This document shows, piece after piece, positions 1 to 64,000 of a stretch of 64,000 nucleotides of DNA. Made by a program: the position numbers and the translations under genes. The notes beneath the pieces are model-generated. The model was not told the origin of the DNA. It made no database searches and worked only from the letters and a program-made list of their open reading frames with translations. Position 1 is the stretch's first letter; the number at the start of each line of letters is the position of its first letter. Source of the stretch: Monocercomonoides exilis PA203 (lineage: Eukaryota > Protista > Preaxostyla); assembly GCA_001643675.2 (NCBI GenBank), contig LSRY02000004.1:496001-560000 (forward strand), read 5' to 3'.

Positions 1-386
1 CGTTGTCCACAATAGAATTTATATTCTCTTTGAATTATACTGCATTGTTTAGGTATGTAATCCCATGAACAATCTTTTTTTCCCACACATTTAATTCTCT
101 AAATAATGATTTATTTATTGTTATTTAATTAGATGCGGACTTTATCTTGATGGCAATGGCGAAGAGGATATTGGATGGAAACGAGGAAGGCCTTTGTATT
201 TGTCCATACCAAGGTTTGCAAATTTTTTCCTTTGTGCTTATGACCAAAGAAATTTGTTTGCAAACTCATTCTTTTAAACCAAACCAAAATAAAAACACTT
301 TCACATTTGTAAACATAAAAATATTCAACAGATATGCCCAGTTATTGCAGATGATTTGCGAGCATCCGTTCAGCTTTGACTATTAA
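1..386 (+). CDS. 3' end of a UBR1/PRT6-type N-recognin E3 ubiquitin ligase (C-terminal domain), spliced, 5'-truncated by the window
   Basis: Manual splicing at GT-AG introns (exons <1-52, 133-213, 332-386) gives ...LFRCGLYLDGNGEEDIGWKRGRPLYLSIPRYAQLLQMICEHPFSFDY*. This matches the UBR1/PRT6 C-terminal signature YLD.xGE.D...RG.PL.L...RY..L. The ORF track does not recover it. Confidence 0.8.
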
Positions 387-757
387 TCAGCACAGAAGGG
401 AATTGCAGATTTAGGAGACTTCACTGAAGTCATTTTTTGAAGTTAATTGCTTTGTCAATTACTATTTTTTTAAATTCATTTACTCTATATAAAGAAAGAA
501 ATTCTAATAAGAAGTTATTAATGTTATATTCGCTCAACCAAAATCTGAGCGCCTAAAACATCAATTTAAAGGAAACTTTAAAAAAATATTATGCTAACCA
601 AACCACAAAAAGAAGATAGTTAAAATGAAATGAAAAGAGAGAGAGAAATCGAGTCCCAAAAGCAAAATAATTGCGCAAAATCATTATAAAAAAAAAAGAA
701 AGATAGATAGAGAGGGAGAAGTATCATTACTAAAAAAGAAAAAATAAATAAATAAAA

Positions 758-789
<32 letters not shown>

Positions 790-792
790 AAA
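758..792 (+). repeat. (GAAA)n microsatellite
   Basis: About 8 tandem GAAA units in intergenic DNA. Confidence 0.85.
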
Positions 793-854
793 AGTAATAA
801 AATAAAATAAAATATTTTTTTTTGAATTGTTAAGAAAAGTCTTGAACTCAAAAA

Positions 855-1859
855 TCAAGACTTTTCCGCACTACTTGGAAACAGCTTTCTGGGCGGCCTA
901 GGTCTGCGCGATCTTCTTCTATTATTGATATATCTTTGGTGTCTCTCTTCTGGACTGATACTTTTGCATTGTTGTATAATGCTGAAATTAAACGTCTGAA
1001 ACTGCCAGTAATTCTGAAAATTTCCAAATGGGTTGTAATAGATTTCATTAAAATGGGGATGTGTAGAAATGGTTTGCTTACGGTTAGAAACAGGCGCTTT
1101 TTGAGAACCTATGAGGTATGGGTCTGGTTGTTTTTTACCGAAAACACCATCCGCTTCGTATTTTCTTTGAGAGTCTGATGGTTCTGAGCTTTTTGTTAAA
1201 ACCAGATCCGTTGAATTATCCATTGAACGATTAATTAAATTGGATGCATGCATGATTTCCTTTTGAATGAAACCTTGTTCTTTGCTATTATATGAATCAT
1301 TATTGGGAAGTTTCAAAATATCCCATTCCACAACACCTTTAAAATCCATATGCTCAGAACTCTTAGCATCTTCACAAACAATTGGAACCTCGACTGAATC
1401 ACCGTAATCGTCTCTGTCTATATTCAAACATTCTTGTGTATTCCAAAAATCACTTTGAATTTCATATGATTGTTCAGTGCTCGTAAAAGGTAAAATGCAA
1501 TTCTCAGAACCCTCTGAATAGATTGAATAATCCTGATTTTCATCCATATTGCCTGATTGATGATCCCCCAAACTTGCAAAACCTTCTTCCATATCAGGAG
1601 GAAAACAAACCTCAAATGTCGTATTTCCCCCTTCAACAGAGTTTTGTGGAACCATCAATTCAAAAATGTCCTGGTCCCCTTGAAGATCAATGTTGCTTTT
1701 CGAGTTTTGTCTTTCATAGGAGAGATGATCATTTTCAGTTTGTACACATTGAAAATGGCTTAAAGAGGTCAAAATATTCTCTGGTCCAATAGTATTTTCA
1801 TAAATTTGTTCGTTAACAATGCATTCAATGCCTTCAACTTGTTCAAGTGGATAACACAT
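855..1859 (-). CDS. Hypothetical protein with an acidic body and a basic C-terminal tail; may have an upstream exon
   Basis: 334-aa ORF in AT-rich DNA. The ATG is directly preceded by TTTTAG, a possible acceptor. No family recognised. Confidence 0.55.
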   Translation of the reverse strand: MCYPLEQVEGIECIVNEQIYENTIGPENILTSLSHFQCVQTENDHLSYERQNSKSNIDLQGDQDIFELMVPQNSVEGGNTTFEVCFPPDMEEGFASLGDHQSGNMDENQDYSIYSEGSENCILPFTSTEQSYEIQSDFWNTQECLNIDRDDYGDSVEVPIVCEDAKSSEHMDFKGVVEWDILKLPNNDSYNSKEQGFIQKEIMHASNLINRSMDNSTDLVLTKSSEPSDSQRKYEADGVFGKKQPDPYLIGSQKAPVSNRKQTISTHPHFNEIYYNPFGNFQNYWQFQTFNFSIIQQCKSISPEERHQRYINNRRRSRRPRPPRKLFPSSAEKS

Positions 1860-2218
1860 CTAAAAGCTGTCAAATTTGATCTAATACATAACTTATGCTT
1901 GAAAAAGTTATTCCCATCATTTTTTGTTCTTTAAAAAAATATTTTCTTTGTTAAAAAAGGATTACAAGAAATTTTCTTGAAACATTGCTCTTGGAAAAAT
2001 ACACAAATAAAAACAAAAATAACAAAAAGTGATGTGAAAAGGAAAAAATTGATAATTGAATTCTATTTTGAATTTTTAAAATAGAATTTTTTTAAAATGA
2101 TTTGTAAACATTTCTGAGAACATCAAAATACAAAATCAAACAAACAAAAAACAAAAAAGAAAAATAGAAAAAAAGAAAAAGATAAATGCATAACATTAAA
2201 ATCAAGACTGAAAATCTT

Positions 2219-4966
2219 TTATAGAATAACACAACAACCGCAAGATTTTTGATTCTGAGATATTTTAGAAAGATTTTGATTTTTCTGTTGTGGTTCTGAT
2301 TCAACGACGACTGACATCATCGGTATTGGTGCAGAAGGCGATTGCTGGGGCATTGACGATGACGTTGTCGTTACTGAAGTGGAGGAGACAGAAGCAGAAA
2401 GCGGCATATCACGCTGCGGGAATGCATCATTTTGGCTGCTGGTGAGCGGAGACTGGTTCGGCTGAGTCGGCTTCTCGTTTCTCATCTCAACCGCACGCCC
2501 AGCTTTTAACGCATTTTCATCATATCCCACGAAATCTTCATCGCAGTACCCGTCTTCTTCTGTGACGGGGCTCATGAAGTTCGGGAACAGCGGGTTGACT
2601 GCTGACTGCCTTCTGCTCCCGGCCGGAGAAACGCCATCAGACGGAAGCGACGGCGAAGGCGAGAGGCAGAACGTCGTCGACGGCGACGGAGGAAGCGGCC
2701 GACCAGGCGACGACGCAGCACTCGTCTGCGGCAGCTGCGGATTAAACAGCAGGATCACCTGGCTGTCGTCTTCAACATCGTCTTCGCAACCACCGCTGAG
2801 GTTGCCTTCGATGCCAGCGCCTCTCCGCCTCGCCAGCCGCTGGGTGCGCAGCTGCTCGCTGGTGATATCTGTCTCCTCTTCATACAGCCTTCCCTGTCTG
2901 TCTGCTGACCCGTGCGAGGAAGAGTGCGACAGCTCCAACGACGGCGACGGCCTCACCTCTCCTCGCTCGTCAGCACACGCCTGCGGATGCCATGTGGCAG
3001 AGGAAGGGTCGAAGAAGCAGTTCTGCTCTTTGCACTGCTCTGCCGGCAACACATCCAAGCCATCTGCTGCTGCTACTGCTGCTTCAGTTGCCTCGTCTTC
3101 GGGTGCATCATCGTCCAATTCAGAATGATTTCGCGTGCTGTTGTGGAGCAGTACAAGCTTCCCGCTCGCCTTTTGGTGGTCGGTGCTGTCTTCTGACTGG
3201 GGCGTGTTTTCTTTGTCCTCGTCAATCACAAGATACTTCTCTACATACTTGTCTTTGGCCCTCACCGCGTCTTTCTGCTCCATCTCATCCTCCTCCGACG
3301 AGAGAGGTGCAAAGTCAGTGTGTTTTGGCTCAACATAGTTCACCTCATCGATCTCAGAGTCCTCTCTCTGCTTGTCATTCATCTCGTCTGCCACAAACCC
3401 TTCCATCACACCTCCCCGCTCGCTCCCGCGCTGCCCTCCTCTTCCTCCAAAAGACAGCTCCTTCGACTCTCTTTCCCTCTCTTCTGCAAACTTGATCTCC
3501 TCATTCAGCTGCTTCCCAATGTCGAGCCCTTCGTCCTCATCAACATCTTCACCGTCGTCTTCCTCCTCTTCAGCATAAGCTGCCTCTCTTCTGTTCTCCT
3601 GCCTTTCCATTCTGCCCCCATGCTCTCCACCACCATGCCCTTCTCCATCCATCTGATGCTGATGCTGATGCAGCTGTTGCTGCTGCTCCTGCTCCTTCTT
3701 CATCATCTGCAGCATCATCACCCTCAAGTCACTCAGAATATCCATCTTCTCCTCTGGCGACACGGTCTCTCCTGCCATCACACGCTTCGCAATCACTTTT
3801 TCAATCACCGCACTCTCAATCTTCTGCAGCGCCTCCTCTGAAAATATCACCACGTTGTCGGCATTTGGATCTGGCATGTCCTGCGCTTCTGCTCCATTTG
3901 ACTGATGCTGCTTAGCCTTTTCCTTCTCACTCATGGCCGCTTTCAGCATCTCCATCACCATTATCTCCTGCTCTCTTCTCTCTCTTCTTCTTCTCCTCCT
4001 CCTCGCATTGCTCCACTGCCCTCCTTCTTCTCTTCCCCTATTTTTCCTCATCCGCTTTCTCATCATCCGCGCTTCTGCCCTCCCCTCATCCTCGTCTGTT
4101 CCATCATCCGACCCCATCTCATCCTCCCACTCTTCCATTTCCTCTTCCTCATCCTCGTCCTCCTCCTCCTCCTCTTCTCCTGCCTTATGCATCCTGTCGT
4201 ATCGGCTGTGGCTGTGCAGGCTCGAGAACCCAGACGCTGCCCGCTCCACCGTCAGCCCTTCCTGGTCAGCATAGTCGTCTCCTTCATTCGTCATCATCCA
4301 CTCTGCATCCCACCCTTCCTCTGACCCCTCCGAGTCACTGCGCCACCCAGAGTCGTAGCTTTCTCCACTTTCTGAGCGAACTGAGTGAGCTGAATGAACT
4401 GAATGAACTGAATGAACGGAATGTGATGAGTGTGCGGAATGCACCGAGCGAGTGTCGCCTCCGAATCTGCCTTCGCTGCCTGCCCGGTGTCTGTGCTTGT
4501 CCCTCTGCCGCTGCCGTTGCCTCTGCCTCTCTCTCTCTCTCACACGCTGCTGCCGCATCTGCCGCGCCTTCTGCTTGAGGCGCGTGATGGAGAACGTCGA
4601 CGCAGAAGAGCGCGAGTCGAAGGAGGCGTAGGACGAAGCATAGGACGATGCTACAGAAGAATATGCGATTTTTTCTGAGTGAAGTGAGGAGGAAGAAGAG
4701 GAAGGACCAACAGATGGCAAAGAAGAGGAAGAGGAAGAGGAAGAAGGGGTAGGAAATGTTGGTGTGGGTGCAATGGGAGAGGGCTGAAGTGATGTTGGTG
4801 ACATGAGAAATGACGATGACACAAAGAGTGGAGGTGCAGTGGATGAAGAAGATGACTGGTGTGAATGTGGTGATGTGAGGCGAATCTGGGTGGGGAAGGC
4901 AGAAAAAGAAGGGGAATTGACAGAAGAAGAAGGAGAAGAGGAAGAAGAGGAAGAAGAAGAAGAAGC

Positions 4967-4997
<31 letters not shown>

Positions 4998-7285
4998 GTC
5001 GATTGATGGTTTTGCTGCTGTTGGTGTTGTGGAAGGACAGCAGAGGTGTCTGAAATGATGTGATTCTGAATGGGTGCAGTTGTGTTTGAATTGGAGTCAT
5101 GAAAAGAATTAGAAGATGAAGCCAAGACGGCAGATGCAGCTGAAGACGAGGAAGACGCCGAGGCAGAAGAATATGAGTTGAACGGGGCAGACGATGAAGC
5201 AGAAGCAGAAGCAGAAGCAGAAGCAGCGTTGTTTGGGAGTGCTTGAGGAATACCTGCAGATGCTTGTGAGGCTGGTGCATACGATATTGCTGCTGCATCA
5301 GAGCCTGCGTTGTATTGCAAAGAGGAAGCAGAAGCAGAAGAAGAAGCAGAGGCAGTAGAAGCTGATAAAGGTGCATTTGACATGTGAGGTGCAGCTGTGT
5401 TGTGTGAATGGGGCTGCTGAGGCGATGGCTGTGGAATGACAGACTCAGACAAAGAGAGAAGACGGCGCATAGACGACTTGCTATTTCCTGCCCCGCTTTG
5501 CAGAGGAGAATCGATCTGAGGAGATGGCGGTGAGGATGTTTGAGGGTAGTTTGGAGGAGAGTTGGTTGATTGTGCAAAAGAGGAAGAAGAAGAAGAAGAT
5601 GATGATGCTGATGATGGAACAGGAGGACGAGGAGGCCGAGAAAGACTCACAGGCGAAAGATTGGGGTGCTGTGGAGACGCAAGCGGTTGGTTTTGAATCC
5701 TTTGAGATTCTTTGGCTTGCATCTCCTGGCTTGTTGGAGCAGACATAATTCTCCCTTCATTCGAAGCGAGTGGCTGGTTGCCTGTGTCCATCTGATCTTC
5801 ACTTCCTCCGTTTTCTTTCTGTCTGCTTTCTGCCAATTCACTCGGCTTTTCATTGGGAGCCGCATTTTGGGTTAATTTCACCTCTGAATGAGGAGGAATA
5901 AATACCTCTGGTTCTTCCCTTTGTTTAATTTCTTCGTTCAACTTTGGATTTTCTTTGCTCTGTTCATTTTTCCTTTCTTCTTTCTTGTGCTCATCATCGC
6001 TTTCATTCATGTCCATCTCCATTCTTTCTCCTTCTTCTTTCTCTTCCTGCGACTCCTTCTCCTCTTTAGCCTCTTTAGCCTCGCTCTCCCTTCCCCCAGG
6101 TGTCGACGCCTCTCTCCTCCTCCTCCTCTCCCAGTCATACCCAATCGTCAGGGGTAGCCCAAGATCTGTCACCACTTTCTCCATCAACCCTTTCAGAAAC
6201 GCATAGTTCGGATGATCGCCAAACCGCAGCTTGTTCAAGTAGTTCACAAATTCCTCAAACTGATGCGGCAGATGCGCTACCAACCTCGCATTCTGAAACT
6301 CCATCTTCCGCCGGCCAATCGACTCCTTGTCTTTGTCTGCGCTCCACGGAAGGCGTCTCCTCGAAAACTCAACGAGCATGTAGAGAAGAGACCACAAATC
6401 GTCCACTTTTCCAAGTTCCTATTGTTGTGAAATTGATAAAAAATTTGTTGAAATTTTTATTGAAATTGGATGATATCAATTCACAAGTCCAAATTGCAAA
6501 TTCATACCAGATTTTGATGAGAAAAAACGGACGCATAACGTGGCGTTCCTCTAAAGCCAACTTCTCTTCTCTCTGTCATTTCTGATGGCTTCACTCGCTT
6601 TGCAAGTCCATAGTCAATGAGAAAAACAGTATGCTTTTGTCCGTGAAGGCCAATAAGAAAGTTAGCCTTGTTTGTGAAATATGATACAAAAATTAAAATC
6701 AAAACTTGCTTCATAACAATTTTTCTAACAATAACTAACAAACAGGTTTTATATCTCGGTGAATCAAATTTCGAGAATGAAAAATTTCCAATGCTTTTAA
6801 GCACTCCAATCCAAGAAGAGCAACTGTCGGAATAGAGAATTTTCGCTTTTTCCTACTTCTTAAAAGATCTCTGAAGAAAAATGTCAATTTAGAAAAGCAA
6901 TTGTGTAAGTTTCAATAATATACATTAAACTTGGGCCTAAAAGATCCATAGTATAAAAATAATCTTGCCCTATGATTCCAGAATGATGGAGGCGTGGAAA
7001 ATGCTCGTATCCTTACAAAATAAGTATTCAAACGAAGAAAGAAATCATAAAGCTGAAAATGCGAAAAAGCAATAAGAAACCTTGAAGTTCTGTTAATACA
7101 GCAACTTCAATTCGTAAAGATTGAGCTCCAAGAGCTTGTTTTGATTTTTTGATTGCTAAGTCCTGACCCTTCCATTTTGCATGATAGATTACACCAAACC
7201 CGCCTTGCCCAAGTTTCTTGACAATTACGAGCTTATCGGTTGGAGAATCCGAGAGTTGAATAACATCTGGATCTCTCTCGCTCAT
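2219..7285 (-). CDS. Tau-tubulin kinase (TTBK)-like CK1-family Ser/Thr kinase with a long low-complexity tail and C-terminal CaaX; 5 exons
   Basis: Spliced kinase domain: LGQGGFGVIY, AIK, MDLLGPSL, IHRDIKP|ANFL (intron 6667-6744), IDYGLAK, VGFRGTPRYAS, ELGKVDDLWSLLYMLVEF..LPW (last exon from 6418). GFRGT.RYAS and DDLWSL.YMLVEF are TTBK-type. The protein ends KSCGCCVIL*. Confidence 0.88.
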
Positions 7286-7620
7286 TTACGCCAAGAAATA
7301 TGGTGCAATAAGCGTTTTATTTCGATTCTTTTGAATCAGTGATAAAAAATACAAATGAAGCTAACTTTGATCAATTATAAAAATGAGAATTGAAGAAATC
7401 TATTTATAAGATGAAAGATAAATGTAATACATTGCAACAATGAAAAAAACAAGGGAAGCTACCTTTGAACATTTGAAATGATTAGATGAAACAAATAAGA
7501 TTTACTCTTCTCAAGATGCTATCCCCAAATAAAAGAATAACACTCGAATTTGAGCAAAATAGAAAATCACTAAAAATAAAATACATTGAATCGTAGATAA
7601 TGCGAAATGAACTGTAAAAT

Positions 7621-9166
7621 TTAAGCGCTCTTCTTTATAATCTTCGGTTCATTTTGTCTTATAAGATATTCTCCAGCACGAGTCATGTAACGAATCCAGG
7701 GGTGTGTGTGATAGTTGCTTCTCTCTTGCACCTTCAAATGGCGCACTTGAATTCCAGAAAGAGTGAAATACGGAATTTCGAAATGGATCTGAATTGGTGG
7801 CCTTTTTCTTGTCTTCTCCTCTGTTTATTCATAAATACATATCAAAAAATAATGAAAATAACAATTATCAAAAGAGATTCACAGCAAACCGTCAGCCTTT
7901 GTTGTAGGAAGACCCATCTTTGCAACCAATTGTAATTGACGCTGTCCTCCGACATGCTTCATTGACCAGCACAATGCATCTTTCTCGGGCAAGTATTCAC
8001 ACTTTCCCAATGAAACATCAACTTCTGGTGTATCCACGTCAGATGGAACAGGAATCAAAACGCGTAAATCATCTGCTTGGGATTTGGCTTTGTAATTTGT
8101 TGTGATCTAAATTGATGAGAAATTAGTAAAAATACAAAAATTAATTGAAAAATGTTTAATGAATTATTTTTACCAATAAAAAACTTTTAGATAAACCAAA
8201 AACTTTCCATACTCTTATTCCAATTTCTGCTCTGCTCCTTTCAAATTCTCGTGATTGAACATCAACAGTAAACAAAGGTCTCATCTGTTTGCTGATTCTA
8301 TAGCTCATCAGCTCAAATGGGCCATCTGGAGGGATAAATGAAATGGTTCTATCAGATTCAAAAGGACTAAGACGGACGCAGCGATGAAATTTTATGTCTT
8401 CCAAATCGACTGTTCTTAGACCAGTAGATCGAGTGGAATTCCTTCCCTTATAAAATTTTCAATATAAAAATAAATCTTAAAAAAATAAATAATTTCAAAC
8501 AGAACGCTCAAAAACAAGTTTGTCATTTAGTCCAAGACGAAGTTCTGGCATTCCAGAAAGTTGGCAGTTCATATTAACAACTCCACAAATTTCAGATGAT
8601 ATAACATTGCCTGAAGGTTGGACAATAAAATTAACTTCTTCAACAACATCAAGAAACACTTGATTTTGCTTATAGTAAGGAGGAGGATTATCGGGTCTCC
8701 ACGAAACAGCTCCAGTTGGAGGAGGAATAGCTTTAATCTTCTCCATTTTCTTTGATTCTTGGAAAACAGCAGATTTCAAGGCAGAAGCTTCATATGATTG
8801 AGGATATCCGAAATCAAGCATTTCATCAAGCAACTCAAGAATCACTGTGAAGTTATCTCGAATACTTTCTTCTTCAACTTTGTTAAAATATGATTTGAAT
8901 ACAACAATCATCTTACTCAGCATCATTAATACAAGAGCAACATTCAAATTAGATTGACCAACAGCCAAAAAGTAAACATCATGATGTTTTATGTGCACAT
9001 AAGTCATCCCATCAACAACAAAAACAGGTTTCATATTACACTCTTCTTCATCAATGACATTCGCAATAAAATGCCTTGTGCAATTTGCGGTTGGAATATC
9101 CCCTCTGCAATCACGAGATATTAGAACCTTGCCCTTCTGGTCAAGAATGTATAAAACAGAGATCAT
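7621..9166 (-). CDS. AP1M1: AP-1 adaptor complex mu subunit (mu1-adaptin), spliced
   Basis: MISVLYILDQKGKVLISRD.RGD, EESIRDNF..ILELLDEMLDFGYPQ, AVSWR, LSGMPELRLGLNDK, EDIKFHRCVRL..FE.DRTISFIPPDG.FELMSYR. The last exon, translated by hand, is PPIQIHFEIPYFTLSGIQVRHLKVQERSNYHTHPWIRYMTRAGEY...*. An alternative ATG lies at 9187. Confidence 0.9.
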
Positions 9167-9386
9167 TAAAAAACTCAATAATACCATAACTTGACTTTTC
9201 TTATTCAGATTATTGAAAAAAATTTTTAATTTTAAGAAATGAATGTTTGTAATTTATAGTATTAGAACATTATATTAATTGATTGTGTCTTATTTTTTTC
9301 ATTTCATATTCATTAAAAATTTTTTATTTTTGAAATGTTTGTGAATTGATAGGTTTTCAATATTCGAGCTCTGTAAAAAAATTTTT

Positions 9387-11685
9387 TCATTTCCGTTTTT
9401 TGATAGGAATAAGGCTCTCAAAGTTGGCTCTTTGTGCAATTTTCAAAGTATCAAGTGGCTGAAAAAAAAGTTTTGAAGAGAAAGAAATTTTTTAAAAACT
9501 AAAAAACTAAACAGAAAACAAACTGTTAGTGTGTGTTGAGAAGCAACTGCGATCCATGTGTTTTCTGGGCAGCAAGAGACTCCAAAAACAGGTTGAGCTT
9601 CGCCATCCTTCTTTTTCACCATTTTGCTCGTGATCTTTTGCATGTTTACTTCAACATAAAGAAAAATAAAGAACAGAAAAATTGAAGATAAATAGCAATT
9701 ATTCAAGCAAAATGGAAATGAACAAGAAAAGAAAATCTTATAAATAAGTCCACACCATCAAAAGTGATCTCTCCCGGTGCTCCAGGAGTCTGCGATGCAC
9801 GAGCAATGGGAGTAATACTGACATCCCAGAATACGCATCTTGCGTCTTCTCCTCCAGTGACAAGGAGATGATGATTCGAAGAATGCTGCGACGGATGAGA
9901 AAGAGGCACAGAGGGAATATACACACACGAAGAGAAAGACAAAGAAGTAGCACTTTTTGAGTGAGGGCGCAGCTGCAGCAGATGCTCAGGCTTCTGCAGG
10001 TTGTGCAGATCAATGCAGTGGATGGAGCCGTGCTGCGTGGTGCAGAAGAGCAAGTAAGGCGATGAAGAAGGCGGGCAAACAGAAGACGATGAAGAAGTCG
10101 AGGCTGAAGCAGACGAAGCATCAGCTGCTCCAAAGACAGAGGCAGAGGAAGCCATGAGCGAAGGAGGAGGAGATGGAATTGGATGAGTGAAAGGAGGAAC
10201 AAAGCTCATTGATTCGATTCCAGAGCGATCAAGTTTCGTCTTTGAAATATGATAAATCAAAGATGAAGGAACAGTCGGAATAGCTGTATGCCCCAGAGGA
10301 CTCGCTGAAGGAGTACTGAAACCAAAAGGAGATGCCAACGGAGCTCCCGCTTGTGGAGCAACAGCTGCTGCAACCGCAGATCGTATGTCTGTGATGAACA
10401 TATCGCCCGACTTGCAGCCACATACAAGTACGCTTGCTGACATCCACCCCTTTTTGTCGAATTCAGGGTCTCCATCAACCGGACTCCTGCCCCACGCAAT
10501 GCTCAGCACAGTTCGCCCATCGCCGTCCTCGCGAATGAAGTCACAAACATTCAGCAGAGCAATAGGTGTCTCTGTTTGCACATCCCACACACAGACAACA
10601 CCAGTTGTATATCCACATGCAAGAATATGACTGTGCTCTGGATTAGTCTTCATGCATGTGACATGGTTGGGATTCTCCAACTCTTTTCGTTGCTCCTCCT
10701 CTTCTATTTGTTTGAGCTTCTTTTTTAGTGATTTCAGCTTCTGTTTCGTTATTCCTTCGGTTGCTATTTGCCTTTTTATCTTTTCAATTTCACTTTCTTC
10801 TTCTGAGTCATCTTCATCCATTCCTCCTTTAAGCATCTTAGCACCGCTGGATTTCTTTGATTTCTTATGCAAAACCGCATTCAAATCTAGTGTGCCGCAT
10901 GGAGCTCCGGATTTTTCTATGTCAAAAAGTTGAACAACATGATGTGTCATTCCAACTGCAGCTATTCTTGTCATTTTCGTAGATTCACTAGAAGAATAAA
11001 ATCCAGCCCATTCAGCACAAACTGGCATATAATCGAGATCAATTTGATATGCCTTTTCGAAATCTCCTTCTTGACGTGAAAGACGATTCACTTCCACAAC
11101 ATAAGGTTCATTCATTCCAGCAATCTCCTCGTCTTCATCTTCATCATCCGCAGCCATCTTACGGCCTGATTTATCTTTCTTTTTTTTCTTAGGCTTTTCG
11201 CCCATAGAAATCATAATTCGTGGAGCAAGCACATAATCGTCTGTGGTTTTGATTTCAGTCTCTTTTTGCAATTCTTCCAGTTCTTCTTCATCAAGCTTAA
11301 AAAACATAAAATAAGAAACAAAATCAAAATTCAAACTTCTCCAACTTGATATTCATCATCTTTTGGCAAAATTACATCTGGTGGTTTTCCAAAAACTTTA
11401 ATAAAAACATAATTATTTGTAATAAAATCGTTTAAAAAGCATACATTCCAATTCAGGATCATCGTCATAATGTTCCATATCGAAAATATCGTCATCGTCA
11501 TCGTCATCATCCAATTTATGTTTTTTTTCTTGTTTTTTCGATTCTTTTTCTTTTTTCACAGGCTGGACGGTTTTGAGTTTAAGATCAGAAGTTTCTTCTT
11601 GATCTTCAGCTATGTAATCTTCGAAATGAGAGATTGCATTCCATCTTTTACACCAACACACGCTTGGAAATAAAAGAATAGACAT
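9387..11685 (-). CDS. PWP1: PWP1 (periodic tryptophan protein 1)-like WD40 ribosome biogenesis factor, spliced
   Basis: N-terminal CW motif, acidic DIFDMEHYDDD, DYMPVCAEW, AAVGMTHHVVQLFDI, WD repeats (VCVWDV, LLVTGGEDARCVFWDV) and VFGVSCCPENTW occur in PWP1 order. Last exon PLDTLKIAQ...KKRK* with the stop at 9387-9389. Confidence 0.75.
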
Positions 11686-11783
11686 TGTAATTTATTATTG
11701 ATCAAAGTTGATCAAAATTAATAAAAATTTATATTTCAATAAAAAATAAAAAACTAGAAAAAATATCCAAAATCCAAAAGCAA

Positions 11784-14700
11784 TTAATTATTTTGAATTA
11801 ATTGCTGTCCAGTTATTTTTGAAATCTTTGTAAGCAACTTTTTTATACTTTCATAGCTCTCAGGTGTTTGAATCCAGTCTTCAATATTCTTTTTGGCCTT
11901 TTGTAAATGAGAAGGAACGGAGCGCATAGAGCCTGTTGAACTCGAACTTGTTCGAGACGCAGCATTAAAAAGAGAAGCAACAGAAGGATGCGAAGCAATT
12001 TGCTGAGAAACAAAAGTGATTTCAGTTTCTTCGGGTGCATGTGAAGCAATGACATCCACGTAATTGTCTGTTTCTGCTCGTATAAGATTCCTGAAGCAGC
12101 AAAGAGACCCAGGATGGAAAGATGTACATTGAGAAGAAGAAGAAGAAGAATTTGAAGCAAAAGGAAAGAATTGAGCGCTTCGTGAGATATGAATAGAAAG
12201 AGGAGTGGCCGAAGTGGTCTGATCAGCAACCATCAGGAACATCTCAGACAACTTCCGAGGATCCGCTTTCAATAATGATGCTTTTTTGTCCTTTTCTTCA
12301 TTCACATCAGAAGAAGAAGAAGAAGAAGAAGAAGAAGAAGAAAGTGATTCCTTCTCTTCTTTCTTCTCTGCATCTTTTGAAGAAACATCATCACTTTCAG
12401 CCTTTTGCCGAGAAGAAAACGAAGTCCTTTCGTATGAGACGATTTCAGAAGCATACAGAACAAGAAAGCATCCATCAAACTCATATCCACATGGCAGATG
12501 CAGAAGATCATCAACAGTTGTTGCGATTCTTGGCTGAGAATAAAGCGGATGAAGAATAAGAGTATTTCTAACAGGCTGTTGAATTGACAAATGCAAAGAT
12601 CCTCGTTGCCTGCGTACTTGAGAGTCTTCATTTTGTGTTTGAAGAGAAGTCTGTGCAGCTGCAGACTTTGGCAGAGCAACTGGAAATGGATTGTGCAGAT
12701 TGTTTGAGAGTGCTTCGAGTGAAACGTGTTGGATGAGTGTTCTGTTGGAAGTGCTGACAGAAGTGAATGGAACTACTATCCGATCAAAAGCAATGAGCTT
12801 CCTGAATTTCAAGTCAATTTCAGAAGAAATCGATTCTTCTGATGAAATAGATGACAAATGAATATCATTGGATTCTTTCTTTGGAGGAAGGGATGGTTCA
12901 TTTGGTTCGTCTTTTTCCATTGCATTTGACTGAATCTCATCACTTGATGCAGAAGACACCGCAGACAAAGAATTCGATGAAACTTCATCTTCTTTGCTTG
13001 ATGAAGATTCAGGAATAGCTTCTTCTTTTGACCCTTCTGAGCAGACCTCTGATTTCTCTTTTTCTTCATCAGAATCCATCTTTCCATCAGAATTCGCTTC
13101 TGTCTGTTGTTTATATGTTGATTCTTCTGGTTTACCTTCTGTTCCCTTTGCTTCGTCAGTCGAATTAGTTACAGTTTTCCCAAAGAACAAACTGAATGGT
13201 GAGTCGAAATCATTTTCTTCAAACACTTTCTTTTCTGGTGTTTTGGTAAGAGTTTGATCTTCTTCACTTTTTTCAGATTCGGTTTTTTCATTTTCAATTT
13301 CTTCTTTCCCCTTTTCTTTCTCTTTCTCTTTCTCCTCTTCTTTCTCTTCTTTCTCTTCCTTCACTTCTTTCACCTCTTCCTTTACTTTCTCTTCCCCTTC
13401 TTTCTGTTTTTGAGAGCCAGATATATTCTCTTTTAACTGTTCACTAGATGCTTCATTTTCTTTGTCTGAGCAGCTTGATAACTGGGACAAAACAACAGAC
13501 TTAAACGGATCAGACGGGAGAGACTGCCCCAAATCACTCGATTCTGTCAGAAGAGCAGCAACTGTGTCTGGAATGGTAAACGAGTCTTCATCATCTTCGG
13601 CTGATTGCAAAGATGAACTGCTTGAATGACTTGATTGATCATCGGTTGAAAGAGTAGTATGCTTTGGATCAATTGAATTATCACCCGTTTTTTCTAAATT
13701 ATTTTGATTGTTATTCTCCTTTTGATGACTGCTTTTCACTTTCTCATTTGAGTTCTTCCACAAGTTCATTGGAAACGAATTTATCACTTCAACTGAAGAA
13801 TTCTCATCAACATCAAGTTGCATTCCAGTCTGTACTCTTTCTGCTGGAAGAAGAATGTGCCTCTTTGTCATCGCTCGTGTTTGCGGCATCACAAAGTTGA
13901 ACCGAACAACGCATCCTTCTTTGAATGGCTCTTCTTCATTCTCGTCATCTGGGCGCCAGAATGTGAGGTATGTTGACTGAGGCACTTGCAACTCCACGTT
14001 CGAAGTGTTCATTGATAAATTGCATGAAGAATCATCAACCATCTTGCCACTGGAGAAACTTCCATCGCTCATTCCAGAAATATCACTGTTCATATTGAAA
14101 CTGTTTTGAATGTTGAAAGCTGCTGAATCATATGATTCTCTTGCTTCAGAATTCATCAACAAAACACTCTTTCTCTTTGCAATTCTTGGGATCTCCAGCA
14201 CATCTCTGACTTTCACTTTTCTGAATGGCGTGATGCTTCTCAATGCTGTGAATGAAGACAGCAACTGCTGCATTTCTGATGAAAGCTCGTTCTGTTTGGC
14301 TTCCAACTGTCTTAACTGCGCAGAAAGCTCAGAAGAGACAGTCGAATTAAATAAGCGTGACTGAGAAGAAGAAGCGGGCAAACGAGAAGAACGAGAAAAT
14401 GAACTGGCTGATGACAAAGAAGGGGAACTTATGTTCTGATGAAAATCTTCTTGTTCTGATGTTGATACATTTGATGTAAGCGATGAATGAACCGAAACCA
14501 TTGCAGCAAGTGACGGCGCAGAAGCGAGTTCTGATGCAAGCAGTTGCGTCTCTGGAGATTTGACCCCCAATTTTCGCATTGATGTGCTCAGCTTTTGTGC
14601 AAACTGATCCATAATTCTGAGTTCCTCTTTCTCCATCTCATGCTGCATCTGCACATTTAGCTGATCTGCTCGTTTTTCAAGCAATCTTTCAAAAAGTGTC

Positions 14701-17700
14701 TGTGCAATTGTTTCGCTTGCCTCACATCTCACAAATGAAAAAGAAGGCTTCGTAGCTGAAGCATCTTCCTCTTCGTCATCATCATTGAATTGATCGATTT
14801 CAGCAGCCTGCTTTCGTTTACCAGATCCTTCTGCAGAAAAAGCCAGTGACATTTTCCTAGCTCTTGTGGCAATAATCCTCTCCATCTCATCCCATCTCTC
14901 TTCCTTCACAAGATACTCCGTCGGATACACACGCTGAATGGCACACAAACACGAAGGCACAATGCCTCCGCCTGGTTTGATTGATCTCAGGAGAACAGGA
15001 AATGTGGGAGTTCTTTGGAATCCCAATCTGACATTCCATTTCGCTCTGCGTGTGCTGTTCACATGGAGTCTGAGGTAAGGCTGGTCGGCGAGTGGATTTG
15101 TTGGCGGAGCCAAAGAAGAGAAAGTGGATCCTTTTTGCTGGTCGAAAAGAGCAGAAAATGTTTTGATGAAATCTTCATTTGTGGAAGTCATGTTGAGAAT
15201 AGCTGCTTGTCTCATCTTTGACGAATTTGAAGAGGATGATGATGATGTAGCTTTTTGCTTCTCTTCTGCTGGTGCATTCTCGTTTTTCTTCTTCGATCCA
15301 CCAGATAATTTCTGAAGACATTCAAACACTATTTTCATTTCCTCGTCCATCAGCTTCTCATTCGCGTCAGTCACTCCATTTCTCATCAGCTCTTCTTTCC
15401 TCCTCTCAATGTACACCTCCTTCGCATCATCTACAACTGTCGAAATGCCCATCACACTCAACAGATCCAGCGGCGATGCTGGCAGCCTGTCCCCACCCAT
15501 CATTTCTGCCCCGCATATCCTCAGCTTCATTCCTTCTTTGATCTTTCCTTCAGCAACATAACCTGTGAGATACTCATCTAACTCACTCAGAATGGAGTAC
15601 CATCCATCAGACAGCTCCACAATGGCAGGTTCAAATGATAAAACAGACATTGGCATTGCAGACGATGCTGAAGACGTAGACGACGAAGAAGAGGCAGAAG
15701 TGGCATTGCGATCAGTAGTCGTTGTTGCTTTTGATGCTCCTGTCTGCCAGTCATCAAAGCTTTTCCTCCCAATTCTGACTATTCGTGCTACAAACAGCAC
15801 CATGTGCCTCCCCACATTCGCATCCCCTTCCATAATCATTCTCAAAGCTGATCTTTTCGCTCTCACAAATTCAGCGTCTGCCCGTTTCAGCAAATGGAAC
15901 AGCACGTTTTGCGGAGTAAGCAGCGAATGGCCAGAACGACATCCGTTCAATCTCCTCAGTTTCCGAATGCTTTTGGCAATCCTCCTTCGAGTTATGTCTG
16001 TTTTGTGGAATGCAGAAAGATGGGCAGAAGAGGCGTTTGATATGAATTGTGCGGAAGAAGGCCTCAGCTCAACTCCTCCCAATCCATCCAGCCAAAGAGT
16101 AGTATCCTCGTCCTGTTTGACTTTTAAACCAGTTGCTGGAATGTTTGTGCTTTGTTGAATGACAGTTGATGCTATTTCTTCTTCGTCTCGCTCGTCTTCT
16201 TCCCCTTCCGAACTGCCAAAGTTTGTATATGATCTAACTCCGTGTCCAAATGATGTCCCAGTCAGCTGATCAGTGTTTTTCTCCTTCCACCGTGCTGCGT
16301 TTGTTGTCTCCACAATCCGCTCTGCTTCTGCTTCCAAGCGTCTGTCTTCATCTTCCTCCACATCCTTTGCATTCCCCATTTGATACAGCCTCTCTTCCTC
16401 TTCCAACATCTCATTCTTTTCATCATCCTCCATCGTGTTTAGTACATCTTCCTCATCATTGTCATACATTCCTGTATCCTCGCTTGTCACATAACTGCCC
16501 AGTGTATATGGAAAGCATCGCTCCATTGCAGCTAATTTATATACAATCCACCGCCACTGTGTCAGAACCCATGGAAGAGTGATGAGTGCTGATATTGATG
16601 GAGGAAGTGGCTGAAGAGAACTTTGAACAGAAGAATGAGAAGGAAAAGTTGATGAAGATGATAACGATATTGGTGAGGTGAATGTACTGAAAGTTCCAGA
16701 ACTCCCTGACTGTGAAGTTGCATTAGCTGAGCTTGCAGATTGAGTGAGACAAATAAATGCCTCAAAAGGTCCCCATCTCCTGGGTTTGTCAATCGTGGAA
16801 GAAGAAGGCGCTGATAGAGAAGGCGATGGGAATGGTGGATTAAAACTGGGGTAGTTGTTCAAGTTGAACACAAAAAAGGCAGCAGACACAGATGTCATTT
16901 CGATGGATGCTCTGCTCAGCCAGCGGTGTAGCGTCTCTTGTGTGTGCAAAGACAAAGCAAGGAGACTGTGTTTCTGTGATGAGAAGTAGCCTGTACTGCT
17001 TGATGAAGACAACTGAGTCAATAAGTTTGACTCTCCCTTCTGCTGCTGCTGTTGCTGCACAATGTCCATCAATGACGATGGCGCTTCTGTTTGTTCGTGC
17101 TTCAGCCACTCAACCAGAGAAACCTTGCTCAGTTTTGGCGAAAGCGCAAGAACTGAAGCAAAAAGCGTACCAACATCACCCGGGGACACAGAAAGAGACG
17201 AAGCGCTTCCCTTTCGCATTTCGTCTTTCACTTTTTTCTCCAAGTCGTCCTGGACATTCTGCGAAGACATCATAAAATTAGACAGCTGGACGATCTCTTT
17301 GAAGGGCTTCTTCCACATCTGCAGCTCAATCAGCGGAGGCCGCTTGTTTTTCGACTGGAAAAGCGAAGTTTCAAGCAAAGACTGATTGTCAGGCAGACTC
17401 GACGCTGAAGCAGGCAATGGCTCGAACACAGCTGAACTGCCATCGACTATCATTTTCAGGGGTTCTTGTGTTGATATTGGATCGAAGGCTGCATTGCTTC
17501 CATTGAAGGTATTAGTTAAGGATGTATCTGTTGATTGCTCAAACGAAGATCCCATCTCAATCTCCTTTGCAGAAGAGTCACTGAGTGTTCTATTACAAAG
17601 TGAGTCATTTCCATTCATTGCCAATTGATCTGCTTCAAAGCTGATATTCTTTTCATTGCTCATACATTCACATCCTGGTTGAAGAGATGGAATTTCACTG

Positions 17701-20700
17701 TTCTTTCTGCCAGAAGTCACCCACACTCTGCTAATAGCCAATGACTGGTCAATAAGTGCAGTTGAAACAGAAGAAGCAGCCATTGATGCACTCATCAGTG
17801 TTGGAGGCGGGGGAAGAAGATGCTTTCCAGTTGGTGGAGTCGACAGAGCAGGCAGATGAGGAGGTGTATGAAACGAAGATGAAACAAGAGGTGGGGGAGG
17901 AGGAAGAGAAATGGGATCAGGGTGTGTCAGTGTCTGTTTGTTGATACCAATTTTGCGTGCAGTTGTGGGTGATAAAAGAGAAAGAAGTGCATTTGATTGG
18001 GATGAAGGAGGAGATACAGCCATTGGTGAAGATGTGCTGATGCTGTTGATGTTGATGCTAATGTTGGATGATGATGATGATGTTGCTGTTGATATTCCAT
18101 ATGTTGGAGTTGAGAGCGATGAAGATGCAGTTGAAATAGATGATGCCTGAAAAGAAGTAAACTGATTCTGAGGAGAAAAAGTGCTTGAAAATGATGATGA
18201 AGAAGAATTTTGTTGCTTTTCTGACTGAAAAGCAGGTTGTGGTTGAATTTGAGGAGGAGGAGGAGGTGGTGGTGGTGGAGGCGGAAGTGGCAAAGAACGA
18301 GAAAATGAAGAAGATGATGAGGACATTGACAAAGCCGAAGGTGTGGGAGAAAGGCTTTTGATCATTGCAGTTTGCTTGTTGGGTGTCTGGAAATCCTTCT
18401 GTGGATGAAGAAGAGGTTCATTTAACATCTGCTGTTGTTGAGATTGTTGTTGTGGATGAAGTGTTTTGATGGCTGAGTTGTTTGAGCGCACTCGACGGAA
18501 CGGTGTCTGTTTGGGGACTCTCAAATGTGGAGGAAGGAACGCAGTGGCACGAGAAGAGGAAGAAGAGGAGGAAGAAGAAGAGGAGGAAGAAGAAGAAGAG
18601 GAGGAGGAAGTGTTGGAATACATTCTCTTTGTTGGCTGAGGTGTGACAATAGAAGAGAGAGATGATTGTGGATTGGCAAGCGACAAATAGGATGATGTTG
18701 GAGATGAAGAAGATGGAGACGAAGAAGGAGAAGGAGAAGAAGAAGAAACTCCTGTAGACTTCAAAGGAGTTGCTTTGCTTACAATTGATTGCAGCTGCTG
18801 TTGCTGTCGAACGGCTTGTACAGAATGGAGAGAAAAGGAAGAAGGAAGAAGTGTTTTGGATGAAGGAGAGGTAGAGACAAGTGGAAGAGGAGGAGAATGA
18901 GAAGAATAGCGACTGGGAGATGGAGAAGCATCAGGAGAAAAGGAAGAGGAGGAAGGTGTGCTTGTTGGAGAAGATTCTCTGTTTATTGCACGGAAAGAAG
19001 GCGAGAAACGGCTTTCAATTGGAGTGTGGGAGGCCAGAGAGGAAGAGCGTCTGTTGGGAAAAGAAGAGGAGGAAGAAGAAGTTGAAGCAGAAGGAGAGAC
19101 AGAAGGAGAAGGAGAAGATGTAGTGACAGGGGAAGGTGAAGGAGAAGGTGATGAAGACGAAATGCTTGGTGACAAATGGGATGTTGAAATTGATGAACTC
19201 TGAGGTGATAGTGAAGAGAGCAGAGATTTTGCTGTTGATGCAGAAGCAGAAGTTTGCAAAGAAGGAGATGCATTTCTGTGAAAGGGGGTTTGGAACTGCG
19301 AGGAATAATCAGAAGATAAACTGCTTTTTCTATTCACTGATTCATTCTGTGCTTTCTCAATTCCTTCGTTCTCTTCTCTTTGCTCTTTCTTTTCATCTGC
19401 CTCTGCCTCTGCCTCTGCATCTGCTTCATCCATCAGCTTTTTTGCTTTGTCCAGCGACGCAGCTGAAAATGAGACTGGTTTAAAAGTGCGAGCAGATGAG
19501 AAAATCCCAACACTCTCAAATTTATTCGCATTGCCGAAAGAAGAACTGCCAAATTCTTCGATTTTGCTAAGTTCTTTCCCTTTAGCTTTTTCTTCTTTTT
19601 CATTTATCTCTTTATCTTCCTCTTCCTCTTTCTCCTTCTCCTCTTCTTTTTCATCATTTTCCCCTTCATCCTTCTCTTCATCCTCCTCCACCTCCTCCAT
19701 CATCCTTCGTGCTTTCTCCATCGCAGCACCAGAAAATGCAATAGGAGCCAGTGTGCGAGCAGAAGAAAACACACCTGGCTTCATCAAAGACAGCTTGTCA
19801 TTGAAAGATGGCTCATTCATGTTGGACGAAGAAGAATTGAATGGAAATGAGTCTTCGGTTGAAACATTGTTTTGACTGCTGTCTGCTTGTTCTTCTCTTC
19901 TTTTCCCTTCTTTCTCAATCATCTTCATTTCTTTGTCTTTTCTTTCTTCTCCATCTCCATCTCCATCTCTTTCTTTGCTACTCTCCTCTTCTTCATCCAC
20001 TTCCTTCATCATCTGCTTCGCCTTCTCCATTGCTTTGTCTGTCAGCTCAATCGGCTTCATCGTCCTGGCTGATGCAAATATCCCTCCTTTCATCACAAGC
20101 TCACTCATTTTGAATTCTTCTCTATTTTCCGATCCATTATTTTGAATTTTCTTTTTCTCCTCCTCCTCCTCCTCCTCCTCTTCTTCTTCTTTCTTTCTTG
20201 AATTTGTTTCTTCATTCAACTTGAAACTTCCAGCTGCTCTGAAAGATGGTGCATCCATTTCCTTATCTTCCTTCTCTTCTTTCTCTTTCTCTTGCTCACC
20301 TTCATCTTGACTGTCATCTTCGATATCCTTCATAAATCGACTTGCTTTCTTCAGTGCTGCTTCATCAAATTTTATCGTCTTCATCGTTCGTGCTGACATG
20401 AAAAGCCCTCCAGCAACAGCAGGAAAAGAAGATGCTGCTTCTTTTTCTTTTTCTTTTTCTTCGTCTTCTTCTTTTTCTTCTTTTTTTTCTTCCTTTTTCA
20501 TTTCGATGTTATTAAAATCTTTTTCATTTTGTGAATTCTGTTCATGTTTCAGTTCAAAACTTGCCTTTTGAAAGCTAACAGTATCTGCTTCTCCATCTTC
20601 TTTCCCATTTTCATTAAAACTGATTTTCTCGCTTTCTCCCCTCCCTTCCTCTTCCTCGTCTTCTTCAATCCACATCTTTCTTGCTTTCTCCAACGCTGCA

Positions 20701-22622
20701 GCTGAAATCCCACTCCCCCACATCTTCCTTTTCGGCTGCCAGTAATTCTTCTGACTGTCATTCTCTTGTTTATCCTTCTGTTCATTTGCCTTTTCAGTGA
20801 CTTTCGTTGTTAATGTGTTCTTTGAAGATCGAGGTGCATTGAAAGGTGCTGGTGGACGAAACGGCTTTGGCGGCTTAGAGCCACGTGAGGGAAGAGTGAT
20901 GGGGAGTAAGTCATCACTTTCATCAGAGAAAGAAGAGAACGAAGATGAACTCGAATGAAATGCAGTTTGGTTGGTTGATTCATTTTGCTGATTTGTTTTA
21001 TCAGAATCAGAAGAAGTGCTTGCATTCACAGAAATATCATTCGCAAAAGCACCACTTGTTGGAGATGAAGACATCATTGAAGAGACAGAAAAAAATGAAG
21101 CTGTTTTTATTTCAGCAGGAGCTTCTGTGAAGCCCTCAACTGGTGCTTGAATTTTATCTGTGAATGCCTCGTTTTCAGGAGTTGGAACACTTTCTCCGAT
21201 TTCCCATTCATTTTCGGCTTCTGCATCTACAACCACATCGCCTTCAAATGCAGCAAAAACGTCCATCTCATTGACAGGTTCTTTTGGAAGATCTATTTCT
21301 TTTTCTCCTCCTTCTCCTCCAACTTCATTGTTATCTTTGGCTTCTTCTTTCATTTCATCTGGTTGTTCCTTCAATCCTTCGTTTTTGGCTTTTTCTTCTT
21401 CTTCTTTTGTTTGTGATTTTTCAGACATAACCGAAGTGTCTGAAGTCACATGTTCATCATTAGAAATTGTCTCTTCATTCACGTTGCCTTTGTCTTTATC
21501 CAAAAGTTCGTCTTCGCCATGTGCTGTGACTGGTTCTGCTTCTTGTATTTCCTTTGGCATTTCCGCAGTTGTCTCGTCGAGCTCATCAATGAGAGCACCC
21601 GCTGTTGTTGGCGAAAATATGAGTCTATCAATAATATCTCCAAATGTATTTCCATCATCTGCATCCTTATCCGCTTTATCTTCTTGAACATCCGCTTCTG
21701 TGCTTCCGCTTTCAACTGGTTTTTCTTTGCCATTTTCTGTCGTTTCATTGCCGCAATTGGATTCATTTGTCGCAATTTCTTTGTTTTCTGTAGCTGTAAG
21801 AGCATCTTGCTTTTCAGGAGTTTGACCCGTATCTATGACGGGATCTGCGAATTCAGTATTTTCTTTCGTTAAAGCAGGTAATTCCCATTCACTATCATCT
21901 CCTCCAATCACGCTCATTGAGCGACTCCAGTTAAAAGGAATCGGAAATGTATTTTCTTCCATTTTTTCATCTGCAGGCTTGCTTTCATCTTTGGAAGTTC
22001 CTTCGTCCATCGTTTTTTCACTCAGTGAATCTTTTTCGGTTGTAGTAAAATGTATTATATTTTGCTCTTCATCCTTTCTTTGGACGCTTTTTTCTTCTGA
22101 AATATTTTCATTTGACATAAAAAATTCATTACATTTCGTGGTACCATCGCTTTTGTTGACGAGGTGTGCTTCATTTGAGATCAGATTCTCGCTCATTTCA
22201 TGTAAATCCTTCAATTTACCATCATTAGAATCTTGTTCAAGAAAAAAACTCCTTGAAGCATCTGATTGATTCGTATCTGTCTTGATTTCAGGCATAGAGT
22301 GCTGTAAGTCATTGTTTAATGAATGTTCTTCGGATTTCTGTAGAATTTGATGTGTATTCTTTGCTGGTGTTATTGATTTTCTTGAAATAGCTTTCAAATG
22401 CATAAGACGATTTCCACTTAAGCGAGATCCTGGTGAATGGGTTGGAGTTACATGCTGCAGTTTCAGACTTTGCTGAGAAAGAGAAGGTGAAATTGATGGA
22501 GGCATGGAATCTTGGTAACATAATGTTTGTTCTTGTTTGGTGTAATTTGTTTCTTTATTATCACTAATACTTTCTGAAGATGCATTTTCAGATAGCTGAA
22601 AAGACTGCGCTTCTTCTGACAT
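11784..22622 (-). CDS. BRCA2: BRCA2 homologue (~3,612 aa, apparently single exon): BRC repeats, helical domain and OB folds
   Basis: Helical domain WVLTQWRWIVYKLAAMERCFP and LLTPQNVL..L.KR.D.E....RSALRMIMEGD....RHMVLFV. OB1 IVELSDGWYS...GKIKEGMKLRICGA and LRLHVNSTRRAKWNVRLGF. OB2 GGIVP...IQRVYP. Four FxxA BRC-like repeats. First ATG at 22622; the ORF track starts at a GTG at 22640. Confidence 0.92.
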   Translation of the reverse strand: MSEEAQSFQLSENASSESISDNKETNYTKQEQTLCYQDSMPPSISPSLSQQSLKLQHVTPTHSPGSRLSGNRLMHLKAISRKSITPAKNTHQILQKSEEHSLNNDLQHSMPEIKTDTNQSDASRSFFLEQDSNDGKLKDLHEMSENLISNEAHLVNKSDGTTKCNEFFMSNENISEEKSVQRKDEEQNIIHFTTTEKDSLSEKTMDEGTSKDESKPADEKMEENTFPIPFNWSRSMSVIGGDDSEWELPALTKENTEFADPVIDTGQTPEKQDALTATENKEIATNESNCGNETTENGKEKPVESGSTEADVQEDKADKDADDGNTFGDIIDRLIFSPTTAGALIDELDETTAEMPKEIQEAEPVTAHGEDELLDKDKGNVNEETISNDEHVTSDTSVMSEKSQTKEEEEKAKNEGLKEQPDEMKEEAKDNNEVGGEGGEKEIDLPKEPVNEMDVFAAFEGDVVVDAEAENEWEIGESVPTPENEAFTDKIQAPVEGFTEAPAEIKTASFFSVSSMMSSSPTSGAFANDISVNASTSSDSDKTNQQNESTNQTAFHSSSSSFSSFSDESDDLLPITLPSRGSKPPKPFRPPAPFNAPRSSKNTLTTKVTEKANEQKDKQENDSQKNYWQPKRKMWGSGISAAALEKARKMWIEEDEEEEGRGESEKISFNENGKEDGEADTVSFQKASFELKHEQNSQNEKDFNNIEMKKEEKKEEKEEDEEKEKEKEAASSFPAVAGGLFMSARTMKTIKFDEAALKKASRFMKDIEDDSQDEGEQEKEKEEKEDKEMDAPSFRAAGSFKLNEETNSRKKEEEEEEEEEEEKKKIQNNGSENREEFKMSELVMKGGIFASARTMKPIELTDKAMEKAKQMMKEVDEEEESSKERDGDGDGEERKDKEMKMIEKEGKRREEQADSSQNNVSTEDSFPFNSSSSNMNEPSFNDKLSLMKPGVFSSARTLAPIAFSGAAMEKARRMMEEVEEDEEKDEGENDEKEEEKEKEEEEDKEINEKEEKAKGKELSKIEEFGSSSFGNANKFESVGIFSSARTFKPVSFSAASLDKAKKLMDEADAEAEAEADEKKEQREENEGIEKAQNESVNRKSSLSSDYSSQFQTPFHRNASPSLQTSASASTAKSLLSSLSPQSSSISTSHLSPSISSSSPSPSPSPVTTSSPSPSVSPSASTSSSSSSFPNRRSSSLASHTPIESRFSPSFRAINRESSPTSTPSSSSFSPDASPSPSRYSSHSPPLPLVSTSPSSKTLLPSSFSLHSVQAVRQQQQLQSIVSKATPLKSTGVSSSSPSPSSSPSSSSPTSSYLSLANPQSSLSSIVTPQPTKRMYSNTSSSSSSSSSSSSSSSSSSSRATAFLPPHLRVPKQTPFRRVRSNNSAIKTLHPQQQSQQQQMLNEPLLHPQKDFQTPNKQTAMIKSLSPTPSALSMSSSSSSFSRSLPLPPPPPPPPPPPQIQPQPAFQSEKQQNSSSSSFSSTFSPQNQFTSFQASSISTASSSLSTPTYGISTATSSSSSNISININSISTSSPMAVSPPSSQSNALLSLLSPTTARKIGINKQTLTHPDPISLPPPPPLVSSSFHTPPHLPALSTPPTGKHLLPPPPTLMSASMAASSVSTALIDQSLAISRVWVTSGRKNSEIPSLQPGCECMSNEKNISFEADQLAMNGNDSLCNRTLSDSSAKEIEMGSSFEQSTDTSLTNTFNGSNAAFDPISTQEPLKMIVDGSSAVFEPLPASASSLPDNQSLLETSLFQSKNKRPPLIELQMWKKPFKEIVQLSNFMMSSQNVQDDLEKKVKDEMRKGSASSLSVSPGDVGTLFASVLALSPKLSKVSLVEWLKHEQTEAPSSLMDIVQQQQQQKGESNLLTQLSSSSSTGYFSSQKHSLLALSLHTQETLHRWLSRASIEMTSVSAAFFVFNLNNYPSFNPPFPSPSLSAPSSSTIDKPRRWGPFEAFICLTQSASSANATSQSGSSGTFSTFTSPISLSSSSTFPSHSSVQSSLQPLPPSISALITLPWVLTQWRWIVYKLAAMERCFPYTLGSYVTSEDTGMYDNDEEDVLNTMEDDEKNEMLEEEERLYQMGNAKDVEEDEDRRLEAEAERIVETTNAARWKEKNTDQLTGTSFGHGVRSYTNFGSSEGEEDERDEEEIASTVIQQSTNIPATGLKVKQDEDTTLWLDGLGGVELRPSSAQFISNASSAHLSAFHKTDITRRRIAKSIRKLRRLNGCRSGHSLLTPQNVLFHLLKRADAEFVRAKRSALRMIMEGDANVGRHMVLFVARIVRIGRKSFDDWQTGASKATTTTDRNATSASSSSSTSSASSAMPMSVLSFEPAIVELSDGWYSILSELDEYLTGYVAEGKIKEGMKLRICGAEMMGGDRLPASPLDLLSVMGISTVVDDAKEVYIERRKEELMRNGVTDANEKLMDEEMKIVFECLQKLSGGSKKKNENAPAEEKQKATSSSSSSNSSKMRQAAILNMTSTNEDFIKTFSALFDQQKGSTFSSLAPPTNPLADQPYLRLHVNSTRRAKWNVRLGFQRTPTFPVLLRSIKPGGGIVPSCLCAIQRVYPTEYLVKEERWDEMERIIATRARKMSLAFSAEGSGKRKQAAEIDQFNDDDEEEDASATKPSFSFVRCEASETIAQTLFERLLEKRADQLNVQMQHEMEKEELRIMDQFAQKLSTSMRKLGVKSPETQLLASELASAPSLAAMVSVHSSLTSNVSTSEQEDFHQNISSPSLSSASSFSRSSRLPASSSQSRLFNSTVSSELSAQLRQLEAKQNELSSEMQQLLSSFTALRSITPFRKVKVRDVLEIPRIAKRKSVLLMNSEARESYDSAAFNIQNSFNMNSDISGMSDGSFSSGKMVDDSSCNLSMNTSNVELQVPQSTYLTFWRPDDENEEEPFKEGCVVRFNFVMPQTRAMTKRHILLPAERVQTGMQLDVDENSSVEVINSFPMNLWKNSNEKVKSSHQKENNNQNNLEKTGDNSIDPKHTTLSTDDQSSHSSSSSLQSAEDDEDSFTIPDTVAALLTESSDLGQSLPSDPFKSVVLSQLSSCSDKENEASSEQLKENISGSQKQKEGEEKVKEEVKEVKEEKEEKEEEKEKEKEKGKEEIENEKTESEKSEEDQTLTKTPEKKVFEENDFDSPFSLFFGKTVTNSTDEAKGTEGKPEESTYKQQTEANSDGKMDSDEEKEKSEVCSEGSKEEAIPESSSSKEDEVSSNSLSAVSSASSDEIQSNAMEKDEPNEPSLPPKKESNDIHLSSISSEESISSEIDLKFRKLIAFDRIVVPFTSVSTSNRTLIQHVSLEALSNNLHNPFPVALPKSAAAQTSLQTQNEDSQVRRQRGSLHLSIQQPVRNTLILHPLYSQPRIATTVDDLLHLPCGYEFDGCFLVLYASEIVSYERTSFSSRQKAESDDVSSKDAEKKEEKESLSSSSSSSSSSSDVNEEKDKKASLLKADPRKLSEMFLMVADQTTSATPLSIHISRSAQFFPFASNSSSSSSQCTSFHPGSLCCFRNLIRAETDNYVDVIASHAPEETEITFVSQQIASHPSVASLFNAASRTSSSSTGSMRSVPSHLQKAKKNIEDWIQTPESYESIKKLLTKISKITGQQLIQNN
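19430..20411 (-). repeat. Four BRC-like repeats within BRCA2
   Basis: LFMSARTMKTIKFDEAALKKASRFM, IFASARTMKPIELTDKAMEKAKQMM, VFSSARTLAPIAFSGAAMEKARRMM and IFSSARTFKPVSFSAASLDKAKKLM, separated by E/K-rich linkers. Confidence 0.8.
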
Positions 22623-22833
22623 GATAAGATTTACCACCACAAAATGGTAACGTCTTTTATTTTTCTCAAAAACAAAAAATATATTATGGGCAATTCACTT
22701 CACTAACAATTTTTTTATTGCAGTTGAATTTTCATTCTATTATAAAATAACTAAAAAATAAAGCCATAAAAACTCAAAACAACGCAAACAAAGGAATTTC
22801 GTATTGAAAAAAGAACAACAAAAACTCCAATAA

Positions 22834-25800
22834 TTATAAATATCCTGATGCTGAAGGTTGAGTTGTATCTGTGTTGACTTGTTGTGGTGGTTGAGCATCA
22901 GCACCACTAGGCGCAGTTTGTTGAACAGGTGCAACAACAGGTTTTTGTATTTGACGTGGGCGGGCAGGAGAAATGAGAGTGTTCCATTCATTTGGGAAGT
23001 AAGCAGTGACAAAAGGTTCAGCAATTGGTTTGATAGTTTCTGCCAGTTGTGTTTGAAGTGTCTGTTCAGGAAGTGGATAGAAGTATCCCAAGAGAATAAT
23101 GCGATTGTACTCTTGGCACGTGTCAATCTACGAGGGTTGATTGAAAGAAAATGGATATTGGAATAAAACATTGTTACAATAATTTTGAAAAAAATTATAA
23201 ACGATTATTTATGAAAAATAAATATATGCAAAAGATAAAAAGCAAAAACCATATAAAATTAATGTATGTTTTGTTTCCAAATCTTAATGTCTTAAAAATA
23301 TATTTATGTATTCACATCAAAGATTTCAACACACCAGATCCTTTGGATGCATCAGCGACTCCTTTTCTGAAGCGCCAAGCACAAGAATCGCTATCAGCGA
23401 GAGAACAAGCAGCGCAGCATCGTTTGTGTCGGTGATCAAGTCAGCGAAGTGAGGAAGCAGATTGGCCAGCGAAACGAGCTTCTGCCGCGCCTCTGGCACG
23501 ACAATGCGGTTTGGTGGGAGGGCTTTATTAGCAGGGCCTTTGCAAGGGTTAGGCACATACACAGTGGAACAAACAGATGGGCAGATGCTGGCGAAGATGG
23601 CTGGAATCACCACGTCGAAGAAGAAGATCGCTATCCGCTTGCCGCTGCTGATCGTGCGGCTGAGCGGGTAGCCTGGGAAGGAGGAAGGAGGATAAATAGA
23701 GGCAGACTGAGCAGAAGCAGAGCCAGCAACTGCAGTAGAAACAACAAGAGGCGCAGGAGAAGCCGAAGCAGATGTTTCAGAAGCATCTGTGCTGTTAGTA
23801 CTGTTCTTCGCAGCAATTCTCTTCTCAATCTCTGCTTCTTCTCTGAGCGTCTGGTGCAGCACCGCCGCAGCAGTTGAGCACAGAGAAGGCTTCAGTGCGA
23901 ATGACAGGCCAGCAAGCACCGCCAAGCACACACACGCAGCAGTTGTGCAGAGGTGTGGCTTGTCCAGCAGAATGAGAGGGTTTCTGCAGACACACTCGTC
24001 CCACCGCCCGCTCTGCTGGTGGAGAAGAGTCAGCATCTGCTTCGACTTGTGTGGGAGGAGTGAAAAGAGAGTGGTCAGCGACTCGCCTGCTGACGCCTGC
24101 TCGGCGTGTGCTGGCTGTTTCGCTGCGGCTGCTGCTGATGCTGTTGCAGCGCTGGCTGCAGACTGAGTGGAGTGAAGGAGCGAAAGGAGAGCGAGTTCTG
24201 GATTGGCAGCTTCAGACGGCTGTGGCTGGATGGTCTTGTTGAGCGGCTCGTGGAGACACGAAGCAAGAAAATTGAGGACTTTGTCTGATTTTGGAAGGAG
24301 GGTGTCGAAGAGATTGCAGATGGGGCAGATGAATTGATGAGGGTTACCTGCTCTTTGACGCATGTCGTGTGAACGAGAAGAAGAGGAAGAAGAGGAAGAT
24401 GATGATGAAGTGGATGCGTTTGAAGAAGATGCATGTTTTTGACTTAGCAAGTACTGCACACTCGACATGTTGAATATCATCCACCCATCCACACTGCCTG
24501 GCAACGAGTCTTCGCGTTTCTCTTCTTCTTTCCCTTTCTCTTCAGCAGCATTCGCACTCAATCCTTGTTTTGTTGCAGAAGAAGCTGAAGAAGCAGAAGT
24601 TCCATTCAACTGCTTGCTTCTACCCGCTTTCTGTGAGCTTTCTCTCGCAGCAATGCAGAACTGGCTAAACCTCAGGCTGATCCAATCGCAGGCGTCCTTC
24701 TCGAGGCTTCTGTACGAAGAAGCAGACAGAATGAAGTCTAAGCACTCCACAAGAGGAGCATACGGAATCCTCTTCACAGCAACCGTAAACAGAGTGTATG
24801 CATCGCAGGCAAAGCGCTCGAACGAGATGAGCTTTTTCAGCACATTCAGAAGATAGCCCCAGCAGCGCCGGTCGAAGTCATACGCTTTGATCGACGCCTG
24901 CAGAGCAGCAATCACCTGCTGCATCTTCGCCAGCTCGACAGACTCCAAATAGGATGTGGTGAATATCTCGTACAGCAGCTGGAGCGCAGAGGACGCCACA
25001 GACGGCAGAGAAAGCGAGGAAGAGAGGCAGACAATGAGGCGGTGTGCGAGCAGCGTGGACTGCTCAACAGAAAGCGCAGAGCTTTTGACCAGCAGGTGCA
25101 GAATGGAATAGACATGGCCCCACAAACACTCCACCACGTTCGGCATGGAGGCACTTGTGGCTAAATAGACCAGCAGCTCCACAAAGATAAACAGAGTGGT
25201 CTCTCTCTCCTTCGCCGACGACGGAAGAATCAGCCCTGCCGAGTCTGCCTGTCTGTCGAGTACAGCTGAGGGTGAAGAAGAAGAGGGTGAGGAAGAAGGA
25301 GAAGGTGCAGGAGACACTGAATTAGTGCCTGTGGGAGAAGAAGAAGAAGACATCACAGGGACTGTCTCCTTCGGAGGGTTAATGAGTGGATACACCAGTG
25401 CTGCCAGGGCTGCGACGAGGCTGAGCACAAACTGCTCGAGATGCGAACTCGAAATCGACTGGGCGCTTCTCACAAGCTCTGCACAGCGCGACGCAGAGAC
25501 TGTGCCTCTTGCTCTTTGCATGGCATCTTCATTCTCCCTCTGCACTTGCTCAGCCTGAGTGTTCCCTTTGAACGAGAACAGCGCAAACACATTGAACAGA
25601 CGCACTCCTGTTTGTGTCTGGCTCTGCTTGTCGGCTGAGGGCTCAGCGGGAAGCGTGCGGCGATAGGAAAGAGCAGGAGAGAGGGAGACGAGGGAGGAAG
25701 AGACAAGGCGGGAAGAGGTTGGAGTGCGTTGAGGAAATGAAGGAGTGGCAGTTCCTTCAGAGGAACGCTGGGAAAGAGCACTGGGAGAGGAGCTGCCGAG

Positions 25801-28800
25801 AGGGGATGGGGTGAATGACTGAGATGAGGATGAAGAAGGAGAAGATGATGAAGAAGGAGAAGAGGAAGAAGAAGTGCGTGAATGTGTCTGGGAGTTGAAT
25901 GCAGGAGAAGGCGGGGTGCGTGGAGATTTCACCTCAAATCCATCTTTTCTGCTGGGAGCATCGTTTTCCTCTGTCAAATAGAGCGACTCGACAAAAGGAT
26001 GAGTGATGAGTGTGGTCTGGGCGAGGAACAAGAGGCAGAGTGTGACTGCTGTCCAGCCAGTGTGCACAGAATGAATGTGGCTGGTGGCGATGTCAAAGAG
26101 CAGCGTCACCATCGACAGCGAATGCGAAGAGCGCGCAAAGGACATCGGGACTGTCCGTGAGATGTGTGGGAGAGGGTTCTTCTCAGCTGACAGATAGACA
26201 GAAGTAACTGCCTCTGCTGAGCGGTGCATGTTGCACCCAGCAAAGACAGGGTCAGGGAACGGGGCATGAGAAAGGTTGGGTGTTGGGAGGTTGTAGCTCT
26301 GTGGGAGCTGTGCCAGCGTCGCGATGACCGACCACAGCATCGCCAGGATTTCATCAATCAGACCAGGCGCGCTGCACACTTCAGCCAGCGATGCAACAGC
26401 ATTGATGATCTCCACTGCGCGCGGATGCATCGCCGACACATTCGCCTCGCACAAGATGGAGTGGAGAACAGGGAGCACTGCACGAGAGAGGATGGCGAGG
26501 CTTTCAGTTGTGTAAATGGCAGACGCCGACGGCGGGAGCTGCCGGCAGATAAGCGGCGGCGGGGCGAAGTGGGTCAGAGACACAAACTGGGTGCAGCCCC
26601 ACACGGGATACATTGGATGGTGCAGATTGACAATGGGCATGGAGCCAATGGAGATGTAGAGGCGCTCCAGTGTGTTTTTTGGGTACTCCTTCTCATTGCC
26701 CAGGCGGTGGATCAGGCTGGTGTAGGTGTCGAATGTCATCTTCTCAGGGACGGCTGGGTTGTGCAGGTCAGAATTCAGCATGACCGTCACGAAGCCATAC
26801 ACGAACCCGTTGTCTGCGGTGAACGGAGTGTGTTTGGGAACAGAAAGAAGAGTGCTGTCTGAAGAAGAAGAAGAAGAAGATGATGATGATGAACGAGAAG
26901 ATGGTTGAAGTGCTGTTGATGATGTTGATGATGATGCTGATGAGTTATCTGCATTCAGAATTTCTGGTTGCGATGCTTTAGAATTGTGCTGAGTGCGAAG
27001 TACTGGAGGAGCCCCCGATCCTGCCTCTTCTTCTCCTTCATCTCCTCCTTTCAACGCTAATGCCTCGCTTTTCTCTTCACTCTCCTTCATCATCATCTTC
27101 CTCCTCCTCTCCTTCCTCCTCTCAGCCCTCCTCCTCCCTTCCTCTGGATCCCTCCACATCTCCGTCTCCTTCCACCCATCCTCAATCGCCTCAGCCAGCG
27201 ATGCCCCAAACTTCTCAATTGTCCTGTCAACCACCTGCCCTTCGCCAGGCATTCGGCACGCTGCCATGAACAGTCTGAGGGATTCGTCCAGTGTGAGTGG
27301 CTCAGTCGCCAGCAGCGTCATGAATGAAGAGAAGACACGTTTATTGTATGGTTTGTTTGCGCAGAGGTATTCGCCCACGAGGCAGTAGTCGAGAGAAGGG
27401 CAGAGCAGACAGAAGAGAGCAACCTCGTCGGGGGAGGGGTTGCGGCGGGTGGGTTCAAGGGAAGGAGAAGGAGAAGGAGAAGGAGAAGGTGAGGAAGAGG
27501 ATGAGGAAGAGGTAGCAGTTGTGGTTGTGGTTGTTGCAGTGGAAGTTATAGTGTTAATTGGTTGTGTTGTGATTGGATTGGAAGAAGAAGAAGAAGAAGA
27601 AGAAGAAGAAGAAACTGAAGTGAATGTATTTTGTGAGTTTGTCCCTTGTTCCATGTTTTGTTGAGGTGCAATTCCATTTGACTGCTTTGATGCTTTACTT
27701 GCAGATGAACCGCTGTTTGTTTGACTCAATCCAACAGATTGTGAATTCACTGACTGTATCTGCTGAGTCTGTTGTTGTTGTTGTTGCGAGTAAGGTGGAG
27801 GAGGTGATCTGATGCCATCTTTGAGGGGAGAATGTGAAGAGAGGTCGAAGGAAGCAGAATCAACTGACTGTGATGATTGATCTAATTTCTGGCTGTGAAG
27901 ATCAGAAGACAGCTGAGCAGATGAATAAGAGGAGGAATACGAGGAGTGTGGTTGAGACAAGTCAGAAAGAGAGGAAAGAGAGGAAAGAGAAGAGAGAGAG
28001 GAGAAAGTGGAGGTGGATGAGGAGGAAGAAGGCATTGACAAGTCTCCCTTTGAGGCAATTGAGGAAGAAGCATTGGAAGAGCTAGAGAGAGAAGAAGAAG
28101 AAGCTGATGAAATAGAAGAAGACGTTGGACAAGACAAAGGAGAAGGAGCATTTGAAGATTGATCTGTGTTTGCAGGAGAGGAGGAGGAAGAAGAAGTTGA
28201 CGAATTGTCAGAACATGAAGAAGATGATGCTGATGAATTCTGTTCTTTGTTCTCTGCATCTTCTGTGTCTGCACTCATAATGCCGCAGTCCATCAGATAA
28301 TTAAAGGCCACTGCTGGCTTTACTGTGTTGAAGAGATACGCTGCATGCAGCAAATGGCCCTTCAGCCTTTTTGCCACACGCAGAAGCTCAATAATCTTCT
28401 GGTCGTCTTGTTCTGGTTGAGAAAATGAGGAGGAAGAAGAAAGAGAAGAAGATAAAGAAGAAGAAGAAGAAGAAGATGATGATGATGAATTGTAAAGTGA
28501 AAGAGAAAGATTCGAATCCAATGACAATTGAGCTAATTCTGAGTTGTTCTCTCTCTTCTTCTTTGATGCCATTTTATTGAACTGCTTCTCAGAATGCGAT
28601 GAAGACAGCTCGGCAATGGATTCTCCATCAACCATCACAAAGTCCTCTTCCTCAGCAGCTTTAAGCAGTGGATCTAAGCGAGTCCTCATCAACAGCGAAG
28701 AAGAAGAAGAAGAAGGAGATAAGGAAGGAGAAGGAGAAGGCGAAGGAGAAGAAGCCTGAGCATTCACAGAAGCGAAGTATGTGACACGGAGTGAAGACAC

Positions 28801-30975
28801 AATTGATGACAGAGCATCCAATGCTAGCAGAGCAGCACGCTGTGAAGAGGGTGTGGCTCTGGGAGATGTGAGTGAAGGGCAGGTTGAAGGATAGCTGGGA
28901 AGTGGCTGCAGCTTGAAGGTCGGGACACAGATGTTTGTTTTGGCATTATATGCAGCAGCAGCAGCAGATGATGAAGATGATGAATATGAACCACTTTGAA
29001 TACTCTGTTTATCGCTTCCATCTCCCTTGCTATTCTCGTTCTCTCTCTCAGCACTCGAATGCGACGTGACTTCAGCCTCAGCCTCAGCCACAGGTGTCTT
29101 CAGCTGCAGCGGGGACATCGAGTCGAATGTGATCTGGCTGAGGGCGTAGCACAAAAGAGAGAAGATCGGCCGGGTGCCTGGAGACAGGTCGAACGCCGGA
29201 TGCAGCAGCGACACGAAGGACGGCACAGAACACATGCTCTGCACGAACTCGAGTGTCACCTCGCGCACAGAAGAGAGAGAAGAGTCGGTGTAGAGGAGGC
29301 GGTTGGTGATGTGGGCGAAGAGGAACGGGAGATAGCAGATGCTGTGCGAGGGGGCAGACACGATAAGCGAGAGCAGCACGTTCAGCGCAGCAGAGATCTG
29401 GCTGGGCGGGTTGAGGTACTGAGCATATGTGTATGGAGGGATGGACGGGGGAAGCGCCGACTGAGAAGAGGAGGATATCGACGAGAACGGGGCAGCTGCA
29501 TCAGTCGGTGCAGAGCACACGAGCACAAGGCGGACGCACTCTGCGATGGCAAAGCGGACGAGCGGGTGGTCGCAGGAGTCGAGGGAAGGGCCCCACGCAG
29601 ACAAGGCGGAGGAGAGGAGGTTGAGACCGAATGTGCCGTCGTTCAGGTTGCCCTTGGCGTGCGGATGGGCTGTGGCGCCGACAGCTGTCACGTCGTCGGA
29701 CAGGCGGAGCAGCGGGTGCATCCAGACAGCGCGGGATGTTCTGATGATCGATGGACGAAGAAGCTGAAGAATTTCCTGTGAAGAAGAAGAAGAAGAAGAA
29801 GAAGATGCTGCTGATGATGATGACATTGAATTGGAAGTGAGAAGTGAAGGCTGTTGAAATGGAAGTAATGCTTCCGCTGCAGTTATAGTTGGAGAAACAG
29901 GAGGTGAATTTGTATCGTTGTCTTCAACGACTATATTCGAGTGAGGCTGAAAATCCAATTTGTTGTTAGGCTGGTGATCTCCATGTTCAGCTATGTCATT
30001 GGTGGTCTCTCTTTCATTTCCTCGGAGGTATTTGTTTTGATGCTTCAGTGCAAACGACGGAAGCGAAGACAGAAACATTTGCCTTTCCGATAGCACCATC
30101 TGCGGCATCCTGTCTTTCCTTGTTCGACTTGCAGCTCTTGCTTCCATAAAGTCCAGATGCTCTTCTTCAAAATCTGCAAGCTGCGACCACCACTCTGGTG
30201 TAACTTTGTGAAACCAATGAAGAAATCGATTATCATCAATGTTAATTTGCTTCGCACCCAGCTGAGCAAATGGTATGGGCTGAGGAGATGAACAAACATC
30301 ACTGAAAAATCCAATAAGTTTCAGTAAAACGGTAAAATCCAGAGAAATTTCGGAGCGAGAATCATTATCATTGAAACATTTGCCTAGTTCCGATTTTGCC
30401 TTTTCAATTAATAGATCAGCTTTCAAAAAAACTCTAATTACAATCTCAGTTAAAGAATTCTTCACTTGATTTCGAAATTGAATCGATGCCTTTAGGCCTA
30501 TTAGAAAAGAATATATAAAGCTCACAATTTTATATACTAAATCTGATGAAAGTCTCATGATAAACTGCTCTGAACATAAAAGTGACAAAATTGATATCAT
30601 TTCTGAAAAGACCGCTTCATCTGCGTTTTGCGATTGTTGATCATATTTAATGTTATCTGTTATAGTAACGATAATTGATTTTAGATCATCAAGATGAAAA
30701 AACCTCGGCTCAGCAATTAAAGATTGATTTAAAATGGAAATGGTTGTGGACATTAGTTTGGATGAAATCTTTTCTGTTGTCAGTAGAAGAAGAAAAGGTT
30801 TTAAATACTTTGAAGCAGGAATTTGTGTTCCATGAAGAATTATTGTTCTTAAGGTTAACAGAAGCTCAACTATTGTTGATGAACTGGAATGCGGATTGTC
30901 CAACGTCCATTGTTGATTTTTCCGAAGTTCCAAAAGCAAAGAATTAATAAATGGAAATAAATTTAAAAGAGGCAT
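22834..30975 (-). CDS. Large Sec7-domain ARF guanine-nucleotide exchange factor (GBF1/BIG family, probably GBF1-like); 2 exons
   Basis: Sec7 motifs LDESLRLFMAACRMPGEGQVVDR (Glu finger retained) and VMLNSDLHNP..PEKMT. N-terminal YLKPFL resembles the DCB region. A GT-AG intron at 23128-23334 joins the long ORF in frame to a terminal exon 23127-22834 (IDTCQEYNRIILLGYFYPLPEQ...). Confidence 0.85.
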
Positions 30976-32331
30976 TTGAATTAACTAAATTATTATAACT
31001 CCACTATGAAACACTTTTTCAACTTTATACTTTGGGAAATGATCTGAAACACTCATTTCAAACAAAAAACCAAACATAAATGTTCTTTTTTCATATCCGA
31101 TTTATTATCACTTTTATGAATTGAAGTTTAACAAAAAAAGATTCTTACACATGGAAAAAGACAAAAATTCGAATATTTTGTGTTACATTCAAAAAAAGAA
31201 ATACTGCACATCCTCTCTCATGTTCTTGGGATAATATGAAGATTAATTCACAAATATATAAATAAAATAATTAAAATTGATGAAAATAAAAAAAAGGAAA
31301 AAAATAAAATAAAATAACCAGAGAAAAAATTTTTGTGTGAAATTATTTTCAGAAGTCTAACAGGATAATTTTGTTTCAGCATCGTTTAACTCAGAGTGAG
31401 CTGAGATAAATTATGCTTCATCATGATATTTCACATTCATAAGCTTCAATTTTGAAAAAAAAACTTAACTTTCGCACTTTATCACTCAATTTCGAACATA
31501 CCATATCGATCTCGTGAAATGAACCTATAAATTATAAAACTTCATATTAATTCACATGATTTACATGTTTTTCTCTTTTATTTTCAATATTTTCATCTCA
31601 TAATTTCGTTTTCAATATTTTGAAAACCCTCTTTTCGATTGATCAATTTGATCTTATAGATAATCAAAACTTAAGGTTTGTTATTTGAAACAAAATCAAT
31701 AAAAAAAACAATTACAAAATTTCAAGAATTTTTTTATTCCATTTTAGCAAAATGTCACTTTTGTGATACACGCTTTTTTCGTCAAGTTCATGAATGAAAA
31801 AACAAAAAAATCAAAAATCAAAAATCAAAGAAAAAAAAAAAAAAAAAAAACAGTTACTGATTGTGATTTGAAGAAGTGATATTCAGAAGAGAGGGAAAGG
31901 TGAAGGGTTGTTTTTGACAATAGTGATTTATTAATATGTAAAGAAAAAATACTGAAGAGGGGAATAACATGGTTCCTTTATCCACTGATTTTGCTAAAAA
32001 TTGGTATTACAAAGAATGATGATAAAATATTTGGTGCAACGATGTTTTCAACAACTGTTAAAAAAAAAAGCATTGATTTACGTGACTAATGTTCTTTGAA
32101 AAGATTCTCAAGATAATTGTTAAATGAAATAAAAAATTCTTTTTCATACTGAAATTGTTAAAGAAAAAGGAAAAAAAAATATACCTTTATTTTCATATTT
32201 GTTCGAACTTTTTAAAAACATTCCAACAAAAAATTTTATGTTCGAATTTTAAAAATTGTTCAGAATTAAAAATCACAACTTGTAAATGAAAAACTTTGTA
32301 TTTAATGAAAATTATGATTATTATAATAACT

Positions 32332-33304
32332 TCAATATAAAATACGACATTCATTTGAAATAGGTATACACTCAGTGAGAATTAATTTGTGAGATAATTC
32401 CCCATCTTCTTCACCCTTCACTTCTAAGAAAGTTGAATAAAAATCCAAAAAGGCATACGATGCTTGCTTCACTTTTTTCTCTCCGTCTGTGCATCCCTTT
32501 ACAATCATGGTTAAAGCATCACTTTCCAATTCCAACAATACAGAAGAAACAATAATTGCAGCAACAGCAATGGTTTCTGCAGAAAAGATAATGCAAAGTG
32601 GGGACAAAAATATGTCTCTAACAACTGCCCACGCAGTGTTTGCAAAATCAATGGAGGCATTGACTCGTCCAAGGAAAGTTGTCAAATAATAATCTGGCTG
32701 GTCCACCCAAAAATCGAAATCCAATGTATTCATCAGTAATCTCTCACAATCAAACACCTGTTGGCGAATATTTAAAAATTGCTGTTAAACAGCAGATCTT
32801 TCAAACAAAACAATAAATAAAGCAAGACAATAATACTGGAGATTTTTCATCCAAAGTATCCGTGCGAACTCCATTTTTTACAAGATCATACGCACGAATT
32901 ATTGTTCTCAAATGCTTTGGATTTTCTTCGCATTTCGCAGCAAAAAATAAGCATGTCAAAATTACTACCTGAGGAATTATAAGGTATCCAAATATTTGTT
33001 GAACGCATCAATAACAAACTTCGTTATCGTATTTTTTAAACGAATGCTTCATATAAAACTTGTGAAGAAAATAGCACGCTGTCTGAGTAGGAGATGAAGG
33101 CCTGAAAGAAAAGAGTTTTTGGAAATTTTTTCTTTTAAAATTGAATACATACAACGATAGACATTTTGATAATGCTTGAATCATCATGCACGATCTGTAG
33201 CGCATAGATATTTCTATTTCTTCTGGAATTCCATCTTTAAAAGAAGGAGTGTTCTCTGCGCATATAAAATGTGACATGTAATTATGTGAGGAATCAAGTG
33301 ACAT
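32332..33304 (-). CDS. Transcriptional cyclin (cyclin K/L/T family), spliced; 3' end uncertain
   Basis: Spliced product NTPSFKDGI.EE.E...RY..C..IQ....LSLP...TQTACYFLHKFY.K.SF...|VVILTCLFFAAKCEENPKHLRTII...|RQQVFDCERLLMNTLDFDFWVDQP. Confidence 0.85.
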
Positions 33305-33557
33305 GCTTAATTCTGAGTTTTGAATAAAAGTAAAAAAGTATTTTTATTATGATATGGGACATTTTTTAATAATAATCTTGTCAGATTTTTATTCCAAAAA
33401 GTTATTTGCTTTTGTTTTGCAATTCGCTGTCTGTAACAAAAATATTTGACAAAAAAACATCAAAATCTCTTTATTCAAATTTATCTTGATTATTTGAATA
33501 GATTAACCGTATTGAACATGAAAATTTTTGAACATAAAAATCTTTTGTCAATTCAAA

Positions 33558-33667
33558 AAAGAAAGAAAGAAAAGAAAAGAAAAGAAAAGAAAAGAAAAGA
33601 AAAGAAAAGAAAAGAAAAGAAAAGAAAAGAAAAGAAAAGAAAAAGAAAAAGAAAAAGAAAAAGAAAA
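33558..33667 (+). repeat. (AAAAG)n/(AAAAAG)n purine microsatellite
   Basis: About 110 bp of tandem A4G/A5G units between the divergent cyclin and receptor genes. Confidence 0.9.
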
Positions 33668-34161
33668 TTGACCATTTATCATTTGAGACGTGGAGAAATA
33701 TTGAGAAAATGATATTCAATGTGTATTCAGAAAACGATGGAAAAATTGAATTGATAATTCGGGGAAGAATTCATGCTTTAATGAAAAAAAAAAAAAAAGA
33801 TGAAAAACTAGGAAGATAGATATGTCAACATGAACAGAAAAGCTCAATTTGAAATAAAGATGGATGCCGTACAGAAGAATTCAAGCTAGACATTTTATTC
33901 AAAAAGAAAAACTTCTTTGAATGTGTTCAAAATAAACACATATAAAAATTTAAATCTTCTTGAATTTTAGAATTTTCTGGGATATTCTTTTTTTAATATT
34001 TGTTTATTTTAAACACTGAGCAAAGCATAACTTTCAGATATTATTTGCTTACAAAAGAGGATTTGTGTCTTTTTTTAAACATAACGTGATCAAAAAATTT
34101 ATTCAATGGGCAATATATCTTTCAAAGATATTCCTGCACGTTCTCCTCTGCTGCATAATTA

Positions 34162-37100
34162 ATGTGCCACAATGCCCAAATTATGAATCCGATTTTTGCA
34201 ATAATTTCAACCTGCTTTGTGATTATTGAATCAAAAGAACATTCAGAAAAAGAAACAAACCTTTTTGATGAACTGGCCGTGTTGCATGATCCACAATTTA
34301 ATAACAATTTAGGGGAACAGAAAAAATATCAATTCAGTGAAATTTGTTCTTCATTTCAATTGAGAAATTCTTCAATAATGATTGCAAAGATAATTCATAG
34401 TGAATACGAAAGAAAGCCAATGTTTTGTATTAAAAAAGGAGGAAGGCTTGAAGCTATTGATTATATTACTTCTGGTTCATCAAAGATTGTCCCGTTCAGA
34501 GTGGATGGAGGAAACATCAATTTGGTGAATCTGACGATTCAAACCTTAAGGCCGTTTGTCCAAATACCGCGACTTTTTAACTCGCCTTTCAAAAATTCTG
34601 AGAGAGATGGAACAGATTCGATCACCCTTCAAGAATCTTCATTTTCGTCATTTGAATTGGCATCTGCTCCGTTTCTTGCACCGAATGCGAGATGCCTTAT
34701 GAAAGCCTCTGGCTTGAAGATGACAAATATTTCTGTTGCTTCGGAAACACAAAGAGAAATGGATTTGAGAGCGAGAACAGAAACAACGATTGAAGGCTGC
34801 TCGTTTTTCAGTGTTTGGGATGTTATTTATGGAGGCATTTTAAGGTCGGTGAACAGCCCATGTGCCTTGCTGAGAGTCACAAATTCCTCATTTAAATGTT
34901 GCTTTCGAACGATGAATGTGAATGAATCAGGCGGAAGCAACATGACAAGGCAACCACTTGGGGCAGATGAAACGCACATTTTTACAGATTGCGAATGGTG
35001 TGATACGGGATTTGCAAATGTTGGAAGCGCAATTTATTTGAAAGGAAATTCAACTCTTGAGTGCATGAGATGTTCTTTTGCAAACATGAAACAAGGATAT
35101 GACGGAGCTGTTGACGTCCAATCTGCAGCAGGCGTGAAAATGACGAATTGTAATTTCACAAATTGTGTTTCAGGTGGCAATACTGGAGGAATGATTATTT
35201 ACAGTTTAAATGGAAATTATCACTTTGCTGAATGTATTTTTCTCAAATGTCAAGCGACTGCACATTATGTAGGAGGATTGCGAATTAATCAATTATCTGG
35301 AGTTGAAACCGAAACAATAAATAAATGCATATTCGATAATAACGAAGCAGGATCTTTTTGTGGTGGATTATTGGTTGAAACACACAAGAGCGCATTTTGT
35401 ATCTCTGATTGCAAATTTGAAGGAAATGTTGCAAATGGAACAGGTGTATCTGATTATGAAGGAGGAGGAGGAGGCATTTTTTTGTATTCTGCAAGTTGGA
35501 TGGAAACTGATTCACCTCCGACAGTTATATCGTTTTGCTTTTTTAGCTGCAATAAGGTTAAAAATGAAGAAGGCCATGATGTCAAAATCAAAAACTCTCT
35601 TTTGAAAGGTTCGCCATTTGAGACATCGTTCTCAACAACATCAGCAAAAAGAGTGTTTTACAACGGAAGCCAAACAGATTACGATATATGGCTTCCAACA
35701 ATCAAAACAACATATGCCAGAGCAGATGGGATTGAAGGGCCTATCTGTGGGACAACACAGGCCAGCCCGTGCAATTCGATTAAGCAGGCATACAACATGA
35801 TTGTGAAAGGATCAGAGGGAACAGTGAATATTCTTCGATCGACCTATCATTCAATGGCCCTGTTCATTGGAGGGGGAGATATTGCATTCAAAGGCGAAAG
35901 CGAGAGCGAGTGTGTCATCAGCACAGAATTGTTGAATTCTCATGAGTGTTTGTTCACATTGGATTCGGGATCGATGGGATTGTCTTTGGTGACAATTCGA
36001 CACAACAGCGCAGAATCATCATCTTCATTGCTTGTGATGCACACAGAAGCACAGAAACTGACACTAAAGAACGTGATCATTTCAGGGGCAGAAAATGGGC
36101 AGACACATTCATTTGATGTTTCTCCATTTAAAGTGATATTTGAGAAAATGAAGATGGAAAATTGCTTGATTGAGGATATTGGCCTGGGAGATTGTTCGTT
36201 GCTTGAGGAAGAGGAGGAAAGTGGAGTTTGGAGAGGGATGCTTGGAAATGTGACGATCCAAAGGATCAGCCGAATGAGAGGAGATGGAGCGATTTTCAGC
36301 TCTCAAAGTGAGAGAAGTGATTCTTGGGAGCTGGAGGGCACCACATTCAGAAACTGTGTGTGCAAGGAAGGGAATGGAGGGAGCGTTGCGTGGAGTGTTG
36401 GTCAAAGCGGGACATTCAAGATTGGCAGGGGAGAGGGGACGACAGTGATTGGAGAGTGTGGGGCAGAGAAGGGAAGTGGGGAGGAGAAGGGGAGAGGAGG
36501 AGGGGTGTATTTGGAGGTTTCATCACCAACAACAGTGTTTGAGGTTGTGAATGTGGGATTTGAAGACAATCGTGCAGAACATGGGGTGAATGTGTTTATT
36601 GCATCGCCTCAGCTGGAATTGATTCCAAAAGGGAGATATGAATTTGTTTCTCTTTTGAGCGAGGATGTACGTGAAGTGGAGGGAGTGGGAGACACAAACA
36701 AAGCAACACTGGTGATTCCGATTGTGTGCTATCTCCTGGATGTTCCGAGGAGTGAGGTCTATGTTACTGCAACAGGAGCAGATCATCCTCGGTGTGGACA
36801 CAGATTTTTCGAGTGCCGATCATTAAACTGCCCGATTGAAAGGGAAGAGAAAACACCAACAGATGGAACAACAATAGCGACAATCAAAATTGGAAATGAA
36901 ATTGAGGTTGGTTCGACAGTGGTGTTTTCGAAAATGGCAAGGGTGATAGAAGGAACAGGGAATAATGGATCACTTGTTGTTAAAGGCGAGGCTGCATGCA
37001 ATGGTGATGAGGAAGGATGCGACGGAGTGTTTGTGGTGTTGAAGGAAACAAGGATGAGTAAGATCGAGCTGGTGATGCCATCTGTTCTTGAGCATCATGA

Positions 37101-40100
37101 AGCAATATTCCAGTTGAAAGGCGAAACACTGAACTTGAGCGAATGTGTTATCACATTTGGAGTTGGTATAAGTTATGTTGGATATAACTTGATTGTTGTG
37201 GAATGTGGAGAGGCAAAAGTGACTTCACTGAGATTGGATTCTGTGAGGCTTGGAAATGAAGCGATTAAAGTGAACGGGGGCTTGTCATCTGTGGCGTTGA
37301 AAAATGTGGAGTTGAATGATATGACCTTTGAAGGAGAAATGGGATTTGCTGTTTGTGAGGGAGGGAGCACACTCACAGCAGAAAGTGTAATTGTCAGTGG
37401 GTGCGAAATGGGAGGAAGCAGCTTGATTTGGGCAGGGAGCAGTTGTATTGCGAGGATGAGGGAGTGTTCGTGGGATTCATGTAATTTTGTTGATTCTGGA
37501 GTGATAAGAGGAAGTGAAGCAAAGGAGATATCGATTTGTGGATGCAATGGGAGCAATATCCGAGTGAGTGAAGGAGATGGAGGGATGGTGAATGGAGTGT
37601 TCGGAGAAGGAGGGATGGTGGATGTGTGGAATTCGAGTGTCGAGGGGTACGTGGCAGAGAAAGGGAATGGAGGAGGGATGAGAGTGGAATTGAAAGAGGA
37701 TGCACAACTGAAGATCAGGAGTGAAGAAGAAGTGACACTGATGAAGAAATGTTCGGCTGGAATAGAAGCAACAATGAATGGAGGAGGATGTGGAGGAGGG
37801 TTGTGGGTGGGGATTGAAGGAGAGAGATATGGGTTTGATGTGAGAGGAGTGAGGTTTGAAGAGAACAGAGCAAGGAGTGGGAGGGATGTGTATGTTGTGT
37901 GTGATGATTTAAGGAGAGTTGTGAATGGAAGTCGTTTCTCGTTCAGTGGAGGGATAAGCGAGAGAGAGAATTCCCTGATTGGGAAGGACGGGCAGAAGTT
38001 TTTGAGTGAGGTTGATTTGTTCATATTCATTGAGGGATTCAGCTCGTCTGTAATTGAGGTGGAGAGTGAGAATGGAGACAATGGAATGTGGTGTGGGATG
38101 GAGAACTGTCCGTGCAGGAGTGTGGGTTATGGGATTGGGAGGCTTGGTGGAGAGGGAGAAAAGAAAATTGTGATAAGTGGGAGCACGAGTGTTGAGAAGG
38201 TGGGAGATGTGAGTGGAGTTCGGATTGAAGGGAAAGACAACATGAGAATGAAGGTGGTTGTGGAGAAAGGAATTGAAGGAGAAGGGGAAAGTGTTCTAGA
38301 TTCGAATGGGGTGAGTGTGTTTGTGAATGTTGGGTTTGAATTGCCTGGAGCCTTTGAACAGAGGAAGGATGTGGTAATAAGCTCAGGAACAGGAAGTGGT
38401 GTTTTGGAGATGGAATTGTGTTCGTTTGTGATGAAGGAAGGGGAAGAAGAGGCGATAGAATATCGAATCATCAGGAGCAGTGGACAAGCTGTGAGGATGA
38501 AGTGGATATTGATAAAAAACATCAGGACAAGAAAGTGTCTGATGGATCTTGCTCTTCTTGGAATGGAACAGAATGGAGCAGAGGGTGAAGTTGTGAGCAT
38601 CAGCAACTGCTCATTTGGGAGCCTGTCGGTTGTTGGTGGAGATGAATCAGCTGTGATATGTGGAGAGGTGAGGAAAGTGATGAAGATAGAACAGAGCAAC
38701 ATGAGTGGTATCACAGGAGGAGAGAGCATGAGTGGTGGGGCAATGAGGGTGAATATCCACGATTCAGGGATGATTCATGTGAAAGAGGGGAGGATGGAAA
38801 GATGCTCAGCAGAGAAGGTGAGTGGTGGGAAAGGAGGATGGCTGTATGTGAATTGCAGTGAAAGGAGGGGGGGAATGCCATTCAAGTTTGAGGGAGTGAA
38901 GTTTGCTGGAAATGAGGCATTTGTGGGGAAGAATATGTTCATTTTGGATTCAGATCTGAACGTGAGCGTGAGGAGTGAGACATTTGCGATTGATGTTGAA
39001 GGGATGGAAGACGATCAGAATCTGTACGTTGGAAGTGATGATAAGCGAATAAACACAGATCTGATGCGATTTGTGATTGAACACAAAAGTGAGAGGATTG
39101 TTATATGGGAAAAGGGAGATGATGTTGTTCGATGCGGGAGTGAAGAGGATCCATGTGAGACATTGGAAATGGGATTGAAGCACATTGAGAGAGGAGGAGA
39201 GAGAAAAGTGGTGAGAGTGAAGGAAAAAATAAGAGTGGAAGGGGAATATGATTTGAGTGGGATTGAAGTGGAATCAGTGGGAGCAAAATACGAAGAGATG
39301 GAATATGGAACGGTTGTATTTGGGAGTGAAGGAGAAAGTGGAACAAAAGTGTGCATTCTCAACAGTGGAATGATCAGTCTGAAAGCACTGGAAATGTGTG
39401 TGATGAATATTTTGGGAAGTGGGGATTCAGGGATGATTGTGAGTGAGGGAGAGAAAGTTGAATGGGAAGACTGCTCAATCTCATGGAAGAGAAAGAGAGA
39501 AGGGATGGGGAATGTTGCATTTTGTGTTGTGAAGAAAGGGGAGTTGGAGATGAAGAGGTTCAAAGTGCTTTCATATTTTGTGAAGAGAAGTGCATTTGTG
39601 GTGGGTGGAGAAGTTGTGAGTGTGATTGATGAATTTACAGTGATTGAAGCTGAACTGGAGAGTGGGAGTTTGTTTGAGGTTGAAGGAGAGGGAGCAAATG
39701 GAGGAGGTGAGATGAGGATGAAGAATTGCAGTATTGGATCAGTTGAAGGGAAAGGAACAGATCCTTGTGTTGTTTCGAGCAAGAGTGGAAGTGGAGTGAA
39801 GCTTGTGGTGGAAGATTCGCTGATTGAAGGGTGCAGTTGTGGGAGAAGCACAAAGGGAGGGGCGATGCTGTTTGAGTTGAATGAAGGAGGATGGTTCGAT
39901 GTTGTGAACACGAGTGTGAAGCAGTGTGGATGCTCTGTGAGCGAAGGGAAAGGAGGTGGGGTGTATCTGAAGACTGAATTGAGGGGAGAACTGGATTATG
40001 TGTTTGATGGGGTGATATTCCGAAGGAACACAGCAAGCGTTGGGAATGATGTGTTCATTGTGTGTGACTGCATTGAGAGGCAGATCAACGAAACACAGTT

Positions 40101-43100
40101 CAACATTGACTTCCGGGATGAAGAGTTCATCAGGCAGAATGCGATCTATGGGATGGATGCAGGAGATCACAAAGAGGAGGCGATGGACCTGATGAGCCTG
40201 ATTGTGAAATACCAGTCAGACACGATTGTTGTGTCGAGCAAAGAAGGGAAAGGAGGGAGGAATGAGCAGCAGTGTGGGAAGCCTTTGCTACCATGTGCGA
40301 CGATTGGGTTTGGGCTGAGACATCTGACACACGATTTCTTCACCCAGGTGTTTGTTGATGAGGAGTCAGTGATTGATGAGGAAATTGGATTGGAGACACT
40401 CACGCTGAGTGGGATGCATGAAGTGCAGAGTCGAGTGGTTGTTAAAGGGAGGATGAATTGCAGCAAAGAAATGATTGTGGAGACAAGTGGGCAGGTGTAT
40501 GTGCGATGGATGCAATTTGCCTTTGAAGAAGTTGAAACAAATCAAACACCAGTCGCACATTCATCATTCATGAAGATAAGTTCAGGAAAGACATCGATCA
40601 GCACGTGCTCATTTGAGGGAGTGAGCTCGGCTGAGAGGGAAATGGAGCAAATGCCATTCTGTTTGATATTTGTGGATAGAGGGAAATGCTCAATGGGGAA
40701 TGTGAGTGTTTCATGGCTTTCATTTGGAAGAAAAGCAGTGATATTGATAGAAGAGGACACTGAAGTGAATGGATTGACACTCAGAAACATTGAGGGAAGA
40801 AAAAATTGTTTGAAGATCAGGAGAGCTGGAAATTCGAGAATGGATAATGGATGCATGGGGAGTGCGAATGGAAAAAAAGAAGAAATGATGAACAGAGAAG
40901 AAAGTGAATTTTCATTTTCGATTTTGTCATCTTCATTTGAGAACATTACATGCGTGGATGAGAGTGCAGATGTGATTGATGTTGAGGAGATGGAAGGAAA
41001 TGTGGAGTTTTCGAACTGTTCGTTAGGTGGGTGTTCATCGAGAAGAAAGAAAGGGAAGATGATATCGCTTTTGAGGAGCAAAAACATTCAGATGAGGCAA
41101 TGCTTGTTTGATGGTGAAACAAATGAAAATCAATCGAATGAAGAAGTGGATGTGTGCAAATGGAATGGATCAGTTGTTGAGATGAAGGAGAGCTCGGGGG
41201 AGATTAAGGATACGAGTTTTGTGAACTGCTCTGATGGAGGTCTTTCTATTTGGGGAGGGAGTGCGGAGATTAACGCAGGGAATTTCACTAACAACAACCC
41301 AAACATTAAAAAATATCCATCAGCCAGGAGGAATATCATCTGTTCGGATTCAGGAATGTTGAATGTGATGGGTTTGAAAGGAGGAGATGGATTGAAGGAT
41401 AGCACATCTCTTTGGATGTTGAATGATGGGTGCAGTTTTGAAGGGATTGCTTCTGAAAGAGATTCACCATTCTTCATTCCTGTGTTGGAAAGTGTGGAAG
41501 CAAAGGAAGAGACAGATAGAATGAAGCTGATATTCAAAGGATTGCTTCTTGTTCCATGCAATCTGTCATTCTCAGTTGTGAAGAGGAAGGGAGAAGAGAA
41601 AGAGATTGAACATTATGATTTTGATTCAAATGGATTCTTGTCAGAAATAGAAGTTGAAGGAAGCGTGGCAAAAGATCTCATCAGAAGTTGTGGAAATGAA
41701 TTTGAGGTGTGTGTGTTTATTATGTTTGGAAACGCAGAATCTCCTTCATCAACAGATTCATACCTTCTGAAGAATGCAAGTATTACTCCACCAAAAGATG
41801 ATGAACGAATCTCAAAAGGAGGAAAAGAAGGAAAAATCTCATGGGTTTTGATTGTTTGTATTGTGATCGTGGTGATACTGTTAATTGTATCAATAATATT
41901 CATTGTTCGATGGAAGAAGGTGAAGAATGAAGCAGAAGATCTGAGAGAGATTGTGGAAGACACAGTGAAGAAGGATCCAAAAGCATTTGAGATGGTGACG
42001 ATGGAGATGTCGCCTGAGGAGCAGTGGAGGAGGGCAGAGAGGGAGGCAGAGAAGAAAAATGATGAGAGAATGAAGAAGAGAATATATGATACGAATATGC
42101 AACATTCTGAGTCTTCAGAGCATCTTTTGAGCGAGAGTGGCTCCACTGAATACATTTTGGGGAGAGACTCAGACAAGATTCCTGAATGGATGCTGGAGAA
42201 GGTTGACGAAAAAGAAGAGGAGGAAACAAGAAAGCGAACACCATCGCCATCCATTTCATCCACTTCAACCACAGACACTTCAGACACAGAATCCACTTTT
42301 GTTCGGAGAGAGGATTTGTGCCCCACTACTTCATCGATGTCGAATCTGGTGGATGCAATGGCATGCTCATCCCCTCACGAGAAATTGATTGTAGACTTGA
42401 GGGATTCGCTGTTCATGTTGCTTCACGGGAGGAACAAGACAAAGGAGATGGCGATTGGCACTCTGCAGGAGAGGGAGCAGACGGCTGCTCAGATCCTGTT
42501 CTGGGTGGCGAATCTTGCGCTCCACTCCTTCGACGAAATGAACAACCCGCTCCAATCGTTGGCCAACCTGAGTCCGCACATTGTTCTCTTCTCGGAACAT
42601 ATGGTGATATGCATTGTGATGCATTCAGACTTCTCTTCTGATGATTCCGATTCATCATCCATCTCTTCATCAACAATTGTGACATCTGCCAGTGATGATG
42701 ATGATGACTCTCTTCCATCATCGGCCTTTGAGGATGAAGATTGTTTCAAAAAAGAGTGCCTGAGGTGGATGGCGCCTGAGCTGCTGATGAACAAGAAGAT
42801 GGGAGCAACAAAAGAATCTGTTGCCTTTTCAATTGGGATGATGCTGTGGGAATGTTTGACACTGAAGATCCCGTTTGAGGAGTATGAGGCCGAGGTGGCA
42901 GGGCAGAAGATTGTGAATGGAGAGAGGCCAAACTTGGAAGCTGTTGAGTGTGCGAGCTGGAGCGAGCTTGTGAAGTGCTGCTGGGCAGGGCAGCCATCAG
43001 AGCGGAAGACGCTTGGAGAAGTGAAGCGAGAGTTGATTGGACATTTTCCAGCTGGAGCTGTGATGGTTACGATGTCAGATGCGATTGATCTGAGGAGGGA

Positions 43101-43164
43101 AAATGAAAGTGGAAGCGGAAGCGGAAGCGGAAGTGGAAGAAGCAATGACGGATACAGAAGCTGA
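34162..43164 (+). CDS. Giant receptor-like surface protein A (3,000 aa): beta-helix/Pmp-like repeat ectodomain, one TM helix, degenerate TKL-like kinase tail
   Basis: Repeated GGG(V/L)Y...F..N.A..G.(D/N)(V/I)F and CG....PC.(T/S) motifs. TM WVLIVCIVIVVILLIVSIIFIV followed by RWKK. Kinase C-lobe motifs RWMAPEL, FSIGMMLWECLTLKIPF and CW..PSER. Single uninterrupted ORF. Confidence 0.8.
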   Translation: MCHNAQIMNPIFAIISTCFVIIESKEHSEKETNLFDELAVLHDPQFNNNLGEQKKYQFSEICSSFQLRNSSIMIAKIIHSEYERKPMFCIKKGGRLEAIDYITSGSSKIVPFRVDGGNINLVNLTIQTLRPFVQIPRLFNSPFKNSERDGTDSITLQESSFSSFELASAPFLAPNARCLMKASGLKMTNISVASETQREMDLRARTETTIEGCSFFSVWDVIYGGILRSVNSPCALLRVTNSSFKCCFRTMNVNESGGSNMTRQPLGADETHIFTDCEWCDTGFANVGSAIYLKGNSTLECMRCSFANMKQGYDGAVDVQSAAGVKMTNCNFTNCVSGGNTGGMIIYSLNGNYHFAECIFLKCQATAHYVGGLRINQLSGVETETINKCIFDNNEAGSFCGGLLVETHKSAFCISDCKFEGNVANGTGVSDYEGGGGGIFLYSASWMETDSPPTVISFCFFSCNKVKNEEGHDVKIKNSLLKGSPFETSFSTTSAKRVFYNGSQTDYDIWLPTIKTTYARADGIEGPICGTTQASPCNSIKQAYNMIVKGSEGTVNILRSTYHSMALFIGGGDIAFKGESESECVISTELLNSHECLFTLDSGSMGLSLVTIRHNSAESSSSLLVMHTEAQKLTLKNVIISGAENGQTHSFDVSPFKVIFEKMKMENCLIEDIGLGDCSLLEEEEESGVWRGMLGNVTIQRISRMRGDGAIFSSQSERSDSWELEGTTFRNCVCKEGNGGSVAWSVGQSGTFKIGRGEGTTVIGECGAEKGSGEEKGRGGGVYLEVSSPTTVFEVVNVGFEDNRAEHGVNVFIASPQLELIPKGRYEFVSLLSEDVREVEGVGDTNKATLVIPIVCYLLDVPRSEVYVTATGADHPRCGHRFFECRSLNCPIEREEKTPTDGTTIATIKIGNEIEVGSTVVFSKMARVIEGTGNNGSLVVKGEAACNGDEEGCDGVFVVLKETRMSKIELVMPSVLEHHEAIFQLKGETLNLSECVITFGVGISYVGYNLIVVECGEAKVTSLRLDSVRLGNEAIKVNGGLSSVALKNVELNDMTFEGEMGFAVCEGGSTLTAESVIVSGCEMGGSSLIWAGSSCIARMRECSWDSCNFVDSGVIRGSEAKEISICGCNGSNIRVSEGDGGMVNGVFGEGGMVDVWNSSVEGYVAEKGNGGGMRVELKEDAQLKIRSEEEVTLMKKCSAGIEATMNGGGCGGGLWVGIEGERYGFDVRGVRFEENRARSGRDVYVVCDDLRRVVNGSRFSFSGGISERENSLIGKDGQKFLSEVDLFIFIEGFSSSVIEVESENGDNGMWCGMENCPCRSVGYGIGRLGGEGEKKIVISGSTSVEKVGDVSGVRIEGKDNMRMKVVVEKGIEGEGESVLDSNGVSVFVNVGFELPGAFEQRKDVVISSGTGSGVLEMELCSFVMKEGEEEAIEYRIIRSSGQAVRMKWILIKNIRTRKCLMDLALLGMEQNGAEGEVVSISNCSFGSLSVVGGDESAVICGEVRKVMKIEQSNMSGITGGESMSGGAMRVNIHDSGMIHVKEGRMERCSAEKVSGGKGGWLYVNCSERRGGMPFKFEGVKFAGNEAFVGKNMFILDSDLNVSVRSETFAIDVEGMEDDQNLYVGSDDKRINTDLMRFVIEHKSERIVIWEKGDDVVRCGSEEDPCETLEMGLKHIERGGERKVVRVKEKIRVEGEYDLSGIEVESVGAKYEEMEYGTVVFGSEGESGTKVCILNSGMISLKALEMCVMNILGSGDSGMIVSEGEKVEWEDCSISWKRKREGMGNVAFCVVKKGELEMKRFKVLSYFVKRSAFVVGGEVVSVIDEFTVIEAELESGSLFEVEGEGANGGGEMRMKNCSIGSVEGKGTDPCVVSSKSGSGVKLVVEDSLIEGCSCGRSTKGGAMLFELNEGGWFDVVNTSVKQCGCSVSEGKGGGVYLKTELRGELDYVFDGVIFRRNTASVGNDVFIVCDCIERQINETQFNIDFRDEEFIRQNAIYGMDAGDHKEEAMDLMSLIVKYQSDTIVVSSKEGKGGRNEQQCGKPLLPCATIGFGLRHLTHDFFTQVFVDEESVIDEEIGLETLTLSGMHEVQSRVVVKGRMNCSKEMIVETSGQVYVRWMQFAFEEVETNQTPVAHSSFMKISSGKTSISTCSFEGVSSAEREMEQMPFCLIFVDRGKCSMGNVSVSWLSFGRKAVILIEEDTEVNGLTLRNIEGRKNCLKIRRAGNSRMDNGCMGSANGKKEEMMNREESEFSFSILSSSFENITCVDESADVIDVEEMEGNVEFSNCSLGGCSSRRKKGKMISLLRSKNIQMRQCLFDGETNENQSNEEVDVCKWNGSVVEMKESSGEIKDTSFVNCSDGGLSIWGGSAEINAGNFTNNNPNIKKYPSARRNIICSDSGMLNVMGLKGGDGLKDSTSLWMLNDGCSFEGIASERDSPFFIPVLESVEAKEETDRMKLIFKGLLLVPCNLSFSVVKRKGEEKEIEHYDFDSNGFLSEIEVEGSVAKDLIRSCGNEFEVCVFIMFGNAESPSSTDSYLLKNASITPPKDDERISKGGKEGKISWVLIVCIVIVVILLIVSIIFIVRWKKVKNEAEDLREIVEDTVKKDPKAFEMVTMEMSPEEQWRRAEREAEKKNDERMKKRIYDTNMQHSESSEHLLSESGSTEYILGRDSDKIPEWMLEKVDEKEEEETRKRTPSPSISSTSTTDTSDTESTFVRREDLCPTTSSMSNLVDAMACSSPHEKLIVDLRDSLFMLLHGRNKTKEMAIGTLQEREQTAAQILFWVANLALHSFDEMNNPLQSLANLSPHIVLFSEHMVICIVMHSDFSSDDSDSSSISSSTIVTSASDDDDDSLPSSAFEDEDCFKKECLRWMAPELLMNKKMGATKESVAFSIGMMLWECLTLKIPFEEYEAEVAGQKIVNGERPNLEAVECASWSELVKCCWAGQPSERKTLGEVKRELIGHFPAGAVMVTMSDAIDLRRENESGSGSGSGSGRSNDGYRS

Positions 43165-43831
43165 AAGTTGAAGGTGAAGCTGGAACAAGAGAAGTGAAAG
43201 GACGGACGCTGGACATGGGCTGCTGAACCGATGAGTTTCCGATGAACATTTGCTGAGCTTGTTCAGAACAGATGCTATTTTGTGAGCACCCACATGGTGA
43301 GCAAAGCCGAAAGATGCTGCAAAATAGGTGGCAAGCTTCTTCTTCTTCTTCTTCTTTTCTTTTCTTTTCTTCTTTGAGAAGATATTCTTCCAAACAATTC
43401 CTTCACTGATCGATTGCAATGAAAAGAATGGTGAAGTTTGAAGAAGAAGAAAAGGGTGCAAACGGACAAGGATGAGGGTGGGATAATGCTATTGCTGCTT
43501 GTGGGGAAAAAAATATTAATTACTGTTGCTCAACAGTGGCTGCTGAGGAGAGATTTTCTTCTCACTCCTTGGCATGCATTCCTTCTGTTTTCCGTTGAGT
43601 GTGCTGCTTTTGAAATCCTGAAGATAAAGCGACACAACGAGAGGGGAGTCTGCAAATGCTATGAGAGCAATCACAATCTTTTTGCAATAGGTGAGTATTT
43701 TTATTGGCACCAGTTTTTTTATTGGCACCAAAAATTATTTTCATTATCTTCATTTCATTAAAGCTCATAAATCTGTTTCATAACATAAGTACAATAAACA
43801 AATAAAAAATAAGCTGTCGGTTAGTGTTTTT
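41765..43831 (+). repeat. Left arm of a 2,067-bp inverted repeat
   Basis: Position p mirrors 89642-p. All mirrored ORF translations are identical (e.g. 43438-43761+ vs 45881-46204-). Both ends were checked base by base, with first mismatches at 41764 and 43832. Confidence 0.95.
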
Positions 43832-45952
43832 ATTGGAATCTTTTTTTTTTTGTTGTTGTAACCTTTTATCGATTACCTTGATATATATATAATTTAATAT
43901 CAGAATCAAAGATTATTTGTGAAAACAATTGTTTTTGTTAAAATTGAATGTAAAGATGTTCCAATTTGATTTCAGGACAAAAGTTAAATTCGTTAGTGAA
44001 ATTATCGTATGAAAAAAACATGACAAATTCTTTTTTTATTCAAATTGAATAAACAAAAATTTATTAAAGCAAATGCTTCCTATGTCAAAACTTGAAATGT
44101 CTTTTGGCTGCTCATAATGGACTTTTTTTTGTGCATTTCCCAAAAAAATTGATTTGATTTATTACGATCAAAAAAAAAAGCTGAAGAGGGAAAAAGAAAA
44201 ATGCAGGCAGAAATGGCGTCGATAAACTGTCGCATTTTTGAAAATAGACTCGAGAGAATGGCGAGAATTCTAATTGACGGAAAAGCCAGGCTTGTGGATG
44301 CAACCAACTTCGGTCAATTTTCAAAAAAAACACTCATCCATGCAGTAAAGTCTGTTAAAAGTGACAGAGATGTTTCCAAAGAAGGAAGACCGTCATTGCT
44401 GCGCAAGTGAAAAAAAGGAAATTGTTACAGACGTAATTAAAATTGAAGCAAAGTGTGGAACAAACCTGACAGTGAAGAAAACAAAAGAATTGGTTTGCAA
44501 AAAATTTTTTTTCCATTTATTTGTTTCTATTTTGATTGAAAATGCGATAGAAGATGAAGATTCAGAGATTTCAGTTGATGCTTCACCAAAAAAAGAAATT
44601 TCAAAATCCGCGGCTTATTCCTTCTTGCGTAATCAACCCAAATTGAAATTACAAAAGCCAAAAATTTTGGATTCAAAACGTCTTGCAGCATCTTGTCAGG
44701 ACGTTTTGAAATTTTGGTGTGAAATGCTTGATGATTTGCATTCAAAATACAAATACAGAAGGGAGCTGGTCTTTCATGTGGATGAAACATCACTAAGATA
44801 ATCTGATAATTGCCAAAAACTTGTTGCGATATCCTCTGAATCTCTATCAGCCTATTATCTTGCTCCTTTGTGTGTGCGAAACGCGACGCTTGTGGCTGCT
44901 GTTGCCTCAGATGGATTTTCTTTGCCCTCAATTGTTCTTTGGCCAAGTTCAAATGTTCCGGAAGAGTTGTCTCCTTTACTTTCTCCTTTTCTTGATGTGT
45001 TGAGCAATACTAACGGTTGGATGAACTTTTCTTTATTCGAACGATACTCTTTGCGTGTTCTTCTTCCAGAAATATTAGAAAGAAAAAAGGATGAAATTAT
45101 CTGAAGAGAAATGTTTTCTTTTCGTTGATTCGCACAGCTCTCGTGCAAATCCAATTATTTGGAGAAAATTTATGGAATCGAATGCGGATGTCATCACATT
45201 TGTTCTTCATTCTTCACATATTACGCAACCTTTCGATAGAGGTGTTTTTGCTGTTCTTAAATTAGTTTTGAATTCATCAATCGAAATCCCTCAATCTTCA
45301 ACTGCTTCTTCCAACAGAAAGGCTTTGGCAGACATCCTTCCTCAAGCTCTGCACTCTGCATTCGCTCCATCAGTAACAAAGAATGCTTTTGATGCAAGTG
45401 ATGAATTGAATAAATCGTCAGGACAAGTTTCACGAAAATAACTTAAACACTCTTCATTTCCTTTACACACTTACACAAATCGTTTTGATTTTTTCGGAAA
45501 AAAGCTCACAATCGAAGATCACTTCGAAAAGTTGGAAGAAGATATCTTTATTCGAACAAGTGCGAAATGTTCCGAAGCCGAAGAAGAAACAGAAATTATT
45601 GAAGAAACTCTTCCATTTAAATCAAAGATGAAAAGAGTTCGTCGAAAATTTTTGCATGATGAGGTGCCTTATTTCAAAGAAAAATATTCTGCAGATCAAA
45701 GTTCAGGAATAAGTAAAATGAGAAGATTATTTGACCAAAGTTTTGTTTATTTTTGCAAAATTGACTCAGCATTTTTTGAATTTAATCACTTCAAAAAAAA
45801 TGGTGTCAACAAAAACACTAACCGACAGCTTATTTTTTATTTGTTTATTGTACTTATGTTATGAAACAGATTTATGAGCTTTAATGAAATGAAGATAATG
45901 AAAATAATTTTTGGTGCCAATAAAAAAACTGGTGCCAATAAAAATACTCACC
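43690..45952 (+). mobile_element. Pogo/Fot1-like (IS630-Tc1-mariner superfamily) DNA transposon, non-autonomous, with putative ~142-bp TIRs
   Basis: Contains a DDE_1-type transposase relic. TA lies immediately outside at 43688-89 and 45953-54. A doubled 15-mer TTTTTATTGGCACCA sits near each end, and the DNA becomes AT-rich at this point. The outer ends are inferred because the flanks are themselves inverted duplicates. Confidence 0.65.
44201..45864 (+). pseudogene. Decayed DD35D pogo-type transposase
   Basis: GRPSLL linker, FLRNQPKLKLQKPKILDSKR, VFHVDETSL (D1), TLVAAVASDG..LP, NGWMN, LFVDSHSSR (D2), SSHITQPFDRGVF (D3, 35 residues between D2 and D3). Disabled by frameshifts near 44400 and 45090 and by in-frame TAA at 44799-801 and 45439-441. 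Confidence 0.9.
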
Positions 45953-47877
45953 TATTGCAAAAAGATTGTGATTGCTCTCATAGCATTTGCAGACTCCCCT
46001 CTCGTTGTGTCGCTTTATCTTCAGGATTTCAAAAGCAGCACACTCAACGGAAAACAGAAGGAATGCATGCCAAGGAGTGAGAAGAAAATCTCTCCTCAGC
46101 AGCCACTGTTGAGCAACAGTAATTAATATTTTTTTCCCCACAAGCAGCAATAGCATTATCCCACCCTCATCCTTGTCCGTTTGCACCCTTTTCTTCTTCT
46201 TCAAACTTCACCATTCTTTTCATTGCAATCGATCAGTGAAGGAATTGTTTGGAAGAATATCTTCTCAAAGAAGAAAAGAAAAGAAAAGAAGAAGAAGAAG
46301 AAGAAGCTTGCCACCTATTTTGCAGCATCTTTCGGCTTTGCTCACCATGTGGGTGCTCACAAAATAGCATCTGTTCTGAACAAGCTCAGCAAATGTTCAT
46401 CGGAAACTCATCGGTTCAGCAGCCCATGTCCAGCGTCCGTCCTTTCACTTCTCTTGTTCCAGCTTCACCTTCAACTTTCAGCTTCTGTATCCGTCATTGC
46501 TTCTTCCACTTCCGCTTCCGCTTCCGCTTCCACTTTCATTTTCCCTCCTCAGATCAATCGCATCTGACATCGTAACCATCACAGCTCCAGCTGGAAAATG
46601 TCCAATCAACTCTCGCTTCACTTCTCCAAGCGTCTTCCGCTCTGATGGCTGCCCTGCCCAGCAGCACTTCACAAGCTCGCTCCAGCTCGCACACTCAACA
46701 GCTTCCAAGTTTGGCCTCTCTCCATTCACAATCTTCTGCCCTGCCACCTCGGCCTCATACTCCTCAAACGGGATCTTCAGTGTCAAACATTCCCACAGCA
46801 TCATCCCAATTGAAAAGGCAACAGATTCTTTTGTTGCTCCCATCTTCTTGTTCATCAGCAGCTCAGGCGCCATCCACCTCAGGCACTCTTTTTTGAAACA
46901 ATCTTCATCCTCAAAGGCCGATGATGGAAGAGAGTCATCATCATCATCACTGGCAGATGTCACAATTGTTGATGAAGAGATGGATGATGAATCGGAATCA
47001 TCAGAAGAGAAGTCTGAATGCATCACAATGCATATCACCATATGTTCCGAGAAGAGAACAATGTGCGGACTCAGGTTGGCCAACGATTGGAGCGGGTTGT
47101 TCATTTCGTCGAAGGAGTGGAGCGCAAGATTCGCCACCCAGAACAGGATCTGAGCAGCCGTCTGCTCCCTCTCCTGCAGAGTGCCAATCGCCATCTCCTT
47201 TGTCTTGTTCCTCCCGTGAAGCAACATGAACAGCGAATCCCTCAAGTCTACAATCAATTTCTCGTGAGGGGATGAGCATGCCATTGCATCCACCAGATTC
47301 GACATCGATGAAGTAGTGGGGCACAAATCCTCTCTCCGAACAAAAGTGGATTCTGTGTCTGAAGTGTCTGTGGTTGAAGTGGATGAAATGGATGGCGATG
47401 GTGTTCGCTTTCTTGTTTCCTCCTCTTCTTTTTCGTCAACCTTCTCCAGCATCCATTCAGGAATCTTGTCTGAGTCTCTCCCCAAAATGTATTCAGTGGA
47501 GCCACTCTCGCTCAAAAGATGCTCTGAAGACTCAGAATGTTGCATATTCGTATCATATATTCTCTTCTTCATTCTCTCATCATTTTTCTTCTCTGCCTCC
47601 CTCTCTGCCCTCCTCCACTGCTCCTCAGGCGACATCTCCATCGTCACCATCTCAAATGCTTTTGGATCCTTCTTCACTGTGTCTTCCACAATCTCTCTCA
47701 GATCTTCTGCTTCATTCTTCACCTTCTTCCATCGAACAATGAATATTATTGATACAATTAACAGTATCACCACGATCACAATACAAACAATCAAAACCCA
47801 TGAGATTTTTCCTTCTTTTCCTCCTTTTGAGATTCGTTCATCATCTTTTGGTGGAGTAATACTTGCATTCTTCAGAA
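45811..47877 (-). repeat. Right arm of the 2,067-bp inverted repeat
   Basis: Reverse complement of 41765-43831. Confidence 0.95.
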
Positions 47878-50800
47878 TGAATGAATTGGAAAAACTTGGT
47901 GCTGCGGGATCTCCATATTGAAGTGACACAGAAACTTCTGTTTCATCTTCGGTATTTCCCAGCTTTTCTGTTGGAACACATGAGTGAACTTCATTCTCTG
48001 AGATAAACCCATCTGTGTCAAAACCGTATTTCTCAACCTGCTCTTCACTGCCCCTCCTGAAAACTAATCTCAACATCAGATCGCAAGGCAAAAGAAGCTG
48101 CCCTTTAATCTTCAGCTTTGTCGCAGTTCCTTCATTTTCTTTCTCCACTGACTCGAGCAACGGAATGAAAAATGAAGAAGGACATTCCCCCGCTATTCCT
48201 TCCATTTCACAATTCTCGCTCACGATCCATAAGGATGAATTTTTCACAGTTCCATCTCCTCCCTTCAGGCTCCTGATGTTCAATATTGCATGGTCTGTGC
48301 AAATAATGTTCCGTCGAGCTGATGGATATCCTTTCACTGATGGATCATTCCCCGAAAACATGCTCATCACCACCCCAACATTCCCACTTGACACGGACAG
48401 TCCACCAACTTCCGAATTCTTGATCGTTGTATCATTGAGTTCCACATGAGAATTCACACAATCAACAAGAGATCCGTTCCATTTGCATAGTTCATCTCCA
48501 GCACTCGAGCAAAGTCTGTTTGTGTTCCTCTTATCTCTCTCAATTTCTCCATCAAAAACACTCGATTCAATAATCACATTTGAACATGAACTTATTGACA
48601 CAACTTCTCCCTTTTCCTTTTTCGTGTTTGTGCAGCTTCCAAATGTGCTGTTTCGAATTAGCAGAGGAATGTGTTTCGATTTGAGTCTTATTACACTTCC
48701 ATCCAATGAAGAACATGTTATATTCTTCATTTCTGCCACACTCAATTCAATCATTTTTTCTCCTTCTTGCTCCAAAACTTGTTCACCATTTTCATCAACA
48801 TGAATGCACCATCTTTCACAAGTGATATCGCTCATTCCGATCTTCTCCATCAAGACACTCTCACAACCACTCTGGCACTCGATCAGACAGCTTGAAGTCA
48901 CATGCAACGACTCAAACTTGATATCAAACAACTGAGCACTCCCTCCACCAAAGCTTAGACAAATAAAGGGAAAGTCACTCAATTGTTCATCTGATTCCAG
49001 CCCACTAAAGCCACATTGGCTCATCAAGAAAAAGCCAGACTCAACTGCAAAAAGCGTTGAATGTTGAGGTGGTTGTGAGGTTTGCACCACAAAAACAAGA
49101 TACAAAACCGACACAACACCTTCACTTCTCACAACTGCTTCAATCCCTGGAGCAAAAGCATTCTCCACCACAGCAACAACACCTTTCTTTCCAGGTGCAT
49201 TAAGAGCCGTCAGCGTCAAATCATGGAGATCCACCTCACTCATCAACTTCGACTCTTCATCCACAAGCATCCTCGCTTCCACATCTCTCGTCACATGACC
49301 CAACCCATACTCAATGGACAAGCATGGATTCGCCCGACTTCCACAATTTCGCTCATTCTTTCCATTCTTCCCCAAGGCATTCGACAACACAATGATGTCA
49401 GACTGAAAGATTGCAATGATGCTCATCAAATCAATCGGCTCGCTCGTGTGCTCCGTTCTGTCTATCCCACAGATTGCATTCAGTCGCACATACACAGACT
49501 CCCGCAGATCCATCAGAAACTGTGTCTCGTTTATCTGCCTGGAGATTCGATGGCACTCAACAAATATATCCCGCCCTGCTTTTGCACTGTTTGCACTGAA
49601 GTTCATGTTAACAAAACAAAAGTCAAGATCCTCTGTCAGTCTCGTTGCAACATACACACCTCCTCCTCTCCCCTCCATCGAGCACCCGCACCTCACCATC
49701 AAGCAATCAACCATTCTCATAACTCCTCCTTCACTCAGTTCAAACAAGCACACTCCACCTTTCATCGACTTATTCCCCAGACAACCCTCAAATCTACTGC
49801 CATTCACCACCAGCTCTGCTCCTCCGCTCCCTTCACTGATCATTCCACTCGGCTCAACACCATTGCAAGTGATGGATGAAAAAGTGGAATTGCACAGAGA
49901 CACAACACAACCCTCATGTGATCCCTTCACAGATTCCTCCATCGCAAATGTCTCCACAACAGATCCGCTCCTGAAGCTCACTGATGTGAAGACAATCTTA
50001 TTAAGATCACACTCAACACCATCCCCGTTCACAAGCAGAACACTCTCACAAAAACTCGTCGATTCACAGCTCAGTCGACAAACAACCATTCGACCCTTTT
50101 CCATCCTCACCATGTTGATGTTTCCTTCTTGTTCAGGTATCTCTTTCAAACTGAAAGAACAATCTGTAATATTCAACATTCCATCCTCGTTGATGATCAC
50201 AGCCTTCTTTTCATTCTGCAAACTTGACTTCACCAGCAAGTTGATCATCTCGAGCAACAAAGTTTTTCTGTTTTTCACATACCCTCCACTCCCTGATGAA
50301 TCGCTCCCTTCAAATTCTAACGTTGCCAGTTGACCCTCAAAACCATCCGCATTTGTTATTCCATGAGGTGAAGCAGCTTTTCTTCTGGCAAGAGATGCAG
50401 AGGCGATGACCATTTCTGAGAGGTCAAATCCATCTGTGATCTTTGTCTTTTCCCAAATGAATATTGCCTTCTTTTCAGCTCCCACCTCCAGTTGTTGCAT
50501 CCCTTTCCAAAATGAACAGCATGGGTCCCTTTCGCTCCCACATCTCTTCACATCGAATCCCTTCTCTCCAACATATATATGCCCAGAGCTGAACGAAACA
50601 AGAAAACGGAACAGGTCTGTTGTCTCATTGAACACATCCCTCCCCACAAATGCATTTTCATCATCCTTCAACGATTCGAAATCAAAGCAAAAGGCTCTTT
50701 CACTCACTGTTCTGTTCAGATCCCTTTCCACAACAAAAATGTTTTTCCCTCTCCATGCCTCATTTCCATCAAACACCATCTCTTCAAACACAAATGGCGT

Positions 50801-53800
50801 TTCCTGATTCGCTTTGCTTGAGTCCACAAACAAAAACCCTCCTTTGCTTTCCTCCTTCACACACTGACATCTCACTGCTGTTATGTTTTTCATTTGAAGC
50901 CTCGTGACAACTGAGTCGAGAATGACTCTCATTGCTCCTCCTTCCTCACACTAACTTGAAATCCCTTCCACAGTGCATGAGCTGATGTTTGTGTCGCACT
51001 GCAGCACAAACGGGGTGCTCACAAACTGAACTGTTCCTACAACACATTCTCCAATCTCAACTTTTCCTCTGATCCCTTTGATCAGATACACATCCACCTT
51101 CCTGCTTGAACTGCAATCAAACAGGCACTTGCGAACGATCAGAGCTTCACTTTCACTCATCGATGAGTATGTGATCAGGATCTCATGACCACTCGAAAAC
51201 GAATACGGAAGAGCAAACACTAATCCAGCAAAACGTAATGCGCCTTGCCCAGTTATCACCGTTTTCTCTCTCTCTCCTTTGATTTCGGTTTTGAATTCAA
51301 GTCGACTTTTCTCTCCAGAATCATTCGCGGAAGAACCTTCTGAACAGATTTCACATCCCGTCAATTCATATTCGTTTTCAACAAATGTCCCATCTGTGAT
51401 GACAACCCTTTTCGAATCCAAACTGCCCTTCACATTCTCAAATCCTCTCCAAAAAGACTGACATGGATATGTCTCACTCCCACAGCCAAGAACATCACAC
51501 CCTTTCTTGCTCACTCGTATTTCTTCCGAGACATACTGAACCAACAACAGCTTCAGATCCACAATTGCTCCTCCAAAGTTTGTCTCATCGCTTCCTGCAA
51601 AATCCACACACACTCTCCCTTCCTCATCAAATAGCACTTCTTCAAAACAAGTGCTCTTCATTGATTCATTCAAATCCACACTTCGAACAAACATATCTCT
51701 CCCAGCCCATGCAACGTTCTCAGAAAAACTCACATTCCCAAAAAACAAAACTCCATTTCCAGTTATTTCAGCAAAAACACTTCCACCCTTTCCATCGTCC
51801 GTATTCGCCGAGCATCCTTTGAGTGTGCTCGATCTTATTGTGAAAACTGAGTATTCATTCATTTCGCTGTTTATCATTCCACCATCTCCTTCCTTTGCCA
51901 AACATCCAACAAAATTGCAGTCGTTCTCCACTTGCAGCTTGCTCCCTTTTGCTATCCGAATCACACCTCCTTTCTGCGAACTGCTCTGAGTGATGTTGGA
52001 TGAGTTAATCATCATCTCTCCACCTTGTTCAATAACAATTATCCCTCCACCTTCTCCGCTCACTTCACCGACTGATGTGTTTTCAACACTGGCAAAGCAC
52101 TCTCCTCCCACGCAAACCATCCCATATCCTCCTTTGAACAGCATCCCAGGCACACTCACAGACACAAAACCAATCTCTCCTCCTCTTCCATTCACAATCC
52201 ATTCCCAGCACTGTCTTTTCTCTTCTCCAATCTTCCCGAATGCACAGCTGGTGATTGATAATTTCCCACTCTCCACGCACACGAACTCATCAAACTCACT
52301 TTTTTCCTCAGGAAGCCAGATCCTCAGGCTGCTCAACATCAGATTGTTCGGCTCCAACGATGATGAAAGCAACAAATGCCCTTCTGCTTTCACATTCATC
52401 ACACTTTCACTGTTCTTGCCTCTTATCGCCAATGGATGTTCTCTTCGCTCAACTTCCTTCTCCAGGTCTGCTTTCGTCTTGATTTGCACAATCCACTGGC
52501 TCTCATTCATCCGCCCCATCCCATATCCCACATCTCGACAAAACCCTTCCACACTGAACATCCCACAGTTTGCTTCATTCTTCCCACTTTCATCCACAAA
52601 CACTATCTCTTCATCCCCAGGGAACAGATACGTCTTCAGAGACACACCTTCATCGCTCCCTGCTTCTCCATCCCCAACCCAAAAGTTATTCTCTCCAGCA
52701 CCCTCATCAAACCCTTCCCAAACAACTAGTGTAATCATTGTTCGTGGTGAAGGACACACAACATACACATCCCATCCGATTAATCCCACATTCGATGCAA
52801 ATATATTCCTCCTCACCCAATAATTCACTTCTGTGCTTTCAATGTTAATGAATAACCCACCTCCTTGTCCACTCTGCTCTGAAACAATATTCTCCTTCAC
52901 AGTGTTGTCATCAAACTCCATCCTGCCACTGCCGCTCAACGATATCATCATCCCCCCGCCTTTCCCGTTTCCAATCAATGCCCCGCAGTTTGTCATGTTG
53001 CACTGCCTCATCTTGAATGAGCACCCCTTCTCCACTTTTCCCTCAATTCCCCCACCATTTCCAATCTGCCTCTTCCAGTCACTCAACGATGAATTGTCCA
53101 CAATTGTCTCAGCACACTCATCGATAGAAAGCAATGCACAATTCTGCAGCAACTCTGAACCTGAAACTGAAGAATCATTGATCCACATTGAGCAGAGCCT
53201 TCCCACCATCAGCCCCTTCTGCCCATTGCAGCTCACAGAATCAATGGCCATCCCACTGAATCGTCCACTCGCTTCATTCCCTTCAACCACAAACATCCCA
53301 CAATTCCCCAATTTCACATCTCTTGCTTCAAAACCCACAACTTCCAACGTCCCTCCCTCAACTCTCGCAAAATTATACTCAACACTTTTTGTTTCATCAC
53401 TTCTCCACACACACGAACAGCCAAGCATTTTCATTGTTTTCTGACCAACAAAGAACAAATTCATTCTTGCAATTGGAACAAATTCAATTGGCACCTCAAA
53501 ACTCACATCGCTAATCTCAACATCCACAAATGATTCAACAACATTTGATCCTTCTCCTGTGATGTTCTGCACAAACTTCGTTTGAAGGCTCTTGTCAAGA
53601 CCTCGCAAAAAAATATTCTTGTTGCTGAAGGAAAGGCATTCTTTGAATGCAAACGAAGGATAAATATGGATCTCAGTCACATTTTGACTCAATTTGATCC
53701 GGCGGGAAAGAAGAAATCTGACACTCTCACAAGGCACATCTCCAAATCCACATCCCGAATGATCAAACCCTTCATCCTCCTTTCCTCCAACATAACCCCC

Positions 53801-56800
53801 ATCCCCAATCTCCCTGAAATAGACCTCAAGAGGAATCCAATATTCTGTTTTGGTTGTTGATTCCTCAAATCCCATCAGATCTTCTCGTTCCATTCCTTCC
53901 ATCTCAAACTTCATTGTGTTGTTGTTCACAACAATGTCCAACTGCATCGCATCCACAAACATGTTCCTCCCTTTCCAGGCACTGCAAGTCTCAAATGTCA
54001 GCTCTGAGAGTGTCAATACGCCACTTCCATCCAACAGCTCGAGAAACATTCCCCCTCCGAGCCCTCTTCCAACACTCTCCGAGTCTTCAGCAGGAACAGA
54101 ACAGTTCTTGAATCCAACTTTCTCCATTGCCAGCTCAATGCCCGCATCCAACACCACAAGCAATCCGCCTCCTTTCAGGCTCATTCCTGCTTCACATGCT
54201 CCACCAATAGTCACATTCTTCATCCTCACAAACGGATTCTCCCCACTTTTTCCTCTCAAATTCATGCATCCTCCATTCCCATTCATTTTGCTCACATTAC
54301 ACAATACACAATCTTCCATGGTAATTTTTCCTCCATTCTCCACAGCAAATCCAGAACAGCCATGGAATCCAATCCCATCTTCCAAGCACACACATTTCAT
54401 CGTCAGATCCCCGCTGCAAACATGAATCACACTGAACTCAACAAACACCCCTTCTTTGTCTCCCAAAAACGCAAATACGCACTCTATCAACTTCAGATCC
54501 TTCTTCGAAATAAGAAAACTGCAATGACTTTCTTTCATGGAGAGTGGAAGTGCAAACGAAATGTTTTCAAAGCTGATGTTGCTCGCACACTCCACAAGGC
54601 CTTCTTGCTCCACATCTCCATTGTCATGAACATCAACCATTATTCCAGGGCTGACCTGAGAGGTCACACTCATGGCAAACAGGGGAAAGGCAAATTCATC
54701 ATTTATCGATGATCCAGACTCAAGCATCACAGACTCCACGTTGTTTCCTGCTCGTCTTCCAGCACAATAATCAACTGTCAAGCACGGAAACGAAGCAAAT
54801 CCACAAAAATCGTGATCAGTTCCACAACTCCCATCAACAACCAGCTGCGTTCCGACTGAGCACAGAAACACATGAAGCGGAATAACACATGATTCGTTCC
54901 CATTTTCCATCCCGCTCAGCTGCAGTGCATCTGTTGGAATCGTTTTGAAATCGAAAAACTCGAATGATGAGCGATTGGTCACTTCTCTCAGATGAACTCC
55001 TCTCTCACACAAAACAAGCACATCCTTGCCATATCTCGCATCATTCTTTTCCAATGACCCAAAAGTCACATCCCCTCCAATCTCGAATTTCAACGGAACC
55101 TCTTCCACCCTGATCATCATCCCCCCTCCTCTGCCATTTGCCCCTTCACCACCTGGTGCTGCACAACCATCAAACGCTGTTGTTCCGTTGATGAACAGTT
55201 CGTTCTCTCCCTTCACTTCAGCCATCATTCCCCCACCACATGAGCTGCTTCCAGCCACACCACACCCACTGAAGTTGCACGAATCAATCGCCATCCTGAT
55301 TTTCTTCTTCTCAGCAGATATGCAACCCCCATTTCCGCTCTCTTTTTTCACCCCCACCATTTTGCATTCACACAGCACAACTTCACATTCCCCATCAACC
55401 CAGATCATCGAGGAAGATGAAAACTCAATCCCAGTCTCACTGTTGAACGATTCCATGTGTATCCTTCCCCCTGTCACCCTCACAATGCTGAAGCTCACTT
55501 TCTGCTCAGAAGACATATCAGTCAAGGATGCTGAGCAACATTTCATATGAAAGGTTCCTGATGAACATGAAATGAACGATGCTGCAGCTCCCAGATTCGC
55601 TGGAAGATAAAATCCTATGTTGGCTAATTCAGTCTGATTTTTCACCATTATCATCCCCTCAGATGTTGCTGAATCGACCTTTGCCACTTCAACCCTTTCT
55701 CCCACAAGCTCGCAGCTCACGTTCCACTTGCAGTCTTCCATCGCAACAACTTCCTTCAAAACAAAGTTCGGATTGAGGATTATGGTGCAATCACTGTTCG
55801 GAAACTGAACAGAACTCATGAAGTTCATCGTTGCACAAGGATAACCGTCAAACCCACAGTTGTTGAAATCCTTGCAATTCCTTCCCCCAACAAACCCTGG
55901 AATTGGAAATGGATGAATCATATAAATAGACAAGGGAATTATGAAATCCTCATCACTGCTTTCGCTCCCCATTGCATCATTGTCATGCTCTCTATCTGCT
56001 TCAATGCAGCTCTTGAAATGCACCTTTGAAACAATCCTCTTCAAATCATCCCCAGAAACAAACATGTTGTTCCCCTTCCATGCCTGGTTGTTGGCTCCAA
56101 ATCCCAAACCATCAAAAATATAACCTGTTGCTCCATCATCCACTCTGAGGTACACTCCTCCTCCTTTTCCTTTCAACCCTCCATCATTTCCCGCAGTGCA
56201 CATATCAATTGAGCAACTCAATGTTGCTCCTATCTTCAGTGTTCCTCCACTTCTGACAACAACATTCACACCTCCTCCGTTTCCCTTTTCACTTCTGCAT
56301 CCCGTCAAACTCGCATTCTCAATGATAACCACTTTTCCAGAGTCAATGACCCCGCTCACTGCTCCTCCATCTCCATTCATGTTAGTGATCCCTGAGATGT
56401 CAACTGACGTCAGATTCAGTTCACACGCTTGCCCAACTGAGATCAGCGATGCTCCTGACATATCGAAATCACAAAAAACCACATTTTCCATCTTTGTTCT
56501 GCCTTCTTTCAAATCACAAGCTGCTTTTTCAAAATACGATTCTTCATATCTATCTCCCTTCACAATGGCTTCTCTCACACTCAATGTTCCTGCCGAGGTT
56601 ATTGTGAAAAGCGATGACAGTCCACACGATGAGAGTCTCGAATGGACCAAAGTCATTGATGATAACTCCAGACTTCCACTCGATATTTCAAACAGCCCTC
56701 CTCCATCTCTTGTCACTTTCGAATACAATACCGTTCTTTCTTTGTCTTCTCCACTTATCTCCACACTCTCGCTCCCAATCACAATGCTTTCTTCTGCCTT

Positions 56801-58621
56801 CTCTCCTCGGTGGACAACCATCGGCAATTTCCCTGATCCTCTCCATCTGCTGTCGAAGGTGTATTTCAGCGTCAGACACAAAAACGTTTCGTTTCCGCAA
56901 TTAGCATCGTCGCTTCCACGCTGAGCAGATGAATGAAGCTTGGCCATCGGCTTGGGTGAAGGTGGAAAAGGAATCCAATTTTCATGACCTGTTGCTCCAT
57001 TATCAATGAACAAATGTGGTTCAATTGATGTTGAGAAAGTCTCCACAAATGACTGTTTTGTCAAATTACTCCAGTTTTTAATTCCATAAACATCACTTGC
57101 ATGAGTTCCCGTTGTTGATGCCTCATTTCCCGAGAAAAAACATGTCACAAATGAAACATTGAAAAATGATGCAGATAGATATTGCTCTGTGAGAAAAATA
57201 CATCCTGTTCTTGATGCATGATTGTCCTCAAAAAGACAATCGCGAAAAGAAAAATTCAAGCCACTGAATGTAATTTTCCCCACTCCAGTTTCATAATTTT
57301 TGTTATTATGCGCAAAGACACATCCAGAATACAACGCACCCTTGTAGTTATCACAAAACTGCACAACTCCTTGAGCAGAAGGGCTGCTCAAAAACTGGCA
57401 ATTCAGAACGGAAAAAAAGACTCTTGAGCGAAGGCAAGCTGCTCCTCCAATATTTGCTTTGCAATCTGAAAAATTTGTTTCTTCCATTAAAATCTGTTCA
57501 TCTCCCGAAATATACATAGCTCCACCATGTTGATCAATAGCTTTTGTGCAATTGCATTTAAAAAATATGCACACTCTTATTGTCAAAGCAGCACTGCTGA
57601 ATATTGCGCCTCCTCTTTCTTCGCTTTGAGAGCAAAAACTGCATCTTATAAAGCTGTGATTGCCAGTTGACAGCTCTTGCCTCGTGTTGAAAGTCGAATT
57701 AACTGATGTCGCTAAAAGAAGTCTCTTTTTCCCAAAAAGAGCATTGTTGTGATCAAGCGCATTCAATTTGAAGATGCATGATTCAGTTCTAATAATTGAG
57801 CCTTCGTCAGTATTTCCATTTCCTAAAATTTTCAAATCTTTCCAAATTGATGATTGCTTCTGAAGGGATCGATTCGAAGAATAAGTTGAAGAAGAAAAAA
57901 GAGAAGAAGAAGAATAACAAGGAGATGGAATTTTGCTTTTCTGCAGTTGAGTGATATTGATGAATGAACAGCCCTGAAGATGCACCAAGTTGCTTCCTTT
58001 TCCAATGAGAACAAACGAATCCTTTGCAACGCTCAGCGAACAAATCGAACTCTGCTCAATCAAAAAATGTGTGTTTTTCCCTTCACACAACGGACTTGTA
58101 ACGTGTGCAGGGCTTTGCGAGTCACTTATTGATATGTTGAAAATTCTCACTGACGCTGAGCATGTCCTCGCCAAAGAAGAATAATCGCAGCTGCTTCTCA
58201 CTTTGCAGCTCTCCAAAACAAGTTCTCCATTTCTTTCTATTTCAAACACATTTGCGATATTCCAACTTCCAAGAAGTGATATTTTCTCAAAAGTCGCAGA
58301 TCCATTGGAGAGAAAACAAAAACATCTGAGCTCAGTCAAATCTGTCTCATCCTCGTCATGATTGTTAACCCTCTTTGACAATTCTGAAACTTCGTCTTCC
58401 ACTTTGTTTTCTTTTGTATCTTTTCTGTTTTCCTCAATATGTCCCTCTGACTGGAAAATTTCATGACTTTCAGTCTGTCTGTTTTGAACACTGCTAAAAT
58501 CTGTTGTTCGCAGGCTTTCACAAAGATTCGCAGCCACAGCGCAAAACTCCAGTAGCATCCAATTAATGTGGCAACGCTTTTCTCTGGTTTGGCAAACAAA
58601 TTGATAAGTATCTTTTTTCAT
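46478..58621 (-). CDS. Giant receptor-like surface protein B (~4,047 codons), same family as A, interrupted by one in-frame TAG at 50951-50953 (possible young pseudogene)
   Basis: ORFs 50951-58621 and 46478-50932 are in the same frame: ...ATT TCA AGT TAG TGT GAG GAA GGA GGA GCA ATG = ISS*CEEGGAM. Same repeat motifs as A. The last 465 aa are identical to A. Confidence 0.8.
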
Positions 58622-59076
58622 GATCTCCTAATCCATATCTTCTTTATTTTCTTTTGATTTATAATTCAATCCAAGAAAATAGACCTGCAGTTTCCGATAA
58701 AATATAACCGATCATTTCGCAATGTTTAAATTTGAAAATGTTATTTTTCTGTCTGTATGTTCATTCAAGCACATGAATTTTAAATTACTCAAACAGATTC
58801 AAAAAAACAAAAAAAATTTTCAATTGCATGAGGAAAAGTCATTCAATGAATAATATTTCGCTGAAACTGTTTACAATTCCTTGCTATTCATGTTATTCGT
58901 TCCTTCAATTGAAACTTCATAAGCATTTGAAGATGATGTCCCATTTGTATTTTAGCCATTCCACAAGCACAAATTTAAAAAAAAAATCGCCACACTGGCC
59001 GTTTTATTCTGTATCCCATGTTTCGATGGATTTCTTTCATTCCCACTGATTACAACATTCAGAAAGCGATGCGAAA

Positions 59077-60260
59077 CTAATAATAAGGTGTTCGAAGGAA
59101 AAAAAGTTGAAGAAGGCGACAATCACGATAATTATGACTACCACGAAGCAGTAAAAGCAGAATCTGCCTGCTCAGAAGGAGAAGGAGAAGAAGAAGAAGA
59201 AGAAGAAGAAGAAGAAGAAGAAGAAGAAGAAGGTGAGGAGACGGGGGAGGAATAGTGCGATTTCGAAGACAACAGAGAAATCTGTGGGGACTGAGTAAAA
59301 CCAGATTTTCCATCTTTGGCTGCTGAAAGAAGTGTCTGTCTTGTCCTGTCCACGAAATCTGAGCGAGGCTGAGCAGATGGCAGAGGATGAGAGAATGCTG
59401 CACAAATGAGGAAAATGGTAGATTGGAGATGAACATAAAAGCTGAGCTCGATTGCTGCATGTTTCCTGCTGTTTCCAGAGTGATTCCGCAAACACACTCG
59501 GCGATGAGCTTCTTGTTGCATTGTGATCGATTCCTATATGCTCCACATCCAGTTAGCCAGAAGATACGCTAAACAGAGTAGTTGCAGGCGAAGAAAGCGC
59601 ACTTGTCCCAATTACACTCACTGTCTTCCCTCTCCCAACAACAGAAATCATCTTTTCCCCAACAATGATCGTCACCCCTTCGCTCACATGCTTCCCACTC
59701 AGCACTGTGATCGAAGAGCTCAGCTGCGCCATGCTCAACCCCACTGCATGCCCCACTGTCTTGCAAGGTGCTGCCTCACTCATCCCACACAGATTGCTAG
59801 TGTTATTCCCATTCGCTCCAACATACCGATCCTTCATCCCTTCCTTCAGCCATTCCTTCTTTTCTGTATATTGACCATTATAATAACGGCACACCCTCTT
59901 CTCATCACTATTCGTTGTGTACGATTCATAAAAAGGGTTGCTCGATGAAAAGAGATTGTAATTGTCTTGAAAATACACATCGTGGCCATACGGAGTGGAA
60001 GCGTTGCAACTGCAATCGTGGAAGAAGAAGAAATAGCAATAATGATTGTTGCTTGGAGGTGTTGATTGATATGGTCTAAAATCCAATCCTCCGCCATATG
60101 ATAATGCGCTGCATGAATTGAATTGGAGGCTCCTCATTTTGAATGCAACTGGAACATTTTAGCAAAACATCCCTCCGCCAAATCTATTTGTCAGTGAGCA
60201 TGAAGTGAATAAGCGCTGAAATACACACACGCTTTCTCCTTTACTGTTCCAACAAAGATT
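59077..60260 (-). pseudogene. Degraded fragment of a related beta-helix-repeat surface protein gene
   Basis: FGGGMFC*NVP...YGGGL...YGHDVYF...DRYVG.NG....CGMSEAAPCKTVGHAV...SVSSG*LDVEHIGIDH. Two in-frame TAA stops, then a probable frameshift; no TM or tail. Confidence 0.75.
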
Positions 60261-60849
60261 TTCAAATCTAATAATTTCCGGGAAGAAGTCCTTTTTCGCA
60301 ATCTGATTTGTATGTCGAATTAAAAACAATTCTGCGAATTAATCCTCCGAATAATTAATGGATTGTTCTTCCTTTCCTCGTTTTCTTAACGCTTCTTCTT
60401 TCATTGAGTGAAACCCTTCAAATATTGCATATCACCAGTTCTATTCATTTTTTGATAAATACTATCTTTAAGGTTTTGTAGAATTAATTGCCATTCCATT
60501 CGATCTCCAATCCTTTGGCACAAATTTTTTGATTAACATTTTTTTTATTTGAGACCATAACTGTTTAACAATATTTTCAGATAAAAATTTCCATGAATAA
60601 ATATTGTTTATTTTTCTTTTAGTATTCTCATTTTTCTACACATTCGCATTGATAAAAAGGATCATGAAAATTTTTGTTTATGGATTAATTGGTATAAACT
60701 TTGTCTTTCAGGAATAAATTTTTATAAATTCTAATAAACTGGTGTTATCTGTAATAGACTCTTATTATTCGAATTATAATATTTATTTATATAAAAATTT
60801 CTTATTCCGATTCCATCTAATATTTGTGTCTGCCCACAATAAATATTTT

Positions 60850-63800
60850 ATGAATATGAATGTTGCAGAAGCTTTGAAAGGGGCGCTTGGATTAGGTTTT
60901 TTTTATCTTCAATTAGTTTATATTTCATGTTAAATTAGATTCAGAACGGAAAATTCTTTCCTTACAAGCCCTGCAACAAATGAGAGCTTCAAATTTGGTA
61001 ATGATTGTTTTTTCTTGTCCTTAAAATTTTAATCCTAAAAAGCTTTGGTACCTTGAATCTTTAGTTAGTATTTTTGTAGATGAAAAAGAAAATACGTCTT
61101 TTAGAGTGAATGCGGGACTTGAATTTAAGAATACATTATTTTTAAAGGTTTTCATAATTTTCTAAACTATAATAAAAATATTTTCGTTTGTAAAAGGACG
61201 AAAGCAAACAAAAATATGCATCACAAGCATGGATATCATTTCCTGAAGAAAAGAAAGCTTTTATGAAAAAAACTTTTTTTATTCATTTGTCTTCGCAAGA
61301 TATGAATATTGCAAAAATTGCCGCAAGTGCTGTAGCATCTATTGCTTTTACAGAACTTCCGCAAATGTCCTGGCCTTCTCTTTTTACAGACATTTTTCAG
61401 AAAATGGGAGAAATGCCATCTTTAAATAAAATTCCATTTTTGAATTGTATTCGACAAATCTGTGAAGACATTGAATCAAGCACTACTTCAGTATATGGCA
61501 ATGTTATTGCAAGCGGCATACATGATTGCCTTCAATTGGGGAAAAATTCTGTAGAAGTGATTATTGAAGGGATCAAAACATTGAACTCTGCAAGTTCTTG
61601 TTTATCTCTTCAAATGAAGGATCCTGCGATTGTTACTCAATTACTTCTTCCGATAATCAATATGTGTGGCCCAACGATTGATTCTTCTTTTGGCGAACCC
61701 ATTACAGTTCCGTATGATGTAAGAAAAGAATGCTGGAACTGTATTGCTTCATTTTCAGTGAAGTATTATATTTGTATCTATCCCTTTATGAGTAACATTT
61801 TTAATGTTACGATAAAGACAATTGACGAATGGATTCATTGGATAGACGCAAAAAGCAAATATCCAGCAGTAGATCGAGGAAGCGGTTCATTGAGAACTTT
61901 AAGCGAGGCGCATTCCGATGCAAATGAAAGGAGCAATTATATTTCCGATGTTAATACACAAAATGAAGAGATTAATGAAATCGCAAGAAGTGCATTGAAC
62001 TACTGGGCGGCAATATGTACAACAGAAACGGAGTTGCTGTCTGAAGGAGAAACGAAAAGTCGGCTTATGAATGCTGTTCAGACAGCCGCACAAGGAATAT
62101 CAGAATCAGAGGCAGGATATTTGAAAGCCTGCGAAAAAATAGCACCAGAAATACTTCCAAAATTGATTATCATTTTGAAGGAGAAGCCAATCTGCAGAAT
62201 AGAAAAGATCTGGAATTCTTCTTTAACGACTGATGGAAGCGAAAAAAGCGGAGATGATTGGGAGGAAAAAGTTGATGGTATTTTTGATTATGATGATGAA
62301 AATCTTATTGCCAATGATGTAATCCATTTACTCACTGCATTCAGCGAAAAATTGGGGTCAGATCTTTTGAAGAGCGCACTTCCACTCATTCAATCTGGTT
62401 TTGGCTCGAGTGAGCATTGCTTGAAAGGAGCAGCACTGGATCTGTTTGCATGTGTGTTGGAAGGAAGCCCAGAGGAAAGTGTTGCGTTGATCATTCCAAA
62501 TGTTGTTTCTTCTCTTCAATCGTTCCTTCTTCCGCCAAGCGCAGTTCCTCAATCTGTGCTCAATCCATATGCAATGACTTCTCACATGACCCCCTCACCT
62601 CCTCACGTCATACCTAATCCAAATCCTTTCCCAACACCTCAGTATCCTCATGCCCCTCTCTCTTTGCGTCTGACAGCAGCCCACACGCTCAGCATCCTCT
62701 GCAATCAAACATATCAATCAATTTATGAGAAGGACACACTGCAAGCCATCTCACTGTGCATTGCATCCATCTTGCAGGATATTCCAGAAATAGCCTTTTT
62801 AGGAACAGTTGCTGCTTACAATCTTTCGAGCCATGTTTCATTAGCTTCGGAAAATTCTGATACAACAAACTCTGCAAAAAGCAAATCAACAGAAAGTTCA
62901 GCATCTGAGCAGCTTTTATCTGTAACTTCTCAAAAAATGAAAAATAAAGCGAAGATGCACAGCGAAGAAGATGAGTCTGAAGAAGACGAAGAAGACGAAG
63001 ACGAAGACGACAATGACGATGACGATGAATCCTCTTTACCAAATTCTCTTCTTTCTCCCGTCTTTCAGTTTCTATACAACCATTTAATATCGACCTCGCT
63101 CCGAAATGATGGGGAACATGTCAGGTTGTCAGCCTCAAGTATTTCAGCAGCATGTACGTTGTGCCAACACAGCCCTTCAGATCAAGAGACTTTTTTGCTT
63201 CAGCAGATGCCAAACATCATTCAAGTTATATCACGAAAGTATCCATCTGAAGCAATTGCTTCAGCTCAGTTAGGTTTGAGCTCTTCTCTGCAGCCATGTG
63301 CAGACGCCTCTGGTGATGCAGACACTCAATCATTGTTGCTGCTGATGGGAGGCTGTTTCACTTCAGATAAAGTTGCTACAAATGGGATGTTTCTGCGCTC
63401 AAAAGCAATGCTTCAATCGCTGGAATATAAGCATCTTCTTATTACGCTTGTGAACATATTGATAACCATATTGGAAGATAAGTGTAATTCTTTCATTGTG
63501 CCATATCTCAAGGCAATCAACGATCTTTCTTGTGCAACGCAATTGGTTGAGAACAAAAACAAAGAATGGACACTTATTTCTGAAACTGGAAGTCAGCCAA
63601 ATGACATTCCACCTCCAATTACAGCCTCATTGAAAGAACACCTCACGCCTTGTGCTGCACACCAACTGGTAACATCTGATGAATGGGATCTGCTAAAGAC
63701 TTCTCTTGTATTATCGTTGCAACATTCATTCTTCAGGCGTCCAGAAGGCGCACAGACTTACTTTCTTCATTTCGCAAACAGCTTGATCGTCCCTGCTTTG

Positions 63801-64000
63801 GCCAAATCACACGATGAAGAGTTATTCTCAGCTGCTTGTCAAGCAGTTGGGTTTTCAGCGTATGTTTTTTCATCCCTCTCAACATCCGAACCTTCTTCGT
63901 TTGCACTTTTTTCTTCGCTCCTTTCTGCATTTCTTTCTGCAACCTCGTGTTCGTTTGTGGATTCTCCTCCTGGTTCGCGCAGTGCTGTTTGGAATGCTGT
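60850..64000 (+). CDS. KPNB1: Importin beta-1 (karyopherin beta)-like HEAT-repeat protein, spliced, 3'-truncated by the window
   Basis: Manual splicing of three short introns gives MNMNVAEALKGALGLD...RVNAGLEFKNTLFLKD....YASQAW...AASAVASIAFTELPQMSWPSL, matching importin-beta N-terminal motifs (R..AGL..KN.L, E(I/L)P...WP.L). The long last exon appears open to the window end, which would explain its absence from the ORF track. Confidence 0.75.

What the first reader, a model, noticed from the sequence alone, without database searches (positions are those of the whole stretch)
34162..58621. Transposon-centred palindrome gives two different giant receptors one identical 'constant region'
Seen: two convergent surface-receptor genes have highly divergent ectodomains but share an apparently base-identical 2,067-bp inverted arm (465 aa of stalk, TM and cytoplasmic tail, plus ~530 bp of 3' flank and the TIR). 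The arms surround a 1,979-bp spacer occupied by a dead pogo transposase. Inference: the TIR pair nucleated a template switch, arm-to-arm gene conversion or alternative transposition that copied one gene's signalling tail onto the other. If this recurs in the genome it would be a TE-driven variable-ectodomain/constant-tail shuffling mechanism for a surface-receptor family. I know of no description of this in such protists.
Basis: partly seen in the sequence, partly recalled or inferred. Interest (0 to 1): 0.85.

Follow-up and report, generated by a model that had tools for sequence, protein, structure and literature searches.

The report
Palindrome sharing one receptor-gene tail
Two facing giant surface-receptor genes of the gut protist Monocercomonoides exilis end in the same 2 kb of DNA because their ends were copied onto each other by recombination; a dead transposon marks where the last copy stopped, but the same tail-sharing happens across this gene family without it.

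Summary
Confirmed: 41765-43831 and 45811-47877 are identical inverted arms (0/2067 mismatches) around a 1,979-bp spacer in Monocercomonoides exilis. They give two convergent receptor genes (ectodomains 22-32% identical) one 465-aa stalk/TM/degenerate-kinase tail.

Corrections: the 'TIR' is a MITE end plus 13 bp of the true pogo TIR, and gene B has an in-frame stop upstream of the tail. The arm is chimeric: its outer ~1 kb has gene A ancestry and its inner part gene B ancestry, which implies copying in both directions. The last tract ran from a conserved 20-bp box to the pogo TIR.

The transposon is not the driver. None of 29 other pogo loci has inverted flanks, and three other tail-to-tail palindromes on this contig lack it. 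Two of them share a spacer, are ~90% alike between and 99.6-99.7% within pairs (concerted evolution). Across the family, tails group by contig and ectodomains by type (60/87 vs 3.5 expected).

Best reading: local gene conversion homogenises tails, and the TIR served as one junction. No read spanned the locus. The scan noted this architecture before on other pieces of this genome.

The parts
34162..43164 (+). Gene A: intact 3000-aa ORF; giant ectodomain, one TM helix, degenerate-kinase tail
   Evidence: ectodomain has >=17 relatives at 82-88% DNA identity on other contigs
41765..43831 (+). Left arm, 2,067 bp, identical to the right arm
41755..41774 (+). Outer switch box: conserved in-frame stretch where gene B changes from B-type to A-type sequence (mirror 47868-47887)
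   Evidence: informative-site painting: last B-type site 41754, first A-type site 41775
41842..41907 (+). Transmembrane helix (A residues ~2561-2582), inside the arm
   Evidence: hydropathy scan
42748..43035 (+). Kinase-like C-lobe remnant (residues 2863-2958); no HRD, DFG or VAIK in any of 123 tails
42770..43687 (+). Inner part of the arm with B-type ancestry (tail end plus 523-bp 3' flank)
   Evidence: 96-100% to B-type paralogues over most 100-nt bins, 26-65% to the A-side relative
43688..43816 (+). TA target plus terminal ~127 bp of a foldback MITE; the site is empty in three paralogues
43819..45823 (+). Dead pogo-like (DDE_1) transposon, ~2.0 kb, short TIRs; sits at the MITE's internal TA position, which here reads TC on both arms
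45826..45954 (-). Mirror copy of the MITE end and TA
45811..47877 (-). Right arm, 2,067 bp
46478..58621 (-). Gene B: 4047-codon frame, 94-96% to three B-type paralogues; received A-type stalk/TM at 47877
50951..50953 (-). In-frame TAG at codon 2557 of gene B (Glu in paralogues); the truncated 2556-aa product is on record in both NCBI and EukProt
   Evidence: contigs from reads are inconclusive

Best explanation
This is a tail-to-tail pair from the largest gene family of M. exilis (giant ectodomain, TM, degenerate TKL-type kinase), whose 3' ends were homogenised by repeated recombinational copying between inverted neighbours. SHOWN: the arm is chimeric; B is the recipient at the outer junction; a MITE entered a TA in the B-type flank; the pogo sits at a TA position inside that MITE; the MITE/pogo junction is unique in the genome and present on both arms. 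INFERRED order: (1) gene A gained B's tail end and flank by earlier arm-to-arm conversion; (2) the MITE and then the pogo inserted into one arm; (3) a recent break or fork-collapse repair copied ~2.05 kb from the A arm onto the B side, using the pogo's two TIRs as the inner homology (fold-back priming, or two-ended gap repair) and the conserved stalk box as the outer homology, erasing the rest of the MITE and the old spacer. The TE is an opportunistic junction, not the engine. Family-wide, the conserved tail is the substrate for local conversion, so tails track the chromosome while ectodomain types are spread across chromosomes.
For: 0/2067 mismatches while the nearest paralogous tail is 92%. 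Chimeric painting. The B-type 3' end occurs at >=97% in five places; two are non-B genes, each facing a B-type gene. Three other inverted pairs on C36: P2 core ~3.1 kb with 3 differences, P3 5,077 bp 99.6%, P4 >=5,807 bp 99.7%, none with this pogo or MITE. P3 and P4 share their spacer and are ~90% alike between, but 99.6-99.7% within pairs. 0/29 other pogo loci have inverted flanks. Tail and ectodomain distances are uncorrelated (Mantel rho 0.002, 123 proteins). 26/27 pairs with tail >=85% and ectodomain <55% share a contig, against 3.2% of all pairs; 60/87 vs 3.5 expected. The older-annotation (EukProt) model of the P2 gene stops exactly at the P2 arm boundary, as a short-read assembly would at a true repeat.
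Against: No read or contig spans this locus or was shown bridging its junctions. A-side ancestry rests mainly on one proxy paralogue (L006), itself a patchwork. A convergent pair on C14 is only 83% alike, so conversion is not universal. P2-P4 spacers were tested only against this pogo and this MITE; other small inverted elements could sit at their centres (P3/P4 show a ~40-bp degenerate inverted fringe). Proteins in the family test were the best hits to A's tail, which truncates the range of tail distances.
Confidence: 0.72

Rival explanations
1. TE inverted repeats are the general initiators. TIR pairs of pogo, MITE or other elements seed fold-back duplications, which rejoin in a paralogous tail; pairs without a recognisable TE have lost it or pivot on another element.
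For: The last tract here ends within 13 bp of the pogo terminus. P3/P4 have a degenerate inverted fringe around a ~375-bp spacer. Unchecked scan notes describe MITE-centred palindromes elsewhere in this genome.
Against: 0/29 other pogo loci have arms. Four MITE copies fetched showed self-inverted matches only within the element. P2 ends in plain AT-rich DNA. Tail sharing also occurs between direct-orientation neighbours (L024/L028, 96.9% over 1.8 kb) and chromosome-wide.
Confidence: 0.15
2. Alternative transposition (sister-chromatid or reversed-ends type) by a transposase acting in trans on the nested MITE/pogo ends made the inverted duplication.
For: Two directly oriented termini on each side resemble a double-Ds-like structure (from memory). 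The MITE and pogo share a TIR motif.
Against: The outer junction has no TE end or target duplication and is an in-frame homologous switch. The pogo's flanking TA reads TC on both arms and its TIRs are decayed.
Confidence: 0.04
3. Assembly or polishing artefact: one arm was collapsed onto, or polished to, the other.
For: No spanning read was seen. The assembly paper says multi-copy regions polish unevenly (PMC8767320). No older-assembly model crossing the B junction was found.
Against: Canu assembly from ONT reads with N50 8.9 kb, longer than the 6.1-kb palindrome. The arm is chimeric and in frame on both sides. The same architecture recurs with different partners and boundaries. The older model breaks at the P2 boundary. 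Polishing could hide a few SNPs but could not turn ~85% into 100%.
Confidence: 0.06
4. A programmed, selected variable-head/constant-tail switching system with dedicated machinery.
For: The junction is in frame just outside the TM; incongruence is family-wide; the family is very large.
Against: Boundaries differ between pairs (P1 at the stalk box, P2 ~90 codons further out, P3 further still). Patch exchange also scrambles the tail itself. Gene B is broken. No recombinase or expression site was seen.
Confidence: 0.03

Closest known systems
Giardia lamblia inverted vsp gene pairs (PMC2996952)
   Same: Metamonad surface-protein genes in tail-to-tail pairs 2-4 kb apart, with flanks near-identical for a few hundred bp past the stop and then abrupt divergence.
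   Different: There the paired ORFs are identical throughout; here identity covers only stalk, TM and tail, and the ectodomains are of different types. No TE pivot was described there.
Regional gene conversion in protocadherin clusters (PMC1852091)
   Same: Paralogues with divergent 5' ectodomain and >99% identical membrane-proximal 3' region, homogenised by repeated conversion within local subclusters.
   Different: Tandem clusters, with the constant cytoplasmic part supplied by splicing; here single-ORF genes in inverted pairs and dispersed along chromosomes, with the whole tail copied at DNA level.
Arm-to-arm gene conversion in mammalian Y/X palindromes (from memory)
   Same: Arms near-identical within a palindrome but diverged between paralogous palindromes that share a spacer (P3/P4).
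   Different: Arms here are 2-6 kb and begin inside a gene, so conversion fuses different heads to one tail.
Fold-back and template-switch inverted duplications at short inverted repeats (e.g. ODIRA, PMC4689423; title and abstract only seen)
   Same: A short inverted repeat (the pogo TIR pair) marks the turn-around of an inverted copy.
   Different: The loop is 2 kb, the copy rejoins in a paralogue, and it replaces rather than amplifies sequence.
M. exilis tyrosine-kinase-like family (PMC6759080; PMC8767320)
   Same: Largest gene family of this genome, overlapping its unclassified repeats; these genes belong to it by PF07714 and by 524 homologues, the best 120 all from M. exilis.
   Different: The passages read describe neither a degenerate catalytic core nor palindromes nor tail homogenisation; a library search for Monocercomonoides plus palindrome found nothing relevant.

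Membership tests
Palindrome with arm-to-arm gene conversion | Long near-identical inverted arms around a unique spacer | tested here: met
   2,067 bp, 100%
Palindrome with arm-to-arm gene conversion | Exchange in both directions or repeated homogenisation, not one duplication | tested here: met
   Chimeric arm; P3/P4 within-pair 99.6-99.7% vs ~90% between. For this locus it rests on paralogue proxies.
Palindrome with arm-to-arm gene conversion | Structure exists on single molecules | tested here: inconclusive
   Only fragmented Logan contigs available; none spans
Fold-back / template switch at a short inverted repeat | Inner end of the copied tract lies in a pre-existing short inverted repeat | tested here: met
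   Tract ends between 43818 and 43831, within the first 13 bp of the pogo TIR
Fold-back / template switch at a short inverted repeat | Intrastrand priming rather than two-ended gap repair | not testable with these tools
   Both routes give the same product
Alternative transposition (Ac/Ds-like) | Both ends of the duplication defined by TE termini or target-site duplication | tested here: not met
   Outer junction is a homologous in-frame switch without a TE end
TE-driven shuffling system | Other copies of the element flanked by inverted receptor tails | tested here: not met
   0 of 29 other loci, 1.5-kb flanks; junction unique
pogo-like (IS630-Tc1-mariner) transposon | DDE_1 transposase domain | tested here: met
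   PF03184, E 4.4e-5, above gathering score, on a 112-aa fragment
pogo-like (IS630-Tc1-mariner) transposon | Short TIRs with TA target duplication | tested here: met
   12 of 12 full-length family copies are TA-flanked; this copy reads TC
pogo-like (IS630-Tc1-mariner) transposon | pogo-type catalytic triad spacing and CENP-B-type HTH; placement in a transposase tree | not tested
   The N-terminal fragment gave no Pfam hit; frames were not repaired
Active protein kinase (TKL group) | Gly loop, VAIK lysine, HRD, DFG | tested here: not met
   HRD/HGD, DFG and VAIK-like motifs in 0 of 123 tails; APE in 123 of 123
Receptor pseudokinase | Complete bilobed kinase fold without catalytic residues | tested here: inconclusive
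   Only subdomains VIII-XI match; model pLDDT 47, all-helical, unreliable
Antigenic-variation cassette system (VSG/vlsE type) | Single expression site, one-way conversion from silent donors | not testable with these tools
   No expression levels obtainable; the DNA pattern is two-way

The most novel reading that the evidence does not exclude
M. exilis uses local recombination, with TE inverted repeats among its preferred pivots, as an ongoing and selected way to recombine hundreds of giant ectodomains with chromosome-specific signalling tails: a DNA-level variable/constant receptor repertoire in a unicellular gut eukaryote.
Probability: 0.12. Interest if true: 0.8.

Novelty: new variant of a known kind. 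Interest (0 to 1): 0.45.

Why it matters
The locus keeps the order of events unusually legible: MITE insertion, nested pogo, then a recent copy bounded by a TIR and a conserved stalk box. The wider result matters more. In the largest gene family of the amitochondriate model protist, tails are homogenised by chromosomal address while ectodomain types are dispersed. Gene trees, orthology and the 'tyrosine kinase' annotation based on the tail are therefore misleading, the family looks catalytically dead, and the genome shows substantial ectopic recombination. The processes themselves (gene conversion, fold-back at inverted repeats) are known, no function is shown, and one partner here is probably a pseudogene.

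Tried and rejected
1. TE as general driver: rejected.
2. One composite 'long-TIR pogo' element with 142-bp TIRs: no second copy; the two longer MITE-ended elements hold a Merlin-like ORF and unrelated DNA.
3. One-way copy of one gene's tail: rejected by site painting.
4. All convergent pairs being palindromes: rejected, the C14 pair is 83%.
5. Reads: only Logan contigs, three of four runs from one sample that is probably the assembly's own; no spanning piece, and depth is unusable as copy number. All four runs show C at 50953, but other B-specific letters are also missing from the contigs, so this cannot decide the stop.
6. Search for an older-assembly model crossing the B junction: none found.
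7. Structure models of an ectodomain piece (pLDDT 36) and the tail (pLDDT 47) were too weak for a fold search. A beta-helix ectodomain is only suggested by PF13229 on some homologues.
Full report
SOURCE. The window is G000:C36:496001-560000 of an 82.3-Mb, 101-contig assembly. That matches the ONT assembly of Monocercomonoides exilis (PMC8767320), and the homologous proteins are named M. exilis.

OBSERVATION. Self-comparison gives one long inverted repeat. Positions 41765-43831 and 45811-47877 are identical over 2,067 bp, with mismatches at 41764 and 43832, leaving a 1,979-bp spacer. Gene A (34162-43164, +, 3000 aa) and gene B (58621-46478, -) share their last 465 codons exactly, while their ectodomains align at 22-32%. 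Gene B carries an in-frame TAG at codon 2557, where three paralogues have Glu. The truncated 2556-aa protein is on record in NCBI and EukProt; if EukProt holds the older 454-based models (my inference from the naming), the stop is in both assemblies. Contigs from reads cannot decide it. As assembled, only A makes a full receptor.

THE PROTEINS. Both have a single TM helix and a tail whose C-terminal part matches PF07714 and TKL-group kinases over subdomains VIII-XI only. HRD, DFG and VAIK-like motifs are absent from all 123 tails examined, while APE is universal. The tail is therefore a degenerate kinase remnant; whether it signals is unknown. The family is large: 1,101 first-look candidates in the genome and 524 protein hits within the length window. 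It corresponds to the published tyrosine-kinase-like expansion (PMC6759080). Structure models were too weak to use.

THE CENTRE. The pogo-like element spans 43819-45823. Twelve other full-length copies have short TIRs and TA on both sides; this copy is broken and the most diverged, 87-91%. The ~127 bp outside it on each side is the end of a ~982-bp foldback MITE with about 14-16 copies. The MITE entered a TA in the receptor 3' flank, which is empty in three paralogues. Other MITE copies have a TA exactly where the pogo begins, so the pogo most likely inserted into the MITE. Here that TA reads TC on both arms, and the junction is unique in the genome. A junction that arose once but stands on both sides of one element must have been copied, and identity stops at TIR position 13. 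The last tract therefore ended in the pogo TIR, removing the rest of the MITE and the original downstream DNA (inference).

THE ARM IS A CHIMERA. B is 92-100% identical to its own clade in most bins up to a conserved 20-bp box (41755-41774 in A coordinates) and then switches to A-type sequence: the last B-type informative site is 41754 and the first A-type site 41775. B was thus the recipient of A's stalk, TM and juxtamembrane region. From about 42770 inward both arms are B-type. That 3' end occurs at 97% or more in five places, all on C36: three B-type genes and two non-B genes, each facing a B-type gene. Copying therefore went both ways at different times. The outer junction is homologous and in frame with no TE end, which argues against alternative transposition. 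The A-side ancestry rests mainly on one proxy paralogue.

RECURRENCE WITHOUT THIS TRANSPOSON. None of 29 other pogo loci has inverted flanks. Three further tail-to-tail pairs on C36 have near-identical arms. P2 (843.6-846.7 / 851.3-854.4 kb) has a ~3.1-kb core with 3 differences and a 4.6-kb spacer. P3 has 5,077-bp arms at 99.6% and a 378-bp spacer. P4 has arms of at least 5,807 bp at 99.7% and a 374-bp spacer. None contains this pogo or MITE, and in P2 and P3 the ectodomains diverge outside the arms. P3 and P4 share their spacer and are ~90% alike between pairs but 99.6-99.7% within pairs, the signature of continuing arm-to-arm conversion. Not every convergent pair is homogenised (C14 pair 83%), and direct-orientation neighbours also share tails (96.9% over 1.8 kb). 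Other kinds of small inverted element at the P2-P4 centres were not excluded.

FAMILY-WIDE PATTERN. Among 123 proteins, tail identity and membrane-proximal ectodomain identity are uncorrelated (Mantel rho 0.002). Using contig length as the contig label, 26 of 27 pairs with tail >=85% and ectodomain <55% lie on one contig, against 3.2% of all pairs, while 193 of 213 pairs with ectodomain >=75% and tail <80% lie on different contigs. For 60 of 87 genes the closest tail among different-ectodomain genes is on the same contig, against 3.5 expected. In trees of 25 hand-picked proteins, tails group largely by contig and ectodomains by type; A and B are identical in the tail tree, but A groups with two genes of another contig in the ectodomain tree (the ectodomain tree is a quick search with long branches). 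The sample was selected for similarity to A's tail.

ARTEFACT RISK. Reads were available only as fragmented contigs and none spans the locus. Against an artefact: read N50 of 8.9 kb exceeds the 6.1-kb palindrome; the arm is chimeric; the design recurs with different boundaries; and the older model of the P2 gene ends exactly at the P2 arm boundary, as expected for a real repeat. Polishing may have hidden a few SNPs. Residual risk is about 6%.

MECHANISM. The conserved tail gives neighbouring paralogues a long homology, and repair of breaks by conversion or template switching copies tracts between them, most completely between close inverted partners. Here the latest tract used the pogo TIRs as its inner junction. 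The structures and ancestry switches are shown; the order of events, the initiating lesion, and fold-back versus gap repair are inferred.

COMPARISON AND NOVELTY. It works like Giardia tail-to-tail vsp pairs (PMC2996952) combined with regional 3' homogenisation of protocadherins (PMC1852091) and fold-back at short inverted repeats. It fails the tests for alternative transposition and for a TE-driven system. No paper on M. exilis palindromes was found in the library searched. The scan's own unchecked notes describe the same architecture on other pieces of this genome; these were used as leads only. Verdict: real, a new variant of a known kind, interest 0.45.

Noticed in passing
proteins P0001-P0123: Tails of this receptor family cluster by contig while ectodomain types span many contigs (one type: 17 genes on 8 contigs). 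This chromosome-scale concerted evolution may be the most general result.
   Followed up: partly
L066 (G000:C67:148200-151100) and L069 (G000:C1:2543200-2549400): Copies of the foldback MITE hold other inserts: a Merlin/IS1595-like transposase ORF (recognised by eye) and a 4.8-kb unrelated segment. With the pogo here, the MITE looks like a landing pad.
   Followed up: partly
G000:C36:1240317(+) / 1248907(-): Convergent tails 8.5 kb apart with identical scores; probably a fifth palindrome on this contig. Not fetched.
   Followed up: no
L003 (C36:~649.6 kb), equivalent of window 41818-41909: A lone B-type gene about 110 kb away carries a ~100-bp patch identical to the A-type TM, i.e. short-patch conversion outside palindromes.
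   Followed up: partly
window 41400-41765: Gene A itself switches ancestry near 41490: most close ectodomain relatives stop matching there and a C36 neighbour (L006) takes over at 89-99%, so A is a three-part mosaic.
   Followed up: partly
L064 / L065 spacer edges (P3, P4): A small variant in the degenerate inverted fringe lies on opposite sides of the spacer in P3 and P4, a hint of past exchange between arms.
   Followed up: no
window 59553-60137 (-): 194-aa ORF, 64% identical to the N-terminal region of another family member; a fragment or part of a further receptor gene upstream of B.
   Followed up: no
window ~59170-59600: Start of a repeat family with >=11 copies at 84-93% elsewhere in the genome, next to a GAA tract.
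   Followed up: no
window 855-30975 (-): Housekeeping-type genes left of gene A, recognised by eye only: an adaptor-complex mu-subunit-like ORF (8495-9187), a casein-kinase/TTBK-like C-terminal piece (2219-6406), a WD40-like ORF (9703-11334) and two large unassigned ORFs.
   Followed up: no
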